Shown: positions 1-64,000 of the stretch, one piece after another
Layout of the letters: each line of letters starts with the position of its first letter
How positions within the stretch are numbered: the first letter of the stretch is position 1
NCBI GenBank assembly: GCA_044892525.1
Contig: CM097888.1
Span: forward strand, 1,674,001-1,738,000
DNA from: Schmidtea polychroa
Lineage: Eukaryota
DNA: 64,000 nt
Reading direction: 5' to 3'
Notes under the pieces: generated by a model
What the model was told of the DNA's origin: nothing
Databases searched by the model: none
Seen by the model: only the letters and a program-made list of their open reading frames with translations
Position numbers and translations under genes: made by a program

Positions 1-240
1 ATTCGATTATTACTCAATTACTAGAGAAATTCTGGTCTTGGGTGCCCTACTTTGGAAGTTTAGGTGTAGAAATATTATTAAAAATTTATTATTATCATTA
101 TTATTATTATAAGAACTTTTTTGTCAAATTTCACCACTGATTTCTTTTCCATTGACATTGTGTTTATAAAAAATTCACTTGAAATTGGCAGTGCCGAAAA
201 TTCGTGAATATCTAAAACATCGATATATTTACTGATTCTT

Positions 241-407
241 NNNNNNNNNNNNNNNNNNNNNNNNNNNNNNNNNNNNNNNNNNNNNNNNNNNNNNNNNNNN
301 NNNNNNNNNNNNNNNNNNNNNNNNNNNNNNNNNNNNNNNNNNNNNNNNNNNNNNNNNNNNNNNNNNNNNNNNNNNNNNNNNNNNNNNNNNNNNNNNNNNN
401 NNNNNNN
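241..407. other. Assembly gap (N run)
   Basis: Run of n characters; ORFs crossing it are artefacts. Confidence 0.99.
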
Positions 408-3400
408 TAAATAAAAATGAAGCTGGCGCTATGGAAAAATAAAAGTTCCGGCCCCATCCTTAATATGTATGAATGATGAAGGATGATGATGATGATGAAA
501 AAATAATATTGTTCCCAACTGCCTGGCGGTTCCCGGGGCCGGCTTATGTAATATTTGGAGAACAATTATCAGACAAAACTTAATAATGTAGCAAATAATT
601 TCATAGATATCAATAGAGTTCGTTTTAATTTTTTTTTTTAAAAAAAACAAATATTTATTTCTACGGATGGATTGAACAATATTTTTAGTGAAAATATTGA
701 GTTAATTGATAATGGAAGCCCTCAATTGTTCATGAAATTTCCCAGCAACTGCCTGCATAGTTTTCTGATATTTTTCTTAGAAAAACTTTGAAAAAATTCC
801 TTTGAACGGATAAAAAGATCTTGACTTAAGAAAATATTGTGAAATGACATTATAACAAGCGTTGTTTTACTAAGGCGGAGTGTTGGAAGAAAACTATGAA
901 AAATTGTCTTAAGTTTTTCTGCTCCGTCAAACGTCAACCAATTATCCCAGCTCAATGAAAAGAAAATTGGATTTTTGGCAAATGAAACTTGTTGAAGTTT
1001 TCCCTTGAGAGAGTCGTATGTAAAAATGATAGAGAAAAACAAAAGATTTCCATTTTTATCAGTGCATCGAATATTTGGGTGTCAGTGGTGACATGTCATG
1101 ATTTGCTGGGAGGGGGGGGGGGCATGCCCGAGGCAATGTCGTGAGCGTCTGGGGTTTCTGTTATTTGTTAAGAAAATATTTGCATCAAGAACTAATTTAT
1201 TGTCACTATTTCGTTAGCAGATTATTTACATTAATAAAGAAAAATAAATGCAGATTTAGCACATGTCGAAAATATGTTTATTTGAGTATTAATATTCCTG
1301 ATGAGTTGTCGTAAGTATAAATTTTGCTGTCGATTTAATTATTGCCCGAAATTTGCAAAAAAAATTTCAACATTTTCTATAAATTTTTTATAATGCTTTC
1401 AAAGATTTTGGATAAATTTAAAAAAAATTATTATTGTTTTAACGCATCAATACTTTTCGTTGACCTTTGAATATATATCATGAATTGCACTACATTTTTA
1501 TTATTGTATAAATTCTGTAACTGTTTAATATTGAAATTAATAAATGCTATGCTTTGAAAGTAGTGGCAAAATTGTTTGAATATTGATTTGTAGTTGGCAG
1601 CTTTTTTAATAGATTTAATAAATAGTTAAATAGTTTTTATTATTATTATTTTATGTAATGTTATATTAATCCTTGAAATAATACAATAGAAGATTCCATG
1701 AAGAACTGTTTCAGATTTTATAAACACAGTTCTGAAAATGCAAGGGTTCAAGGTGTGGCCAGGTAGATCTTGCTGACTTCTAAAGTTTAACTGCCTGGGA
1801 AATTCAGATTTTTTATGTCCTTTCGTGAAAATCAGATTAAGACTCAACGTGGTAAAATAAAATCTTAAAGTGGAAGCCATTGAAAGACTTACTGTAAAAG
1901 GGGGCTATTGGCTGAAAATGATTGAGAAAATAACAAAAATATATTTGGACATTTTCTTGACACAAAAAGCAAAATAAGTGATAATTTTAGAAGAAATAAT
2001 TAAACAATAAAAGGAGATGAGACAATATTTAGGAAATCTCAAATTGGAATTGATGAGAAAATTTCATTATTACAATAAATTATCCCGTTTTTTAAAATTT
2101 ACATTTAAATAAAAAATCTTTAATACAAAATGCCATAAAAATAAAATCTAAACAAATTTTCATTGTAACAAATATTTCTTGAATTTTGCCCGTCCTAAAA
2201 TAAATTCTTTGTCCTCCTTCCCTTGCAAAAGGTGCCCAGTATAAGAGGTCAAAGTGCTCTTGAAAGCTTTTAAGTAATTTGATACATTGGTCAAGTACTT
2301 GTATTAAACCTTTGGAATTTCACTCGTATAAATATGCTAGGAAAATATGCTAAGATATCGCCGCTTTCCCTTATTTACATTTTTACCAATGAATAACAAC
2401 ATTAATTTCCTTAATTTTCCTTTTAGATTGTAAATCAATATTTTTTATTAATTTAACACAAATTTTCAGCACGGCTTTTATCAGGGATTTCTAAATGACA
2501 AATCAATAAATTTCCATTGCCACTAAAAATTAATTGATTATTTGTTTTTAAAATAATCAATTTATATTTAATATTATTTTTATGATTCCAATATTTTTTC
2601 ATTGCTCACCTGAAATGACAGAAATAATTTAATTATTATAATTATTATATTCAAAGACCAATAATTAATCCGGCAGGCGTTCAATGTCATATTTTGAACA
2701 AACGAAATCTAGATGCTGTAGTAAATGCTAAGTATAAAATCATCAAAATTCATGCTGTGCCATATTAATCACATTTTATATTATGCTGATATTGCATGAC
2801 AAGTTAGAAAATATTTCACTTTATCTAAACTTTATGTGACAATTAATTTGTTTTATTTGTAAAAGGATTTTCACCTATAAATAAAATGGCGATTGAATCG
2901 TAATATTTAAAATGACGCGCTGGTTATATGATAATTAAAACAATATTAATACCATTTTATTGTCGCTTTAGGATTAATTTTTACTTATATTTCTTTTGCT
3001 ACTAATGATATATGACAAATGGGTCAGGGTTTCCTATACTTCATACCTCCCTAAGTGAATTGTAATGTGATCTTCAATGTCTAATTTGAATTAATCTAAA
3101 ATGTCTGTCGACCATTCAAAGTCACCTTAGAAGTTAGAAATTCCTGCGAGATCCTGCGGAGATGATACTCAAAGTCGCTATGGTATTTCTTTGTTTTAAG
3201 GAAAAGATTTTTAATCTTTGCTAAGCTTTTGGTGAAAGATAAAGAAAGAGTAATAGTGGATAGAATAATATGCAAAAATCAGTTTATCTGCTTTAAAAAA
3301 TATTTTTCAAAACATAAATTTCCTATGGTAAAAGAATGAAAGGTAAACAATTCATTTCCATTGGCAGTTATTACAAATGCAAAGGCTTATCAAATAATTT

Positions 3401-4424
3401 ATTATAATCAACATTGATAATTGTTTAACCTTTCATTAATTTTCATTACAACTAGAGATCAAATAGTTTCCTACGTAACACAAATTGGATTTATAGTAGT
3501 AATGAAAATAAATTAAATATTAAAACAAAACAAAAACAAAATTTTACTAATATTAATATTTGCAAAAATAATTTTGTCCAAATGCCACTGAGGCTGAGCT
3601 AAAAATTATCTAAACTTATTTTAAAAATAAGGACTAAAATTGTGAATGATAACTTGTCAAGGGTTCTAAAACCTATGTTTCCCTCTGTATGCATTGATAC
3701 TTATTCATTTTGGTAACTTGTTTCCGTGAGTGTATTTCATAATCATTTATTCACGCATCCCTAAGCCAAGTCTTGCAAACTCCAGTTTAGAAGCCAATGT
3801 TCTCAACTGTCTCTACAACGAGACTGTCATAAACAAACATCAGACCATCCTCCATAGGCTAATAAATTGTTTATCCACCCAAGTAAACTGACTAGGATAT
3901 ATATCTAATCTAATCTTTTCATAAAGTAGTAAGCAAATAATGTCCCTAAGAAAGAAAAAAAACGAAAAATCTCAATGAAAAGCATTTGAAATGCTGTACA
4001 ACAAAAATGGCAATATTATTTCTAATGTTGACAGTCGGGCATTGTGTCAACATATTAGTGAGACAATTCCCCTAGTTATGTCAACTTAAGTGTCGCTTCA
4101 CATTCCCGGTTGTACAAATACGAGGAATTTCGTACGCGTTGCGTAAATACCGCTAAATGGCCTCGGGCACTGTTTTCTGTAATCGTCAAACAAACGAAAC
4201 AATTCCCAACTATCCCAGATTGGGCGAGCTACATGGAGAAAAGTAAACAGTCCTTAATTATTTCTTCCCAAAGTTAATTGTAAGCATTTGAATAAACTAT
4301 ATGATAACTTTATTAGCTTTGATTAATTTTTTTGTTTTAATGAATATATTTTCATTCCTATTAACAGTACAGTAGTAGAAATAGGATAAAGATAGATTAT
4401 GAAAGTGACAGGCATAGTTACGTC

Positions 4425-4845
4425 CAGTGCTCGAAGTGAGGCGGGATAGCCGGGATATTATCCCGGCATTGATTATGTAGGCGGAATTGCATCCCGGCAC
4501 TTCATTTCATATAATCTATAGGTTTATCCCGGTACTTATTTCATTTTATAGGCACACAAATACTGCAATTAAGGTCACACATAGTACATCCATATATGTA
4601 TGTATATATATATTCTTTATTCTCTATTCTCTATTCAATTAAGAATTTCCCAAGCAGCAGCAATGGATAGGTAGGTATATTCTGAAACTTATGATTAAAT
4701 AGTTGGACACCCCCCCCCAAAATTTGTTGGACACCCCCCAAAGTTTTGCAACACCCTCAACTGAAAATTTCTGCATAAAAGCATGGAATCCCGGGTGCCA
4801 CAGCATGCCTATCCCGGCACATATTTTGTTCCACTTCGAGCACTG
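4425..4845. mobile_element. hAT-type MITE (421 bp)
   Basis: Perfect 14-bp TIRs CAGTGCTCGAAGTG (4425-4438) and CACTTCGAGCACTG (4832-4845); identical 8-bp TSD GTTACGTC (4417-4424, 4846-4853); repeated subterminal ATCCCGGCA-like motifs. 8-bp TSD plus CAG ends is typical of hAT. Confidence 0.9.
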
Positions 4846-5748
4846 GTTACGTCGTTAGTGCTTATAAAGACTGTACTTACCCACATATTAGTATAACATC
4901 TCCACGTCTACCCATGTTATGTTTTCATTAGGACTGCTGAATGAAAAAATGATCTTACAACAAATTTAGGTACGGAGGAACTTCAAAGTACTTCTTCATT
5001 TAGTGCAATTTGTTTTAGAAATCTTTCATTAACATTATGATAATTTTTAGTGTATAAGGAAAGAGGACAAACTAATATAATGTACAACCCTACATTTATA
5101 TACTCATTTGCTTACCTTAGTCCAAATGACAGACTCAAATATAATCTAGAATGGTGACAGTGTAAATATTCCAGTGACCAATCAATCAATAAGATCCTAA
5201 GGATTATCACGAATTTGTGGCACAGCTTTTATCAAGTGATAAATTGATTTATTGATCAATTTTCATCTAACAACAAAAATTATTATTGAAAGTTTTAATT
5301 TCATATTAGTTTATTTTACATAAAATATGAACGCAAGGGATGAAAATAATGGATGGAAATACTTAGTGATTGAAATTAGAAAAGGTTTATAATAGCAAAA
5401 TAGGCAGAAGAAGATCAAAAGTAAAATAAATGTTGACATAATTTGCAAAAATATTATTGCTGTTCATATCCAACAAAACTGCCCATGATACTCGATTGAT
5501 CTTGCTCGCCTACTTCTTTCGTGAATACCATTCAGCAGTGATTGAGTGAACATTTCCACTCTTCAAACACTTATTGTTCTCTGATCTTGCCTCAGGGTTT
5601 CACAAACTGCTTCATCATTTCGTGGGAATCCCCATCTGAATGCTGTTGATAGCTGATTATACCATTCTCCCATCTAATAGTAGGAATTCTAATAGCAGTT
5701 TTTATCCAACCTTGAAGCCACATGATTATTTTACATTAGTTTTCATTT

Positions 5749-6109
5749 NNNNNNNNNNNNNNNNNNNNNNNNNNNNNNNNNNNNNNNNNNNNNNNNNNNN
5801 NNNNNNNNNNNNNNNNNNNNNNNNNNNNNNNNNNNNNNNNNNNNNNNNNNNNNNNNNNNNNNNNNNNNNNNNNNNNNNNNNNNNNNNNNNNNNNNNNNNN
5901 NNNNNNNNNNNNNNNNNNNNNNNNNNNNNNNNNNNNNNNNNNNNNNNNNNNNNNNNNNNNNNNNNNNNNNNNNNNNNNNNNNNNNNNNNNNNNNNNNNNN
6001 NNNNNNNNNNNNNNNNNNNNNNNNNNNNNNNNNNNNNNNNNNNNNNNNNNNNNNNNNNNNNNNNNNNNNNNNNNNNNNNNNNNNNNNNNNNNNNNNNNNN
6101 NNNNNNNNN
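5749..6109. other. Assembly gap (N run)
   Basis: Run of n characters. Confidence 0.99.
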
Positions 6110-6368
6110 GAGGGGGATTGCCTCTGACTGGCAGTTTGTTGCATGCTTCTTTTGGTTCGCGTCTGTGTGCGCGGTCTGGTTTTGTTCGAATATTGTGGGT
6201 GTGCGCACACAGACGCGAGAAGTAGGTAATTTATTGGTTTTTTTGTAATTTTTATATGATGGAATTGTTGTAGAATTATATTTGGGTAGAAATTATTAAT
6301 TTTGGTGTTTTTGTTTAAATTGATTAATGTTGGAAGTCTGGAAGGGTGGAATTTAAAAAATCGAAAAT

Positions 6369-6790
6369 ATGAAAGCGAAGATTGTGGCAAATGAAAAAGG
6401 ATTATTCCAAGTCGAATATGCATTTAAGGCAATGGCATTAGATGGATTGATTTCCGTTGGTATTCGAGGCAATAATTGTGGTGTAGTAGTTACACAAAGA
6501 AAAGTTCCAGATAAAATGATTGAGAAGAGTTCAGCTACAAGATTGTTTAATATTACTGAAAGTACTGGAGGTGTTATGATTGGTATGATCCATGATTGTC
6601 GATCTCAAGTATGTCGTGCACAAGTGGAAGCAGCTCGATTTAAATCTAAAATTGGATATGCAAGGCCTTGTGACATAATATGTTGTTCTATTGCGGATAT
6701 TAATCATTCAATTTCGTTCAATTTCGTTCAATGATGGCATTATCTTATGATATTGAAATGGACAAACTGTTATTATTCAAAACTGATCCA
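6369..6790 (+). pseudogene. PSMA6: Proteasome subunit alpha type-6 (alpha1)-like truncated copy, probably a pseudogene
   Basis: LFQVEYAFKAM...VVTQRKVPDK...LFNITE...DCRSQVCRAQVEAARFKSKIGY...IAD matches PSMA6 (LYQVEYAFKAI...TQKKVPDK...[22 protein letters not shown]...IAD). Stop at 6734, residual LFKTDP just after it, C-terminal half missing. Confidence 0.8.
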
Positions 6791-6862
6791 CGTCGCCCTG
6801 TAGATGCCAATAAAATTGTTAATTTCTTAGTTGGATTTATTCAATAATAATAATAATAATAA

Positions 6863-7893
6863 TGTTGGGTTTTGGATTATTTCAAGTCGGTTCTCTCTGA
6901 CTCCTAGTGTTCTTTAAATCAAAACAATGAACGACCCAACGTATATTGAAACAACAGGTTCACAATTTATTATCACGCTACAATTACTGATCAAAGTTTT
7001 ATACGATTCTCCGCTCGGCGCTGATGCTCTGCAAACAAATAATATTCACCTTTTAATCCTTTAGATTCTCTTGACTCTCGTTTTCCTCGGTTTCTGTTTG
7101 GTTTGATTCCTTTTCACCATTCCGTACTCTTAATTCTATTTCTTCTTTTCCTTACTCTCCCTAATTCGTTTACCAACTTTTCCTACAGTCTGATTCTTCG
7201 AATCCTAGCTGAGGCAAAATGCCGATTTTCTCTGATTTTCCCTTTGCTTATATACTCCTCGAAATCAGGATGACAAATGGTTATTGCCGAGCCAATCTTT
7301 CGTTTGACATTTGCTCCTACGTGTTTGCTTCGGCTGTCACCCATAATGGTCCAACGAATCCAGATAATTAATGGCCCTATCTGTCTTCCTACGCGCGCTA
7401 TCTTCTCCTTCCTCTTTTCCCATTAATCATTGTGTCAAGCTAATGGGCCCAAATCTTCCTTCTATTTGCTTTTCTTCTTGTTTACCCAGCTCGGGTTTCC
7501 TTTATCTCTCGGGTTCTCCATTGGCTCGGGTTTTCCATTAGCTCGGGTTTTCCTTTAACCAATTAATTAATTAATTAACGTTTTCTGTTTTCATACATTT
7601 GAATGTTTTTGACCCTTCCTAATCATTTTCTGATAAATCCCTAATCATCATCTTGTTGACCATTAGCTTATCTATACCTGTCCCGTTTTTCCCATTCGAT
7701 TTCGATGATTTTTCCATTTATTGATTTTTCTCGGATTTCCGGATTCTTGCCTTTCGTAATTGCTTTTGTCATTTTCTAATACTGCTTCCATCACACTTTC
7801 CTTTACTATCAATTCTGTGCATGATCCCGCTTTTATTTGCCTTTTCTCTTCACTTATTAACCTAAATTTCATTTTAATTTACAGACCTCAACA
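6863..7893 (-). mobile_element. Probable solo LTR (1,031 bp) inserted in a (TAA)n tract
   Basis: Bounded by TGTTG...CAACA; ATAA on both sides (possible 4-bp TSD, but within a microsatellite); minus-strand TATATAAGC near 7250 and AATAAA near 6970. Confidence 0.55.
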
Positions 7894-8888
7894 ATAATAA
7901 TAATAATAATCGGTTAATAGTTCAAATGTGCTGCCATTTAAATTTTACTTGATGACCCAGTAATTCAAGGTTGAATGACGAAAAGTTTTGTTCAGTCTTT
8001 TTAAGTTTTCTAGAAAATGCAGATAGGTGCATGCTTACCTTTATTTTATGATTGAGACTCGAAACAATTAGTATGTATGATGCATTGGTACATATGATGA
8101 ATGTTCGTTTTGAATCTTGGGGAAATCAGTTTAGTAATTTCTTTTAATTTTTATTGTCATTTCTAAGATATCTGTCGGTTTCTTATGTAAAAGGACACCC
8201 GGTATTAGAGCCATAGCCTCGGATAAAATCGGTATTAGCCCATAGCTCAATGAATCTATTTAGTGAATTGACATCGCTTAGTCATGGATATGAAGTGACT
8301 TTTCTTTGACTTTGACAATATAATAATATTATCAATATATGCCCTATAAAATCTTCTATATGAACGTAGAATTGTCCATGAATCGTTGAAAGGTCTGTAA
8401 CGTATTTAGTACTTACTATGCGCACCATGTACATATATATATATATATATATATTAATAAATATTAAAAATTAATAAATATAAAAATATAATAAAATTAA
8501 TAATAACTAATAATAATAAATAGTAGCAATAAAAATAATATTAATAAATAATAAAAATTAAATGTTTAAAGAAATATGAACAAATTTTATTAATATTTTC
8601 TATTTAACCTTTTAAAGAGGACAGTGGATCAAAAATAATCCGAAGATTGAACAAATAAATTTGCACCGTCTTTTTGAATTAAAATTTCACATTATTTTTC
8701 ATGTCACTGATTTTGTAAATGTACGAAAAATGAAATAAAATAGCACCCTCAATTAAAATCCAGTTTTATTAAAATGATCAACTATTTAAGTTTTAAAAAT
8801 ATTGAAAATTTAGATAAAAATAATTTTTATCAAAACTATTGTGAAAAATGAAAGCCCAAGTAACAAATAAAAATTGGTTAGTTTAAAG

Positions 8889-9227
8889 CAGGGGTTTTCA
8901 ATGTGTGCTCCACGGAGTTCAAGGGATCGTTAAAATTTTACAATTTCTGAAATTTTTGATGTAACAACTCAAAATAATTTCTAGAATTTATGTACATATT
9001 TTTTCTGTATCTCGAAAGAAAATATTTAAATTTAACAAAATTTGTTTTCAACATTTAATAGAAAATAGCAAGCTGTTTCTAGGACAAATTCAGTGTATCT
9101 TGGTATATAAAATAAATGTATGTAGTGTGAATAACTGTGATTTTAAACTCATTTTTAATATTGAGGCTCCGCATTTGCGAAGAATATAAAATAGTTCTCC
9201 ACTGCTTAAATATATTGAAAACATCTG
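8889..9227. mobile_element. hAT/Charlie-like MITE
   Basis: Imperfect 13-bp TIRs CAGGGGTTTTCAA / TTGAAAACATCTG (11/13); flanks GTTTAAAG and TTTTAGAG (6/8) look like a decayed 8-bp TSD. Confidence 0.6.
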
Positions 9228-9949
9228 TTTTAGAGAATCACAGTAATCTTTTATAATTTTAATTATAATTATATTTAATTTGATAATTAAAAATATTTAA
9301 AACATCAAAAATCGACTTACTCACAATTTACAACACAAACTATTTAAAGAACATTAAAAACACGAGTGTTATATATTTTTTACATATATTTTCGGATTCA
9401 ATGATCTTATCAAAAAAGCTTCGTAAATTACTCTTTCACAATAATTATTTTAATATTTCAAAAAAATTTCAAAATCAGACATGCTTATTTATGTCACATA
9501 GTTCTTGTTACACCAAAGACCAATGAGATACATTATATATAGTGTTGGTTAGTGTGTGACATTTAATTGACTCACCAATTTAATCAATTTCATTTTTCTG
9601 AAAATTTATTTTAGCCATTTTCGAAATGGTTTTCAGGTAATATGTTTAATTTTAAGAAAATTTTAAAACTTGATAATTATTCAAGATCTTAAATATTACT
9701 TTTAGTCAACTTTTGTATTATAAATTATTTTTAATTAATTATGAGGTTTTTTAGGAATTTATTTTTTATAATTATTTTGATATAATGTAAGTCAGATATA
9801 TTTTAAATAATAATTAAAAAATAAAATCAATCACCAAAAATATGTATTTCAAAAATATTTCTAAAACAAATATTAGAAATTCTAATGAATATTTAACTTA
9901 ATTTTAACTAAAAAATAATTCTTACGATGATATTTTGGCATTTATAGAA

Positions 9950-10590
9950 AATAATTAAAAAATATAAATAAATAATTAAATAAATCAATAAAAAGAAAAG
10001 TCAATATCTAGAATCTAATAAATATAATAAATAATTAAAAAATATAAATAATTAAATAAATCAATAAAAAGAAAAGTCAATATCTAGAATCCAATAAATA
10101 TAATAAATAATTAAGAAATATAAATAAATAATTACTAATTGAAATAAATAAATTAATAAATAAATCAATAAAAAGAAAAGTCAATATCTAGAATCTAATA
10201 AATATAATAAATAATTAAGAAATATAAATAAATAATTACTAATTGAAATAAATAATTAATAAATATAATAAATAAATTAATAAATAAATCAATAAAAAGA
10301 AAAGTCAATATCTAGAATCCAATAAATATAATAAATAATTAAGAAATATAAATAAATAATTACTAATTGAAATAAATAAATTAATAAATAAATCAATAAA
10401 AAGAAAAGTCAATATCTAGAATCTAATAAATATAATAAATAATTAATAAATATAATAAATAAATTAATAAATAAATCAATAAAAAGAAAAGTCAATATCT
10501 AGAATCTAATAAATCTAATAAATAATTAAGAAATATAAATAAATAAATAATAAATAAATCAATAAAAAGAAAAGTCAATATCTAAAATCT
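9950..10590. repeat. AT-rich minisatellite
   Basis: Seven copies of core TAAATCAATAAAAAGAAAAGTCAATATCTA(G/A)AATC with variable (AATA)-rich spacers. Confidence 0.9.
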
Positions 10591-10920
10591 ATTGAAAACA
10601 CATAAAATGGGCGTGCTCAATAATAAAAACAACGAGATAAATGCTGGGATCGGGCGCGCCTCCAAATGCAAATACTGAAACACATCTAATGCTAAAGCGA
10701 TAAAATAATCACCTCAACCGTACAAAATCGAGTAAATAATTAAAATAGAATCTATTTCCCCCCTCAACTGGACATTTTCATTGATTGTTTCTGGAGTTTT
10801 CTCAATTTCTTTTGCTGATTTTGAGATTTGGGTTTCCTGGGGAGAATATATGGATTCATGTTTGTCTTTTTGATTTCTAATATTTCATCCAATGGCAATT
10901 GTTCTGGAGGCGGGTTAAGG

Positions 10921-10951
<31 letters not shown>

Positions 10952-11219
10952 ATGATTTGCTGATCTGCAGGGAGCAACCGAGCGGATTACATGACAATCA
11001 ATCACCAATTACCCAATGGCAGGTAGTTACTAGCCCACCTCGATACGGCACCCCCCCCTCCCCAGCTGGCTCTCAGGGGGCCTCGGTGGATACTGAGCAT
11101 TCCAATACCAATCGGAGGGGGGGGGCTCGCTATGCATTGCAAATTGAGGCAGCTCGACATGGCCAATGTGACTGTCGCATTTGCATTGGCAATATCCTGC
11201 TGCCTCAGTTTGCAATGCC

Positions 11220-11672
11220 ATCTAGCCCCCCCCGATTGATATTGGAGTGCTCAGGGTCCATCTAGCCCCCCCCCCGATTGATATTGGAGTGCTCAGGGTC
11301 CATCTAGGCCCCCCCGGTTGATATTGGAGTGCTCAGGGTCCATCTAGCCCCCCCCCCGATTGATATTGGAGTGCTCAGGGTCCATCTAGGCCCCCGGTTG
11401 ATATTGGAGTGCTCAGGGTCCATCTAGCCCCCCCCCCGATTGATATTGGAGTGCTCAGGGTCCATCTAGGCCCCCCCGGTTGATATTGGAGTGCTCAGGG
11501 TCCATCTAGCCCCCCCGGTTGATATTGGAGTGCTCAGGGTCCATCTAGGCCCCCCCGGTTGATATTGGAGTGCTCAGGGTCCATCTAGCCCCCCCCCGAT
11601 TGATATTGGAGTGCTCAGGGTCCATCTAGCCCCCCCCCCGATTGATATTGGAGTGCTCAGGGTCCATCTAGG
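11220..11672. repeat. ~40-bp GC-rich minisatellite, 11 copies
   Basis: Unit TTGATATTGGAGTGCTCAGGGTCCATCTAG + variable poly-C tract; no unique spacers. Confidence 0.95.
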
Positions 11673-13459
11673 CCGCCTAACTATAATCGGAAATCCTGGC
11701 ATTTCTATTGGACCATTTCCTATTGAAAACCCCCTATAAATAAGCGTGGCCCTGTGCAGCAGTTACGCAACCAAACAGCCAAAAAGGTACCGGATGGCCG
11801 CGCTGCGGTGCGCTACTAGCTACCTGCTCCCAATCAATCAATCAATCAATCAATCGATCAGTAAAATACCTCCGATTTGGCCTCGCAGTGCACGGCCTGA
11901 TCCGCCAGATCCGGGTGGTAAACATTCAATTTCATCCTCAAAATGCCAAAGAACTTCTACTGATAATTGTGACTGAATTGTTCCAGTAAAAACTTTACCT
12001 CGTCATTTGCTGCGGTTGCGAGAGGAGAAATTGGCGATGAAAGGTTTGCGTTGGCGTGGTAATGCTTGCAGGTCTAAATGGGCAAATGGGTAAATGCTAG
12101 GGAGGCGAGATAAGGCGAGATAAGGGGAATACTTGAGCGTGGGGATAATCGTCATCTGGAACCAGGCAGTCGATTCCAAGCGTGCAAGTATTGAATCCCT
12201 CCAGAATCATCTCGAATGGCGGCTTCTATATGGATATGGATAAATTGCGGTAATTATTGCTAATATATCCAATGGATCGCAAGCGGCGCAACGAGTCAAT
12301 TATATTCCCACCGTGACATTCCCACCGTGACATTCCCACTATTCCTACTGCTTATGTGGCCCAATCATTTCTTGTTGCACTTTCACATTGCTAGAATCGA
12401 TTAAATAGATTTGCAGGAAGTTTATATCAAATCGGCACAATCCTTCACCTTTTGTAGCAGCAGTAATTACCTGATATATTCTATCTAGGTGCATTCCAGT
12501 GGTGTAAGGGCGCATGTGCCTGATTTCCCCCCCCCCATTATCACAATTCACACACGATAATATCTCTATTTCATGACTCAACAGTAATGATTGGATTCAT
12601 ATTTATCGAGTGCCCTCAATATGAGATCAATAATCGGGTTACTTAATTGATAATTGCACAATTGGTACATGCCCATGTGCACTGAATATTTCCTCATTCA
12701 CAACAATCATTAGTAAATCAATCTAGCTTAGAAAGCAATATATTGATTAATAGTCAAAAAATAATGCGAATCATTATTAAAAATATCAATAAATATTAAA
12801 TATATCAAATATATCAATAAATCTTAATAAATATAAAAAATATATAAAAAATCAATATTAAATATATCAATAAATAATAAATATAAATAAATATATCAAA
12901 TAATTAATATAAATCCATATTAAATATCAATATGTGGATAATAAATATATCAATAGATAATAAATATAAATAAATCAATATTATATATCAATATGTGAAT
13001 AATAAATAAATCAATCAATAAATAATAAATATAAATAAATATATCAATAAATAATTAATATAAATCCATATTAAATATCAATATGTGGATAATAAATATA
13101 TAAATAAAAAAAACCAATATTAAATATATCGATATAATAAATAAATCGATACATTAAATATATCAATAAATCATAATAAATATAAATCAATCAATAAATA
13201 TTAATTGCGAAAATTCTAAATTGCTATATAAATCAATAATCTAGTTGATGAAAAAACAATTTTAAGCAACATTTGTTGGTGATTTTATAATTTGGTCTCT
13301 CTTTGACTGTATAAATCACCCGTCGGTGAATTTATCAATATGTAATAGCGTAATTGAATGTGATTGATCAATATTTCCCCGATTTATCGATCTGTGTAAT
13401 CAATAAGCCTTGCCCACCTGCCGCTGTTTCATGACAAATCACACAATCGGAACCAAAAA

Positions 13460-15040
13460 ATTTTTAATTAATTTAAAATTAAATAAAATATTATAAAAAA
13501 ATCAATGCAAAAGATTTAATTTTATAAAATTTATTTAAATATATTTTTTTAATTAAAAATTATTTTAAAAAATTTCATAAAAAAATTAAAAGATCTTATT
13601 TTATTTTTCAAAAAAATATTTAAAAAAACAATAAAATAGAAAAAAAATATATTAAATTATAAATGTAAATTCTTTTTAAAAAAATCATAAAAATTGAATT
13701 AAAAAATATTATATATAATTTTAATTATGTAAAAAATTATTTAAAAAAATAATAAAAATTGAATTAAAAAATATTATAAAAAATTATATATATAAAAATT
13801 TTTTAAAATTAATATATTAAAAATAAAATTAATAAAATTAAAAAATCGATTTTAATAATGTAAAAAATTAATTAAAGATTTTATTTTTAAATTTTAATTA
13901 ATTTAAATGTAAATAAAATATTATAAAAAATTAATGCAAAAGATTAAATTTTATAAAATTTATTTAAATTAATATTTTTAATTAAAAATATTATAAAAAT
14001 TTTTATATAAAATTTAATAAAAGGTTTTATGTAAAAATTATTTAAAATTAATTAAAAAAGAATAAAATAAATTTTTTTAATTAAAAAAAAGAATCATAAA
14101 AGATTTTATTTTTAAATTTTCATTATTAAATTTTTTTTAATTAATTTAAAATTAATTAAAATATTATAAAATATCAATACAAAAGATTTAATTTTGTAAA
14201 ATTTATTTAAATATATTTTTTAATTAAAAAATATAAAAAAAAATTATTTAAGAAAAAATTAAAAATGTATTAAAAATATTATATATAATTTTAATTATGT
14301 AAAAAATTATTTAAAATATAATAAAATTTATTGTTTTGATTATTAAAAAGTAAAAAATAAATAAATATTATTAAAAGATTTAATTTTAATTATTTTAAAT
14401 TTAATTAAAATTAAATAAAAATGTATTAAATTATAAATGTAAATTATAATTCTTTTTATAAAAATCATAAAAATTGAATTAAAAAATATTATAAAAAATT
14501 ATAAATAATTTTACTTATGTAAAAAATTAATAAAAGATTTTATTTTATTTTTAAAAAAATTTTAAAAAAAGAATAAAATAGAAATAAAATTTATTAAATT
14601 ATAAATGTAAATTCTTTTTATAAAAATCATAAAAATTGAATTAAAAAATATTATAAAAAATTATATAATTTTAATTATGTAAAAAATTATTTAAAATTAA
14701 TTAAAAAGAATAAAATTAAATTTTTAATTATTAAAAAGTATAAATAATATATAAAAAATTAATAAAAAATTTTATTTTATTTAAAAAAAAATCAATTTTA
14801 ATAATGTAAAAAATTAATTAAAAAAACAATAAAATAGAAATATAATTTTAATTATGTAAAAAATTATTTAAAATTAATTAAAAAGAATAAAATTAAATTT
14901 TTAATTATTAAAAAGTATAAATAATATATAAAAAATTAATAAAAAATTTTATTTTATTTAAAAAAAAATCAATTTTAATAATGTAAAAAATTAATTAAAA
15001 AAACAATAAAATAGAAATATAATTTTAAATTTTAATTAGA
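13460..15040. repeat. Extremely AT-rich low-complexity region with internal duplications
   Basis: Almost all A/T; recurring blocks such as AATTATGTAAAAAATTATTTAAAA; near-exact duplication of about 14650-14840 at 14830-15020. Confidence 0.8.
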
Positions 15041-15402
15041 TATGATTGGTCAGTGATATTCCCGTTAGATGAGTAACGCAACTCGGGTACCGAATGGTTA
15101 TGCAAATGAATAATGCAGACAGACAGACAGTGAATCAACACGGTATCTATGGCAACAAGCTCGCATGCAAGGCACTCTCTCTCTCCCTCTGCATGCACGC
15201 ACTCTCACTGCTTGCTCAGCTGCAACACACACACACACACACAGAAACACACACAGAAACACACGAGCGGGTACCGATTGCCATTGATTATTGGAATTCC
15301 GCTGCAGCCCGCAAATAAATCAATAATAAGATAATTTGCCCCGCGGTTACCCGAAAAATCACCGATTAATCCCCCCGCTGCCGCCACCAATCAAATGCTT
15401 AC

Positions 15403-16582
15403 CGGCTCCTCCTCTACATTCTCGCTATTGCCTGCCCTCAAGGCCCGTTGCGGTGGTGGCAAACTCCTCCGTTCTGCAGCTCGTTTCGCTATTTTCTCTC
15501 GCATTTCCTGCTCCTCTTTCTCCGCTGCAAATATCGAAACAAATAAATTATCGATTGAAAAGAGAATCCGTAACAAAATCGCACCGTTATAAATCCGTTC
15601 CTGATGAGACCGCAATTTCCTGAGCTGCCCACTCGCGATTGGCTTCAGCGAGGCACCCGGCAAATCGATTGTCACAATTGTAACCTTGACACCGGGGAAT
15701 ATATGAGACAGTTTTGTGCGGCTGAGAAACTTATTGTCGACAAATTCATCGCGGATTTCTTTGATTTGGGCTTTCATTTGAACCGGCGGCAAAACTTGCC
15801 CGGTCCGCTTGGATCCCTCGAGTATTTGCTGCTGGTTAGATTGATCGAGAAACACAAATCGATATCCTTCAGCTTGATAGAACAATTGGAATTTTTCTTT
15901 CATATTTTCATATTCAATTAAATTAAATGTATCCTCTAAAATCTCACAATTTTCCTCTATTTCACTTTTATTTACAACTTTAATTTCTTCTTCGAAATGT
16001 TTCAATTCGCTCGTTAAATGAGATAATAATTTCTCCAGATTATTTCGTTGCTCTTTCTCAATTTTTAATTTCTTTTTCAATTTATATTTAATAAGATTGA
16101 GATCATCGATAATATCTTGAAAAGAATAATAATCTTTTTCAGTTACAATGCTGAGAAATTTGCTAATTGAATTTTCAAGTTTCGGTAAATTGTAATCTTT
16201 ATAACTAGATAAAAAATGGGCGAATCTTGGGCAAACATTTTGATTGCCTTTAACCAGTAGACTTAGTTTAATATGTTCTCCTATTTTCGGTACCTTTTGT
16301 TCGTGAAACTCGACACGTTTTAAGGAATTTATATCAATTTCAATATCTTTACACATTGGACATAAAGCGCGCTTTGATTTGTTGACATCAAAAATACTTA
16401 AAATGCAAGACAGACAAAAAATATGACCACATCGATCCATTCGTGCTAATATTATTTCATCGAAACATATTGTACAAACTTTGGATTCATTAGTAAAACA
16501 GATAATTTTAGATACACTAGTCCATGAGAAATCTTGAATATTTCGCAATGACTTGTATTTTTCGTAAATGCATATTGTACAT
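15403..16582 (-). CDS. RNF10: RNF10/Mag2-family RING E3 ligase, internal exons (gene continues both ways)
   Basis: C3HC4 RING CTICFDEIILARMDRCGHIFCLSCI...CPMC, preceded by W(TSV) as in RNF10 VNWDFV; later FYQAEG..VFL and KLSHIF..KVTIVTIDL match RNF10 FYQAEDGQHMFL and YLSHLP..EF..CEL.L. In-frame 60-nt GT..AG intron at 15525-15584, donor GTAAGC at 15402, acceptor at 16583. Confidence 0.7.
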
Positions 16583-17072
16583 CTAGATAAAAGCTTTTAT
16601 AAAAGTTTCAATAATTAAATTATTACCTATTTTGAATGAAAGCAAGTCTATGATTTATTTTATAATCCATTTTGTATTTAATCCTAATTTAATATGTAAA
16701 TATGTATATTATATAAACAAAGAGTTTTTTATTGAATAATTTTATAATAAAAAGAAATAATCAGATTTTTTAATATTTTGGCGAAACTAAAAAATTATAT
16801 AAATATATCTTTATATTTCAAATAAAATTATTCTGATCAAAATTCTACAAAATGAATTTCTTGTTGAAATTGACCTATTTGTTGAGATATTTAGAATTTT
16901 GCAGCTTCAGTGAAATATTTAAAGAAAGTTTTTCAACTTTACCTCTAAATCTTAGAAATATAACAAAGTTATAATTTCCAAAATATACTTGGTGCGTTTG
17001 CTAATTAAAATTACTTTGTGAAGTTGAAAAAATTTAATTATTTAATTTTTATAATTATAGAATGTGTTCTAT

Positions 17073-17300
17073 CATCCGGGGAGCCGATTCAAACTCAGCC
17101 ACTAAATAAAATGTCTATTTAAACATGATGAATTGCAATATCAATCATTTAATAAAGTCTGTATATATATTTCAAACTAATGTATGATAGAACGGAAAGT
17201 TACGGGGACAAGTCAGGTGCCGCCAACGCTGTCGTTATTTAGGCCAAAACAGCTGGCTTGTTCTAATTTTTTCTGAAATACCCGACGAGAATTGTGATAT
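17073..17300 (-). mobile_element. Possible Tc1/mariner-type transposase end and TIR fragment
   Basis: Decayed minus-strand PDLSP motif followed by a TIR-like end (CCGGGGAGCCGATTCAAACTCAGCCACTAA); no partner TIR found. Confidence 0.3.
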
Positions 17301-17787
17301 AACTTTCCTGGAATGACATCATAGTGCCATTTTCTTTGAGTAGGTGGAGTTGAAGTTAATTGAGGTGAACCTCTTCTATAAAATAAACTTCCAATTGATA
17401 TAATAGAAAATGACATCAACATTCGTCCTAATTTATTTTTGAGCTGACAAAGAAGGCCAAATGTCACAAATAAAATCATTATGAATATAAACTGCTTTTT
17501 AAATAAATAAATTTTGATTCTGCCAAATTTTTATGAGGGATTTTTGAATTTAGATACTGGTGTATTTTACTAATGACAAATTTGTATGTAAAACATTAGA
17601 CAAAATGAATACACATTGGTAAAAATAATTAAACAATATATAATTTATTCAGATGTTTCGTGCTTCGAATATTTGTTTAAAATTTCTTTCTTCTTGACAC
17701 AATCTTCACCTAAAATGTCAATTGGATACCGAGTACTAACAACTAGGTACTAACAAGATATATAAAATTATCAACATAATACCGGTT

Positions 17788-18650
17788 ACCAACTACCAGC
17801 TATTAAGTATTTATAACTAGGCAATAACAACCAGCTACCGACAAATTTATCTTAAATACTGATTATTCAAGTTAATTCAAGATTACACATTTTTCTTTCC
17901 ACTAAAAGGTACAAAACAATCAAGAATGACAATTTTACAATCATTCCCAACATTTATAATTGCTGATTTCCTCGACATCATAATTAATAAACTGTAAAAT
18001 AAAGAAAGATTATGTATAAATAACATGGCGGATTCATAGCTGCATTGATTATTTTCATTATCTCTCAATTACCTTTATATCAGACCCCAATATCAGTCTG
18101 GCACCAATCATTTCTCATTCATTCAGCACTTCCTATGAGGTTCCAATGAGTATCTATTCAAATAAATCTGAAGCATTAAAACAAATAAATAAATAAAAAC
18201 AATTCATTAATCAGGTGAAATCAATAAAAGCAAAGCATAAATTAAAGGAAAATGTTCAAGATTTAAACAAGGAGCAAAGTGAAATATAAATTAATAAAAT
18301 CAGTTGAAATAAAGTTGCATACGAGAAATGATCTCAGCGTTACAAAGAGGACAAACAAACAGTTGATCAGAACAATCCCCACATAGCAAATGCCCACATT
18401 GCAGCGCAATATTTACAACATTATCCATACAAATGTTGCATAGCTAAATTGGGAAATATTAATAATAATAATAATGATAATAAATTATATTTTACTGGGT
18501 TCTCCTTTTCCATGTTCAAATTTGTGAGGCGTTTCCTGTAAAATTCCTCAACATCTGCCTTGATATTCCTATCCCTCATGCGTCAAGTATCCGCCTGCCG
18601 CGAGATGTTACCATATTAATATCACCACCTAAGGAAATTATTGTCCGAAT
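17788..18650. repeat. Direct repeat, copy 1 (3' end and 3' flank of the ankyrin gene at 20424-21791)
   Basis: Highly similar, with a few indels, to 19770-20651. Confidence 0.9.
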
Positions 18651-19769
18651 TAAAAGGACTGCGGTATATATGGTTTGGACGACTTGGAATTTAACCAAAT
18701 ATTTTAAATTGATAATATATTAAATATTATTAAATCATTTTATCGATTTTTAATATTCGCGGTAATGGTAACTAAATTTGTCTTCTGTGGAAATTCGATT
18801 TGGTAATGCTAAAATTCAAATAAAATAATTGTTATAAACAGTACAAGCTTTGTGCTAACCTGTGCAATATCCAATAGTAGACTTGTTTCGAGCTCTTGGC
18901 TTTCATTGTTGGGCGTTTCTCGAAAAAATCATATGATTAAAACAATGGCCACTTGGAAGGTGTAAGTAATGGTCAGGTATCAAGGTTGTTGAGGAAAAGT
19001 CGAATGAAGTTATTCTGGAGTCTCTAGAATTCGTCTAACGATTATTTCAAAACTACAACTCACTCATGATGAAAATCATGTTTGTAATGTGCGAGGTCGG
19101 CGAAATCTGTAAAGCAGGAGAGCCCCTGAGTTAGTACTGTTCTTCAATAGTTGTTCTGAAAGGGTTGAAGGACTTACGTCGGATAATACAGTCTCTATTC
19201 TCCTAGAGGTCCTAAAGGAGTTGGCAATACAGAGTAAAGGAAAGTAATATGAGCACGATGGTGTATGCATGGTTATCAGGAGTATCAAAATGAACATTCT
19301 GTAGACATAAGTTATAAATAACTACATGAACATTTATTTCTCAGAAACGAAACTGTCCTAACAATCGTTTCATTCATTTACATGGGTTCTGCCCAAAAGC
19401 TTACCGCTTCGGCTTCTGCCAACAGATAGTTGAGATCGAAATCAGTTACCAAGGTAAGCAGACGGGTGGAATCATTCGAATGCTATTAGTTTGTTTCGCA
19501 TTTTATCTGCGAGGGCGTCTGCTTCGTCTCGTGCGTTTCCTCTTTGTTCGTTCAGATCGGGAAATCTGATGCTGTTTAGGTCGAGTGAGGACGGGTTGCG
19601 TTGTTGGAGTAGCGGTTGCGGACTGAGAAGAAATCGGAGCAACACTGATTCCGGTGATGACGACATTCAGTGCAGCGAGGCTCTTAGAAGAAGCTGTACA
19701 GCCCGCGCATGCGAGCCGAGAGTCACTCAACACATTAGACACACTCCCATCACACTTTATGGTGAACGA

Positions 19770-20651
19770 ACCAACTACCAGCTATTAAGTATTTATAACT
19801 AGGTAATAACAAACAGCTACCGACAAATTTATCTTATATACTGATTATTCAAGTTAATTCAAGATCACACATTTTTCTTTCCGCTAAAAGGTACAAAACA
19901 ATCAAGAATGACAATTTTACAATCATTCCCAACATTTATAATTGCTGATTTCCTCGACATCATAATTAAAATTACATATGGAAAAATAAATATTACCAAT
20001 GCAAGAAAAGAAATTTTGAAAAGCACAAAAAACCGTTAATAAACTGTAAAATAAAGAAAGATTATGTATAAACAACATGGTGGATTCATAGCTGCATTGA
20101 TTATTTTCATTATCTCTCATATACCTTTATATCCGACCCCAATATCAGTCTGGCACCAATCATTTCTCCTTCATTCAGCACTTCCTACGAGGTTCCAATG
20201 AGAATCTATTCAAATAAATCTGAAGCATTAAAACAAACAAATAAATAAAAACAATTGATTAATCAGATGAAATCAATAAAAGCAAAGCATAAATTAATAA
20301 AATCAGTTGAAATAAAGTTGCATACGAGAAATGATCTCAGCGTTACAAAGAGGACAAACAAACAGTTGATCAGAACAATTCCCACATAGCAAATGCCCAC
20401 ATTGCAGCGCAATATTTACAACATTATCCATACAAATGTTGCATAGCTAAATTGGGAAATAATAATAATAATAATGATAATAAATTATATTTTACTGATC
20501 TCTCCTTTTCCATGTTCAAATTTGTGAGGCGTTTCCTGTAAAATTCCTCAACATCTGCCTTGATATTCCTATCCGTACATGCGTCAAGTATCCGCCGGCC
20601 GCGAGATGTTACCATATTAATATCACCACCTAAGGAAATTATTGTCCGAAT
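19770..20651. repeat. Direct repeat, copy 2
   Basis: Matches 17788-18650 from ACCAACTACCAGC to ATTGTCCGAAT. Confidence 0.9.
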
Positions 20652-21791
20652 ATTTGACATCAGCTTTCTTTTGGAATTTGCCTAGAAATCAATAAATATT
20701 CATAAAGCACAAATCAATCAATCAATACATTTGTGCAAATCGATATTTTCTCCAATAATTCTGTCAATGCAGTCCTCCCATCATCATCTTCATTATCTAA
20801 TCCTTCTGATTCAGGAATTATATAATCAATCAAATCAAACCCCTCCATTTCAATCGCTACTTGGAGAGGGGTTTGATTTCTTTTGTTCCTAAGGTTGACA
20901 AATTTCAATTTATTTATTGAATCGAGAAGTTTCCAAGCATATTCAATTTTATTTTCTTTCATCAAGACTGTCAACAAAGTTTCCTCATTTTCTATTTCAT
21001 TGGGTTGCGAAATTTCTATTTGAATGAGGTGATCAAATATCTCGATGCCATCGTTATCAGCAGCTTTGCGAAGGAGCCTTTCCAAAATTGATTGCTGGAA
21101 TTCGGAACTGGATTTGTCGAAGAGAAGTTTTATTAATTTGGGCTCAGCTTTGTCCAATGATTGAAATGTTTCATTTGTAATATTCGAAGATAGGAAATGG
21201 TCTGGCAAAAGCCTTACTAATCTTTCTCCATATTCAAACCAATGATTCATGAAAGGTAATTGGAAATCTTGCGGAGAAAAATTGCTGAGGTGGGGATTAT
21301 TTGATACAAGTGCAAGCATTAATCTGATCATAAATTATGATTTATTATTTACAAGATAAATACAATATTCACTTTTCACTCCCAATAATTGATGCAGATT
21401 GAAAGGCACTGATTTCATTGGCTGATTTAGCATTGACATCAGCGCCACTTTCAGTTAGTATGTTTGTTATATCGATCATTTTATTCAGCTTCTAGGAAGG
21501 ATATTACAAGCAAATGTAAATATTTTTGATTACTTCATCATTTATATTTATTTCAATTTCACTAAACATTGCAATCAAAGGCGACATTCCTAAATTGTTG
21601 ATGGAGTTGACCTGGGCACCAGCATTAATTAGTTTCCTACACAGATCAGGCTGCAAACATTTTACTGCCATATGGAGCAAGGAATTTCCATTTCCATCAA
21701 GTACATTTGAATTGCTTGAATTGAGCCTTTCAAGAAAGCATGGCCAAAGAGTCGCATTATATTTCATTGATAGCGTTAGGGCATTTTCCAT
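20424..21791 (-). CDS. Multi-exon ankyrin-repeat protein gene
   Basis: ANK motifs DGNGNSLLHMAVK, GAQVNSINNLGMSPL, GADVNAKSANE, NKRNQTPLQVAI, DDGRTAL; the ORF-track pieces join via 42-nt (GTAATC..CCTAG) and 49-nt (GTGAAT..ATCAG) introns. 5' end not resolved. Confidence 0.75.
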
Positions 21792-22929
21792 ATGAGAAAG
21801 TGAAATTAATGATTTGGTAAATGGAATAGCTAGAAAATATTCAAATAAATGTAATTAAATTGAAATTATTTCTAGTTAATTGACTGGAAATATTTTTAAC
21901 CCCCCAGAAATATTAAAATATATTTATTGTGAATATCGATAAATGTGCTTTGATCAATAATATTCAATTAAATGTTTCCAAGATCTTTGTGCTGATTGAA
22001 CACCAAATGATTCATTCTCATTGTTCCTGGAAGGTCTCTCCCAACTCTGGCCTGACTCTGATGGAGCATTTGGTCAGCCACAAAGGTTCAAGGATCATTT
22101 GACAGGTTTTATTGATGAAATTTAAAAGCACAGTATAATATTTGAAACAAGAATTTTTGTTTTTGTTTTACACAAGTGCATAAGTGATGCGCATAAGACA
22201 AATATTTATTATTTATTATTGCCAATTCAGAAATCAATAACTGCAATGTAATGACAATATTGATAAAGTAAACATTAATTTATTGAATTTTAACTCTGGC
22301 ACTTTTCATATTGATGAGATCGATTGATATAATTGAAATTGAATAAATATTAATTCAATGATTGTGAGAATATAATTTAATTAATTAATTAATTAAATAA
22401 ATAAAAGTATATAAATATGTTGCGGATTGATTTGGTGTGCAAATTCCTGATGCTTACATTACTCGACGCTGAGTAAATATCCTAGTGGAGTTTTGCTTAA
22501 AGATCGAAAACAAATTGCATTGTTTTTTAAATGTTCAAACCTTAAGTGATATTGAATATAACCGGGGAGGCCTAAATGGTTATCAATTTCAATATAGGGA
22601 TAAAATGAAATAATTTACAATTGGTATAATATAAATCATGAAATCTTACTTCAACATATCTCACATAGTCAGCTCCCTTGATAACGAGATTGGTAGAAAC
22701 ATTTCTCATGCCTCGAATCACAGCAGAGTGCAGACCAGTCAATCCCATCTATATCTCACATATATATATATATATTCAATCAATAATCAACAAATCTCAC
22801 AAATCCAATCTGATCAATATCAATTGCCTTATCAATCAAATATTGACAATTCTCCTCCACCCCACTGGCAATCGCCTCATGCAATGCAGTTTGCAAATAC
22901 TAAATAATATCAATTCCATTAATATCAAT

Positions 22930-24230
22930 TATTTCTCTCCTGACTTTGTTTTGTGTATTTGTTTCAAGCTGATGTTTCTGCATTGCTTTTATACATTTTG
23001 AATGATGCAAGGAATGAGCTAATGCTAGAGCTGTTCCGAATGTCTACAAATCATTTCTGATTTTATCATATTTATATGATTATATTAACTACTTCATTAT
23101 TGCAATTTATATCAACAACATTCGGATGGTCAAGGATATATTTCACTATATCCGGATCATTGTCACATATTCCGCTGTGCAATATTGTGAAATTCACCTA
23201 GATAATTAATCAAATTAATTATTAATTTTCTATATCATTTTCATTCACTTTCTGTCTTGATTCCAACAGAATCATTCTATCTGATATTTCTTCTTCTATT
23301 TCGTGAAATCCTTTTTCCTTTGCTTTAATCATCGCATTTTCCCATATCTGAATATAATCAATCAACACAAATATTAATTGATAATTTATTAATAATTCTA
23401 TATTTAATTATATTTAATCTGTAAATCAATAAATATTCCAATCAATAAACCAAATAATTATTTCCTCACCGATTTATCATAAATAGTTTTCTTCATGATT
23501 TCATCAATAAAAATACCACAACCTTTCTCGGCAGCAAGTTCCAGAAATGATGGCCACATCTAATCAATATCAATAGCAAGGCAAAATAATCAATTTAATA
23601 TTACCATTCCACAATTTCCATTGATCACCTCAGCCGTTTTGAATTTTTTGAATCCTTCCACGTGCTTATAAATAACGCAGCGATAAAGCATGCACTAGAA
23701 TTTATTAATTTGCTTATCCAATTATTACACTAACTTGTTTCATTAGATTTGCATTTCTGACATTATTTCTATTCATTTCTGTCATGAAATCATTGATTTC
23801 CTATTGGTGAGAATATTATATTATTATATCAATCAATAAATCAATCAATCACTTTATCATTGATTGGTTTATTGATAATATTTTTAATGATCCGATCAGC
23901 ATTATTTTCGAATAGAATTTCCAGAAAACAAAATCCAGTCTAAATGCGAATTTAAACCAATCAAAACTTTATAAATTTACATAAAAATTTTGTGCAATAA
24001 AATTGCAAGATTTGTATAAATTTTCGAATTCGATTGGATCATTCCGTCTAATAGCAGCGAGAAACTAAATAAATATTTATTTATTTTCTGTATAAATAAT
24101 TGAGACTTTTAATAATTTGGCTCCGTTGGATAATAATTCAACACAATCCTTGCGGTTACCCACCCTTGCATAATCCAGGGCAGTCTGTCCATACTAAATG
24201 AACAAAGAAATCAATAATATCCCAATTTAC
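22930..24230 (-). CDS. Exons of further ankyrin-repeat gene(s)
   Basis: Minus-strand translations FTILHSGICDNDPDIVKYILDHPNVVDINC, FGTALALAHSLHHSKCIKAM and YGQTALDYARVGNRKDCVELLS, separated by short GT..AG introns. Boundaries not fully resolved. Confidence 0.55.
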
Positions 24231-24263
24231 ATTGCATTTATATAAAATTAGTAATTATACCTG

Positions 24264-26836
24264 CACTGGCGTAACTAATGCCTTCAGCGCCCAGGCCAAG
24301 TAAAATTTTCGCCCATTTAATTGCAATTTTTATATTTTTTACATGCAAATAATCAAAAGATCAAACTAAATTTTATGATCTGTTTTACAATTTATATTGA
24401 ATTGAAAAAAATTAAAGAAATTTATATTTTACCAATAAATCCATTTTAAACAGTATTTATTTTATAATTTTGTTTTGTCTTTGAATCGCTTTGTCACACG
24501 CCGGACATTTTTTGTATTTGAATACCCCATTCAGTACACTTTGCTTTCACCAGCTTTGATTGATTGTGGACATAAAATTTCTCTAATTTCTTGCATATGT
24601 GCACTCAATCCTTGTAAATCATCTGATGCATCTTTGAAATTCATTTTTGGATCTTGTAAACGTTTTTGTACACGATCAATTTCCCCAAGAACTTCATACC
24701 AGAAATTAATCAAAACAAGACATTAGAAAACCACCAAGATTCAAGCTATGGTTGTCACGGCTTACAAAAACAGCACGAGGATTCAATGTAGAAATTCTTT
24801 GCTGCAATCCAGAAATTTGCCCTGCCGCAACAGCTGCATTGTCATAGCATTGAGGTCGACAGTCAGAAAGTTGTAATCCTTTAATGAAGCTATAATAGTA
24901 TTTTCAAGTGTTTCGGCGTCTTTCCCTGTCAGTTCAATGAAGCGTAAAGATGTTTCTTTAATTTCAACAGATTTCTTTTCATACTCGAATTCAACATATC
25001 GAATAACTCCAGAAAATTGTTGACGATGTTGCAAATCAGGAGTAGGATCAAAAATTACGCCATAATATTTATTTTCCTTAACATTCTCGCGTATGTCATT
25101 GCGAACTGTGGTAGCCATGATGTGAATAAATGCATTTTGTATGGCTGGTGATAAATAAGATACGGATCCAGCATATAACCCCGTATATTCCACCTGCCTT
25201 GCCAAAGGTGGATCATATTGTGCAATTATTTGTGAGAGTGCCAAAATATTTCAATCATTTCTTTCTGCATTCAAGAAATAAAGCCAAATTTTGTGATGCT
25301 AAAAATTTAATGCATGAAAGAAATCTTTTTAAAATTTCTCTCCATTGTTTTTATTCTATCAGAAATTCTGTTTCTAATGCATTACCGATTCAAGTTATCC
25401 TCCAGCTTCTTTCCATGCCGTAAAATCATTAAGATGACCAAAACCATTTTCATGATCATTCACTCCTTCAGAATGCTTGCAATCCCTAAATCCCCCTGGT
25501 GATGAAAATGCAGTCTTACAACTTTCATTGTAAACTAATAAACAATAAAAGCCTTTATGAGTCCCTTTATGAGTCCCTTGAACACCATTGGCTAATTTTG
25601 TCTTAACCCATGACCATGTAATGTGCCGCATGTCCATCATGCGTTGCAAACTTCCTTTATTGTTACGAAACAAGATTGAGCCACGCAACGCAATTTCGGT
25701 TGTGAGCTGTTGCGAAATGATTGGAAATGAATCAAAACCTTCATGAAATCCTAAATAGCCAAAAGCATTGAATATTGGAAAGCACATTTGGAATATTTCC
25801 TAAACTTATCGCATGATTGGAATTAATATTATAATCCACCATATCATTTCCAGCGCTCATTTCTTCACTTTTTTGTAATCTGTTTTTGATTTCAAGCATT
25901 TCATTATCAAATTCTGTTTTGTTTTCATTTCCCTCAATATTTTCTTTTTCTTTATTACATTTCCCTCAATATTTTCTTTTTCTTTATTTCATTTCCCTCA
26001 ATATTTTCTTTTTCTTTATTTCATTTCCCTCAATATTTTCTTTTTCTTTATTTCATTTCCCCCTTCTACATTGCTTGACTTTTTATCTTCGTTCTGTAAG
26101 ATTTTCGCTTTCCTGCTATATTGTGCTCAGAGGTGCCACTAAGAGAGTGCAGGCCGCACCGAGTGACACCATCCAAAGGTGACACCAATTTCTTAATTTG
26201 TCACCAAAATGAAAAAAACATTTATTTTTGTGAAATTTAAAAATACTGTATCGATCATTTCCATTCTGAACGCCAGACCAGATCAACAGCGATCAAGGAA
26301 GTAGCATATATGTTTGAGGCTTTTCAAATCAGGAGTCTCCTATCAGCAACTGAAGAAGAGTTGCTGGTGTCAGTTACCAAATTGACCACTTTCTATGATG
26401 ACTTATCCAAAGATGAGATTTTAAAGGAAATACCAAGGCTGAGAAGACATATGAAGGCAGATATTGATTTACAAAACGCCAAAGACTGGGCAATATTTGA
26501 TCTGAAATTCATAGCTGAATGGGACTTTCTTGAATTTCTCCCAATACTCTCACTGAGCCTATAACTGTGCTCCACTTAGTTCACGTTTTGGCAATGTTTT
26601 CATAAAATTTAAAATAATAAATGTGTTAAGCAACATTCAAAATAAGGTTTCCATTTAAACAAAATCAAACCGCGTTAGATAAAAACTTGTATACAACAAT
26701 TGTTTAATGAAAATTTTTTACTAAATTTCTTTAACTAAATCTTTTGTAAAATAAAATTTATGAAGTCATTTTGGCGCCCCAGAAATTGCGCGCCTGACAC
26801 AAATGCTCCGCTTACCCAGCCCTAGTTACGCCACTG
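24264..26836. mobile_element. Mosaic, decayed hAT transposon(s)
   Basis: 14-bp TIRs CACTGGCGTAACTA / TAGTTACGCCACTG (13/14). Minus-strand transposase fragments YLSPAIQN..YGVIFDPTPD..QFSGVIRYV (DUF4371-like, 24783-25244); plus-strand C-terminal fragment 26310-26564; another hAT-like terminus at 26128 (CAGAGGTGCCACT..GTGACACC). No TSD seen. Confidence 0.8.
25915..26060 (-). repeat. 33-bp tandem repeat (about 4 copies) in the hAT relic
   Basis: Unit TTTCATTTCCCTCAATATTTTCTTTTTCTTTA-like; reads as KKENIEGNE repeats on the minus strand. Confidence 0.7.
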
Positions 26837-27855
26837 AAATTGATTTATCATATAATTAGCACAAAATCGATTGATAAATGATTTGTGATCGATTTCTGTC
26901 AATATTATCAGAAAGGCAAAATGATGATTTGATAGCAATTATTATGTGACCGATTCATCTGGTAATGATTTCAGGACTGCCGGGGAGGGGAGGGGGTTGC
27001 TTATGGTTTCATGCGGCGGTCAGCCATTCCCTGCATAATTATAACTATGAGCAGCAAGGATGATATCCAAATGATTGCCATCTGCAGTTGCAAGCTGATT
27101 GGAGGGAATTAGGTCAGTGAAACTGCTGGATTGGTTTTAGGCTTGTATCAATGGAGGAGCTACAGAATTGAGATTGAGTAGAGATTGACATTGCCAATGT
27201 TGACATTTGGATGCCAATCTGTTGCAAGCATTTGGAATGTTCTCCTGTCTCCTGTGAATCAATGCTTGAATGGATTTGGCTAGTGGCAGGCTGACAGGCC
27301 TAGGAGCAAGCAAAGTGGGATGTATGATGAGTTGAGCTGGTGAAATATTCAATCTATTATGATGCCTTTCATTGCCAAGCATTTCATGGCTTCACACAAA
27401 CCAGCAGTGAAGAAATTCCAAATATTGCGCGCCTGATGGCTCATAGAAACCAGATAAAATAATCACATTACAGTTACAGATTTTCATTGGCCACAATTCT
27501 ATTGAATGCGATCCAATCAGATGATTTCTTTCTTTTCCATTTGCAGCGATTAAATGCCGAATGGATTGCAATCTTGATGAAATGTATAAATAATCTCATT
27601 GGTCACCTCCACCTGAGAGCTCATCTGCATCCATTGAATAAATGGAAATGCTGTGACCGCCGCCGCCATCGCCATCAAATGCAGCTGTAATATAGAAAGA
27701 GAAATATCCAAAAGGATTTCTAATTTCCTCAGATTTCCTCATGAAATTTCTCCCAGTTCCTTCAATTCTCCCATTCCAATTATTGATTAATTAAATTATT
27801 TATCAAAATGCACAAATTTGTTTTCATTTGATTAGCAAAATATGAAATATTTTAC

Positions 27856-28745
27856 TTTATCTTTGCAATTAATCTGGCAATTGTTCAGGAGCAATAATTT
27901 GATTATTTCCACACGGCCACTCCAGCTTGCATAATGAATTGGTCTCCATCGCTGCCATTATTCAATTATTGATATATTTGCATTGATATTTACCCATTCA
28001 TCCTTGCATTCAATGTTGCAATTGTGATTAATCAATAATCTCACAATATCTGCATTGCCATTGCTGCTTGCCAAATGAATTGGTCTCTCTCCCTGCAATT
28101 ATTCAATTATTGATATATTTGCATTGATATTTACCCATTCATCCTTGCATTCAATATTGCAATTGTGATTAATCAATAATCTCACAATATCTGCATGGTC
28201 ACTGATGCTTGCATAATGAATTGGTCTCCATCGCTGCCATTATTCAATTATTGATATATTTGCATTGATATTTACCCATTTATCCTCGCATTCAATGCTG
28301 CAATTGTGAGCAATCAATAATCTCACAATATCTGCATGGCCATTGCTGCTTGCATAATGAATCGGTCTCCATCGCTGCAATTATTCAATTATTGATATAT
28401 TTGCATTGATATTTACCACATCATCCTCGCATTCAATATTGCAATTGTGATCAATCAACAACTGGACAATACTCAAAAATCCTTTCTCACATGCGATGTG
28501 AATTGGCAATTTCCCCTGAAGCCAGAAATATCCATTCAATAAGTTCAAATATCAAATATATTCCACTTTCTCCACCAGCTTGTTTACAAATGCCCCGCTT
28601 ATATTATTGCTGACTCCCTCCATGTTTCCATTGATCAGGGATTCCATGAAACATTTCCAATCGCTGCCACATAAAATATTCAATACAAATCATAGTCAAT
28701 ATCTCACCTCATTACACCAGTTTGATATCAGGAATATCTATTGGA
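27856..28745 (-). CDS. Ankyrin-repeat gene: five one-repeat exons with 42-nt introns, plus upstream exons
   Basis: Exons 28417-28515, 28276-28374, 28135-28233 and 27994-28092 are 99 nt (33 aa, e.g. GKLPIHIACEKGFLSIVQLLIDHNCNIECEDDV); 27856-27951 is 96 nt. Introns GTAAATATCAATGC..(G/T)GCAG. Confidence 0.85.
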
Positions 28746-30329
28746 CAATAATCATTATAATTATGATAATATATTAATATTTATAATAATTATGATAATA
28801 TATTAATATTTATAATAATTATGATAATATATTAATATTTATAATAATTATGATAATATATTAATATGTAAATAATACAAAATTACAATTGATAATTTAA
28901 TAATAAATTAAAATTAATTGCAATTAAATAAATTTAATATTAATTCATTAAAATATCTTGCATAAATATTGCATAACATTCCATAAATATTATATAATAT
29001 TCCATAAATATCTTACTTCCTAAATTTACCTAAAGTTAAATAAATTCACCAATAAACGGAAATCTTTGATGCAATAAAACAAACAAATTATAATGAATAA
29101 TTGATAAATGATTTTTTCATTCATTAAATTAAAAATAATTTGTGGAAATTAATTTATTTATCTGGAAATATAAAATAATATTTGAAACTTATAATCTGAT
29201 TATAATTCAGTTATAAATAGCCTAAAATAGAAATTGACACTAACTAGAATTTTGACAGTTTATTCGAAGGGGGTCTTAATAGATTAAGCCAAGTGGTCAG
29301 AAGATATAGCTTAAGGATTTGGTTTATCTACAGGTGCGAAAAATTAAGGCCTTATCAATAAATTGTTCTGATTTTAGTGTAGAAACACAAAATAATTGCT
29401 ACAATATATTTATTGGATTCCGCATCTAGTATTTACGAATATCGGAATGGCATTACATTTCATTGAATATGACTCTCCTGATTTCGGGCTGTTTGGTAAT
29501 TTAATTGTGATGGTGAAGTCTTCATTATATGAGCGTGATTGTTAATTTGAACTTGACGTATCCTTTGACTGCATTTTGTGTGATCTTACGACGAATGTAG
29601 TATCAGTAGTAGCTTTAAGAAATTAATTTTTTGCAAAGCCTAGGAGAAAAGTAATGTTCTTCGATAGTCCAGTATCAGGGTTTTCATGTTCTCTAACATG
29701 TTAGGATAAAAATTATCTTGAAGCTTGGCCTGCGTTTGGAGTAGGTGTTGATAGTTTTTGAATATATTTTGGGTGAATATTTTTTTTGTATCACTACTTT
29801 TGGCTATTTGTGAACCTAATTCTGACATTAACTCTTCAGATATTGTGTTTAACTTGAAGTCTTGTCTTGATTTGGTGATGGCATTTGTGTGCGACTCAAA
29901 AATGTGGAACCAATATAATGGAGTGCCGTCTGTGACTAAAAATATCAATTTAGTTCGAATGATGGACGTTGATGAGGGATGCTCGATGTTTGTTTTGGCC
30001 CCGCATCTTGTCCTGATAAAAAGTGTGATAATTGAATATTCCGGGATTGAAAAAGGCTCGATGATGGGGGCCCTGTTATTAAAGACGAAAATTTCGTCAT
30101 CGACTATTACAAAAGTCTTTAGGGAGATCTAGAGATGTAGAGGCTGTAGAGGCATCCACCAGTGGAGGATTTATCTTACAATTAGATACTGTGGCAACTA
30201 ACAATGGATTAGTTTAATTTCTGATTCCGAATATGACAAGGCTATATCAAATGTATCGAGTGAATAAGTTTCAGGTGAAATCAAAGATACATACGACAAG
30301 GATTCCATTCAGCAAACATCAAACGATTA

Positions 30330-30860
30330 TTTTCATATCGCAAGGTGGCCTGAAAATAGGCAGCCTATAATTAATTTGTTAGTGAGGACTGGTCCTAATC
30401 AAATATTAGATTATAAGTTTCCCATAGCTATCCAATATGGTATTGGAGGTAGAAATAGAAAATTTAACATAGCTAACTATTATCCCATGCTTCCAAATGG
30501 TGAATCATACAAGCGTGATTGGCTTGTACATTCAAAATTAGAAGATGTCGTGCTTTGTTTCTGTTGTAAGTCATTTTCAAAAATGTTGATTGTCTGATTT
30601 AAGTGGACAAGGGTAGGATTATGGATCGAATATGCATTAAACCTAGTGGTAAATGATGCAGCTAGATGTTGCGTAGAAGCTGTCGCCCTTTACAATATTG
30701 TACAACGAATTTGTGTTTTTCTCGTCATCAGCGCAACGATGAAATATACTTAAACAAAATGTAAGACATGAAACATTGGAGGGACTCAGAAATACAAGAT
30801 GGACCAGTCGCATAGGTGCGGTCAAACCAATTAGAAATTCCGCATCCAGTAAACAGATGT
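30330..30860 (+). mobile_element. hAT transposase relic (internally deleted)
   Basis: TTF-type zinc finger LPNGESYKRDWLVHSK..VLCFCCKSF, then decayed GQGYD, HALNLVVNDAA and TRWTSRIGAVK, with stops and a frameshift. Confidence 0.75.
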
Positions 30861-31178
30861 TGTGATGAACAAATAAATATAACAACAATTACAGCAGCAA
30901 GAAACAAATCAAAAGCGAAAGCTCTGAGTAGTAAGATGTGTCACCTCCAGGACATGTCACATCCAGGACAGGTCAAGGTCAAATTTTAAGGTCAAGGTCA
31001 AAAATTTTTTTTTTTAAGGTCTGATATCATTTACTGATATCATTCACACATGATTTAGTAACAGTTCATAGTGCAAATCATGTGAATTTCCGTTGATGTA
31101 ATCGATTATTAACGCATAATTTCATACCACATGTTATCCCTTCAAATATTTTAATCAATAATAATTCAGTATTTTTCC

Positions 31179-31209
<31 letters not shown>

Positions 31210-34200
31210 TAAAACAATAAAATGATAATTTAAGCCTTTTGCTGCAAATAATGTATTTAATGAAAGAATTTTCGACTATACGATAGTCCTTGTCAATCTC
31301 CTGGAATTTAGCAATGTTCTTCCCCAAAATACCTTTCAATCTTTCTTTGATTTCCTTTCTCTTAATTCTCATTGGTTGTAAATATAATGAATTGTTTTAC
31401 TAAAAACTTTTAAAATTTTTTACATTTAAAATTTCAAAATGACACAAACTAAAAATTTTTAAATTTTTTTACAGCTTCTATAATTAGCTTCTAGAAGCCT
31501 AATAAAATATTTGAAAATATTTTAAATAAAGCCTCCAATAACTACTTATATATGCTATTTAAATATTTCAATAAATGTGTCAATTTTGATTTTCAAACCC
31601 TATTTTTAAAAATTTTTTTTTATATTATTCTAATTATTACTTTTTAATTTATTCTATTTTTTTTAATTTCTTTATATATTGTCAGTTATTCTCAAAGTCA
31701 ATGACAACAGATCAAATTCATGATTTCATTGATTTCTTCTTTAGTGTTGATCTTTGGCTGTTTGTTTATGATGAGAATTGCTTCTTTGATTCTGACATTT
31801 TTCTTTTGGATGTTTCCATTAGCTATGATTTCTATTGAAATATTTTTTCTTTCTTCTGTTGGCTGACACTGCCGGAGATGTCTGCCCAACGAGGATGTTC
31901 CACCAGGATCTAGATGTTCTTTAACTCTTTGGTGCAATGTCCTGAGGGTACTTCCAATGTAGATTTCATTGCATACATTGCACGTGATGCAATAGACGAT
32001 GTTTTTTCTAAAGCACATATCTTTCGGTGTCTGGCAGTTTTTCATTGTGCAATTGTTTTCTCTATTTATGTGGCCTGCCAGAGCCCTTCTCAATGTCCAA
32101 GATTTATGTGCTATCCGAATTGGAAGACCGGTACGTTTAAGTTCTTTCAGGATCTTGAAGTCGAGTATGTCACTGATGAATGGGATATTCAGATAGAAAT
32201 ATTTCTGATTCTTTTGTGTTAATTCCTTAGATCTTCTTGGGGTAGAATTCATTCTTTCAATGTCCTCACCTTGGTATCCGTTTCGGTGTAGGATTTTATT
32301 GAAATTTGATTGCTCTTTAAAGTTTTCGTTTTTCTCCGTGCATCGATTGGCTATTCTTCGTTTCTCGTTTCTTATGACATGTACTTTCTATAAGTATGGA
32401 AGCGCTGATCTTTGGTGCATAAATATTTCTTTGCAAGCTGGTTTTCTGTAGAACCCGTATGTTGGAGTATTTTCTTCTATTTTGATTCTCAAATCCAATA
32501 AATTGAGGGATCCATCTTCTTCCGGATATTCGATTTCGAACTTAATATCTTGATGAGCCGCATTGAATGTATGAAATATTTCCTCCGCTTCTTTTTTGTT
32601 TATGGTCGTGATGAAGATATCATCTACATATCTTGCATAGAAACCAATGGGTTGTATGGTCCTCAGTGTCTGTCGTTCGAGGTTATCCATAAAGATGATT
32701 GCTAGCAGTCCTGATATGCTAGAACCCATAGGCAGACCTTTAACTTGTTTATAGATATTTTGTTCAAAGGTAAAATAGGTGTTCTCGAGGATAACAGTAA
32801 GTAGTTTGGTGATATTCTCGATATTCATTTCCTTTATTAACAAGTTGCTTTCTCTTAATTTCTTTTCTAAACATTGAATAGCCTCTGTTGGTTCGATAGA
32901 TGTGTATAGTGATACGACATCAAGACTAAATGGGTATTGGAATTCTCTATGACAAATCATGTTATTATTTAGTCTTGTCATGAGGCAGTCGCTGCTTTGA
33001 AGATGGTGTGGTATCGTGTCTAATAAAGGTTTCAAGATCTTTGCAAGGAGCCAACTTGTTTTAGTTGTTGGTCCATTTTTGTTGGACACTATAGGTCTAA
33101 TTTTGATACCAGGACCCTCTTTGTGAGTTTTAATTAGGTGGTAGAAGTTAGGAAGATCAGAATTTTTTGTGACGAAGCTGTTGGTTATTCTGTTGTTGAG
33201 CCTCATTTCCAAAGCTATGGCTTTCCATACTTTGTTGATCTTCATTTCGATGGTGTTTGGTGACATGCGGCTGACTTTCTTGTATGTTTCGATGTTGCCG
33301 AGGTGTTCGTAACCAGCTTCACAGTAACGATTCTTCTCTATAATGCAAAATTCTCCCCCCTTGTCACTTGGTAAGTAAACGTACGGTTTCTTTTTAAGGG
33401 ATTTTAATATTGCCTGTTCGTCTTTCGTTAGGTTTGAGAGATATGGTTTTCTTCTTTCCTTCTCAACTATCTCCATGATTTTGTGACAGACCTTTGAGAG
33501 TGTTGAATCTAATTCTGCATCAGGATTTGGTTGATAGAGTTTATCTGTGTTTATGTATACTGGGAGCTGGTTTACGCTATTTTCATTTTCATGCGGTATT
33601 GTATTGTTCCATTTGATCTGGTACGCAATGCGACAAAGAGCTGTTTTGAAATTGAGGATGGCTGCTTCATCTATTTCTCTGTTTATACTGAACTTTGGTC
33701 CTAGTGAAAGTAATCCTTTTTCACCTTTGGATAGACAATTTGTGAGATCGGTTACTAGTTCTTTGTTCACTGTAATGCTTTCGTTTCCGTCCAGTGTTTC
33801 ATTGTTCATAACAAGGCCTGCTTTGAGCTCCTTTTTTCTCAAAAGGTGTTTGATTCTTTTGTCAAATCGCAAGGAATAATGTACTTCTGCTGTCATGAAG
33901 GATTGTCTTTGTACCTCGTAGATCAATTCTTTTGGGTGGTTATTCAAATACGTTTTCAAAATGTTTTCTTGATTCTTTTGTTCCCTATGAGTTTCTCCGT
34001 ACATACTTCTAATTAAATTTGTTAAAATATAATCTTTGATGTTTTTATTTCTCTTGATGTTTCGATCTTTGTTGAGAATCTGAGGTAAGTGGATGTTATC
34101 AATTGTTGTTGGATAGATCTTTCTTTCCTTACATCGGCGAAGGAAATTTATTTGGCAGTATAATTTCGCAATTTTCTCGTTGATTCTAGCTAAATTCCGT

Positions 34201-35136
34201 ATTTCCAAGTATTTTGCCCGGCTCAGGCCTTTTGAAAGTATAAAATGATGATTGCTTGGTAGCAGCATTTATTATTTAAAACAATAAAATGATAATTTAA
34301 GCCTTTTGCTGCAAATAATGTATTTAATGAAAGAATTTTCGACTATACGATAGTCCTTGTCAATCTCCTGGAATTTAGCAATGTTCTTCCCCAAAATACC
34401 TTTCAATCTTTCTTTGATTTCCTTTCTCTTAATTCTCATTGGTTGTAAATATAATGAATTGTTTTACTAAAACCTTTTAAAATTTTTTACATTTAAAATT
34501 TCAAAATGACACAAACTAAAAATTTTTAAATTTTTTTACAGCTTCTATAATTAGCTTCTAGAAGCCTAATAAAATATTTGAAAATATTTTAAATAAAGCC
34601 TCCAATAACTACTTATATATGCTATTTAAATATTTCAATAAATGTGTCAATTTTGATTTTCAAACCCTATTTTTAAAAATTTTTTTTTATATTATTCTAA
34701 TTATTACTTTTTAATTTATTCTATTTTTTTTAATTTCTTTATATATTGTCAGTTATTCTCAAAGTCAATGACAACAGATCAAATTCATGATTTCATTGAT
34801 TTCTTCTTTAGTGTTGATCTTTGGCTGTCTGTTTATGATGAGAATTGCTTCTTTGATTCTGACATTTTTCTTTTGGATGTTTCCATTAGCTATGATTTCT
34901 ATTGAAATATTTTTTCTTTCTTCTGTTGGCTGACACTGCCGGAGATGTCTGCCCAACGAGGATGTTCCACCAGGATCTAGATGTTCTTTAACTCTTTGGT
35001 GCAATGTCCTGAGGGTACTTCCAATGTAGATTTCATTGCATACATTGCACGTGATGCAATAGACGATGTTTTTTCTAAAGCACATATCTTTCGGTGTCTG
35101 GCAGTTTTTCATTGTGCAATTGTTTTCTCTATTTAT

Positions 35137-35138
<2 letters not shown>
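31210..35138 (-). mobile_element. Penelope-like retroelement with 862-bp direct pseudo-LTRs
   Basis: 31210-32071 repeats at 34277-35138 (offset 3067); RT plus GIY-YIG ORF between; (TAA)n on both flanks. Confidence 0.92.
31698..34268 (-). pseudogene. Penelope-like RT + GIY-YIG endonuclease (856 codons) with one in-frame TAG
   Basis: RT motifs PSDKG, SLDVVSLY, GLPMGS, YARYVDDIF; endonuclease NIVYCITCNVCNEIYIGSTLRTLHQRVKEH. The 626-aa and 184-aa ORFs share a frame; read-through of TAG 32388-32390 gives KVHVIRNEKRR...NGY. Confidence 0.9.

Positions 35139-35206
<68 letters not shown>
35137..35206. repeat. (TAA)n microsatellite
   Basis: More than 20 perfect TAA units. Confidence 0.98.
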
Positions 35207-35210
<4 letters not shown>

Positions 35211-35488
35211 ATTTTTACAAATAATTACTATTATTATAAGAACTTTTATTTCTTCCAATTTCATCACTGATTATAATATCCATTGAATTGAAAAGAGACT
35301 TTGAAGATTATAAATCAGTAATATATCGATGTTTGTTGACTCTCACAAATTGTCGGCACTGCCTTGTTAAGTGAATTTGATCATTATTACATTAAATATT
35401 TATTGTTGGATAATTACATTTAAAAGGTTCAACCAATTTCATAAATCAGCTTTGAATCACTTTAATATAAATCTTCATAAGAAATTAC

Positions 35489-35567
<79 letters not shown>
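35489..35567. repeat. (TTA)n microsatellite
   Basis: About 25 perfect units. Confidence 0.98.
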
Positions 35568-35569
<2 letters not shown>

Positions 35570-36615
35570 ATTTTCATCAACTCAAATTTAACAAGGTTAG
35601 TCACACAAATCGAATTCTGAAATCAAACAAATGCATTTAATAAAAATTAAAATCATCGACATACACAACCGCCGTTCGCCCGCCCGCCCCGAAGGGGCTG
35701 GCGCCGTAGTTTGTAAATTTGGTTTATTTTGAATATTATTATTTGATACATAGTTTTATTATTTACAATATTCAAAGTATTAATAACAAAGGTAAAGAAA
35801 TAAATGTTTATAGTATGATACTCATTAATATACATTGAACATGCTTTACATTTGCGAACATTTGAAATTTGAAATTTTAAGGATTACCTTCGATAGATTA
35901 TATTGAATAATGGTTCATTAAAAAGGTCTCATTTTTTTTTTTGGATTTTTGTGAAAAGTTGTAGGTTAGGCTGAAAATTAATTAGTAAAAAAAAAATTGG
36001 CACTTTTTGTGTTGTCGAAATAATTGAAATAAATATTTTAAAAAAATGTAAAAAACTGAAACGTTAAATATCATTGCAAGTGTTGGCGTATGTGGGGGAA
36101 AGAAAATATATAGGCATGATTATCATACACATCAGGTGTCATTATTCTACTCAGATCATTCCCTCACGCACTCCAAATGATCATTCGCATATTCCCACAT
36201 ATGAGCCCGTGGTGATGTTCCACGTTGGTACTGCTCACACGGGTTGGAAAGAGTTAGCAGGTGAGCCCCTGCCTTAGGACTACTCCTAACCCTTTCTCGG
36301 TTCGGGTTCTACGGTGCCATAGAAGGTCTTACCCATTCTTTACGCATCATTCGGTCCGACCCTGGTCCAAAAGGTACGACATTTAAGTTTCTACTATATT
36401 TTCGTGATCCTTCTCTCATGCAATTCAACCGTAGCAAATCATACATACAATTTACACAATCAAAGAAAATCGAACAGTTATATTAGAACGGAACATCAAA
36501 TTACATTCAGCATTGTTTAAACAAATGCAAAACATTAAAGATTAGTCACGAGATAACGTCGCTTCTTCAAGTTCGTTCGTAATAGCAGGGGAATCGAGAC
36601 CCGAGAGAGAATTGG

Positions 36616-37380
36616 CTACGAGAATGCTTCTCCTTCTGCGAGCATCTCGTCGATGTCAACGGGCAACCGGCGATCTTCGAGGAATTTGATACTGCCGGCC
36701 GGAACTACCCGGAATACTTCCTTTGTAGGAATGGAATGGGTAACTGTAATTTCCTTGATAGTTGCTTTGGCCACAGATAACGATGCTTCGAGCGCGGCCA
36801 TGGCATTTCTACGCTTCTGATTTTTTTCAGAACGCGTCAGCCGCTTACGCTTTCGATGGGGAAATGTAGCTTCTGCTGGGGACTGAAGGAGGTGTGGCAC
36901 GCGTACTGGAGCCAAGATGGGGTCCGATGGACCGCCAGCCGTAGGTCGATCGCCCGAAAGAACTGGGGCGGGAATTGGCGGCATTTGTGGGCCATGCCCT
37001 TTACAGCTGGGTGTTGTTGAGGTTTCAGCTAATTTGTGGTGCATTGGGAACACGTTAGTCCCATCTTGTATCGGGTACTCGCGAACTCGCTTCGCTAGTT
37101 CTGATTCGGAATACACCTTGTGCAGTGCCTCTGATTGGGCCTTTATGGTTAGCCTCTGGCACCTGCTTTCTTCCAGGAGACTGTCACGGCAGTGCTCCAA
37201 ACGCAGAATCTTGCTCTTCTCCTCCTTCATTTGTGGTGGGGAGAACCACGTTCCCTCATAGAGGTCAATTCTCTTCTTCAATTCCCCGATGTACAAGTGG
37301 AGCTGTGCGATATCGGCATTTTTATCAGCACAGGAAAAGCAAGGTCTGAGGGTTTTCCCGGAACTGGTTGAGGTATTCAT
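36616..37380 (-). CDS. 254-aa LTR-encoded protein (CxxC, coiled coil, Pro-rich, basic RKRKR..KRR patch)
   Basis: ATG-initiated 765-nt ORF, same translation in both LTRs, sense to the element, preceded by TTTAG. Confidence 0.6.
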   Translation of the reverse strand: MNTSTSSGKTLRPCFSCADKNADIAQLHLYIGELKKRIDLYEGTWFSPPQMKEEKSKILRLEHCRDSLLEESRCQRLTIKAQSEALHKVYSESELAKRVREYPIQDGTNVFPMHHKLAETSTTPSCKGHGPQMPPIPAPVLSGDRPTAGGPSDPILAPVRVPHLLQSPAEATFPHRKRKRLTRSEKNQKRRNAMAALEASLSVAKATIKEITVTHSIPTKEVFRVVPAGSIKFLEDRRLPVDIDEMLAEGEAFS

Positions 37381-40300
37381 CTAAATCGTTAAGGAATTTT
37401 TATTAAAAATAGAAAAAAATTCACTGGTGTGTTATTCATATTTTCGGAAAACGAAATTTAAGATCTCCCCGACCAAGTTATCCGAGAGTGGCCTACCAAT
37501 CTACCCCGTCGGCAAACATTCACCTTCATGCAACCTCAAACATCTAAACTAACCCATGAAATCATTACTACTTTATGAGAAGAAAACGGGATTCATGAAA
37601 ACAATTCATTATGCTAGCTTTTAGGTTTACTTTACGGGTTTGACTATTTTTAACTACTGCATGACTGTTAATTCGTTACTATGAACGCTATTATCTTAAT
37701 TATCGTTGTTACATTTTAACAATTATATTTTACTCCTTTTGCTGCTACGTCATTAAATTCTACGCGTATTGTATGATGAGCGGGAAATCGGCAGTTACCG
37801 GGACACCCCGTCTTGTATGTAGACCCCTCGGGTTTGTACGAAAATCATAATACTCTCACTTAAATTGTTATCGTGGATTATAATTTAGTTATTTCAATTT
37901 AACGCCATAAACATCGTCCTAGTGACGCTTAAATCGGGCGCAGTTATGTGTTCATTTGCTTGTCTATCTATACCGTCAACTATCGACGGGTTCGTTACGA
38001 TGCATGTTGGTGCATTTAACTAGCGACTTGCACACTGACACAAAAAATTTCTCGTCGCATCGCCATGTTCTCTGACGCAATCCAGTGGTCTACTAGCAGA
38101 TACAAGTTTACGACTCTCTCCCTCTGATTAGGTAATGATGATATCCACATGTGCACTGTGACCTAATCTGAGTGTGATGCATGTGTACATGTGGGCGAGC
38201 GATTAATAGAGGTAGAGTTGTAGAGAGATGCTCTAGTTGAGACGGGTACTCAGTTGGTGTGTCCAAAACTCAAGAAATTCGATTGTGTGGGTGACTTGCG
38301 GATTCAGTAGATAAAAATTACTCTATTTTCTGGATTTTCGATATTTGGTCGATTCACGATAAGACCACTCAATACACTCGATCGACTGCCGCCTTCTAAA
38401 TCAACTCGTTCGATGACTTTATCAAATTATCAGCCGATTTTCCCCCTCGGAAACTTATCTGGCCATGGGCAACTAATGATTCTCCTATCGCTATTGATAT
38501 CTTCACTCGGACTCACGGCAAGTGATTTATTTCCTTATCAAAAAATTTGTTTACTTTCCCCTTTTAGACGAGCCGCTGTCAACGTCAAACCAAACTTTAT
38601 CAGATATTCGATGTCAAGCTAAAGTCTAAATTAGTAAATGAATGGGTTTACTCGCTAATGTCCCTGCAATGTACCTCTCGGGGTTCAATTTTTAAGTGCT
38701 TAGCGGATCTTCCAGTGAAAACTCTAACAATTCATCGCCCATCCCTACTCAGACATCTATCAATATTCGACGGAAAAGCAAATTTTCCTAACAACAACGA
38801 ACTACTGATCTCAATCCGAAAAATTGTCTCCGACTTTGGAAATTTACATTATTTATTCTGAAACTTCAGCGTGACTTCATAAAAGAAAACGAAAGATCCT
38901 CTATCAGATCGCGCTCGATGTGAGAAATTCTACTTCCAACAGTATTCCACCTGCGGAGTCTCCTCACCCCTCATGACCCACCCAAGAAGGCAATCATCTC
39001 TGCCGCCGTTCTTGCATCGTCGTGAGGGACCGTTTGACTCGTCTTTCACAAAATCAACATTTAATATACAATTTATGAATAATAAGATGAATGAATGAAT
39101 CAAATAGTAGCAAATGGATCAGTAAAAATAAATGGATCAATAAAGCTCACCCGGCGACCCTATCATTTGGACTCCAAGTATGATGTTATTCATTCCACAC
39201 AACCGCAGCCTCATCATAACCTTGGTAGATCTCTCACATGATAAATATCCTTCTCTGCAAATGTCACATTTTCATTTTCAGCATCTTCGGGATTTCTTAT
39301 GAAGGTCAACCTTCCCACTGTTGTGTTCTCTGCCGTGGTACATTTCCAACTCATCCACATCATACTGGGAGCTCTCAGATGGTACAGTCGCCGGCACCAT
39401 GAAGAAAAGGCCATTTGTATTTCAATAAATTTATTTTACGAAATGAGTTTTGTCTTTCATCATTAATAAATTAACTAATACATATAAATCAATCGGCCTA
39501 CCGATAGTTTCAAAAACTGGAACGAAATCGAGTTTAAACTGGTTTCAAATTAATTGAAGGTAAATTCTGAAAATCTCTCGAATTGGCGTTTGCGATTCTA
39601 GTCCTGAATTCGGTGAAATATCTGAAGTCTATGCTCTGTAATCGTGAAAAATTAAAAGTGGTTTTTAAGTTTTTCTAAAATTTACCTGTAATCGTGAAAA
39701 ATTAAAAGTGGTTGTCGTCTAATTTTTCACGTTACATATATAGTATTTTTCGTCCAATCAGGACGCTACCTGCTTGTATTTTTACTATTTATTATTATTT
39801 TTATGTTTTTATCATCGTATTTTAAATTTTTAATGACCTGACTTATCTCTTATTATTATTTTATTTATTTTCTTGTTTTTACTATTTTTCTCCTATTTTT
39901 CCTGTGGATTTATTGCTACTTTATGGTAATATAATTTCTTGTTTTAATTAGACTTAAAGATAGTTTTATTTTTTATTTATTTCTTAAATTTCTCTTTTAT
40001 TTGTTGTCACTTTTTTACTTATTTTATTCTATTTCATCTGCTGGGTCCTAAATCGCTTTATTTCTAAATCTCAAGGGGTTTATTGGATTTTATTTTAGTT
40101 TGTTTACTTATTCTTATTCTTTTATTGTTATTTTATTGTTCCTTCCTATTTACTAGTGAGATTTCTATGGTACTTTATATTTTTATCTTATTTCATTTAT
40201 TTTTCAAGGATTACTTTTCTATTCGCTCCAGTTTTCGAAACTCCACGTTTTAGCCCAACAAATCACTCCGGGGCCCGTTAAAATTGCGCCCCGCAATTCA

Positions 40301-40490
40301 CATAATATCATACGTTTAACTCATACCTTTTTCGGCATAACAACTAATTTCACGGTCAACATTCACACAAACATAAAATTAAAATAACTAAATAATACTT
40401 TAATTAAACAGATAAAAGGACAAATATAAGCAAGCAGTGGCCACTTTAGGTGACCGGATTTATACACACAAAGTTTATGAATAGTCGATG

Positions 40491-41126
40491 TCACATGATC
40501 TCAAGGTTCGGAATGTTATTACTGTCTTGGTTGGTTGAGTTCTGGGTCGGATGGCTGGTCGAAGTTGTTATCGTGGGGAGCTGGATTGTAACAGGCATTT
40601 GGTCGGGGGATAGATTTTGTTGCATTTGGTCGGGTGGGTTTGGTTGTTGAAAATGTACTGCTCGTTTATGTTTATTTTTCGATCGTAGGTTCTTTCTTTC
40701 GTGTTTTTCGGATAGTGACTGGTTTCTTCTCCATGTTCGATGAATATCATACGCTTTCCAGATGACTAGTGCGCAGATGATAAGGGTTTCACTGATGGTA
40801 GTATAGAGTAAGACTTGGCTTTCTTTTACTTCCTTCTTCATGATGATTTCCTTCAAGGATTGTTGGGTGGTTTGTTCTTGTAAGAGAATTTCGAGCTGTT
40901 CGATTTTTTGGGTTTGTAGGTGGAGTTGCATTTGAAGTTTTTTCCAGACGACTTTGTTCCAGCATTGTTTCGGGATGTTGTTGGAGAGCTTTCTCTCGCT
41001 TTTTAGTTTGGTTAAAGGGTTTTGCTGTTTCTCGGGATTCTCCCAGAATGTTGGGATTGGCTGCCACATGGGTCTCCCGTTTATCGCTATCATCATTATT
41101 GTCACCAAGGTTGCTCCGAACCACAT
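40491..41126 (-). CDS. 211-aa putative type I membrane protein
   Basis: N-terminal hydrophobic MWFGATLVTIMMIAI, coiled coil, TM-like TISETLIICALVIW, basic stop-transfer segment. Confidence 0.6.
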   Translation of the reverse strand: MWFGATLVTIMMIAINGRPMWQPIPTFWENPEKQQNPLTKLKSERKLSNNIPKQCWNKVVWKKLQMQLHLQTQKIEQLEILLQEQTTQQSLKEIIMKKEVKESQVLLYTTISETLIICALVIWKAYDIHRTWRRNQSLSEKHERKNLRSKNKHKRAVHFQQPNPPDQMQQNLSPDQMPVTIQLPTITTSTSHPTQNSTNQDSNNIPNLEIM

Positions 41127-41181
41127 ACTGCTATACGAAAATTTTTATTTACAATTATTTACATTGATCATTCATCTTTAA

Positions 41182-41883
41182 TTATTGCCGGGTTTTCTTT
41201 TTACGGGTTTTCTCGGATGTTCTCATCACTCTCGTTTCTGCTTTTATTACTCGTTTTCTCAATTCGGGTAGTACTTTTAATTGTTTGTCTCTTTCGTCTA
41301 ACTGTTGCCTTAGGGTTATTATTTTTTCTTTTAGTGCTTTTATTTCTTGTGTTGCTCTTTCGAGGTTTCTATGGTTCATTATCTGTAGGAAATCATTTTC
41401 CCTTCCCCCGTCTTCTTCGTTGTCTATTTCCTGGTATTTGTTGTTCATTCGTCTCATTATCTCACATTCTTTCTGTTTTTGGTGTAGTTGGAGTTGTAAC
41501 TCTTTCAAGCTTTCTTGGTGTTTCCGTGCCTCGGTTTTCCAATAGTCACTAATCACTCCGTCGGCCTTTCGACTGGCCCTCTCCTGCCATAATTCTTCCG
41601 CGATCTTTTCCCAATTTCTCCCTCGCTTTCTTTGCTCGTGAAGCCATTCGTTTTCTTCCTCTACCTCTTTCTTTACTCCTTCTAACAAGATATATTCTCT
41701 TTTCAATACTTTAATCATTTTTCGATTATCTCTCCACCTTTCAACTAATCTTTCGTTTTCCTGTCTCTCTTCTTGTAATTCTTCCTTGATAGTTTTCTTC
41801 CTCTCCACTTCATCAACTTCAATTTCTCCCTCTTCTAATTCGATTATAGATGTTATGCTGGGTTGTCCGTTTTCGGTGTTCAT
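41182..41883 (-). CDS. 233-aa coiled-coil protein, unknown function
   Basis: ATG-initiated, E/K/R-rich with heptad pattern, same strand as pol. Confidence 0.7.
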   Translation of the reverse strand: MNTENGQPSITSIIELEEGEIEVDEVERKKTIKEELQEERQENERLVERWRDNRKMIKVLKREYILLEGVKKEVEEENEWLHEQRKRGRNWEKIAEELWQERASRKADGVISDYWKTEARKHQESLKELQLQLHQKQKECEIMRRMNNKYQEIDNEEDGGRENDFLQIMNHRNLERATQEIKALKEKIITLRQQLDERDKQLKVLPELRKRVIKAETRVMRTSEKTRKKKTRQ

Positions 41884-42061
41884 TTTCTATAATATATACA
41901 TAATTAATAGCTGCGCTACAGTGCGGCTTATACTTATACATTTATACGTTATTTTATAATCAGGGTTACAGTCCCTTTCATACTTTTACTGTACCATTAA
42001 TTTTTTTTTTTGGTTGGGATACAGGTCCCGATTTTTATATTTTTTATCTTTTCTTTTATCC

Positions 42062-43099
42062 TTATACAAAGGTCTCTTCCTGGCCTACATATCCCTCATC
42101 GCTTTCTACTGACGTTTGTAATTGGAGTGCGATGGGATCAAATGGGATGTAGTACCGGGGAATCTGCGCTCTAAGTTCTTGCACTTCGTCTCTTAGTGCT
42201 CTTGACACGTTAAGTTCCTCGTCCAACAGGTATGTTAGATACCTGGTTTCATCGTCTCTTACCTCTATCTGTTTTTCTAGCTCTTCCGCTTTTTCGCCGC
42301 TTTCCCATTTCTTGATCTCTATCTCCAGATTTTTAAGATTTTCGTTATACATTTTTCTTTCGTTTTCTAACTTTTTGTTTTTCCCCGCCAGTACCATATT
42401 TCTCTGCTCCAGAGCTCCTTGGTATCCGTTGACATCTCGTTCTAGTTCTGCGACCTTATTTACCAGTTCCACGAGTCGTCCTGACTGTTGAAGTATCAGT
42501 TCTTCCATTGCGGCATTCTCGTGCTCCCTTATGGAGATTTTCATGGCTAGATGTCTTTCAAATTCCATGGCTTTGGTCTGCCATGTTTGGCTTCGGGCCG
42601 CAATCTTTCTGAGCCGTTTCAGTTCTTCTCTTATGACCAGATTTTCCTCCCATTTGCCTTGTTCGCTTTCGTATTCTAATCTCATAGGCAATTCTTTCAT
42701 TTCTTTTTTCATCTCTTTGTTCTGCCGCTTCCAGTTTCGGGCTTCTGCCAATAGGTGATTCATTTTCCTTCCTTCCTTTTGTTTTTCTGCTTCTCGTTTT
42801 GTGTTTTCGTCCGTCAATCGTTTCCGTGCTTCCTGCACTAACTGTTTTAAATAGTGGCTGTGTGCTTCTTGGCGAGTGTTTTCCAATGATGCCCACTTAG
42901 AGGCTCTTTTGCATGCTTCTGCTTCGGTTCTTAAATTGTTTATTAACCACTGATATTTGTTATTCTCGTATTCCCTGGCCTCTTCGAGATGGTTGTGGGT
43001 CTGGTTCGTCAATTGTAACATTACTTTGACCCATTTTCCCTTATGGATTTTATTGACTTTGGTTTCGTGGTTTGGGGCTTCAGTTCCTTCTTGTGTCAT
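42062..43099 (-). CDS. 345-aa coiled-coil protein, unknown function
   Basis: Long ATG-initiated, E/K/R-rich helical ORF. Confidence 0.75.
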   Translation of the reverse strand: MTQEGTEAPNHETKVNKIHKGKWVKVMLQLTNQTHNHLEEAREYENNKYQWLINNLRTEAEACKRASKWASLENTRQEAHSHYLKQLVQEARKRLTDENTKREAEKQKEGRKMNHLLAEARNWKRQNKEMKKEMKELPMRLEYESEQGKWEENLVIREELKRLRKIAARSQTWQTKAMEFERHLAMKISIREHENAAMEELILQQSGRLVELVNKVAELERDVNGYQGALEQRNMVLAGKNKKLENERKMYNENLKNLEIEIKKWESGEKAEELEKQIEVRDDETRYLTYLLDEELNVSRALRDEVQELRAQIPRYYIPFDPIALQLQTSVESDEGYVGQEETFV

Positions 43100-43317
43100 C
43101 CTTGTCTAAATAACGATATCATTAACTTAACGTTGTACGCTTATATCTGGTTTATTATTTATTTATTTTTATAATTCGTTATAGGAGTTGTTTTAGGAAT
43201 TTTTCGCTTAAGTTTACCTTTGGTAGATTTGGGGGGATTTTCTACACTACTATATAATATTTTACTGGATATATACGCCGATATTTACAATTAGTATATA
43301 CAAAATTATTCGTCTCC

Positions 43318-44706
43318 CTACTCCGTCCTACTCTTCCCATCACGCCTCACCGCTATTTTTATGTATATAGTGTCGTTTCTCGTCATGTCTTCTACTTTCC
43401 GCTGTAGGATGAAATTTGGTGCTCCAGTTGCTGGTCCTTCTTCTTCCAAGGGCCTTTGGTAACATACGAGGTTTCCCGCTGTATGGAAACTCTGTTCGTG
43501 TATACTTTGATAGTTCATCATTGCAAGGTCTATTTTTGCTTTGAATGGCCATTCTATTAACTCGTCGTATGGCCCTTTGCACATCAAGAAGAATACTGAG
43601 AAATGCGTTCCGTATGCACTTCCATCCCCATTGGGGTATGCTTTCATTTTCATTTTATACCCGTTTTTCCATGAGTAGAATGCTGGACTTAGTAATGTTG
43701 TATCCTTTCCATTTCTCGCTCTCTGCATCTTCTCTTTTATTCCCGTTATTTTCCATATGTACGGAGCCGTTGGTATTAATTCGTTGAGGTTTAATTCGCT
43801 TACTTTTTGATGTAGTTCTTTCACCATAATGTTGCTAGTTTCTACTAGATCTGTCTGTATCTTTGTACTTGTTCTCGCCTCTTCAAATGCTTCCTTTTCT
43901 TCCAATAGTTCTTTTACCAACGCTTTTAGCGAGACTATTTCTCTTTCTAAGTTTTCGGTTTTCCTTTCGTTTTCCTGTACAACCGTTGACCATATTTCCG
44001 CGTGTGTTGATACGTTTTCTGCTAGGTGTTGGGGTAATTCTCCTCGGTGTAATTGTTTCGGACATCCCCATTTTCCTAGCACACACGTTATCTTTTTTCT
44101 TTCACACTCTTTTAGATGTTGAGCGAGTTTTATTACTCCGGGTTTATCGCATTTGTTGGGGCATTCTCCTCTGAATTCTGCGCACACTTTCTCCTCTTGT
44201 ATGTTGTGATGTTGACTGATTAGTTTCTTCCAGGTGTCGTTTTCTCCGCAATACTCGCATTTCTCTATTCTTTCTTCGCATCGACTTTGATGTTCTGCTT
44301 CTTCATTGACTTTAATCTCTTCTTGGCAACGTTTGCATTGACTGATTTTATACTCACATTGCTCCGTATGTTGCCTCACTTCCCATATCACTCCTCGCCA
44401 ATTACATGGGGTGTTTTTACATCCTAGGTTTGCATTCAACATATCTTTTACAGCTGCTTTATCTTCGTTTGTATCTCCCAAACTTGTTATCATTGTTTCT
44501 TTGCATACTGGGCACCATTGTGGTCCCTTCTTTATTATCTCCTCTACACATTCTCTGCACATTCTGCATCCACATCTGGTTTGGTGAGGTTCTCTTAATA
44601 AGCTCTTGCATATTCCACACGTTACATGGTTGTGTATTCGAATTGTGGTGGACTTTCTAATTTGTTCAACAATTTCTCTGAATTCTTCTCGTTGTCGCTT
44701 ATCCAT
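43318..44706 (-). CDS. TRAF: Full-length intronless TRAF (RING, TRAF zinc fingers, coiled coil, MATH), 462 aa
   Basis: RING CGICKSLLREPHQTRCGCRMCREC..CPVC; several C/H zinc fingers; MATH YIWKI..SPAFYS..GYKM..YPNGDG..GTHFSVFF..GPYDELIEWPF, closest by eye to the TRAF1/2/3/5 type. Confidence 0.92.
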   Translation of the reverse strand: MDKRQREEFREIVEQIRKSTTIRIHNHVTCGICKSLLREPHQTRCGCRMCRECVEEIIKKGPQWCPVCKETMITSLGDTNEDKAAVKDMLNANLGCKNTPCNWRGVIWEVRQHTEQCEYKISQCKRCQEEIKVNEEAEHQSRCEERIEKCEYCGENDTWKKLISQHHNIQEEKVCAEFRGECPNKCDKPGVIKLAQHLKECERKKITCVLGKWGCPKQLHRGELPQHLAENVSTHAEIWSTVVQENERKTENLEREIVSLKALVKELLEEKEAFEEARTSTKIQTDLVETSNIMVKELHQKVSELNLNELIPTAPYIWKITGIKEKMQRARNGKDTTLLSPAFYSWKNGYKMKMKAYPNGDGSAYGTHFSVFFLMCKGPYDELIEWPFKAKIDLAMMNYQSIHEQSFHTAGNLVCYQRPLEEEGPATGAPNFILQRKVEDMTRNDTIYIKIAVRRDGKSRTE

Positions 44707-44795
44707 TTCTATAATTATATATATACATATATTCGTTACCGGTACAGTTTCGTATTTTTATTTACATTTATTTACATTGCTATTTTAGGTTATAT

Positions 44796-45155
44796 TTATT
44801 GGCTGGAAGAGTCGGCCTCTTGTCCGCCCTCTTCCCTGTTGGTTAACCATTCTGACCAGTCTTCTATCTCCTCTCGCTCCATCTCTTCCGCGATTCTTAT
44901 TAACTCTTCTTCTTGCACCTGGCTGTATCGTGATATTCGGTCTATCTCTCGCTGCATTTGTTCTATTTTCATTCGTTGGTCTTCGATTATTCTTACATAA
45001 TTGAAGCCTTTATTTAAACTTTCGACTAAGCTTCTTTGTACAGCGAGTCCTTGTTCCTGTAAATTCGAAATCACTTGAGTTAACATTGCACATTGTTGTT
45101 TCCACATCTCCTCGGTTGTTGTACTGTGGTTTACTTCCTCGCCTATTCGCTCCAT
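44796..45155 (-). CDS. 119-aa coiled-coil/acidic protein
   Basis: First ATG at 45155 (the track starts at TTG 45179); helical, acidic C-terminus. Confidence 0.55.
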   Translation of the reverse strand: MERIGEEVNHSTTTEEMWKQQCAMLTQVISNLQEQGLAVQRSLVESLNKGFNYVRIIEDQRMKIEQMQREIDRISRYSQVQEEELIRIAEEMEREEIEDWSEWLTNREEGGQEADSSSQ

Positions 45156-45323
45156 TCTTAATTTATATATACTTTTCAATCCTTATCTAATTTTATTTTT
45201 ATATTAATTATCCCCATCATTATATACTATTGATACCGCGCTTATATAAAAATATAGAATACTGTTATATAAATAAATATTTCCTACTTACTTTTTACAA
45301 TCTATATACAGTCATAATCCTTT

Positions 45324-48300
45324 CTATATACGTGAGCTTGGAGGGCGCTGAGCATTCCAGGCCTCCACCCACTGTTCCTGCTTGATATTACTTGGTCGTT
45401 TTACACGATGTTGAAAATTTCTTATTCTGGCCATTTCTAGTTCTCCGTGATGCCGTCTATCTTTGATTATTTTTATTGTCCCCCCCGTTATGATTAAAAA
45501 GGCCCCTGTTATTATTATGCCGCTGATCCACATCATCTGTTTTATGCTTATAATTTCCGCTTTTTCCTTGCTCGTTATTGTTGATATTGTTTCTGTGCTT
45601 TTTAGATTACCGTCTTTGCCATTTCCTTTCATCATTCCTCGTATTCTTGCTATTTCCTCGTTCATACCTTCCTTTGCCATTTTTTGTATTTTCTCCATCT
45701 CCTCCTCGGATACATAATTGTCTTGATGTTTCTCACTGTTTTTCTTGCGTTTTCCTTGCTCATCTTTTTCATCATCGATTTTTCTTTTCTTCCCTCTTTT
45801 CCCAGGGTATCGTCGACATTCTCTCGCTGTATCTTTTCTCCAGATGCATATTGTGTATTCTTTTGGAGGTTGTTGCTGTATTACATATTGTAGACAGTCT
45901 TCACCCGGTCTTAATCTTGCGATGCAGACTTTGTGTTCTTTTCTTGGCTGGAGTTGCGTTATCACTACCTCACCTCCTTTTCCCAGGTGTACCTCCTTCC
46001 CTTTGACTTTCGTTATTCTCTTTCCTTCTCGATTTCGGTATGCTTCTTGTATTCTTACTTCCGTTATTGGTTCTGCATCTTCATTTTTTAACACTAGTCT
46101 CTGATAAGCTCTAGACATACATCTTCCTAATATACACCTTTCTTTTAAATCCCATTCTTCTTTTAGATCCCATTGCTGCTCTTGTACTTGTTTTTTCTTT
46201 TCTTGTTTTAATTCTTCCTCTTTGTTGTCCTTGTTTTCCGTTTCTTTGGCTTCTTTTATCGTTCTCATTCCTCCCTGGGCTGTTATCATTTCCACCATTG
46301 TTAGTACGAGTATCATTATCATCATATTTGTCTCCATTTCTTTGTTGGTAAAAAGTAGGCATACCCTCTGTTTTCCACTATTCGTCTTTTCTTCTTGCTT
46401 CCTTCGGTTTCTCGGGTTATTTTCCTCTTTTTTCCTGCTCGCGTCGTTATTTTCTTGATTATTCTCCTCTGATTTCTCTTTCTCTTTATTCCCGTTTCGA
46501 CCTTTTTCATTATTATCGTCGTCTTTATCGTCTTTATCGTCTTTATCTCCCCCTCTATCGTTTAAAATGTCGTCCTCGACATTTATCTCATTCAACAATC
46601 TGCGGTATGCCGTTAGCACTCTGTTTCTTGCTAATTTTGCTTCGGGTTCGAACTCCTTTCTGCCTGTTGCTACATGTCTCTTTCTATTCCATTCTTTCAC
46701 TAATTCTCTTAATTGTATCCGACGATGTTTCCCGATTCGCTTTTGTTCGTGTAGATTCTGCGTGAATTTGAGATCTTCCCTGTTTAATACGATCATTATG
46801 ATTTTCGGAGTTCCTCCTTTCGTTAGTGTATTTTTAACCATAGCATTTTCTCCGTTTTCGTAGAACTCATTTATATTTATTGCATATTTATTGCTTTGTG
46901 GTATTCTCCATGTTAGCAGCAACTTCATGGCTTCTAAGTTCATCCGTATCGTGTTCCATTGGAACTGTGACGTGTTTTTACAGATATTTTCTACCTCAGT
47001 TCTTGTAGCATTTTTACAAATGAATCTAATCATTTCCAAGTTTGGTTGTATTGTTGCCCAATCCATGGTGGAATTTCCTTCGTTTGATATTTCGTCAAGT
47101 CTCGAACCTGATTGATGTAGTATATGTAATGTTTTTGGGTGTATATTTGTTATGGCTGCATACATCATTGCTGTTTCCCCTTGTTCATTTTTTGCATTAG
47201 ATTCTTCTCCGAAGTCTCTAAGGATTCTTATGATGGTTATTGCTCTGTTTTCTTTTGCTGCTAAAATGGCTTGTTGTAATGGTGTTCTTGAGTCTTTTGT
47301 TGGTAAGGTGAATGCTAGTGGTATAAATGTTTTTATTTTTCCTATGTCTAGATTTGTGGTCTGATCTCTTGCGTAGGTGTGTACTGTTTTGGTTATTTTC
47401 GCCAGTATCGCTTCATCGGATAGATCTTGCATTTCTTCAAAGAATACTTCTTTAGCCTTACGTACTACTATCTCTTGGTCGGAGTTTATTATCTTTGGTT
47501 TACTTGTTGTTGCTATATCGGTTATTGGTTGATCGACTTGTTCCTCAGACTCTCTTGCTTTTACTTTCTTCATTTTTATCTTTTTCTTGTTCGAACTGTT
47601 AATGCGTTCCTCTGCCGTTAGAACTTGAATAATACTTAGGTAGTTTTCTCGAATGTTGTTCATAGTTTCCATCATATGTAAAACACTCACGGTGTCCCAA
47701 AATTTTACTTGTACTTTATCGGTAAATTGAGATATAGCTTTTTCGAAGTTGGTAATTCGTTTTCTGATTAGTTGTTCGTCTTTGTGATTTGAGAATTTTA
47801 TGCCACGTTGTAGTAGTTGATTTGGAATTTCGAATAGGTGATGTCCTCTCATCGCTTCTCTCATCAAGGTGTTTTCTCCTTTGGTAAATGTTTCGTTTAT
47901 ATCTACCATATAGTCGTTTTTTATCGGGTTCCTCCATGCAATTAGTATTCCAGTAATTGTTGTTAATTTCTCTTTGATTGCAGTTAATAGCCCGTCATAC
48001 ATGTTTCCTATTTCTCTATTATCCTCGTATGATATTAGATCTACTAAGATTATGAAGGCTTCCGTACTTTTCCCTTCGATTGCATGATGTAATGCATTTT
48101 TCTGGTTGTGATCTTGTGTGGTTATCTTTGACCCAGTTTCGAGTAATGCGATGATAATATCTTTAGCTTTATCCCGATTGGCTGCTATCATTAGTGGAGT
48201 GTAACCTTGGTTGTTTTCTTGATCTGTCGAAATGTTACAATCGCGAAATGCTTCAATTGTTTCTAATATCTGTTCGTTACTACCCACCTTTAAAAGCTTG

Positions 48301-51300
48301 TGCAGGGGTGTGTCTCCGTAGTGGTCTGTGATCGTGAATAATATAGGCCATTGACTTTTAACTACCCTGAGCAATGGGTGTGTTCTTTCTCGGTTTGCAT
48401 AATTTTCGATCATTGTTAGCAGACCTCCCAATATCTCAAAATCTAATCTGTCTTCTGCCCATCCGGGCATTTTAACTTTTACTTCCTTTATGATTTTCTC
48501 GGCTTCTGATGGTTGTAACCCTAATCGATTACCTGTTGGTTCGTTTATTTGCTGTAACATGTTTATTCTATACGTTTGTGATCTTGTCGTTAGTGTACGT
48601 CCTTCTGGCTGACTGGTGGCGGTTTTCGGAATTGGCTTACATCGTGCAACATTTACATATATTGGCCTTGTAAAAGGGTTGTTCACTAATCGTACTCTTA
48701 CATTAGTTTCTCCGACGAATAGAATCTCATACGGCCCTTTACCGTTTCGTTGTAATTTTTTGGTGGTTCCTGGAATTAATTCTGGTGTTTCAATCATCAC
48801 CCAATCGCCTGTTTGAAACGTATGCTGTTTGACGTTTTTCTTTCTATCATGTAACTCTTTGTAACTTTCTTGATAAAATTTTATATTCAATCCTGCGGTT
48901 TCCCAGATTTCCTGCATTCTTTCCTTGAACTTGGTTACATAATCGTCTATTTCCATGTACTGTGATATCGGTGGCTGATATTCTAAATCCATTGGCATAT
49001 TGCATTCTCTGCCGTACATCAACTTGAACGGACTCATCTTTGTGGACGCGTGAATCGACATTCTGTAAGCCATGAGGCATAATTTTATATATTCATCCCA
49101 GTCTCGTTGATGACGATCGACATAATTTGATAACATTTGAATCAGTGTTCCATTGAATCTTTCTGTCATACCATTAGTTTGTGGATGGTACGGTGATGTT
49201 CTTAATTTTGCGATCTTGAAGTAGTTGGTGACTTCGCTCATTATTTCGCTCATGAAATTCGTTCCTTGATCCGTCAGTATTTGTTTCGGCGTTCCATATC
49301 GACAACATATTTCCTCTACTAATATTTTTGCGATTGTTCTTGCTTTCTGGTCTGCCATTGCGAATGCTTCGGGGAATTTTGTCAAATAATCTGTGATTAC
49401 TAATATATATATATTTCCTCTATCTGATTCTGGTAGTGGACCGACTACGTCCATTGATATCATCGTCATTGGTTCTGCTGGCACTGGCATTGGCTTTAAT
49501 GGTGCCTTCCATTTTGTTCCCGTGTTTTTTCTGGTTGCGCAAGTTATGCAATTTTTCACCCATTCTGTTACATCCTCGGTCAATGTAGGCCAAAAATATT
49601 TTTGTTTCATTCGTGCCAACGTCTTTTTAGATGACATATGTCCTCCGAGTCTTCCGTCATGGTATTGTGTTAGTAGATCTTTACGTCTATTCTCGGGAAT
49701 GCACATCAGTCTTTTCTCGCCATCCATTATCAATAACCAATCTTTCTCGATAATATATCGATGTCGTTGTTTATCCATGTGCTCCTTCAATTTTTGATCT
49801 TTCTCATATACCTCTGCTTTCCCTGTTTTCACATATTCAATGATTTGCTTCAACTCTGTATCCTCTTGTTGGTCTTTCCGTAATTGGCAAAAATCTAAAT
49901 CTTCTGCTACCATCAGACATATTCGTTGCATTTCGTGATCTACTAAATCTGGAAAGATAAATCTGGACATACAATCCGCATTGGCATTCGCTCTTCCCGC
50001 TTTGAATTTTATGAACGGTGAATATTCTTGTAACTGCATTGCCCATCGCATCAATCTACTTGAAGCTTCTTTGTGTTGACCAAGCCATACTAATGGTTGG
50101 TGATCCGTGGTGATACATATTTCGTGTCCCCATAACAAATATCGAAAATGTTTAATTGCTTGTATGATTGCTAACGCTTCTCTCTCGGTTACGGAATAGT
50201 TTTTCTCGTGCTTTTTAAACGTTCTACTGTAGTATCCAATCACTCTTTCTTTTCCTTCTTCATCCAGTTGTCCTAATATTGCTCCGGCTGCATATCCACT
50301 TGCATCTGTTGCTAATAGGAACGGTTTCTTGAAATCAGGATGTACTAGTATTGGGGCTTCAATTAATTTATCTCGCAATGTCTCAAACGCTTTTTGTTGT
50401 TCTGCACCCCAAATAAATGAAATATCCTTTTTCACTAATTCCTGTATTGGTTTCGCAATACCTGCATAGTTTTTGATGAATTTTCGATAATATCCGCATA
50501 ATCCGAGAAATTCTTGAACTTGGGTGACAGTTTTTGGTGCTGGACATGTTTTTATTTTTTCTATGTTTCTTGGATCTGGTTCTTTGCCTTTTGCTGACAC
50601 TATGTGTCCTAAGAACGTAACCTTTTCTTTTGCCCAATCACATTTGGATGGTTTAAGTTTCAGTTTCCATTGTCGTAATCGAACGAACACATTTCTGATA
50701 TCTTCCAAATGTTGTTTGAATGTTGCTGAATATATTAATAAATCATCAATATATACCATACACTGCTTGATCCCGTGTGTGACAAAATTCATACATCTCT
50801 GGAATGATGCTGGGGCGTTGGTCAGTCCGAACGGCATTTTCCTGAATTGGTATAGATCTCGGCCCAATGTGAATGCTGTTTTCTCTTTGTCTTCCTCCTT
50901 GACTTTGATCTGCCAATATCCGCTTTTCAGATCTAAAGATGTAAAATATGCGGCCCCCTGTAACATAAGTAACATCTCATTGATGTCTGGTAACGGGTAT
51001 GTGTCTCTTTTTGTTACTGCATTTAATTTCCGATAATCGATACAGAATCTCTGAGTACCGTCTTTTTTCTTCACCATGACTACTGGAAATTGCCATGGTG
51101 AGCAACTTGGTTCGATCACTTGTGCATCTAGCATTTTTTGTACTTCTGCTTCGGCTATCTCTTTTTGCTTCTCTGCTAGTTTGTATGGACGTAGTGCGAT
51201 TGGAGTTTCGTCTATTAATGGTATTGCGTGTAATGTAACATCGCATGCTCCCAAATCTAAATCCGAAATTGCGAATATATCTTTATATTCTATCAATAAT

Positions 51301-54300
51301 TGTTGAAGTCTTTCCTTCTCTTTTTCCGTTAGCAAGGTGCTGTCAATTATCCATAATTCGTCAGCTTTCGTTGTTTCGTTGATGATTTTTGGTAATTCGA
51401 TGTCTATCATGGGTGTCAATCTACCCAATCTTTCATTTTCATATATGATCTTGTCTTCTTCCTCAAAATTTGTGATGTTAATTGGTATTTCCCCGTCTTC
51501 ATTTATTGTTATTATTTCTCTTGCTAATGGTAATTCTCGTCGTTTTTCGAATGATTTGCTTGGCTCAAAAATGACTTCTCCTTCCATTCCTGCATCCACT
51601 TTTATTTGACATATCATCTGTGATTTTGCGGGTACAATTATTTTCTCCGGGCATCTAATTATTGCGTTCATCTTGCATATTCTACCCATTTTGTCTTTTA
51701 GACACATTGTTGTTAAATCGATTACTACTTCCTTAAATAATTCCGGCATTAAATCCGTTCCGATTATACATGGTTCACTCAGTTTGGGTATCACCGCTAG
51801 ATACGTTTCAATTTCGTTATCCTGATATCGTAACGTAGTCCACCATCTTCCTACTACGTCTACGGTTTCTTTACTGCATGCAATAATATGGATAGTTGTT
51901 TGTTCGATATCCTTCCAACATTTACTGGGTATTTGGTTTATTGCTATTGCTGATACGTTTGCTCCGGTATCTATCATGGCGCTTGTCTCTTTCCCGTTGA
52001 TTTGGATCATGACTGTTACTGCCGCACCTCCTGGTGAACTCATCACTGCTATCGTTCTTACGTCGTCCGCTTGGTCTACACTTTTCGTTCTTCGGGTCGG
52101 CATATAGTTCATTCCTGGTTGACTTGGTAACTGTGGATACATATTTTGTGTCATGGTCAAAGCTGTTTGTTGTCCAACGATATCTGGTGGTATGTAACTT
52201 CCGTTGGCTATCCAGGTATTTGTTTTTTCTTTCTCCCAATATGGTGCTGTTTCTATTGGCTTTTCATTCGGGTTTCTACTTGGATATGGGTATTTGTCAT
52301 TCCCGTTGTCGTCATCATCACTATCGCTGCTGTTTGATCGATTCCTAAATCTGTCTAAGAATTTTGGTTTGTTCTTTTTCAGTTGCGTCCTTGTTGCTTC
52401 ATCATACATCGTTTTCCGAAATCGTCTACCGACTTCCTCGTCAGTTCCTTTTATTTTTGTCAGTATTTTGATCAATCGTTTTATTCTGTGTATGTCTTTA
52501 GAATGACCGTGCAACACCATTGTTTTCGCCAAAAATGGTAGAAAGCCTACTATCAATTTCCAATTTACCTTCTTTTCTCTCTTATAGATATCAAAACACG
52601 CTAACATTTGAGTTAATATTACTCTGACGATCTGAATAATTAAGATGATTCCCAATATTCCTGCCATCATTTGACCGAACACTAGAAATCTTCCCCACAT
52701 TGCTTTCATCATGTTTGACGTGGCTTGTTGAAAATGATCAGGTGACAATAATAGTTCGTAATTGGGGCCTGACTGGAAATTCGTTCCCCCAGTTATGGTA
52801 ACCATATTCGATAGAATGGATTCCCGTCTTGCTGGGAATAATACGTTTAATCGTGCCGTTTCTAAATCCTCCGGTGAGTACATACCTGCTTTTGACACAT
52901 CAATTGGTTTGAAATCTTGTTCTGTTGCGAGTTCTATTAGTCCAAACTTTTTAGGTTCTTGTACTTCGGTTTTTACCGGTAACATTATCCATTTCCCATC
53001 GGGTTTTTCATATAACGGTCCGTATGCATTTGAACAGTTAAAGGTGTTCGGGTAAAATCCAATTGGGTTCATTATTCGAGTGACGGGTTGAACGAATCTG
53101 TTTCGCCCTTTGTAACTAATTTCTAACTCGTTTGCACATTTCCCTGGTGGAATTGTGGGCTTTCTTGGCAGTCGCGCAAATGTCTTGGTACATGCATATG
53201 TATACATTACCTCTCCCACCATTCTACCAAAATGTCCATCCGGTAACGGGAGTGATGGCATTGTGTTATCTGGGTGTGTTATTGCGATGGCTAATTTTGT
53301 TTTTAGTATCTCTTTATTCAATGAACAGTCATTTTGTATAAGATCGTAATACACTTTTTGCATTGTCGTTTGTCCTCGGTGAAATAAAAAATCCATTTTG
53401 TTATTGGCGTACAGGTACAATTTTACGTCCTCTGTTGCTACCTTTCCCACTGCTCGGTCTATTACTTGCCTGGACATGTAGATACCTGCGTAGTTCGTCC
53501 GGTATACTATGCTGTCACATTTGGTGGTCTCTTTTTCTCTAATGAATCTCATGCCGATATCTGGGTCATCTGTAATTAATGCCGTTGGTGTTTTTTGGGT
53601 TGTGAGTCTCTTTTCTTTGGGGGATGGCGGAACTGGTTTCCCATTTCGCATCCTTACGTTTCCATTCTCTTCATCGTCATCCTCGTTTTCGTAAATTTCT
53701 CCTTTTACTTCATTGAATAGAGCACTTTTTAACAATTGGAGTCGGCATTTTTGGGTGTTAGCTTCATATATTATAGTCGAAATTCCCGTTCTACACACGT
53801 TTTCCGTAGCTCTGCATGCTGGGTTGGTTTTCATTTGATAGTTGTTTGCGTCGAATTGTGCTTCGTATTCCTTCAACTCCACTGTGTAGGACTCAATTAC
53901 TACTACTCCCGATATCACCTCTCCTCTGATCGTATATGTGCCTCCGTTACATGATCCATCAGTTGATTTTACTCGTCCAGCGACATAGATACTTTCTGTC
54001 TTGATCATTCCGCTTTGTCCGTGTATTGTTACTCCATCCCTGATTCTCATTGCTCCGGTTCTAAAAAGCTCTTTACAGTCTTCCCGTTGTATAGGTACTA
54101 TTTCTTTATCTAATCCCGGTAATATAAGGGTTGAATATGAGTATTGTCCACAGTAATATGCCAACACTTTCTTTGATACTACGCATTCTCTAGCTTGCGT
54201 TCTAATGAAATCTGATTCTTGGTATACGTGATAGGAGACTTTCTTCTTTACTATATCTAATTTATTCGGAGACGCCTGTCTACATTCCTCTATATCTCTC

Positions 54301-57300
54301 AGGGAGTATCTTTCTCCTATTATCGAATTGTCACAGTCGTAAATAGTAAATCCCGCGGCTCCACTGGTGCAGAGCATCCATATCATCATGGTCATCATTA
54401 GTGAATTAATCGACGCTTTTCTGCTGGCTGGGTCTTTCAATGGCAATTCCCATTCTAGCTCATGTAGTAACTTCTTCAACCGAATTTGCATTGATCTCTC
54501 TTGCTCGTTTTTTCGTGGCGCTTGTATGAGTCTTTTCCACCCACCGGCGCGGATGATATGTGGTTCGATTGTATTTTCAATGATTGTGACGGTCATTTCT
54601 ACATGATTTGCGAATTGTTTGTTAGGTATTTTCCTTGCTGCTAATCCCATCAAATTGTACATTAGATACGTTAATACTACTAAATGATGTTCGTCGTCGT
54701 TTGCGTTTAAAGTTAATTGTTCAATTACTCTTCTTGTCTCTTCCCAATCGGTTTTAGTGGTTTTTGTCTTCTCTTTGATTAATTTCGGAATTATTCCGGA
54801 TATTGTATTCCATAGTTGTCTGGCGTCTACACTTGCTACTTTTCGTTGCCATAACCGTCGCAATTGTGGGTTCGTTATTATTAGCATATCTTTTACTAGC
54901 TCTCGTATCCATTTTTCGCCTCTTTCGATAGTTGGCTGGGCCTCTTTTAGATCCCACACTATTTTATCCAGTTTCTCTAATCTGACTTGTCCTTGTTCTT
55001 GTTTCAGTTGTTCTCTAGTTTTAAATTCCGGTTTTTCTCCTTGCTTCTTGGGTCTCCCTTTTGCCCGTTTTTCCATCATTGTTCCGGCTTCCCTTGTATT
55101 TTCATAATTCGGGTTTCTCTCGTTATCCGTTCTTGGCAATGAACTATCGTTATTTCTTAGCCATTCGTTCCATTCGTCTATTATTTTGTCCGTTTGACCT
55201 TCTGGTGTTGCTTTCGTTGGTCCTTTCTGTCGTTGGAATTGTTCGTCGGTTTCGGTTTCTGTTGTATTATCGATAATCTCCTCGATACTCAGCTTATTTG
55301 GCTGCTGATAGCTAGTTGACGGTTGGCTTGTTGTCCATATTTCGGCTCCTGTCGGCCATCTTACCAGAATTGGTGATCTTTCTCCAGCTCCTCCATCGCT
55401 GTCTTCCAATATAATTTCCTCGATTTCCTCGGTTTCATTCGTTTTACTTGCCACTTTGTTAGGGCTTGGTGTACTCAAGCTACCTTTCGTAGGTTTACTG
55501 GATTTGTTCTTCCTTTTAATCGGTTTTCCCAATGTTTCTGCCATTGTCAATACATTGATCTCCCCCAATCTCATGGGTGTTATTCCGACATCTGCATTAT
55601 CATCCAACGATTTTCCGAATAGTTGTAGGTGAAATGGAGTTTCGTATGCTAATTTCTTTTTTAACTCTCTGATCTTTGTTGTTGGATGTACTTCTGTATC
55701 CTCAATGCTTTTGTCGGGATACTTGACTCGGATACGATACCTTTCCTGGGTATCTTGTGCCCATTCTTGGTTTCTCCATTTCCTAATAATTTGTTCTAGC
55801 TGTTCTGGGTACCATTCGTTATATTGTCTGTATTCCTCAATCGCTTTCGCCATTTCTCTTAGATTGTGGATATTCTCTGATGTCTTTAGGATGATGTTAG
55901 CCAATGCTATTACTTGACGTTTTTGATTTTTTGTTCCCGTTGCTAAGATATCACCTAATTGTTTATATCTTTCCTTCTCTTCTCGTTCTCGAGCTTCCAT
56001 CGCTTCTTCGCTATCCATATCGGCATATTCGCGTTCTTTCTTTCTCATCGCATGAATATGTCTGGTTTCCGTTTCACTTTCTGATGTAACATCCGTTTCG
56101 CTTCCGTCGTCCGATGTCGATTCTATTTCGTCCTCTTCATATTTTGGAGGTTCATCTTCCTCTTCTTCTGATTCACTTTCTATCTCACCAATGTCTGTTT
56201 CCACGAAAATCCCTTTCCTGATTTTCCATTCTTTGTTTTCCGCATTCCACGTCCTTTCCCATGGGGTTCGTCTGCAGGATCTCACACTTAGTTTCTTTAT
56301 TTTTCCTTGAAGCTCTTTTTCTTTTAACCACTGTTGATGAATTTCAATTATCTCTACTGATTTTTGATATAGCGTTTTCATCCTGTCTCGTATTTCTTTC
56401 TGGTATGTTATATCTCTTGTTCGGAATTCGTCCATGGGCAATATTCTGATGATTTGATGATTATCCCACATTCCCATTTCGCTTAGCGAGGTGTCGTCTT
56501 CGGCCCGTAATATTATTTTATCGTACATCATGACTACGTCATCTATCATCCCGTCGCTACTCTCGCTTCGTACTTTTTCCGTTATCTCTTGGTTTATCTT
56601 GGTTACTAAGTCATCTACCGTACTCTGATTACTCATCTTTATTCGTCGTTTCTCCTCGTTTGGTAACCATATGGTTATTTCTAATTTCTGCGGTTGCGTT
56701 TCTTTCAACCTGCCATATTTGTGGATCAAATTTATGGTTCTCCAATCGCTCATCCTGAGCAATTCTGTATCTCGTAATCGGCTCATTAGCTCATGCATGT
56801 CTGGAGTTCGTCTTGCTATGAGTAAATCCCAGTTATCTTCGACTTGTTCTTGAATTTGTTTGATTAATTTATCTAGATTTCGTCGCAAGGTGCATTGTTT
56901 TATTTGTTCCAGCTTCAGCTTGATGCTAAAATCGTACTCGGCCTTGGCGTCTTTAGCCCATTCGTGAATATTTGCTGGTTGTTTCTCTTTATACAATTTC
57001 AATATTTGAGTTTCTCCTGGCCAGATCAATGCATCTATTAGGTGCATGTCTGGTTTGATTTGTTCTCCTTGATGTTGATACAGATATTCTTTCTTTCTCG
57101 AGCTGCCCAAATGTTCTCTTATCCAATCGAAAAGGTCGTCTGTGACTGCATTTTTTATCCATATTCTCTCGAGTCCTTTACTCGTTCCGATTTTTATTAC
57201 ATAGCGTGTTGTCTCCGCTTGTTTCATTTTTTCCATATACTTCTTTATTATCACTTTTTCCTCGTTTGGTATTAGGTCTTTTTCGTTTCTTTCTAGTTTC

Positions 57301-59759
57301 ATTATCTTTTGTATGAAGCGTCGGTATGGTATGATGTCAATGAATTCCTGGTTTCTTACCACCACTGGAAGTATTTCCTTTACTTGTTTTATCGCTTCTT
57401 CTCTTTCTTTTCTCAATTTCATTTCGATATTCTCGTCTTCGCTTTCGCTTGTCACGTCGCTTTCTCTTTCATCTTCATCTGCTCCGATCTTTTCTCTTAG
57501 TTGGTCGATATTCTCATTTAACTGTAACATTTCTCCACCAAGGCTACTCACATAATCCTCATCGTCATCTGTTGACAACACCTTCTTTGTTGTCCTCATC
57601 ATATTAATTCGTAAATTTCTCATTCTTGGTACTTTCTTTAACTTGTTGTTCTCGAGTATCGTTAGCTCCTCTGAGTCTAATTCTCGTATCATATTATGCT
57701 TTAGATGATTAATCTGTTTTTCATTTTCGTTATTTTCTGCTTCTGCTTCTGTTTTTGTTGGCTCATTTTCTCTTTCGATTTTATCTTTTATCTTTTTCCA
57801 AAATATTTTCTGAATTCTCTGATTTCCTTTTAGTGGTGTTGTTGAATTTTCCTTTTTTGCTGCTGTAATTGTTTCTTTCGGTTTCTCTGGTTCGCTCATA
57901 GGTACAACTCTTGGATTTTTACCGTAATTGTAACAATATTGCTCCTTTATCTCCTTTACCATCCTCATCATATTTATTCGTAGTGGTTGTTCTTGTCGCT
58001 GCTGAATTCGCTCTCTTTTTATCCTTTCTTCTTCAGCTTGTAGTCTTTGCCATTCTTGTGCATGTTGTTGCACTTCATAATTGTTAAGATTCTCGGTGCT
58101 TCTCATCATGCGTATATTCTGGGTTGGTTGTGGTACTTGCTCTTGTCTCGGTCTCATCATTTGTTGCATCATCTGCTTCATTTGTGAAATTTCTTGCATC
58201 ACATTCATTTGCTTTCCCTCACTAGGATTACTTTGTCGTTGCGGATTTGGTGCATAGTTATTATTTCGCTGTGGTGGTCGTTGCTGTTGGCTCCTTTCTC
58301 GACAGTCTCTTGAGATATGACCTAGTTGCCCGCAGTTAAAACATCCTCTTGATTGGCATATATTTTCCGTGTGTCCTCGTCGTCCACACCTATTGCAATT
58401 TGCGTTTCGGTAACAATCTCTATCCCAATGTCCTGGTTTACCGCATGTTCGGCATTGTTTGTTATCGTTCATATTTCGTCGATTATTAAAGTTGTTCCCA
58501 TTGTTCGAGTTGTTGCGTTCACTGTTATTCCCGTTTGATCGTCCTTGTGGTGGTTTGAAAATTTGATGTGCTCCTGGTATAAACTGATTCATCTTGGGTT
58601 CATGATTATTGTTATCCCCATTTTCCGTTTTCACCGTTGCTGTTGCGATTCTTCCCTCCTCTTGCATGACGTTCATTTGTGCTGGGAGGTGTAGTTCGCA
58701 TCTTGTGGCCCAATCTATGGCTTCTTCTAGTGTTTTACACATTTGACATCCCACCGAGGCCCTTACCTCTTCTCGGCGTAGTCCTTCTATGAAATAACCA
58801 ATTAAATTTTCCTCCGGCAAGTTTCCGTTCATGGCCTTCTTTGCCAATCTTCGCAATTCACTTGCGTATAACGTAATTGACTCGTTTGCTCTTTGTTTTC
58901 TACTTGCCAGTTCACCTAACGCTTGATTTATTGGTTTGCTGGCTCCGAATGTTTTTCTCAAAAATGTTTTGATGTTTTCCCAATTGTCTAATTTCGTATT
59001 TCTTTCTTTTGCTTCCAGATATACTTCGAGTGCGCTATCGCACAAAAACAGAGGCATTCGTTTACTAATTGCTTCGGGTGTCCATCCACACACATCGATA
59101 TAGACTTCAAAGTTGGTTATGAACGTTGCCAACTTGTTCGCATTCCCGTTGAATGGTTCGCCTCTAAATTTTTCCTTATACTCGTCAGTTTTTACCACAT
59201 TCATCTTAATTGGTTCTTGAAACTCTATTATTTCCTTTAAATTTTCCAGCGATGTAGCTAAGCTATGGACGGATAATTCTTCTGTTGACCCGGTTAGGTT
59301 GTTTGTTATATCGGATAGACTTTCTCTACTTCTAGATCGGCTGGGCGTATGTCCGGCTGTGGGGTTTTCTTGATCGTATATCGGTGTTTTGTGGGGTCTT
59401 TTTGCTCCTTGTGATATTCCTCTCTTCTGCCTAAATGATCGTCCTCTTTTGAGTTGATCTAATTCGTCTCCTGAAAATAATACGTCTCCTGGCTTACTTG
59501 AAGATCTAAGGTTGGGTTTATCCGTGATTTTCCTTTTACTCTTTTCTGTCTTTTCACGTGGGTTTTCTACGGTTAGCGTCTGCTGAATTGGTCGAGTTCG
59601 GTTTTGATATTGTCTTCCTTTGTGCGGGTTCTGAATTGCTTTTCCTGGGTTGTTTGTATATTCTCTGGATTCCTCTTGAGCTGGTTCTGAATTGACTTGG
59701 TTGGATGGATGTCTACAATGAAAATATGATATCGTGTTGCCTTTGCTTACACGAATCAA
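45324..59759 (-). CDS. 4,811-codon Gag-accessory-Env-Pol-ANK-membrane polyprotein
   Basis: Uninterrupted 14.4-kb frame; first in-frame ATG at 59204 (codon 186); domains listed separately. Confidence 0.95.
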   Translation of the reverse strand: MIRVSKGNTISYFHCRHPSNQVNSEPAQEESREYTNNPGKAIQNPHKGRQYQNRTRPIQQTLTVENPREKTEKSKRKITDKPNLRSSSKPGDVLFSGDELDQLKRGRSFRQKRGISQGAKRPHKTPIYDQENPTAGHTPSRSRSRESLSDITNNLTGSTEELSVHSLATSLENLKEIIEFQEPIKMNVVKTDEYKEKFRGEPFNGNANKLATFITNFEVYIDVCGWTPEAISKRMPLFLCDSALEVYLEAKERNTKLDNWENIKTFLRKTFGASKPINQALGELASRKQRANESITLYASELRRLAKKAMNGNLPEENLIGYFIEGLRREEVRASVGCQMCKTLEEAIDWATRCELHLPAQMNVMQEEGRIATATVKTENGDNNNHEPKMNQFIPGAHQIFKPPQGRSNGNNSERNNSNNGNNFNNRRNMNDNKQCRTCGKPGHWDRDCYRNANCNRCGRRGHTENICQSRGCFNCGQLGHISRDCRERSQQQRPPQRNNNYAPNPQRQSNPSEGKQMNVMQEISQMKQMMQQMMRPRQEQVPQPTQNIRMMRSTENLNNYEVQQHAQEWQRLQAEEERIKRERIQQRQEQPLRINMMRMVKEIKEQYCYNYGKNPRVVPMSEPEKPKETITAAKKENSTTPLKGNQRIQKIFWKKIKDKIERENEPTKTEAEAENNENEKQINHLKHNMIRELDSEELTILENNKLKKVPRMRNLRINMMRTTKKVLSTDDDEDYVSSLGGEMLQLNENIDQLREKIGADEDERESDVTSESEDENIEMKLRKEREEAIKQVKEILPVVVRNQEFIDIIPYRRFIQKIMKLERNEKDLIPNEEKVIIKKYMEKMKQAETTRYVIKIGTSKGLERIWIKNAVTDDLFDWIREHLGSSRKKEYLYQHQGEQIKPDMHLIDALIWPGETQILKLYKEKQPANIHEWAKDAKAEYDFSIKLKLEQIKQCTLRRNLDKLIKQIQEQVEDNWDLLIARRTPDMHELMSRLRDTELLRMSDWRTINLIHKYGRLKETQPQKLEITIWLPNEEKRRIKMSNQSTVDDLVTKINQEITEKVRSESSDGMIDDVVMMYDKIILRAEDDTSLSEMGMWDNHQIIRILPMDEFRTRDITYQKEIRDRMKTLYQKSVEIIEIHQQWLKEKELQGKIKKLSVRSCRRTPWERTWNAENKEWKIRKGIFVETDIGEIESESEEEEDEPPKYEEDEIESTSDDGSETDVTSESETETRHIHAMRKKEREYADMDSEEAMEAREREEKERYKQLGDILATGTKNQKRQVIALANIILKTSENIHNLREMAKAIEEYRQYNEWYPEQLEQIIRKWRNQEWAQDTQERYRIRVKYPDKSIEDTEVHPTTKIRELKKKLAYETPFHLQLFGKSLDDNADVGITPMRLGEINVLTMAETLGKPIKRKNKSSKPTKGSLSTPSPNKVASKTNETEEIEEIILEDSDGGAGERSPILVRWPTGAEIWTTSQPSTSYQQPNKLSIEEIIDNTTETETDEQFQRQKGPTKATPEGQTDKIIDEWNEWLRNNDSSLPRTDNERNPNYENTREAGTMMEKRAKGRPKKQGEKPEFKTREQLKQEQGQVRLEKLDKIVWDLKEAQPTIERGEKWIRELVKDMLIITNPQLRRLWQRKVASVDARQLWNTISGIIPKLIKEKTKTTKTDWEETRRVIEQLTLNANDDEHHLVVLTYLMYNLMGLAARKIPNKQFANHVEMTVTIIENTIEPHIIRAGGWKRLIQAPRKNEQERSMQIRLKKLLHELEWELPLKDPASRKASINSLMMTMMIWMLCTSGAAGFTIYDCDNSIIGERYSLRDIEECRQASPNKLDIVKKKVSYHVYQESDFIRTQARECVVSKKVLAYYCGQYSYSTLILPGLDKEIVPIQREDCKELFRTGAMRIRDGVTIHGQSGMIKTESIYVAGRVKSTDGSCNGGTYTIRGEVISGVVVIESYTVELKEYEAQFDANNYQMKTNPACRATENVCRTGISTIIYEANTQKCRLQLLKSALFNEVKGEIYENEDDDEENGNVRMRNGKPVPPSPKEKRLTTQKTPTALITDDPDIGMRFIREKETTKCDSIVYRTNYAGIYMSRQVIDRAVGKVATEDVKLYLYANNKMDFLFHRGQTTMQKVYYDLIQNDCSLNKEILKTKLAIAITHPDNTMPSLPLPDGHFGRMVGEVMYTYACTKTFARLPRKPTIPPGKCANELEISYKGRNRFVQPVTRIMNPIGFYPNTFNCSNAYGPLYEKPDGKWIMLPVKTEVQEPKKFGLIELATEQDFKPIDVSKAGMYSPEDLETARLNVLFPARRESILSNMVTITGGTNFQSGPNYELLLSPDHFQQATSNMMKAMWGRFLVFGQMMAGILGIILIIQIVRVILTQMLACFDIYKREKKVNWKLIVGFLPFLAKTMVLHGHSKDIHRIKRLIKILTKIKGTDEEVGRRFRKTMYDEATRTQLKKNKPKFLDRFRNRSNSSDSDDDDNGNDKYPYPSRNPNEKPIETAPYWEKEKTNTWIANGSYIPPDIVGQQTALTMTQNMYPQLPSQPGMNYMPTRRTKSVDQADDVRTIAVMSSPGGAAVTVMIQINGKETSAMIDTGANVSAIAINQIPSKCWKDIEQTTIHIIACSKETVDVVGRWWTTLRYQDNEIETYLAVIPKLSEPCIIGTDLMPELFKEVVIDLTTMCLKDKMGRICKMNAIIRCPEKIIVPAKSQMICQIKVDAGMEGEVIFEPSKSFEKRRELPLAREIITINEDGEIPINITNFEEEDKIIYENERLGRLTPMIDIELPKIINETTKADELWIIDSTLLTEKEKERLQQLLIEYKDIFAISDLDLGACDVTLHAIPLIDETPIALRPYKLAEKQKEIAEAEVQKMLDAQVIEPSCSPWQFPVVMVKKKDGTQRFCIDYRKLNAVTKRDTYPLPDINEMLLMLQGAAYFTSLDLKSGYWQIKVKEEDKEKTAFTLGRDLYQFRKMPFGLTNAPASFQRCMNFVTHGIKQCMVYIDDLLIYSATFKQHLEDIRNVFVRLRQWKLKLKPSKCDWAKEKVTFLGHIVSAKGKEPDPRNIEKIKTCPAPKTVTQVQEFLGLCGYYRKFIKNYAGIAKPIQELVKKDISFIWGAEQQKAFETLRDKLIEAPILVHPDFKKPFLLATDASGYAAGAILGQLDEEGKERVIGYYSRTFKKHEKNYSVTEREALAIIQAIKHFRYLLWGHEICITTDHQPLVWLGQHKEASSRLMRWAMQLQEYSPFIKFKAGRANANADCMSRFIFPDLVDHEMQRICLMVAEDLDFCQLRKDQQEDTELKQIIEYVKTGKAEVYEKDQKLKEHMDKQRHRYIIEKDWLLIMDGEKRLMCIPENRRKDLLTQYHDGRLGGHMSSKKTLARMKQKYFWPTLTEDVTEWVKNCITCATRKNTGTKWKAPLKPMPVPAEPMTMISMDVVGPLPESDRGNIYILVITDYLTKFPEAFAMADQKARTIAKILVEEICCRYGTPKQILTDQGTNFMSEIMSEVTNYFKIAKLRTSPYHPQTNGMTERFNGTLIQMLSNYVDRHQRDWDEYIKLCLMAYRMSIHASTKMSPFKLMYGRECNMPMDLEYQPPISQYMEIDDYVTKFKERMQEIWETAGLNIKFYQESYKELHDRKKNVKQHTFQTGDWVMIETPELIPGTTKKLQRNGKGPYEILFVGETNVRVRLVNNPFTRPIYVNVARCKPIPKTATSQPEGRTLTTRSQTYRINMLQQINEPTGNRLGLQPSEAEKIIKEVKVKMPGWAEDRLDFEILGGLLTMIENYANRERTHPLLRVVKSQWPILFTITDHYGDTPLHKLLKVGSNEQILETIEAFRDCNISTDQENNQGYTPLMIAANRDKAKDIIIALLETGSKITTQDHNQKNALHHAIEGKSTEAFIILVDLISYEDNREIGNMYDGLLTAIKEKLTTITGILIAWRNPIKNDYMVDINETFTKGENTLMREAMRGHHLFEIPNQLLQRGIKFSNHKDEQLIRKRITNFEKAISQFTDKVQVKFWDTVSVLHMMETMNNIRENYLSIIQVLTAEERINSSNKKKIKMKKVKARESEEQVDQPITDIATTSKPKIINSDQEIVVRKAKEVFFEEMQDLSDEAILAKITKTVHTYARDQTTNLDIGKIKTFIPLAFTLPTKDSRTPLQQAILAAKENRAITIIRILRDFGEESNAKNEQGETAMMYAAITNIHPKTLHILHQSGSRLDEISNEGNSTMDWATIQPNLEMIRFICKNATRTEVENICKNTSQFQWNTIRMNLEAMKLLLTWRIPQSNKYAININEFYENGENAMVKNTLTKGGTPKIIMIVLNREDLKFTQNLHEQKRIGKHRRIQLRELVKEWNRKRHVATGRKEFEPEAKLARNRVLTAYRRLLNEINVEDDILNDRGGDKDDKDDKDDDNNEKGRNGNKEKEKSEENNQENNDASRKKEENNPRNRRKQEEKTNSGKQRVCLLFTNKEMETNMMIMILVLTMVEMITAQGGMRTIKEAKETENKDNKEEELKQEKKKQVQEQQWDLKEEWDLKERCILGRCMSRAYQRLVLKNEDAEPITEVRIQEAYRNREGKRITKVKGKEVHLGKGGEVVITQLQPRKEHKVCIARLRPGEDCLQYVIQQQPPKEYTICIWRKDTARECRRYPGKRGKKRKIDDEKDEQGKRKKNSEKHQDNYVSEEEMEKIQKMAKEGMNEEIARIRGMMKGNGKDGNLKSTETISTITSKEKAEIISIKQMMWISGIIITGAFLIITGGTIKIIKDRRHHGELEMARIRNFQHRVKRPSNIKQEQWVEAWNAQRPPSSRI
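45468..46330 (-). other. Polyprotein C-terminal membrane module (signal-like segment, FN3-like motif, TM helix)
   Basis: MMIMILVLTMVEMITAQ; ITQLQPRKEHKVCI (resembles FN3 IxxLxPxxxYxVCV); TM MMWISGIIITGAFLIITGGTIKII, then basic tail. Confidence 0.5.
46790..48330 (-). other. Two ankyrin-repeat modules downstream of integrase
   Basis: DHYGDTPLHKLL, NNQGYTPLMIAA, DHNQKNALHHAI; then DSRTPLQQAI, NEQGETAMMYAA, NEGNSTMDWA. Confidence 0.85.
48630..49780 (-). other. Integrase (HHCC, DDE core, GPY/F); no chromodomain
   Basis: YHDGRLGGH..CITC; SMDVVGP; LTDQGTNF; HPQTNGMTERFNGTL; GPYEI. Confidence 0.95.
50000..50330 (-). other. RNase H
   Basis: LATDASG, YSVTEREALAI, TDHQPL, RWAMQL, NANADCMSR. Confidence 0.95.
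50560..51240 (-). other. Reverse transcriptase (Gypsy type)
   Basis: RFCIDYRKLN, SLDLKSGYWQI, MPFGLTNAPASFQR, YIDD (50742-50753). Confidence 0.97.
51670..52050 (-). other. Retroviral-type aspartic protease
   Basis: AMIDTGANVSAI (DTG at 51963-51971) and CIIGTDLM. Confidence 0.92.
52510..54398 (-). other. Chuvirus-like envelope glycoprotein (signal peptide, Cys-rich ectodomain, C-terminal TM)
   Basis: Signal MMTMMIWMLCTSGAAG; YDC..YSLRDIEEC; YQE..ARECVV..YYCGQYS; C-terminal WGRFLVFGQMMAGILGIILIIQIVRVI..WKLIVGFLP. These match, as recalled, Chuviridae G and the G carried by BEL/Pao elements. Confidence 0.75.
54528..54990 (-). other. Bcl-2-like helical segment
   Basis: IEPHIIRAGGWKRL resembles BH2 (WIxxxGGWxxF), preceded at suitable spacing by a degenerate BH1-like RVIEQLTLNANDDEHHLVVL. 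Confidence 0.45.
55548..57205 (-). other. Three ubiquitin/SUMO-like domains (about 56995-57205, 56440-56687, 55548-55743)
   Basis: For example YRIRVKYPDKSIEDTEVHPTTKIRELKKKL..LQLFGKSLDDNADV (TI.ELK, L.F.GK.L.D) and STVDDLVTKI..DDTSLSEMGM. Confidence 0.55.
58302..59204 (-). other. Gag capsid-like region plus three CCHC zinc knuckles
   Basis: FIEGLRREEVR, TLEEAIDWATRCE; CRTCGKPGHWDRDC, CNRCGRRGHTENIC, CFNCGQLGHISRDC (58302-58454). Confidence 0.93.
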
Positions 59760-60427
59760 TCATTCCTTTTTGCCACATTCAAGCACAGACACCGTTTTAG
59801 GGCCTCTGTTATACTTCTCTTCATTTCCCCTCATACGCTTCTTCGCGGAATATAATTTCCCATCAACCCATATTTTTCGTCGATTTTAAATTATCTATTT
59901 GGGGTGGTAACAATTATCTATATAGTCGTATAAATTATCTATAGTTAGCATTTATAATATCGATAGGTCGTTGTCAGTTACTGCTTATTACCCCCCATAT
60001 TTTCTTAATCCTTTTACGCGGTTCCGCTATTTTACTTAATCTTTCATCTCTGTTTCCCCTTATTTGGTTCTACTCTGTAACCAAAACAAAATTCGTTTAA
60101 CCGGTTTAAACCAAAAAAATTCTGTAGAACTTTGTCTACTTGTCTGGGATCCCTTTTTTAATTAATTAATCACCTTCCTCTTTTACTCATCACTTATTCT
60201 TTATTTTCATTATCTCTTTAATTCATTTTCCTTTTCCGTTTCTCTTTCCCACTGAAAAAAAAAATTTCATTATTACTTCCCACGAGCTCGTTTAATCCTT
60301 TCTAAATTCAAATATCATATTTCAAACTCACTTTGCTTCTAGCTAGCTTTAATATTCCATCTCACTAGTAATTTAAATGTTATCAACTTGTAGCTTGAAT
60401 GCTATCTCACTATTACTTTAGGCCTTT

Positions 60428-60782
60428 ACGACTGGCTGGCACTTTTCAACAGCTCAATCTTCTTCTCCTGACCGGTTGGACTATTCAACAACTCGATCTT
60501 ACGACTGGCTGGCACTATTCAACAGCTCAATCTTCTTCATCTCCGAACTGGCTGGACTTTTCACAGCTCAGTTTTAATTTTTCCTGACCGGCTGGATTTT
60601 TCAACAGCTCGGCCTTAATATCTCCGACTGGCTGGACTTTTCACAGCTCAGTTTTAATTTCTCCTGACCGGCTGGACTTTTCAACAGCTCGGCCTTAATA
60701 TCTCCGACTGGCTGGACTTTTCACAGCTCAGTTTTAATTTTTCCTGACCGGCTGGACTTTTCAACAGCTCGGCCTTAATATC
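60428..60782. repeat. Nine ~40-bp repeats in the element leader (alternating ~79-bp dimer)
   Basis: Core GACYGGCTGG(C)ACTWTTCA(A)CAGCTC. Confidence 0.9.
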
Positions 60783-61366
60783 TCTAAACTCTGCATGCTT
60801 CCGTTCCTTTTTGTCTTTATTCTATACTGTCATCTTCCTATTTTTACTTTTATTTGTCGACTTAATCTGTACCGCTTTGGAAGGTTTCCCCTTTCCCCCC
60901 TTGCTTAAAACGCAAAACGATCGCATTGATCCATTTCTGCATTGGTATGGTGATCAGCCATACCGCAGAAACTTTTCAATATTCGCGATGGTACCTCGCC
61001 TTACATCTCTTACTCGGGGTGATCGGTTATCCCCTCCCGAACGGTTTTTCAATTATCGTACCTCCCGAAGGTGGCTCGGTTTATTCCCCCTTTAATCTTA
61101 TGTTGGGACTAGCTCCACTTTATGTACTCGATTTAAATTTTAAAATACCCTTTCTTCATGGTGAAAATTATGATACAACAGATCAAATTATAGCTTCGCA
61201 AAATGAAATAAACACACAAAAATGATTTATTGATTATTCAGTCCATGCTACATATGATATATGATACCATTATTAAAATATTAATGAATCAAATCAAAAA
61301 AAATTAAAATATTTTAGTTTAATTGTTCAACCATCCAATTTCTCTCACCGAGCGACGATCACGTAC

Positions 61367-61846
61367 CTAACTGAAGTAGATTGTGTGCTTCTCTTTTATT
61401 ACACATGTGCACATAGAACACCGGATTAAACTGGCGGCGCATTCGTCACAATGGCTAAGGTGCCCACAAGGTAGAATCAGAATTTTGACAGGTCGCATCT
61501 TGCAAATGTTACAAGTTCTCAAGGCCGCTGCTTTCTCTACTATTGATGTTCGTATCCGCTGAGACAGAGTTTTGACTCGTTCGCGTATCCTCACATATTC
61601 GATGTTCAGCGCTGGGTCGTCGAGACGTTGCTGAAACCATTGGTAATGAATCGACAAGTCGGTATCGGTATTTGTTGATCCTAATCTGTCGGTTAGAAAG
61701 TTTTGTTTGGATATCAGCGGTGCGTTGTGGCTTTGTTGTTCTAGCAGTTCTATTTGTTTCAGTTTTTCCCTTAATGTTTTTATTGAATCATTTTCTATTT
61801 CGACGAACCGGCTTAGCTGTTGTAGATGTTGTCTAGCGTCTGACAT
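61367..61846 (-). CDS. 159-aa coiled coil + C-terminal IAP/MDM2-type RING, no BIR
   Basis: CNICKMRPVKILILPCGHLSHCDECAASLIRCSMCTCVIKEKHTIYFS resembles IAP RING CKICMD..IVFIPCGH..C..CA..L..CPICR..I...F.S. Confidence 0.85.
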   Translation of the reverse strand: MSDARQHLQQLSRFVEIENDSIKTLREKLKQIELLEQQSHNAPLISKQNFLTDRLGSTNTDTDLSIHYQWFQQRLDDPALNIEYVRIRERVKTLSQRIRTSIVEKAAALRTCNICKMRPVKILILPCGHLSHCDECAASLIRCSMCTCVIKEKHTIYFS

Positions 61847-62298
61847 ATCTAAATGAATGTGTTGTTATTATTTGTTCTTACTAGTATTAGCAATAATATT
61901 ATTACGTTGTATTTAATATTCGTTTCTCTTTTATTTGTTATTGTTTCTAGCTTTCGTATTTTATTTAGTCTTTTTAACAATCCCCGTCGTATTTTTGACT
62001 TTAATCTTTTAATTTTATTGTCATTACTTTCTTTTGTCTCCCCTTTTTAATTTAATAAATTAAAATTAAACAAAGTAACTAATTCCCGTTTCCTTCTCTC
62101 ATCATACTCTATCATATACATTCATACTCATTTAGGTTCATCTTTATTCATACATGCTCTATTTTCAGTTCGTATCATCATTCTATTGTATTACGATATC
62201 GATTCGTTTCAGTCCCGATTCCATTTTTAATCATAATTAATTAAATTGTTAATCTAACACATCATAACACAATAATAGGTAATCAACAAATCGAATTC

Positions 62299-62316
62299 AT
62301 CCCGGCTGAGCCCCCA
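62299..62316 (-). promoter_or_regulatory. Primer-binding site, tRNA-Pro-like
   Basis: Minus strand TGGGGGCTCAGCCGGGAT, 16/18 match to the vertebrate tRNA-Pro PBS TGGGGGCTCGTCCGGGAT; 7 nt from the LTR end. Confidence 0.8.
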
Positions 62317-62323
62317 AAAATCA

Positions 62324-64000
62324 TGTTGGCGTATGTGGGGGAAAGAAAATATATAGGCATGATTATCATACACATCAGGTGTCATTATTCTACTCAGATC
62401 ATTCCCTCACGCACTCCAAATGATCATTCGCATATTCCCACATATGAGCCCGTGGTGATGTTCCACGTTGGTACTGCTCACACGGGTTGGAAAGAGTTAG
62501 CAGGTGAGCCCCTGCCTTAGGACTACTCCTAACCCTTTCTCGGTTCGGGTTCTACGGTGCCATAGAAGGTCTTACCCATTCTTTACGCATCATTCGGTCC
62601 GACCCTGGTCCAAAAGGTACGACATTTAAGTTTCTACTATATTTTCGTGATCCTTCTCTCATGCAATTCAACCGTAGCAAATCATACATACAATTTACAC
62701 AATCAAAGAAAATCGAACAGTTATATTAGAACGGAACATCAAATTACATTCAGCATTGTTTAAACAAATGCAAAACATTAAAGATTAGTCACGAGATAAC
62801 GTCGCTTCTTCAAGTTCGTTCGTAATAGCAGGGGAATCGAGACCCGAGAGAGAATTGGCTACGAGAATGCTTCTCCTTCTGCGAGCATCTCGTCGATGTC
62901 AACGGGCAACCGGCGATCTTCGAGGAATTTGATACTGCCGGCCGGAACTACCCGGAATACTTCCTTTGTAGGAATGGAATGGGTAACTGTAATTTCCTTG
63001 ATAGTTGCTTTGGCCACAGATAACGATGCTTCGAGCGCGGCCATGGCATTTCTACGCTTCTGATTTTTTTCAGAACGCGTCAGCCGCTTACGCTTTCGAT
63101 GGGGAAATGTAGCTTCTGCTGGGGACTGAAGGAGGTGTGGCACGCGTACTGGAGCCAAGATGGGGTCCGATGGACCGCCAGCCGTAGGTCGATCGCCCGA
63201 AAGAACTGGGGCGGGAATTGGCGGCATTTGTGGGCCATGCCCTTTACAGCTGGGTGTTGTTGAGGTTTCAGCTAATTTGTGGTGCATTGGGAACACGTTA
63301 GTCCCATCTTGTATCGGGTACTCGCGAACTCGCTTCGCTAGTTCTGATTCGGAATACACCTTGTGCAGTGCCTCTGATTGGGCCTTTATGGTTAGCCTCT
63401 GGCACCTGCTTTCTTCCAGGAGACTGTCACGGCAGTGCTCCAAACGCAGAATCTTGCTCTTCTCCTCCTTCATTTGTGGTGGGGAGAACCACGTTCCCTC
63501 ATAGAGGTCAATTCTCTTCTTCAATTCCCCGATGTACAAGTGGAGCTGTGCGATATCGGCATTTTTATCAGCACAGGAAAAGCAAGGTCTGAGGGTTTTC
63601 CCGGAACTGGTTGAGGTATTCATCTAAATCGTTAAGGAATTTTTATTAAAAATAGAAAAAAATTCACTGGTGTGTTATTCATATTTTCGGAAAACGAAAT
63701 TTAAGATCTCCCCGACCAAGTTATCCGAGAGTGGCCTACCAATCTACCCCGTCGGCAAACATTCACCTTCATGCAACCTCAAACATCTAAACTAACCCAT
63801 GAAATCATTACTACTTTATGAGAAGAAAACGGGATTCATGAAAACAATTCATTATGCTAGCTTTTAGGTTTACTTTACGGGTTTGACTATTTTTAACTAC
63901 TGCATGACTGTTAATTCGTTACTATGAACGCTATTATCTTAATTATCGTTGTTACATTTTAACAATTATATTTTACTCCTTTTGCTGCTACGTCATTAAA
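62324..64000 (-). repeat. 5' LTR (truncated by window end)
   Basis: Matches 36081-37757; ends ...CGCCAACA on the minus strand next to the PBS. Confidence 0.95.
62859..63623 (-). CDS. Second copy of the 254-aa LTR ORF
   Basis: Same translation as 36616-37380. Confidence 0.6.
   Translation of the reverse strand: MNTSTSSGKTLRPCFSCADKNADIAQLHLYIGELKKRIDLYEGTWFSPPQMKEEKSKILRLEHCRDSLLEESRCQRLTIKAQSEALHKVYSESELAKRVREYPIQDGTNVFPMHHKLAETSTTPSCKGHGPQMPPIPAPVLSGDRPTAGGPSDPILAPVRVPHLLQSPAEATFPHRKRKRLTRSEKNQKRRNAMAALEASLSVAKATIKEITVTHSIPTKEVFRVVPAGSIKFLEDRRLPVDIDEMLAEGEAFS

Follow-up and report, generated by a model that had tools for sequence, protein, structure and literature searches.

Which element occupies positions 36081-64000 of the 64,000-nt stretch of DNA analysed here (the window), and has its combination of genes been described before? 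An earlier note on this DNA had read the region as a giant Gypsy-type LTR retroelement of 28-32 kb with a chuvirus-like Env and a varied cargo, and had known of no description of such a combination. The element type and the cargo stand, and the size is close to the total of ~27.9-30.7 kb found here on the minus strand; the absence of a prior description does not stand. The region very probably represents a giant LTR retroelement of the Ty3/Gypsy (Metaviridae-like) group and of Burro type, inserted very recently and still intact; it belongs to the env-carrying GAG-ENV-POL kind that planarian flatworms are known to harbour. The element is thus a good example of a type already known for its oddity rather than a type of its own.

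Termini and extent of the element

The element is delimited by a direct repeat (36081-37757 and 62324-64000) whose copies are spaced 26,243 bp apart, as previously noted, and show 0 mismatches over 1,677 bp. On the minus strand, 62324..64000 is the 5' LTR, cut by the window end, and 36081..37757 is the verified part of the 3' LTR. Because the repeat runs off the end of the window, the LTR is at least 1,677 bp long, with an upper bound of ~4.4 kb. The one LTR end that can be seen, on the outer side of the 3' LTR, reads TG on the plus strand and hence ...CA on the element strand; the opposite end and the target-site duplication lie beyond the window. Located 7 nt inside from the 5' LTR end, a primer binding site (PBS)-like 18-mer starting with TGG can be read directly (62299..62316, minus strand). 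The PBS claimed earlier corresponds to this PBS-like 18-mer, which was matched to no tRNA; the window is without tRNA genes.

In the minus-strand stretch 37758..40490 no ORF reaches 80 aa, and the stretch must include the remaining 3' LTR and the PPT. Neither the inner end of the 3' LTR nor the PPT could be pinpointed within this stretch, where several purine runs occur. It also includes an A-rich tract (39700-40220), after which the sequence becomes GC-richer. In the leader, a 40/80-nt tandem repeat array (60426..60786, not assigned to a strand) separates the RING ORF from the polyprotein.

Stops and frameshifts are absent from all genes of the element (0 breaks). With identical LTRs and full intactness, the insertion provides a clean reference copy for annotation. 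Replication would follow the course of any LTR retroelement: the LTR would drive the genomic RNA, a tRNA would prime reverse transcription and integrase would insert the product. Host DNA in the window has an A+T content of 62-78%, mostly above 68%; this AT-richness of the flank is consistent with Schmidtea, which is described as >70% A/T. No Burro fragments were found elsewhere in the window.

The polyprotein and its Env

A single intact frame of 4,811 codons from stop to stop, in agreement with the earlier count, covers 45324..59759 on the minus strand, to which all further coordinates refer. The first ATG (59204) is codon 186, where the N-termini of relatives align, giving a protein of 4,626 aa. 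The 185 open codons upstream (59205..59759) lack an ATG and possibly form an N-terminal extension of the polyprotein. Over this part, the two other frames have a stop every ~12-13 codons, and the chance of its openness is ~2e-7. Along the frame, Gag is followed by three CCHC knuckles, an orphan region, a ubiquitin-like domain (Ubl), a Bcl-2-like stretch, Env, protease (PR), reverse transcriptase (RT), RNase H, integrase (IN) and ankyrin repeats.

The Gag capsid-like domain (aa 236-329, 58773..59054) matches Pfam Retrotrans_gag at E 1e-10. The CCHC zinc knuckles (aa 436-486, 58302..58454), which start at aa 436, 455 and 473, were located by pattern scan and by Pfam zf-CCHC. The pol part comprises an aspartic protease (aa 2583-2674, 51738..52013; RVP, E 2e-7), a reverse transcriptase (aa 2896-3054, 50598..51074; RVT_1, E 6e-36), RNase H (aa 3117-3246, 50022..50411; RT_RNaseH, E 5e-39, and RT_RNaseH_2, E 9e-37) and an integrase with H2C2 and catalytic core (aa 3354-3544, 49128..49700; Integrase_H2C2, E 2e-20, and rve, E 4.5e-12). 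The order PR-RT-RNase H-IN, with Gag and CCHC knuckles upstream, argues for membership in Ty3/Gypsy, in line with the earlier assignment; in a ranking by similarity, the best named pol matches are Gypsy-type polyproteins. Pfam searches found neither a dUTPase in the PR-RT interval, at E up to 5, nor a BIR domain in any polyprotein piece or accessory ORF. The ankyrin-repeat region, also recognized previously, occupies aa 3833-4252 (47004..48263; Ank_2, E 2.5e-19 on this piece). It is followed by a C-terminal tail (aa 4253-4811, 45327..47003) with two hydrophobic segments and without a known domain.

The lineage-specific region of the polyprotein measures ~1,300 aa and includes the Ubl and the Bcl-2-like stretch. 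Its section at aa 632-1179 (56223..57866) has two relatives among 1.84 billion representatives, and a full HMMER scan with aa 590-1789 returned two fragments only. P0101 is collinear with aa 632-1179 (30-33% identity) and with aa 1266-1327, and carries an in-frame MATH domain between them; in P0102, the same polyprotein region is joined to TRAF zinc fingers. The Ubl (~aa 1343-1400, 55560..55733) matches Pfam ubiquitin at E 0.018, and a two-sequence profile matches ubiquitin, SUMO-1 and NEDD8 at single-domain E of 1e-4 to 1e-3, which upholds the earlier identification. Located ~330 aa further on, the stretch at ~aa 1677-1741 (54537..54731) is suggestive only of a Bcl-2-like domain. The label given to it earlier retains weak support but stays below threshold: the Pfam Bcl-2 match has an E of 0.16, and in a profile search Bcl-xL accounted for 50 of 55 weak PDB matches (best E 0.05). 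An AF2 single-sequence model of aa 1330-1785, which covers this stretch, has a mean pLDDT of 37.6. Sequence searches of the PDB with aa 490-1300, aa 1300-1790, Env and the C-terminal tail gave nothing usable.

Env (aa 1784-2416, 52512..54410) consists of a signal-like hydrophobic start, a predicted class III fusion ectodomain and a TM anchor (aa 2358-2392). It is matched by Pfam PF24664 at E 7e-72 (aa 1786-2393), in the same frame as gag and pol. The structural model of the beta-rich ectodomain has a core pLDDT of 85-90 and a long central helix at 335-382. In a Foldseek search with this model, chuvirus glycoproteins head the list of structural matches (E 1e-37), in keeping with the chuvirus-like Env proposed before. 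Herpesvirus gB is matched at E 6e-14 with a probability of 1.0 over ~660 aligned columns, although the TM-score is only 0.23. The modelled Env fold is thus class III (herpesvirus gB-like), closest to chuvirus glycoproteins. When the Env piece was searched by itself with a word-index method, no protein match appeared. Across 10 relatives, 14 cysteines of Env are invariant, and in nine metagenome relatives (42-46% pol identity) Env likewise occupies an in-frame position after gag and ahead of pol. The signal-like segment and the TM anchor would direct the Env ectodomain into the ER lumen while Gag and Pol are kept cytosolic, and host signal peptidase together with the protease of the element may free the parts of the polyprotein.

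Accessory ORFs and putative splice signals

Besides the polyprotein, the element carries seven accessory ORFs on the same strand, as the earlier note had listed them; all are open, and the ORF packing is non-random. Upstream of the polyprotein, an ORF of 159 aa (61367..61846) combines a helical N-terminal part with a C-terminal IAP-type RING (Pfam zf-C3HC4_3, E 3e-8; PDB cIAP1/XIAP RINGs, E 1e-9). Downstream, the first ORF (44796..45179) encodes 119 aa from ATG, or 127 from TTG, and is E/Q-rich and helical-looking, with no family match above threshold. The second (43318..44706, 462 aa) is a full-length TRAF with RING, TRAF zinc fingers, coiled coil and MATH domain (Pfam MATH, E 2.5e-25); in the PDB it matches TRAF3/TRAF2 at E 3e-28 and the TRAF6 RING-ZnF part at E 1e-14. 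Both the IAP-type RING and the TRAF had been recognized before. The next two ORFs are coiled-coil-like: one of 345 aa (42062..43099), rich in E/L/K/R and with no Pfam or PDB match, and one of 233 aa (41182..41883), rich in E/K/R. Three ORFs had earlier been called coiled-coil; their E/K/R/L-rich composition agrees with this, and the label describes composition only. The last ORF of the block (40491..41126, 211 aa) has a hydrophobic signal-like N-terminus and one TM segment (aa 105-123). Finally, each LTR copy contains an ORF of 254 aa (36616..37380, repeated at 62859..63623), for which no Pfam or PDB match was found.

The block 40491-45179 holds five sense-strand ORFs that are 119 aa or longer, vs 0.01 expected from shuffles; it is 88% coding and contains 43% A, the same as the polyprotein. 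The LTR ORF is longer than all ORFs in 1,000 shuffles and the RING ORF longer than those in 99.6%. A protein search with the TRAF ORF returned unnamed matches only (23-29% identity). Its closest counterparts are the modules of P0101 and P0102, at 107 bits each, whereas the cellular TRAFs found score 65 and 89 bits at most. We infer that the TRAF ORF and the MATH/TRAF module found in frame in a Burro1-like polyprotein have a common origin, with the module in a different position here. An origin of the accessory block as host DNA caught between two solo LTRs is rejected because composition, strand and TRAF relationships contradict it. It is plausible that the TRAF, IAP-RING, Ubl and Bcl-2-like parts interfere with or modulate signalling of the host through ubiquitin, TRAF and cell-death pathways.

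An acceptor-like motif, T(A/T)TAG, precedes 6 of 8 ORF starts vs 10 of 613 sense ATGs overall, a contrast to be read with the post hoc definition of the motif from these very sequences. TTTAG occurs 2 nt before the ATG of the 159-aa RING ORF and directly before the ATG of the LTR ORF. The motif is absent in most relatives examined. Since it lies just ahead of six accessory start codons, spliced RNAs probably serve as the messages of the accessory genes. The signals suggest subgenomic RNAs, as in complex retroviruses. Splicing could take place in cis, as in those viruses, or in trans, with a spliced leader joined to the products of a polycistron in the manner of flatworm operons; flatworms have SL trans-splicing, and operons with a spacing of ~100 nt. 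These splice-acceptor-like motifs right before six accessory starts are new here.

Relationship to Burro and to other elements

Exact look-up of nine proteins of the window in a 15-billion-protein collection found none of them, and no collection searched holds a copy at 50% identity or more. Metagenome relatives are 41-50% identical at best, and IMG/VR contains none. The related metagenome contigs span ~12-17 kb and likewise have accessory ORFs downstream; the related loci L001-L010 contain no homologues of the seven accessory ORFs. One relative (P0070) has a dUTPase (PF00692).

Burro of Schmidtea mediterranea and other Dugesiidae has reportedly also been treated by Jurka in 2007 and by Grohme and colleagues in 2018. 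BURRO1 is expressed and has been described as highly abundant, active and PIWI-controlled. This architecture and most of the cargo have been described for Burro/GYPSM1 of S. mediterranea (Arkhipova and Yushenova, 2019, PMC6431247). The claim that no description of the combination exists is therefore wrong; an already described family of the same architecture, which the earlier note had itself set against its claim, exists. The published element has an internal region of up to 25 kb, a total of ~30 kb and an ORF1 of ~4.8-5.1 thousand codons, 4,873 aa in Burro/GYPSM1. It includes Gag with three CCHC knuckles, RING/AIR1, MATH_TRAF_C, Ubi2/SUMO, BCL2, BIR and ankyrin domains, and an env in frame between gag and pol that matches mononegavirus glycoproteins; Ubi2/SUMO precedes BCL2, BCL2 comes immediately ahead of env, and a dUTPase-like domain separates PR from RT. 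Its map also shows tandem repeats and accessory ORFs (PMC6431247). In the element of the species that the paper names Dugesia tigrina, the knuckles number two rather than three, and MATH/TRAF, in frame in Burro1, is an upstream ORF; extra ORFs of this kind can alternatively be polyprotein subdomains (PMC6431247).

Judged from the published description and map, the present element resembles Burro in its size near 30 kb, in a single frame of 4,811 codons vs 4,873 aa, in Gag with three CCHC knuckles, a Ubl ahead of a stretch suggestive of Bcl-2, and an in-frame Env followed by PR-RT-RNase H-IN, and in its ankyrin repeats, RING and MATH_TRAF_C cargo (the latter as a separate ORF), tandem repeats and extra ORFs. 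It differs from Burro in that MATH/TRAF forms a complete gene of its own further downstream than pol, with no in-frame MATH at the Burro1-like site; in that an IAP-type RING is found but no BIR, and no dUTPase is detected; and in the length of its frame (4,811 codons, 4,626 residues from the ATG, not 4,873). The evidence favours what the earlier note had offered as a fallback, a Burro relative with different cargo. A more specific proposal is tentative and rather doubtful: an uncatalogued Burro lineage, either a distinct subfamily or one from a planarian other than S. mediterranea, with an independent full-length TRAF gene and six acceptor-bearing accessory genes.

Some features are shared with systems outside Burro. 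According to the available part of a survey of gypsy elements with gB-type Env in flatworms, the GAG-ENV-POL Ty3/gypsy 'errantiviruses' are alike in a Gypsy-type pol, a class III gB-like (HSV/gB-type) Env between gag and pol, a conserved cysteine framework and multiple young copies; the same part of that source reports no RING, TRAF, Ubl, Bcl-2-like, ankyrin or multiple accessory ORFs (PMC13524379). Anakin, a mosquito element with a captured chuvirus glycoprotein, shares the Jingchuvirales-type glycoprotein in a retroelement, but has a BEL/Pao backbone instead of a Gypsy one and lacks the giant cargo (PMC7642597). Complex retroviruses and long foamy-like fish endogenous retroviruses are alike in accessory genes after pol and in an LTR ORF; in contrast, they belong to Retroviridae, carry an env of another fold class after pol and do not exceed ~17 kb (PMC6431247).

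A separate giant env-carrying Gypsy lineage, from another flatworm group or another phylum, which gained similar host-derived cargo independently, is improbable. The mid-region fragments P0101 and P0102, the sole ones in the databases, are just 30-52% identical, the TRAF placement is another one and BIR and dUTPase are not detected; moreover, elements of the GAG-ENV-POL kind from Nematoda, Bryozoa and Platyhelminthes form a polyphyletic set (PMC13524379). However, P0101 is collinear on both flanks of the MATH site, the TRAF modules appear to share descent, the domain order from Gag to ankyrin fits the published Burro map, the ORF1 lengths are nearly equal and the flank is AT-rich as in Schmidtea. 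An assembly artefact or composite, in which two LTRs that stem from separate insertions, or a repeat that was collapsed, surround a smaller element and host TRAF and RING genes, is more improbable still: assembly of giant repeats is difficult, the perfection of the LTRs is suspicious and two N runs lie elsewhere in the window, but the element contains no N run and no internal repeat except the leader tandem array, strand, A-richness and coding density are even between 40.5 and 59.8 kb, modules carried by elements are closer to the TRAF ORF than cellular TRAFs are, and downstream accessory ORFs occur also in relatives and in the published Burro map.

As a Burro-type insertion, the element belongs to a group that makes planarian genomes hard to assemble. 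What it adds to the published descriptions is incremental and refines a known family: the Env as a predicted class III, chuvirus-like fusogen with signal-like and TM flanks, the TRAF module in both in-frame and free-standing positions, and the acceptor-like signals ahead of accessory genes. If the accessory genes are indeed expressed through these signals, this would amount to complex-retrovirus-like or operon-like expression, as yet undescribed for Gypsy-type elements.

Ends and surroundings of the element

The element belongs to the Burro-type giant Gypsy elements that carry an env, from which it varies modestly, and lies on the minus strand from 36081 to beyond the window end. Its LTRs form a direct repeat (36081-37757 and 62324-64000) with 0 mismatches over 1,677 bp, the two starts being 26,243 bp apart. 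Since the window end truncates the repeat, 1,677 bp is a lower bound on LTR length, and the end of the last ORF at 40491 caps it at ~4.4 kb; these bounds place the element size at 27.9-30.7 kb. The identity of the LTRs indicates that the element inserted very recently. The outer LTR end inside the window reads ...CA on the element strand, and an 18-mer beginning TGG at 62299-62316, 7 nt inside the 5' LTR, resembles a primer-binding site in both placement and form. No tRNA genes were found in the window, so this 18-mer has no tRNA counterpart there. Downstream of the last ORF, in non-coding sequence, a ~27-nt stretch is present twice, ~50 nt apart (39640-39715, minus strand), and comes after an A-rich tract of roughly 500 nt (39700-40220).

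The flank of the element is AT-rich, which is no more than consistent with Schmidtea, and a long (TAA)n microsatellite (35116-35237) lies ~850 bp from the insertion site. The window also holds a partial tandem of a Penelope-like retroelement (31204-35112, minus strand), with a 626-aa RT ORF (32388-34268), two GIY-YIG ORFs (31698-32252 and 34765-35112) and direct repeats, 300 nt or longer, that are 3,067 bp apart. Elsewhere in the window, an ORF at 6369-6734 (plus strand), adjoining an N run (5749-6109), matches a proteasome alpha-subunit (Pfam Proteasome, E 8e-13) and is probably a host-gene exon. A 385-aa RING-finger ORF (15391-16548, minus strand) and a 205-aa ankyrin ORF (20714-21331, minus strand) lie outside the element and show no likeness to its RING, TRAF or ankyrin sequences at E 1e-3. 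Weak matches to DUF4371 (24783-25244, minus strand, E 0.002) and to an N-terminal DNA-binding fragment of topoisomerase I (29640-29948, minus strand, E 0.002) may be gene or transposon remnants.

Polyprotein and envelope

The long frame (59759..45324, minus strand) comprises 4,811 codons from stop to stop, the frame in which residues are numbered here. The first ATG is codon 186, giving 4,626 aa, and the N-termini of relatives align from this codon. The 185 ATG-less codons upstream of it (59205-59759, minus strand) extend the polyprotein frame without a stop, whereas in the leader's other two frames a stop occurs every ~12-13 codons. Because the chance of 185 codons staying open is ~2e-7, the extension may be coding, via splicing or a non-AUG start. 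GTAAGC and TTTTCATTGTAG occur near the start of this stretch.

The domain order, obtained from Pfam and follow-up searches, begins with Gag (aa 236-329, Pfam) and three CCHC knuckles (aa 436-486, Pfam and pattern scan), followed by an orphan region of ~1,300 aa. Env (PF24664, two matched stretches that together cover ~aa 1786-2393) comes next. Pfam then places the protease at aa 2583-2674, RT at aa 2896-3054, RNase H at aa 3117-3246 and integrase at aa 3354-3544, which is the Ty3/Gypsy order, and ankyrin repeats at aa 3833-4252. The C-terminal tail of ~560 aa has two hydrophobic segments by hydrophobicity. Inside the orphan region, a Ubl (~aa 1343-1400) has a Pfam E of 0.018, and a two-sequence profile, built from the element and the homologous stretch of P0049 (a database relative), matches ubiquitin, SUMO-1 and NEDD8 with single-domain E values of 1e-4 to 1e-3. 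The resemblance of ~aa 1677-1741 to Bcl-2 is only suggestive: the Pfam match is weak (E 0.16), and 50 of the 55 weak matches in a profile search of the PDB are Bcl-xL (best E 0.05). The element genes are interrupted by 0 stops and 0 frameshifts, and every part needed for an LTR-retroelement cycle is present and intact.

The earlier note had called Env chuvirus-like, and rightly so: the PF24664 match reaches E 7e-72 for the whole protein, and chuvirus glycoproteins are the top matches of the structural model. A signal-like hydrophobic stretch (aa 1784-1799) precedes the ectodomain, and a strong TM segment (aa 2358-2392) follows it, then a second hydrophobic stretch. No R-x-K/R-R motif was found in Env. 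Fourteen Cys are invariant in an alignment with nine relatives (32-43% identity). The AF2 model (mean pLDDT 64.7, core 85-90) is rich in beta strands and has a long helix at its centre, and its predicted fold is class III. It aligns with herpesvirus gB over ~660 columns (E 6e-14, probability 1.0), but with a TM-score of only 0.23; chuvirus and chu-like glycoproteins match much better, the best being Tacheng Tick Virus 4 (E 1.4e-37), then thrips, dermapteran and crustacean chu-like viruses, with TM-scores of 0.35-0.38. With the signal-like segment before it and the TM segment after it, the Env ectodomain would lie in the ER lumen, Gag and Pol remaining in the cytosol; cleavage by signal peptidase and by the protease of the element would then set free the parts of the polyprotein.

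Accessory genes and their expression

All seven same-strand accessory ORFs reported earlier are present. The block at 40491-45179 has five ORFs of 119 aa or longer on the sense strand, against 0.01 expected from shuffles, and is 88% coding with an A content of 43%, equal to that of the polyprotein; the 254-aa LTR ORF is longer than all shuffles and the 159-aa RING ORF longer than 99.6% of them. The 462-aa ORF is a complete TRAF, its MATH domain matching TRAF3/TRAF2 (E 3e-28) and its RING and zinc fingers matching TRAF6 (E 1e-14). The 159-aa ORF has an IAP-type RING at its C-terminal end (cIAP1, XIAP; E 1e-9), and no BIR was found in it. The 127-aa (119 from the ATG), 345-aa and 233-aa ORFs are rich in E/K/R/L/Q, and only this composition makes them look helical or coiled-coil. 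A hydrophobic N-terminus and a single TM segment mark the 211-aa ORF, and no relatives of the LTR ORF were detected in Pfam and PDB sequence searches.

A T(A/T)TAG motif (TTTAG or TATAG) lies within 14 nt before six of the seven accessory ATGs. Across the element it precedes 10 of 613 sense-strand ATGs, six of the ten being accessory starts. The pattern was picked after inspection, so its nominal P of 5e-10 exaggerates the significance. The gaps between ORFs downstream of pol measure 55-218 nt. Together, these acceptor-like motifs and gaps would fit spliced subgenomic RNAs; they would also fit spliced-leader trans-splicing of a polycistron, a process that in flatworms shows ~100-nt spacing. 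Interference with the ubiquitin, TRAF and cell-death signalling of the host would be a plausible role for the products of the TRAF, IAP-RING, Ubl and Bcl-2-like parts, one that a review had proposed before (Arkhipova and Yushenova, 2019, PMC6431247).

Relatives, the TRAF module and Burro

No pol match above ~46% identity was found in a set of 5.8 billion proteins. The closest relatives, 2.7-4.1 thousand residues in length, are metagenome polyproteins without names and have PF24664 as well. Six of the nine closest align to the element Gag too, so that Gag, Env and Pol reside there in a single protein; in at least one relative (P0047) Gag has an ORF of its own further upstream. Some relatives are followed by one or two further ORFs or contain ankyrin repeats, and no homologues of the element's seven accessory ORFs were found in these related loci. 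A 16.5-kb contig (L005, 1-16509) carries a 4,029-aa polyprotein that includes a PF24664 Env and also aligns to the element Gag, plus two downstream ORFs; with ~20 near-identical versions across ENA and Logan assemblies, it is a widespread, smaller relative. A contig labelled human skin metagenome (L006, 3410-5383) contains a Gypsy-type pol 41% identical to the element's and is presumably stray invertebrate DNA. Two contigs of sample ERZ25039515 (L003, 1-5800; L004, 17000-24600) place bacterial-type genes (ABC transporter and MacB; luciferase-like and Mnh) beside related retroelement polyproteins and look like chimeric assemblies.

A full scan of aa 590-1789 against 1.84 billion representatives returned only two fragments, P0101 and P0102, which are 30-52% identical to this mid-region. 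P0101 is collinear with aa 632-1179, followed by a MATH domain in the same frame and, after that, by a match to aa 1266-1327, and in P0102 the counterpart of aa 1130-1196 (52% identity) is joined directly to TRAF zinc fingers. The element's TRAF ORF is 36% identical to both modules, at 107 bits each, above the cellular TRAFs found (at most 65 and 89 bits). The simplest reading would be a single ancestral TRAF capture, whose position later shifted between in-frame and free-standing.

Burro/GYPSM1 of S. mediterranea is outlined in the same review, which summarises Jurka (2007) and Grohme et al. (2018). By that outline it exceeds 30 kb, with an ORF1 of 4,873 aa that contains Gag and three CCHC knuckles, an env in frame between gag and pol matching mononegavirus glycoproteins, and a cargo of RING/AIR1, Smc-like parts, MATH_TRAF_C, Ubi2/SUMO, BCL2, dUTPase, BIR and ankyrin repeats (PMC6431247). 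GAG-ENV-POL gypsy elements with a gB-type Env have been surveyed in Platyhelminthes, Nematoda and Bryozoa (PMC13524379). BURRO1 is expressed tissue-specifically and controlled by PIWI, and has been described as active and highly abundant. The observation in the earlier note is confirmed, and its interpretation partly borne out: the chuvirus-like Env and the parts stand, but the claim that the combination was undescribed fails, because Burro, an already described family of the sort that note had named as refuting it, and the GAG-ENV-POL elements were in the literature. This copy differs in that TRAF stands apart from the polyprotein as a gene of its own, downstream of pol, and that the Burro1-like MATH site holds ~87 aa, not ~260. 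BIR and dUTPase, both in Burro, were not detected in the element by Pfam. It may correspond to a catalogued subfamily (Burro-2 to -4) or come from another planarian. The element adds a few new descriptive details to a known kind.

Follow-up and report, generated by a model that had tools for sequence, protein, structure and literature searches.

How does a long retrotransposon express a row of accessory open reading frames (ORFs) alongside its own gag-pol? We addressed this question in a 64,000-nt stretch of the Schmidtea polychroa genome (GCA_044892525.1, contig CM097888.1, 1,674,001-1,738,000, forward strand; hereafter the window, within which all positions are given). The window holds a young 30.4-kb Burro-type Ty3/gypsy element on the minus strand, as are all features described below (30,423 bp in total, internal region 22,063 bp). 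The 3' LTR (36081..40260, 4180 nt) has TG..CA ends and differs from the 5' LTR at one position, and the target duplication is 4 nt. The window includes the 3' part of the 5' LTR (62324..64000), which continues outside to window-equivalent 66503 and has its promoter and exon 1 at equivalent 65956-65879. Next to it lies a primer-binding-site-like stretch (62299..62316) that is conserved between subfamilies and presumably corresponds to tRNA-Pro.

A single polyprotein of 4626 aa (45324..59204) encodes gag (residues 51-144), a CCHC motif, a Monjiviricetes-type fusion protein (1869-2208), protease (2398-2489), RT, RNase H, integrase and ankyrin repeats, with the Ty3/gypsy order PR-RT-RH-IN. We base the Burro-type assignment on size, domain order and cargo, compared with the published description of Burro/GYPSM1: the element falls within the expected size (>30 kb in total, internal region up to 25 kb), has env in frame between gag and protease, and carries ankyrin, MATH/TRAF and RING cargo. 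BIR and BCL2-like motifs gave no Pfam match in the element's proteins at E<=0.05, and the LTR ORF matched nothing in Pfam or PDB. Homologue searches returned only distant TRAFs (17) and one env-like protein, all without genomic context.

The initial annotation reported an acceptor-like AG just before the ATG of every accessory ORF, and all seven AGs are where it placed them, in the contexts it quoted. The G lies at 61849 for the RING ORF (159 aa, PF13920, 61367..61860), 45157 for the 119-aa ORF (44796..45165), 44709 for the TRAF-like ORF (462 aa with RING, TRAF zinc finger and MATH, 43318..44720), 43106 for the 345-aa ORF (42062..43130), 41887 for the 233-aa ORF (41182..41910) and 41131 for the 211-aa ORF (40491..41140). 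The LTR ORF (254 aa, 36616..37380; second copy 62859-63623) follows an acceptor at 37381..37400, recognized by AG context and conservation, with its G at 37381 (63624 in the 5' LTR). YTRAY motifs lie 20 nt upstream of the 345-aa acceptor and 21 nt upstream of the 233-aa acceptor. Two amendments are needed: the 119-aa site is a weak AAG rather than YAG, and the list misses an eighth acceptor, upstream of gag. In all, seven of the eight sites are YAG and one is AAG.

A plain AG 0-6 nt before an ATG is a weak signal, present at 305 of the 655 ATGs on the element strand. The longer motif T[TA]TAG within 6 nt of the ATG does occur at six of the seven ORFs, as claimed, against a background of 10/655 ATGs on the element strand (~1.5%) and 10/579 and 5/539 on the host strands. 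This enrichment was not reproduced by 5000 dinucleotide shuffles of the upstream 40 nt (mean 0.49) or 60 nt (mean 0.36; p = 2e-4), for a motif that was picked after the data had been seen. The sites are also conserved. Before six ORFs, YAG is kept in diverged copies while the flanks change: after off-target rows were dropped, distinct variants retain it at the RING (9/9), TRAF (9/9), 345-aa (9/9), 233-aa (10/10) and 211-aa (9/9) ORFs, and all 40 distinct 40-mers upstream of the LTR ORF (61 starts) have a pyrimidine tract and a YAG within 10 nt of the ATG, about half of them TAG and half CAG. The 119-aa acceptor is AAG in 8/9 variants. Since the copies are related by descent, these counts are not independent. 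Gaps between AG and ATG are 1, 2, 3, 4 or 6 nt at the internal ORFs, with no frame preference, and mostly 0 or 9 nt at the LTR ORF. Because of this conservation across copies, the identification of the AGs as splice acceptors is well supported at the sequence level.

The eighth acceptor (59713..59730) precedes gag. Its TAG is present in all 100 matches listed (286 in all), and only the free -4 base varies (T, G or C) before the AG. The stretch from this site to the gag ATG (59205..59712) is free of ATG: five of five copies have none in 508-705 nt, where 6-9 would be expected, and there are 27-33 upstream. Its last ~107 codons, which include a conserved ACG at 59525, are open and in frame with gag. 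Between copies, this extension has 18-35 changes at third codon positions versus 8-14 at second positions, together with 17-27 amino-acid changes, which is suggestive only of coding sequence. The acceptor-like AGs might alternatively be leftovers of captured host exons or by-products of an A/T-rich spacer motif, with the ORFs translated by reinitiation or not at all. The TRAF, 233-aa and 119-aa sites, which adjoin TGTATATA motifs and have little pyrimidine tract, fit this idea. However, YAG persists where neighboring bases have been replaced, TAG and CAG interchange at four sites (LTR ORF, RING, 345-aa and 211-aa), and ATG is excluded after the gag-leader site, so we consider such an origin very improbable.

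If the AGs are acceptors, a donor is needed, and the LTR provides a candidate close to its promoter. A reverse CCAAT box (ATTGG, 39754..39758) is kept in all promoter segments found, although it was part of the search motif, and a conserved TATA box lies at LTR position 519 (39735..39742). The predicted exon 1 (39686..39713) starts at a pyrimidine-A step at TATA+29, contains no ATG and ends in CAG before the donor. It is followed by a 50-nt mini-intron (39636..39685, GT..CAG), in which a branch-like YTRAY motif precedes the AG by 20 nt. The last 28 nt of the intron (39663-39636) are a second copy of exon 1.

This arrangement recurs across the family. The duplicated exon is present in 29 of 36 distinct promoter segments (51 LTRs), typically as an exon of ~27 nt starting at TATA+29-31, an AG/GTAA donor and an intron of ~50 nt that ends in the exon copy. 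In the 26 segments scored by script, the donor lies at TATA+55-57 and the intron measures 38-54 nt; one segment has a GC donor. The pyrimidine-A step is found at TATA+29-31 in 28/28, YTRAY precedes the AG by 16-21 nt in 15/15 exon types, and exon 1 includes an ATG in two of these 15. In 15/15 types, copy 2 resembles the copy 1 of its own type more than any other (mean identity 0.97 vs 0.62). The repeat edges are sharp at the donor and at the predicted start: the copies match in 14-15 of the 15 types at every position from -25 to -1, dropping to 6/15 at the donor and 7/15 at -26. A G replaces the pyrimidine before copy 2 in 5/23 rows, whereas G makes up 8% of the spacer (p = 0.03); this hints weakly that the cap may have been copied. 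Four, probably five, of the 36 segments are intron-less, and one element lacks the mini-intron in one LTR only (L058 vs L059); such LTRs are equally explained by deletion between the repeats. Judged by conservation only, exon 1 is followed by a cap-proximal major donor.

Two further donor-like sites exist. The U5 site, GTAAG near the LTR 3' end (62570..62575; G at 62575, or 36332 in the 3' LTR), was our first reading of the main leader donor; it was dropped because the sequence before it has 1-9 ATGs in every type shown and because it lies after a poly(A) signal. The third, GTAAGT at 45286..45291, follows the polyprotein stop by 32 nt in 97 of 100 copies listed (238 in all), and its consensus is lost in copies L062 and L066. 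Both 62575 and 45291 are unexplained and could be an alternative source for some acceptors.

Promoter motifs, exon, donor, mini-intron, exon duplicate and acceptors are thus all present and conserved across subfamilies. Altogether, we think it probable that the accessory genes and gag-pol are expressed by alternative cis-splicing of one 5'-LTR leader exon, whose intron would be regenerated at strand transfer. Pol II would start ~30 nt past the TATA box. Splicing from the donor to the mini-intron acceptor would give genomic RNA, and splicing to the LTR-ORF, RING, gag-leader or 3' accessory acceptors would give the alternative products. Because no junction read was obtained, we infer the use of exon 1 on each acceptor, which is likely. 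Packaged RNA without the 5' mini-intron would yield minus-strand strong-stop DNA ending in exon 1 plus exon 2. This end would pair with the matching stretch of copy 2 and exon 2 in the 3' LTR RNA, which is unspliced; extension through the intron would then bring back both the intron and the donor, with exon 1 replacing copy 2 at every round. Against this model, introns would have to be as long as 25 kb and the R region ~3.2 kb, which is unusual in both cases.

The initial annotation had left three routes open: cis-splicing from a common leader, an operon resolved through trans-splicing of a spliced leader (SL), and internal TATA promoters. Cis-splicing is favored because the LTR has a conserved TATA promoter, a short exon and a donor, and it gains direct anatomical support. 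The spacers bear on the second route. They are short and mostly contain AATAAA, as described (168, 89, 218, 178 and 55 nt; hexamer in four of five), which fits the published operon criterion of <=300 nt in planarians, where SL trans-splicing occurs (PMC10899757; PMC12582326). Flatworm acceptors are often common to cis and trans splicing (PMC12582326), and the mRNA of the C. elegans gypsy element Cer1 occurs with and without SL1 (PMC3315495). A host SL could then be added in trans to the distant 3' accessory ORFs, possibly to others too, with exon 1 and the mini-intron working as above. However, T content after the spacer hexamers is 18-34%, lacking the U-rich downstream element seen at the three likely real poly(A) sites (48-56%): AATAAA after the RING ORF (61226..61231) and ATTAAA after the last accessory ORF (40399..40404), each with a U-rich downstream tract, and, in the LTR, AATATA (36479..36484; other LTR types have AATAAA or AATACA), which precedes the U5 donor by 145-170 nt and has U/GU-rich sequence after it. 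Upstream there are three conserved donors, including one directly before the 3' cluster in 97/100 copies listed, and a cis donor wins over the SL for a downstream acceptor (PMC4558846). A terminal ATG has been reported for flatworm SLs; the internal AG-ATG gaps are not multiples of 3, although the LTR-ORF gap is compatible with such an SL. Since donors exist and the spacer AATAAAs have no U-rich tails, we regard SL trans-splicing as unlikely. In the cis-splicing model, RNAs would instead end at the three U-rich sites, after the RING, 211-aa and LTR ORFs.

The third route survives for the 119-aa ORF only. TATAAGC does lie upstream of three ORFs, but among other copies holding the spacer it is kept before the 119-aa ORF in 9/9, the 233-aa ORF in 4/10 and the 345-aa ORF in 0/10, and we rejected it as a general internal promoter. 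A foamy-virus-like promoter near the polyprotein end could still drive the 3' cluster, with the 45291 donor feeding its acceptors, or with TATATAAGC (45240..45248) starting an unspliced 119-aa mRNA at 45248. This TATATAAGC is kept in 9/9 copies and exactly matches the TATA box found in many LTR types, and an unspliced mRNA would explain the weak AAG; the conserved GTAAGT would likewise fit. Yet the spacers of 9/10 copies have no CCAAT box, no TATA stands at the LTR-like 56-nt spacing before the 45291 donor, the donor consensus is lost in two copies, and TATAAGC is not kept before other ORFs. Such a promoter for the whole cluster is doubtful; an internal TATA promoter for the 119-aa ORF is possible.

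The spacers share another feature. The duplicated TGTAAATA motif, noted before in two spacers, belongs to a set of nine TGTAHATA motifs (41146..45310; starts 45310, 44776, 44766, 44727, 43302, 43289, 41900, 41163 and 41153), all within the 708 nt of the five spacers; in the remaining element parts counted, the sense strand has none (3000 shuffles: mean 0.62, max 4). TGTAHATA is the Pumilio consensus. A Forkhead reading of TGTAAATA was rejected on the bases seen at position 5: T 41 times, A 31 times, C twice and G never. Like the described Pumilio response element UGUANAUA (PMC11182014), these predicted sites have the exact consensus, vary only at position 5, and lie on the sense strand outside coding sequence; unlike known UGUANAUA sites, they lie between retrotransposon ORFs, and binding is putative. 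Pumilio binding would dampen or localize the longer RNAs. Whether the exon duplicate lets a spliced genomic RNA give rise to an LTR with its intron, and so saves the one donor of at least eight mRNAs spliced as in complex retroviruses, gag-pol included, while Pumilio sites tune the accessory genes in stem cells is a broader proposal that we hold tentatively, at slightly less than even chances.

In the matches listed for contigs of X1, X6, X2 and X3 on 40450-46000 (X1 and X6 are RNA only by assumption), none of the five acceptors there coincides with a loose end or a splice-shaped joint; there are 446 loose ends and 5 joints beyond those listed. X1 contigs run unspliced across the 211-aa and 119-aa acceptors, read-through that would suit the view of the AGs as leftovers. 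A joint of 41164 to 44806, present in three runs, was rejected as a splice, with other nucleotides between its ends; it is read as another subfamily misplaced on the shared spacer motif. Pattern searches gave no match for spliced retrocopies; they were low-powered because exon-1 splices to the RING, gag and accessory sites remove the primer site, and one pattern was unable to match family-1 U5-donor ends. None of the first 100 of 127 exon-1 matches continues into an ORF, and the deletion ends of shortened elements (L102-L106, L068 and L063) are not GT-AG.

Retroelements normally lose introns when they pass through RNA. If the cis-splicing model is true, an exon repeated at the end of its own intron would solve this problem during strand transfer, and the limits of the repeat give single-base predictions of transcription start and splice junction. 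The model would also offer a way for Burro cargo genes to be expressed; for one of these genes, protection of planarian stem cells has been reported (Lee 2026, cited in PMC13465017). It would likewise give a Ty3/gypsy element the splicing complexity of a complex retrovirus.

Among known systems, Burro/GYPSM1 of dugesiid planarians (PMC6431247) is closest: it exceeds 30 kb, has LTRs and hundreds of copies, and encodes one giant gag-env-pol polyprotein in which env sits between gag and protease, along with ankyrin repeats, RING and TRAF/MATH cargo and accessory ORFs. Knock-down of smedwi-2 de-represses Burro in planarians (PMC8532177). Unlike in the Burro/GYPSM1 description, BIR and BCL2 have no Pfam match here and TRAF is a downstream accessory ORF; the Burro section of that paper makes no mention of accessory-ORF expression, splice sites or a duplicated exon. 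Intron retention and repeat homogenization through reverse transcription have parallels in Penelope-like elements, which retain introns, and in Drosophila TART, whose repeats co-evolve. These are non-LTR elements and are not known to carry an exon whose duplicate forms the end of its own intron. Cer1 of C. elegans (PMC3315495) likewise belongs to the gypsy elements and, in a host that uses SLs, makes a spliced subgenomic mRNA; it is described with one spliced product, partly SL1-capped, and the available part of that account describes no series of accessory ORFs. Complex retroviruses (HIV-1, HTLV-1, foamy viruses, MMTV), with one major donor, many acceptors and an LTR-overlapping ORF, resemble the predicted layout in the common leader, the acceptor before each ORF, the ORF inside the LTR and a donor-like site that follows the LTR poly(A) signal by ~150 nt; in those viruses, the 5' poly(A) site is suppressed when U1 binds the donor (PMC12789967). 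In contrast, this element is Ty3/gypsy, its gag-pol itself appears to need splicing, its predicted R is very long, and its first intron would lie wholly inside R and end in a copy of exon 1.

The element is 30,423 bp long and lies on the minus strand, from window position 36081 to the window-equivalent 66503 in G000:C4, the contig that carries its continuation. Its two LTRs are 4180 nt each, differ by one mismatch and end in TG..CA, and a 4-nt duplication flanks the whole. A 4626-aa ORF contains gag, CCHC, a Monjiviricetes-type fusion protein, protease, RT, RNase H, integrase, and ankyrin repeats; a RING protein and TRAF are among the accessory ORFs. G000 holds at least 31 scored DNA matches to the element, at least 150 scored TRAF-domain matches (identity 100% down to 71%), and at least 390 matches to one LTR motif. 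Because the copies are related, counts across them share descent.

The initial annotation placed an AG just before each of seven ORFs, and this observation is real: all seven AGs, their contexts, the spacer lengths, and the shared motifs are where it put them. As a signal, a plain AG near an ATG is commonplace (305/655 ATGs), while T[TA]TAG is rare (10/655; host, 10/579 and 5/539). The proposed enrichment held up on shuffling, with T[TA]TAG at six of seven ORFs (p = 2e-4; the motif was picked post hoc). We assessed conservation in ten copies of diverged subfamilies (TRAF 69-92% identical) plus near-identical copies. Every distinct variant of RING (9/9), TRAF (9/9), 345-aa (9/9), 233-aa (10/10), and 211-aa (9/9) has a YAG no more than 9 nt from the ATG, after exclusion of off-target anchor rows (1, 1, 0, 0, and 11, respectively). 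The LTR ORF likewise has a pyrimidine tract (0.67-1.0) and a YAG within 10 nt in 40/40 distinct upstream 40-mers (61 starts; two matches lacking an in-frame ATG nearby were excluded), about half of them CAG. The 119-aa site is AAG in 8/9 variants and TAG in 1/9 (one off-target row excluded). TAG and CAG exchange at four sites: LTR ORF, RING, 345-aa, and 211-aa. In their conservation, the AGs before the ORFs behave like 3' splice sites.

An eighth putative acceptor, at 59713 in the gag leader, is TAG in all 100 matches listed of 286, with a variable base at -4. It is followed by 508-705 nt without an ATG in 5/5 copies, versus 27-33 ATGs upstream. The final ~107 codons of this stretch are open and in frame with gag in 4/5 copies (80 codons in the fifth). 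In the window, this ATG-less extension spans 59205-59530 and has a conserved ACG near its start in an A-3/G+4 context; a non-AUG start at this ACG would be our guess. The leader also carries a tandem repeat (40/80-nt unit, 60426-60784), which has grown to >1 kb in the copy L067.

Some 520 nt from its start, the LTR has a reverse CCAAT box and then a TATA box; a short segment ending in AG|GTAA comes next. Of the 36 distinct promoter segments, drawn from 51 LTRs, a script scored 26 as carrying both a TATA+55-57 donor and a GT..YAG segment, 38-54 nt long, that terminates in a repeat (copy 2) of the preceding exon (copy 1). In three more, the exon is duplicated and either the donor varies (GTTAG, GCAAG) or there is a single mismatch; the intron is absent from four, probably five, and two others are disrupted. 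The L137 LTR type has a GC donor, AG|GCAAG, with the duplication intact. Copy 2 is closest to its own copy 1 in 15/15 exon types (0.97 vs 0.62), with agreement of 14-15/15 at -25 to -1, 6/15 at the donor, and 7/15 at -26, and homopolymer indels are common to both copies in three family members (L010, L016, L070). The copies are separated by 20-26 nt of unique sequence. A YTRAY lies 16-21 nt ahead of the AG in 15/15 types, and exon 1 is ATG-free in 13/15. A pyrimidine-A step occurs at TATA+29-31, the usual Pol II start distance, in 28/28; in 27/28 the start of the repeat falls at TATA+25-31.

Were this an ordinary tandem duplication, it would not end at the same two edges in each of 15 different sequences. 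We infer instead a strand-transfer scheme, following the step described in PMC12789967. Strong-stop DNA would likely be copied from a 5' end that is already spliced and would then pair, within the unspliced 3' R, with copy 2 and exon 2; synthesis would continue through the intron and copy 1, with exon 1 rewriting copy 2 in each cycle. Copying of this kind would yield a repeat whose edges are the predicted cap site and the donor; if copy 2 is rewritten from exon 1, exon 1 must also serve as branch point and acceptor, which matches what we observe. The scheme requires an R of about 3.2 kb and introns of up to 25 kb. Indirectly, the LTR sequences point to use of the mini-intron donor. We further infer that the same donor may feed the eight ORF acceptors, based on acceptor position, on an exon 1 that is almost free of ATG, and on the donor-first rule (PMC4558846).

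Poly(A)-like sites after RING, the 211-aa ORF, and the LTR ORF are U-rich (48-56% T in the following 50 nt); sequence after the spacer hexamers has 18-34% T and no U-rich tract. The LTR poly(A)-like site is kept 145-170 nt ahead of a second donor-like GTAAG (75/75; 97/100 among matches listed). This GTAAG may act against 5' polyadenylation, a role that PMC12789967 reports in HIV-1 and foamy viruses. A third donor-like site, GTAAGT, lies 3' of the polyprotein stop in 97 of the 100 matches listed of 238. The spacers share TGTAHATA (nine in the five spacers, shuffle mean 0.62; the remaining 27 kb of counted sense strand has none, and there is one on the antisense strand), which varies freely only at position 5 across eight copies. 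It is the Pumilio consensus, UGUANAUA (PMC11182014), and is a candidate functional element. Short conserved hairpins with ACTGTA/CCTGTA-type loops occur at 41920-42030 (233-aa spacer) and 44735-44760 (TRAF spacer).

Contigs of run X1, presumed to be RNA, span every one of the 30 bins of 40450-46000, and at two acceptors they run through unspliced; among the loose ends listed, none falls at an acceptor. In one contig of run X6, a loose end at 45574, inside the polyprotein 3' end, carries 20 nt of poly(A)-like sequence and may reflect internal priming. Pattern searches found no spliced retrocopies, and of the 100 exon-1 matches listed (of 127) none ran on into an ORF. One element lacks the intron in both LTRs and another in one LTR; such loss can be explained as DNA deletion.

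Nearby, a minus-strand Penelope-like element (31204-35577) has a 626-aa RT ORF (32388-34268, PF00078), a duplicated 3' part (31204-31503/34271-34570), and TAA/TTA microsatellites. Host-side ORFs at 6369-6734, 15391-16440, and 20424-21791 comprise a fragment that we take to be proteasome-alpha-like, a RING protein, and ankyrin-repeat ORFs. L055:1325-9308 is a different, possibly Polinton-like, element inserted in or beside a Burro copy; its eight ORFs stand in tandem, separated by very short spacers.

The Burro family is already known, and our element matches the description of planarian Burro/GYPSM1 elements in PMC6431247, a likeness that points to a planarian host. In the literature searched, we found neither the splice sites of Burro described nor an exon duplicated at the end of its own intron; Burro transcripts may be covered in Grohme 2018, Lee 2026, Rossi 2014, or the supplements of these papers. 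PMC13465017 cites Lee 2026 for Burro1 B-IAP in stem cells. Burro cargo is reported either as polyprotein domains or as separate ORFs, and this is echoed in the copy L068 (165-2483), where loss of the 119-aa ORF by deletion leaves the C-terminus of the polyprotein fused in frame to TRAF (772-aa ORF).

Follow-up and report, generated by a model that had tools for sequence, protein, structure and literature searches.

A 2019 review (PMC6431247) describes Burro1/GYPSM1 of Schmidtea mediterranea after Jurka (2007) and Grohme et al. (2018); it also lists MATH/TRAF, BIR, BCL2-like, ubiquitin-like and ankyrin parts as cargo of this group and raises the idea that they meddle with the host. The B-IAP protein of Burro1, which carries a BIR and a RING, has been credited with protecting planarian stem cells (Lee, Poulet, Allikka Parambil and van Wolfswinkel, Dev Cell 2026, doi 10.1016/j.devcel.2026.03.001, as relayed in the accessible part of PMC13465017). 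In the accessible part of PMC8532177, PIWI loss raised BURRO1 RNA mainly in differentiated cells, and BURRO1 RNAi brought no improvement of the PIWI-loss phenotype, both of which weigh against the survival role considered below.

The stretch analysed here (the window) comprises 64,000 nucleotides of Schmidtea polychroa (contig CM097888.1, positions 1,674,001 to 1,738,000) and holds a recently inserted, intact copy of an env-bearing Gypsy LTR retrotransposon of the Burro group. The whole element measures 30,423 bp, a length of more than 30 kb with long LTRs as in that group, and all its features lie on the minus strand, apart from the tandem repeats, to which no strand was assigned. The two LTRs, of 4,180 bp each, show 1 mismatch between them and have TG..CA termini, and a 4-bp target duplication (CAAG) flanks the element. 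The 3' LTR (36081..40260) contains an ORF of 254 aa (37380-36616), while the 5' LTR occupies 62324..64000 and extends 2,503 bp past the window end. The primer-binding site (62299..62316), complementary to the tRNA-Pro 3' end, is placed 7 nt inside the LTR edge, and the leader includes 34-, 40- and 80-bp tandem repeats (60426..60784). A single polyprotein of 4,626 aa (45324..59204) includes Gag, three ubiquitin-like segments (Ubl1-3), a Bcl-2 fold, Env, protease, a segment at the dUTPase position, RT, RNase H, integrase, ankyrins and a C-terminal membrane segment. Gag has CCHC knuckles (58275..59204), and Env (52515..54407) consists of a signal-like hydrophobic stretch, a fusion glycoprotein (Pfam PF24664, E 6e-72) and a transmembrane helix. 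The aspartic protease was located at 51738..52013, and RT, RNase H and integrase at 49128..51074. A dUTPase identity was not confirmed: the segment is conserved and has the corresponding position in the polyprotein, with no Pfam match. Downstream of the polyprotein are a conserved, small helical ORF of about 119 aa that the original prediction lacked (44796..45155), the TRAF ORF, and charged accessory ORFs of 345 aa (42062..43099; coiled-coil-like, without a Pfam match and with a homolog in the sister family described below) and 233 aa (41182..41883), followed by one of 211 aa with a hydrophobic segment (40491..41126). The mapping of the LTRs (36081-40260 and 62324 onward) agrees with the original prediction that the TRAF, RING, Bcl-2-like, ankyrin and ubiquitin-like parts all lie between them. 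None of the runs recorded as RNA contains this stretch; the contigs of three runs whose RNA status is a guess cover 30, 24 and 14 of 30 bins, one of them with poly-T loose ends, a picture compatible with transcription and with silence alike.

Comparison with Burro1/GYPSM1 (PMC6431247) revealed a shared length of more than 30 kb, a single polyprotein of 4,600-4,900 aa, TRAF/MATH cargo and the order Gag, ubiquitin-like, BCL2-like, in-frame env, PR-RT-RH-IN and ankyrins. The same genome (G000) also harbors a sister family with the Burro1 layout (polyprotein of 4,791 aa, in-frame MATH and a BIR-RING ORF), whose RT and Env are 91% and 60% identical to those of the window element. Judged by its layout and by this relative (RT 91%), with Burro1-4 known by description, the element can be assigned to the Burro/GYPSM1 group. 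Unlike Burro1/GYPSM1, the family of the window has no MATH in the polyprotein, where a clean gap is found (MATH is present in the sister family and in P0001), and no BIR-RING ORF. It has two ankyrin clusters, against one detected in Burro1/GYPSM1. A Burro-like element of Dugesia tigrina likewise combines a polyprotein without MATH with a TRAF/MATH accessory ORF; however, this ORF is upstream there and downstream of the polyprotein in the window (PMC6431247). In the sister family the TRAF and BIR-RING genes are adjacent. The cargo is inherited from an older Burro ancestor common to at least three families, and not a fresh capture by a single element as originally proposed. Nor is the proposal new: PMC6431247 already gives both this list of cargo and the thought behind it, and the idea of a cargo keeping the host cell alive is already in print for the sister family.

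The TRAF ORF (43318..44706) is intronless, encodes 462 aa and presents all the features of the TRAF family: RING, TRAF zinc fingers, coiled coil and MATH (Pfam MATH, E 2.5e-25). Its best relatives among solved structures are TRAF3/TRAF2 (E 3e-28), so that the TRAF identity first proposed is secure by sequence. At least 92 full-length matches were obtained, with 91-100% identity, and among the best-scoring matches listed 84 of 92 had no stop. A Burro origin of the planarian TRAF expansion was rejected for the TRAF cluster on C2, whose genes have introns and group outside the Burro clade. With regard to the TRAF donor, two of eight sister "host" TRAFs sit about 6 kb upstream of gag-like frames. 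In the accessible part of PMC7586133, TRAF knock-down in the planarian host is followed by more cell death.

The RING ORF (61367..61846; 159 aa) has a helical N-terminus and a C-terminal IAP-type RING with all eight zinc ligands, and the 10 best of its 13 PDB matches are IAP RINGs (cIAP1, cIAP2, XIAP and BIRC7; E 1e-9 to 7e-7). Pfam found no BIR domain in it, and a BIR gene was present at 0 of 38 loci of the window's family, in which the gap from TRAF to the next ORF is 196-240 nt. As this family has no BIR-RING gene, the RING ORF is not a cIAP; the predicted RING type was therefore correct and the cIAP identity was not. In the sister family a separate RING ORF lies upstream; the similarity to it is 27% over 150 aa (E 1e-20), and that to B-IAP, 30%, is confined to the RING end (E 5e-9). 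The alignments thus indicate that the RING ORF of the window is the counterpart of this upstream ORF and not of B-IAP.

By sequence, the Bcl-2 segment (54510..54932) is faint: Pfam gave E 0.027, phmmer no Bcl-2 match, the Atlas no match and a word-index search no relative, while a representative search returned only two proteins, neither matching the Bcl-2 part. A profile from two families reached Bcl-xL at E 1.4 only, and one from three families at E 8e-4, a result which is partly circular because the third family was chosen by a Pfam Bcl-2 search. The structure model (pLDDT 67.6) bears out the Bcl-2-like call by fold. When it was compared with 48,161 chains, ranks 1-35 were all Bcl-2 folds (top Z 12.7, rmsd 3.0, 137 residues aligned). 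The closest were BH3-binding pro-survival proteins (Z 12-12.7), and A52, B14 and A46 gave only Z 6.3-8.1. The viral Bcl-2-fold proteins (BHRF1, A179L and M11L; A52 and B14 of vaccinia) are comparable in bringing the same fold into a mobile genome, at 7-17% identity, but the fold in the window is embedded in a Gag-Env-Pol polyprotein. The BH1 motif NWGR aligns with DDEH in the window's family and with DQNR and NRDK in the other two; in BH2, GGW is kept and the BH2 Trp is aligned to His. With NWGR and the BH2 Trp replaced, canonical BH3-groove inhibition is uncertain. A modelled complex of the domain with a BH3-like helix from a host Bcl-2 locus (L052) scored 0.02 (alignment not used), which speaks neither for nor against binding. 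According to the accessible part of PMC2494871, Bcl-2 folds such as those of A52 and B14 can act without BH3 binding, and the fold alone is no proof of it.

The three ubiquitin-like domains of the original prediction fared unequally. Ubl2 (56430..56696) has the beta-grasp fold: although its model is of low confidence (pLDDT 49), residues 182-270 matched beta-grasp/Ubl chains with Z 7.4-8.3, and the Foldseek list was ubiquitin-like nearly throughout. Ubl3 (55530..55751; pLDDT <50) is probably ubiquitin-like, as suggested by weak sequence evidence (Pfam ubiquitin E 0.017; four top matches of ubiquitin fold at E 0.3-0.9) and by a language model (ubiquitin clusters of the Atlas at 0.91). Ubl1 (56985..57212) is a candidate with a fitting strand-strand-helix pattern (pLDDT <50) and no family match by Pfam; the Ubl1-2 profile gave no PDB match. 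The C-terminal Gly-Gly of conjugated ubiquitin-like modifiers is absent from Ubl1-3. The predicted ankyrin modules are clear by sequence (Pfam Ank_2, E 5.9e-22) and form two clusters (47835..48329 and 46815..47297).

Selection was estimated on 16 copies of the family (11 for the RING ORF). The dN/dS was 0.04 (0.02-0.06) for the Bcl-2 domain, 0.03, 0.03 and 0.05 for Ubl1, Ubl2 and Ubl3, 0.07 for each ankyrin cluster, 0.13 (0.11-0.16) for TRAF and 0.11 (0.08-0.15) for the RING ORF, with 0.01 for RT; untranslated controls gave 0.72-0.90 and shifted frames 1.2-2.9. The small ORF at 44796..45155 also gave 0.16 in frame and 1.35-1.45 in shifted frames. Since the region 45320-44766 (dN/dS 0.23) overlaps this conserved ORF, it was rejected as a non-coding control and another was used. 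The sister family repeats the pattern (Bcl-2 0.06, TRAF 0.12, BIR-RING 0.17). The cargo parts are under purifying selection and functional at protein level; the neutral evolution of TRAF and RING that would have spoken against the original prediction was not seen. For TRAF and RING, each an ORF of its own, the constraint does not derive from a need to maintain the pol frame. However, the polyprotein linkers (0.07 and 0.13) are about as constrained as the in-frame cargo, and low dN/dS does not single out those domains. No published dN/dS or structure models were found for these cargo domains, which Grohme 2018 and Lee 2026 may hold.

We consider it probable that the selected TRAF, RING, Bcl-2-fold, ubiquitin-like and ankyrin cargo keeps the transcribing cell alive and damps host stress signalling. 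We propose that a motif recurring along the polyprotein is where the element protease cuts, which would release an Ubl1-Ubl2 piece, an Ubl3-Bcl-2 piece and an ankyrin piece. This putative motif occurs 10 times against 1.5 expected, in a pattern drawn from the same sequence, and shows no enrichment in the third family (2 against 1.1). The GGW of the Bcl-2 domain precedes the Env signal by about 45-50 residues in all three families, and the Bcl-2 piece would stay membrane-bound through this signal peptide, like the tail anchor of cellular Bcl-2. TRAF and the BIR-less RING, each with an ORF of its own, would function either as ubiquitin ligases or as decoys in host TRAF signalling. The element would profit first, as living cells give more copies, and perhaps also the host. 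The anti-apoptotic, stem-cell part of the original prediction is favored by the function of the cargo (dN/dS 0.03-0.13) and by the survival role reported for the sister Burro1, whose B-IAP is likewise a retroelement-borne cell-death regulator said to guard stem cells (accessible part of PMC13465017). B-IAP, however, carries BIR and RING, and this BIR-RING, the sole cargo with a reported survival function, is missing from the window's family.

A less likely explanation is that the cargo serves the life cycle of the element. Its in-frame parts (Ubl, Bcl-2 fold and ankyrins) would then provide spacers, membrane tethers or particle-assembly scaffolds, and TRAF and RING would ubiquitinate Gag or host restriction factors. 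The in-frame cargo is indeed not more constrained than Gag, Env and linkers (0.03-0.07 against 0.05-0.07), the Bcl-2 domain and the Env signal peptide are neighbours, key BH1 and BH2 residues are replaced and none of the Ubls ends in Gly-Gly. Against it, several unrelated cell-death regulators (Bcl-2 fold, TRAF, IAP RING and BIR-RING) are kept in Burro families, and one of these cargoes has a reported anti-apoptotic effect (accessible part of PMC13465017).

Still less probable is the specific model of the original prediction, in which TRAF and a cIAP-like RING act on TNF-receptor/NF-kB signalling, the ankyrins are IkB mimics and the Bcl-2 domain binds BH3. It agrees with the TRAF2/3-like MATH, the cIAP/XIAP-like RING, the proximity of the Bcl-2 model to BH3-binding pro-survival folds and the adjacency of TRAF and BIR-RING in the sister family. 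cIAPs bind TRAF2 through BIR1, and the absence of any BIR in the window's family tells against TRAF acting with cIAP. In the IkB family a DSGxxS degron stands beside the ankyrin stack; no such degron was matched in the polyproteins of the window's family or of the sister family, and NWGR is also absent. In addition, no clear NF-kB homolog but seven divergent RHD genes were found in S. mediterranea (PMC13563047), which together with the missing degron tells against the IkB mimics. A Rel homology domain search of the genome was blank, and its control equally so. The evidence gives no specific link to NF-kB or to death receptors. That the cargo is passive baggage in neutral decay, as its faint likeness to Bcl-2 and ubiquitin and a family managing without in-polyprotein MATH and BIR-RING might suggest, is scarcely credible given dN/dS of 0.03-0.17 in two families, free-standing ORFs included, with intervals far below 1 and controls at 0.72-0.90.

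Returning to the survival of the host cell, the additions made here are the fold support for Bcl-2 and the finding, in two families, that every cargo domain is under purifying selection. A family of at least 92 TRAF-bearing copies succeeds without the BIR-RING credited with the stem-cell benefit of Burro1 in the accessible part of PMC13465017, a natural contrast which asks whether the reported host-transposon mutualism is one captured gene or a general Burro strategy. Because the BIR-less family still conserves the Bcl-2 fold, TRAF and RING, a second survival route becomes testable. We put forward as a tentative possibility that a Burro family which lacks the IAP credited with stem-cell protection sustains host cells by such a route: a Bcl-2 fold would be released from the Gag-Env-Pol polyprotein and held at the membrane by the Env signal peptide, with support from TRAF and BIR-less RING ligases that the element itself encodes. 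Among the cell-death cargoes, Bcl-2 alone occurs in each of the three Burro-type families examined, and if this second route were true, the group would have no older survival module. Finally, because they include retroelement copies, the counts of TRAF, BIR and Bcl-2 genes in planarian genomes are too high.

The cargo domains are carried by a minus-strand LTR element of 30,423 bp, whose LTRs (36081-40260, and 62324 to 2.5 kb beyond the window; minus strand, 4,180 bp each) show one mismatch. The LTR termini are TG..CA, a CAAG duplication was present on both flanks and the primer site pairs with the 3' ends of tRNA-Pro genes from the same genome. The tRNA pattern gave 1,577 matches across the genome, and a tandem array of tRNA-Pro genes with a spacing of 475 bp lies at L197 (G000:C1 near 130.9 Mb). 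The sense order is a 159-aa RING ORF, a 4,626-aa polyprotein, a small ORF, a 462-aa TRAF and three further accessory ORFs; Pfam domains of the polyprotein are Gag, CCHC knuckles, a mononegavirus-type fusion glycoprotein, protease, RT, RNase H, integrase and ankyrins. Full-length matches to TRAF number at least 92 in the genome (91-100% identity), and 84 of the 92 best-scoring ones are stop-free. A frame 5' of the first ATG of the polyprotein (59504-59205, minus strand), with 185 open codons in the window, is a possible N-terminal extension; its last 100 codons gave a dN/dS of 0.29 versus 0.85-0.90 in other frames. At the polyprotein C-terminus (46350-45450, minus strand), a Cys-bearing segment flanked by two hydrophobic stretches, as in two other families, is perhaps a second small membrane protein. 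The small ORF that separates the polyprotein from TRAF (45155-44796, minus strand) is helical, with a dN/dS of 0.16, and its place is taken in the sister family by an ORF of 153 codons. Outside the element, the window holds a Penelope-like element (31204-35138; RT 34268-32388, GIY-YIG 32252-31698), bounded by 868-bp direct repeats that are 99.5% identical, and a 401-codon frame with an N-terminal RING (16596-15391, minus strand).

The toolkit listed in the original prediction was mostly confirmed, namely TRAF, IAP-type RING, ankyrins, Bcl-2 fold and Ubl2, with Ubl3 weaker and Ubl1 a candidate. The TRAF is a complete TRAF2/3-like protein, and IAP RINGs were the best 10 of 13 solved relatives of the 159-aa ORF; no BIR was found in the window's element. 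At sequence level the likeness of the Bcl-2 segment to Bcl-2 was faint. A structure model built from 21 copies across three families (pLDDT 67.6) retrieved only Bcl-2 folds at ranks 1-35 of an exhaustive structure search (top Z 12.7), and every match listed by Foldseek was also a Bcl-2 fold (best E 3e-3). The domain retains the BH2 GGW; BH1 NWGR and the BH2 Trp were not retained in the alignment. The ubiquitin-like identity of Ubl2 is backed by fold, three weak but mutually concordant matches point to it for Ubl3, and Ubl1 is suggested by its secondary-structure pattern, with a low-confidence model. The C-terminal Gly-Gly was absent from all three Ubl segments and an IkB-type degron was not found in the polyprotein. 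Elsewhere in the genome, the loci L079:4905-5360, L081, L082 and L084:8916-9446 comprise a short multi-copy Bcl-2 ORF (Pfam E 1e-7) and related multi-copy loci that encode an integrase (rve), an ATPase resembling A32 and a further IAP-type RING; these are possibly Maverick/Polinton-like elements bearing their own cell-death cargo. Seven near-identical canonical Bcl-2 exons form a local cluster at L052-L058 (G000:C4 89.9-90.8 Mb).

Selection was measured by pairwise dN/dS (codon-bootstrap intervals, non-independent pairs) on the window, 10 diverged copies picked from the TRAF matches and 5 copies of a subfamily further removed, the RING ORF being covered in 11 of the 16 sequences. In-frame cargo gave 0.04 for Bcl-2, 0.03-0.05 for Ubl1-3 and 0.07 for the ankyrins, the free-standing TRAF and RING ORFs 0.13 and 0.11, and the rest of the polyprotein 0.01 (RT), 0.02 (integrase), 0.07 (a linker) and 0.13 (C-terminus). 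A separate computation yielded similar values; controls reached 0.72-0.90 in six frames of the untranslated leader and 1.2-2.9 in shifted frames. In the sister family (8-9 sequences; other sequence occupied 3 of the 10 upstream stretches and 2 of the 10 downstream ones, which were excluded) the values were 0.06 for Bcl-2, 0.12 for TRAF, 0.11 for the upstream RING and 0.17 for BIR-RING. As dN/dS was low in both families and the Bcl-2 fold was matched, the original prediction withstood its own refutation test, neutral TRAF and RING together with a failing Bcl-2 fold. Within the polyprotein, constraint is not peculiar to the cargo; on the free-standing TRAF and RING ORFs, selection must act on their own products. 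That the cargo would function in the element's own assembly seems unlikely.

The sister family (L092-L095; intact copy 34 kb, ORF of 4,791 aa) has the same gene and domain order with two additions, an in-frame MATH that separates Ubl2 from Ubl3 and a BIR-RING ORF directly after TRAF. The latter was missing from all 38 loci of the window's family, whose RING ORF is the counterpart of the separate upstream RING ORF of the sister. A third family has frames of about 3,050 aa with Gag, Bcl-2, Env and pol, and TRAF, Ubl and ankyrin were not detected within the stretches examined. The slot between Ubl2 and Ubl3 (about 56000-56200) varies in content: it is empty in the window, and holds MATH in the sister family and the protein P0001, and zinc fingers of the TRAF type in P0002. 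A tree was built from 45 MATH domains, comprising 11 element rows, 29 of the 30 remaining genomic loci and 5 of the 10 outside proteins. Every element row fell on a single side of one branch (97/86), adjoining 8 long-exon TRAFs and separate from an intron-containing cluster on C2. This grouping argues for a single old acquisition of the element MATH/TRAF, later reshuffled inside elements. Long-exon TRAFs at L177-L178 and L190-L191 precede gag-like frames of the same strand by about 6 kb, an arrangement resembling the upstream TRAF ORF reported for a Dugesia tigrina element; they are perhaps older Burro lineages.

The element, which lacks BIR, belongs to a group already described and is of little novelty; judged by the element, the host is probably a dugesiid planarian. 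Burro/GYPSM1 contents include MATH_TRAF, BIR, ankyrin, BCL2-like and Ubi/SUMO-like domains and an in-frame env, and interference with host apoptosis and ubiquitination has been suggested (PMC6431247, section 7). The original interpretation broadly agrees with that idea and is over-specific. Its death-receptor/cIAP/NF-kB model is improbable; TRAF and an IAP-type RING are present, and in S. mediterranea no clear homolog of NF-kB was found (PMC13563047). Other works link host TRAF loss to cell death (PMC7586133), describe Bcl-2 folds without BH3 binding (PMC2494871) and report intestine-enriched BURRO1 RNA that rises upon PIWI loss (PMC8532177); PMC6109357 and PMC11410931 offer general background. 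According to PMC13465017, Lee et al. 2026 found that the Burro1 BIR-RING protein 'B-IAP' protects stem cells from caspase-mediated death.

A motif recurs at polyprotein domain borders (10 occurrences versus 1.5 expected, with the pattern derived from the same sequence), and the Env signal peptide lies 45-50 residues past BH2 in all three families. The element's protease may cleave at this motif, which would leave Ubl3 and Bcl-2 as a single piece terminating in the Env signal peptide, and the Bcl-2 fold would in this way be anchored to a membrane. TRAF and the BIR-less RING could serve as ligases or decoys within host TRAF signalling. The cargo would probably promote host-cell survival or damp stress signalling.
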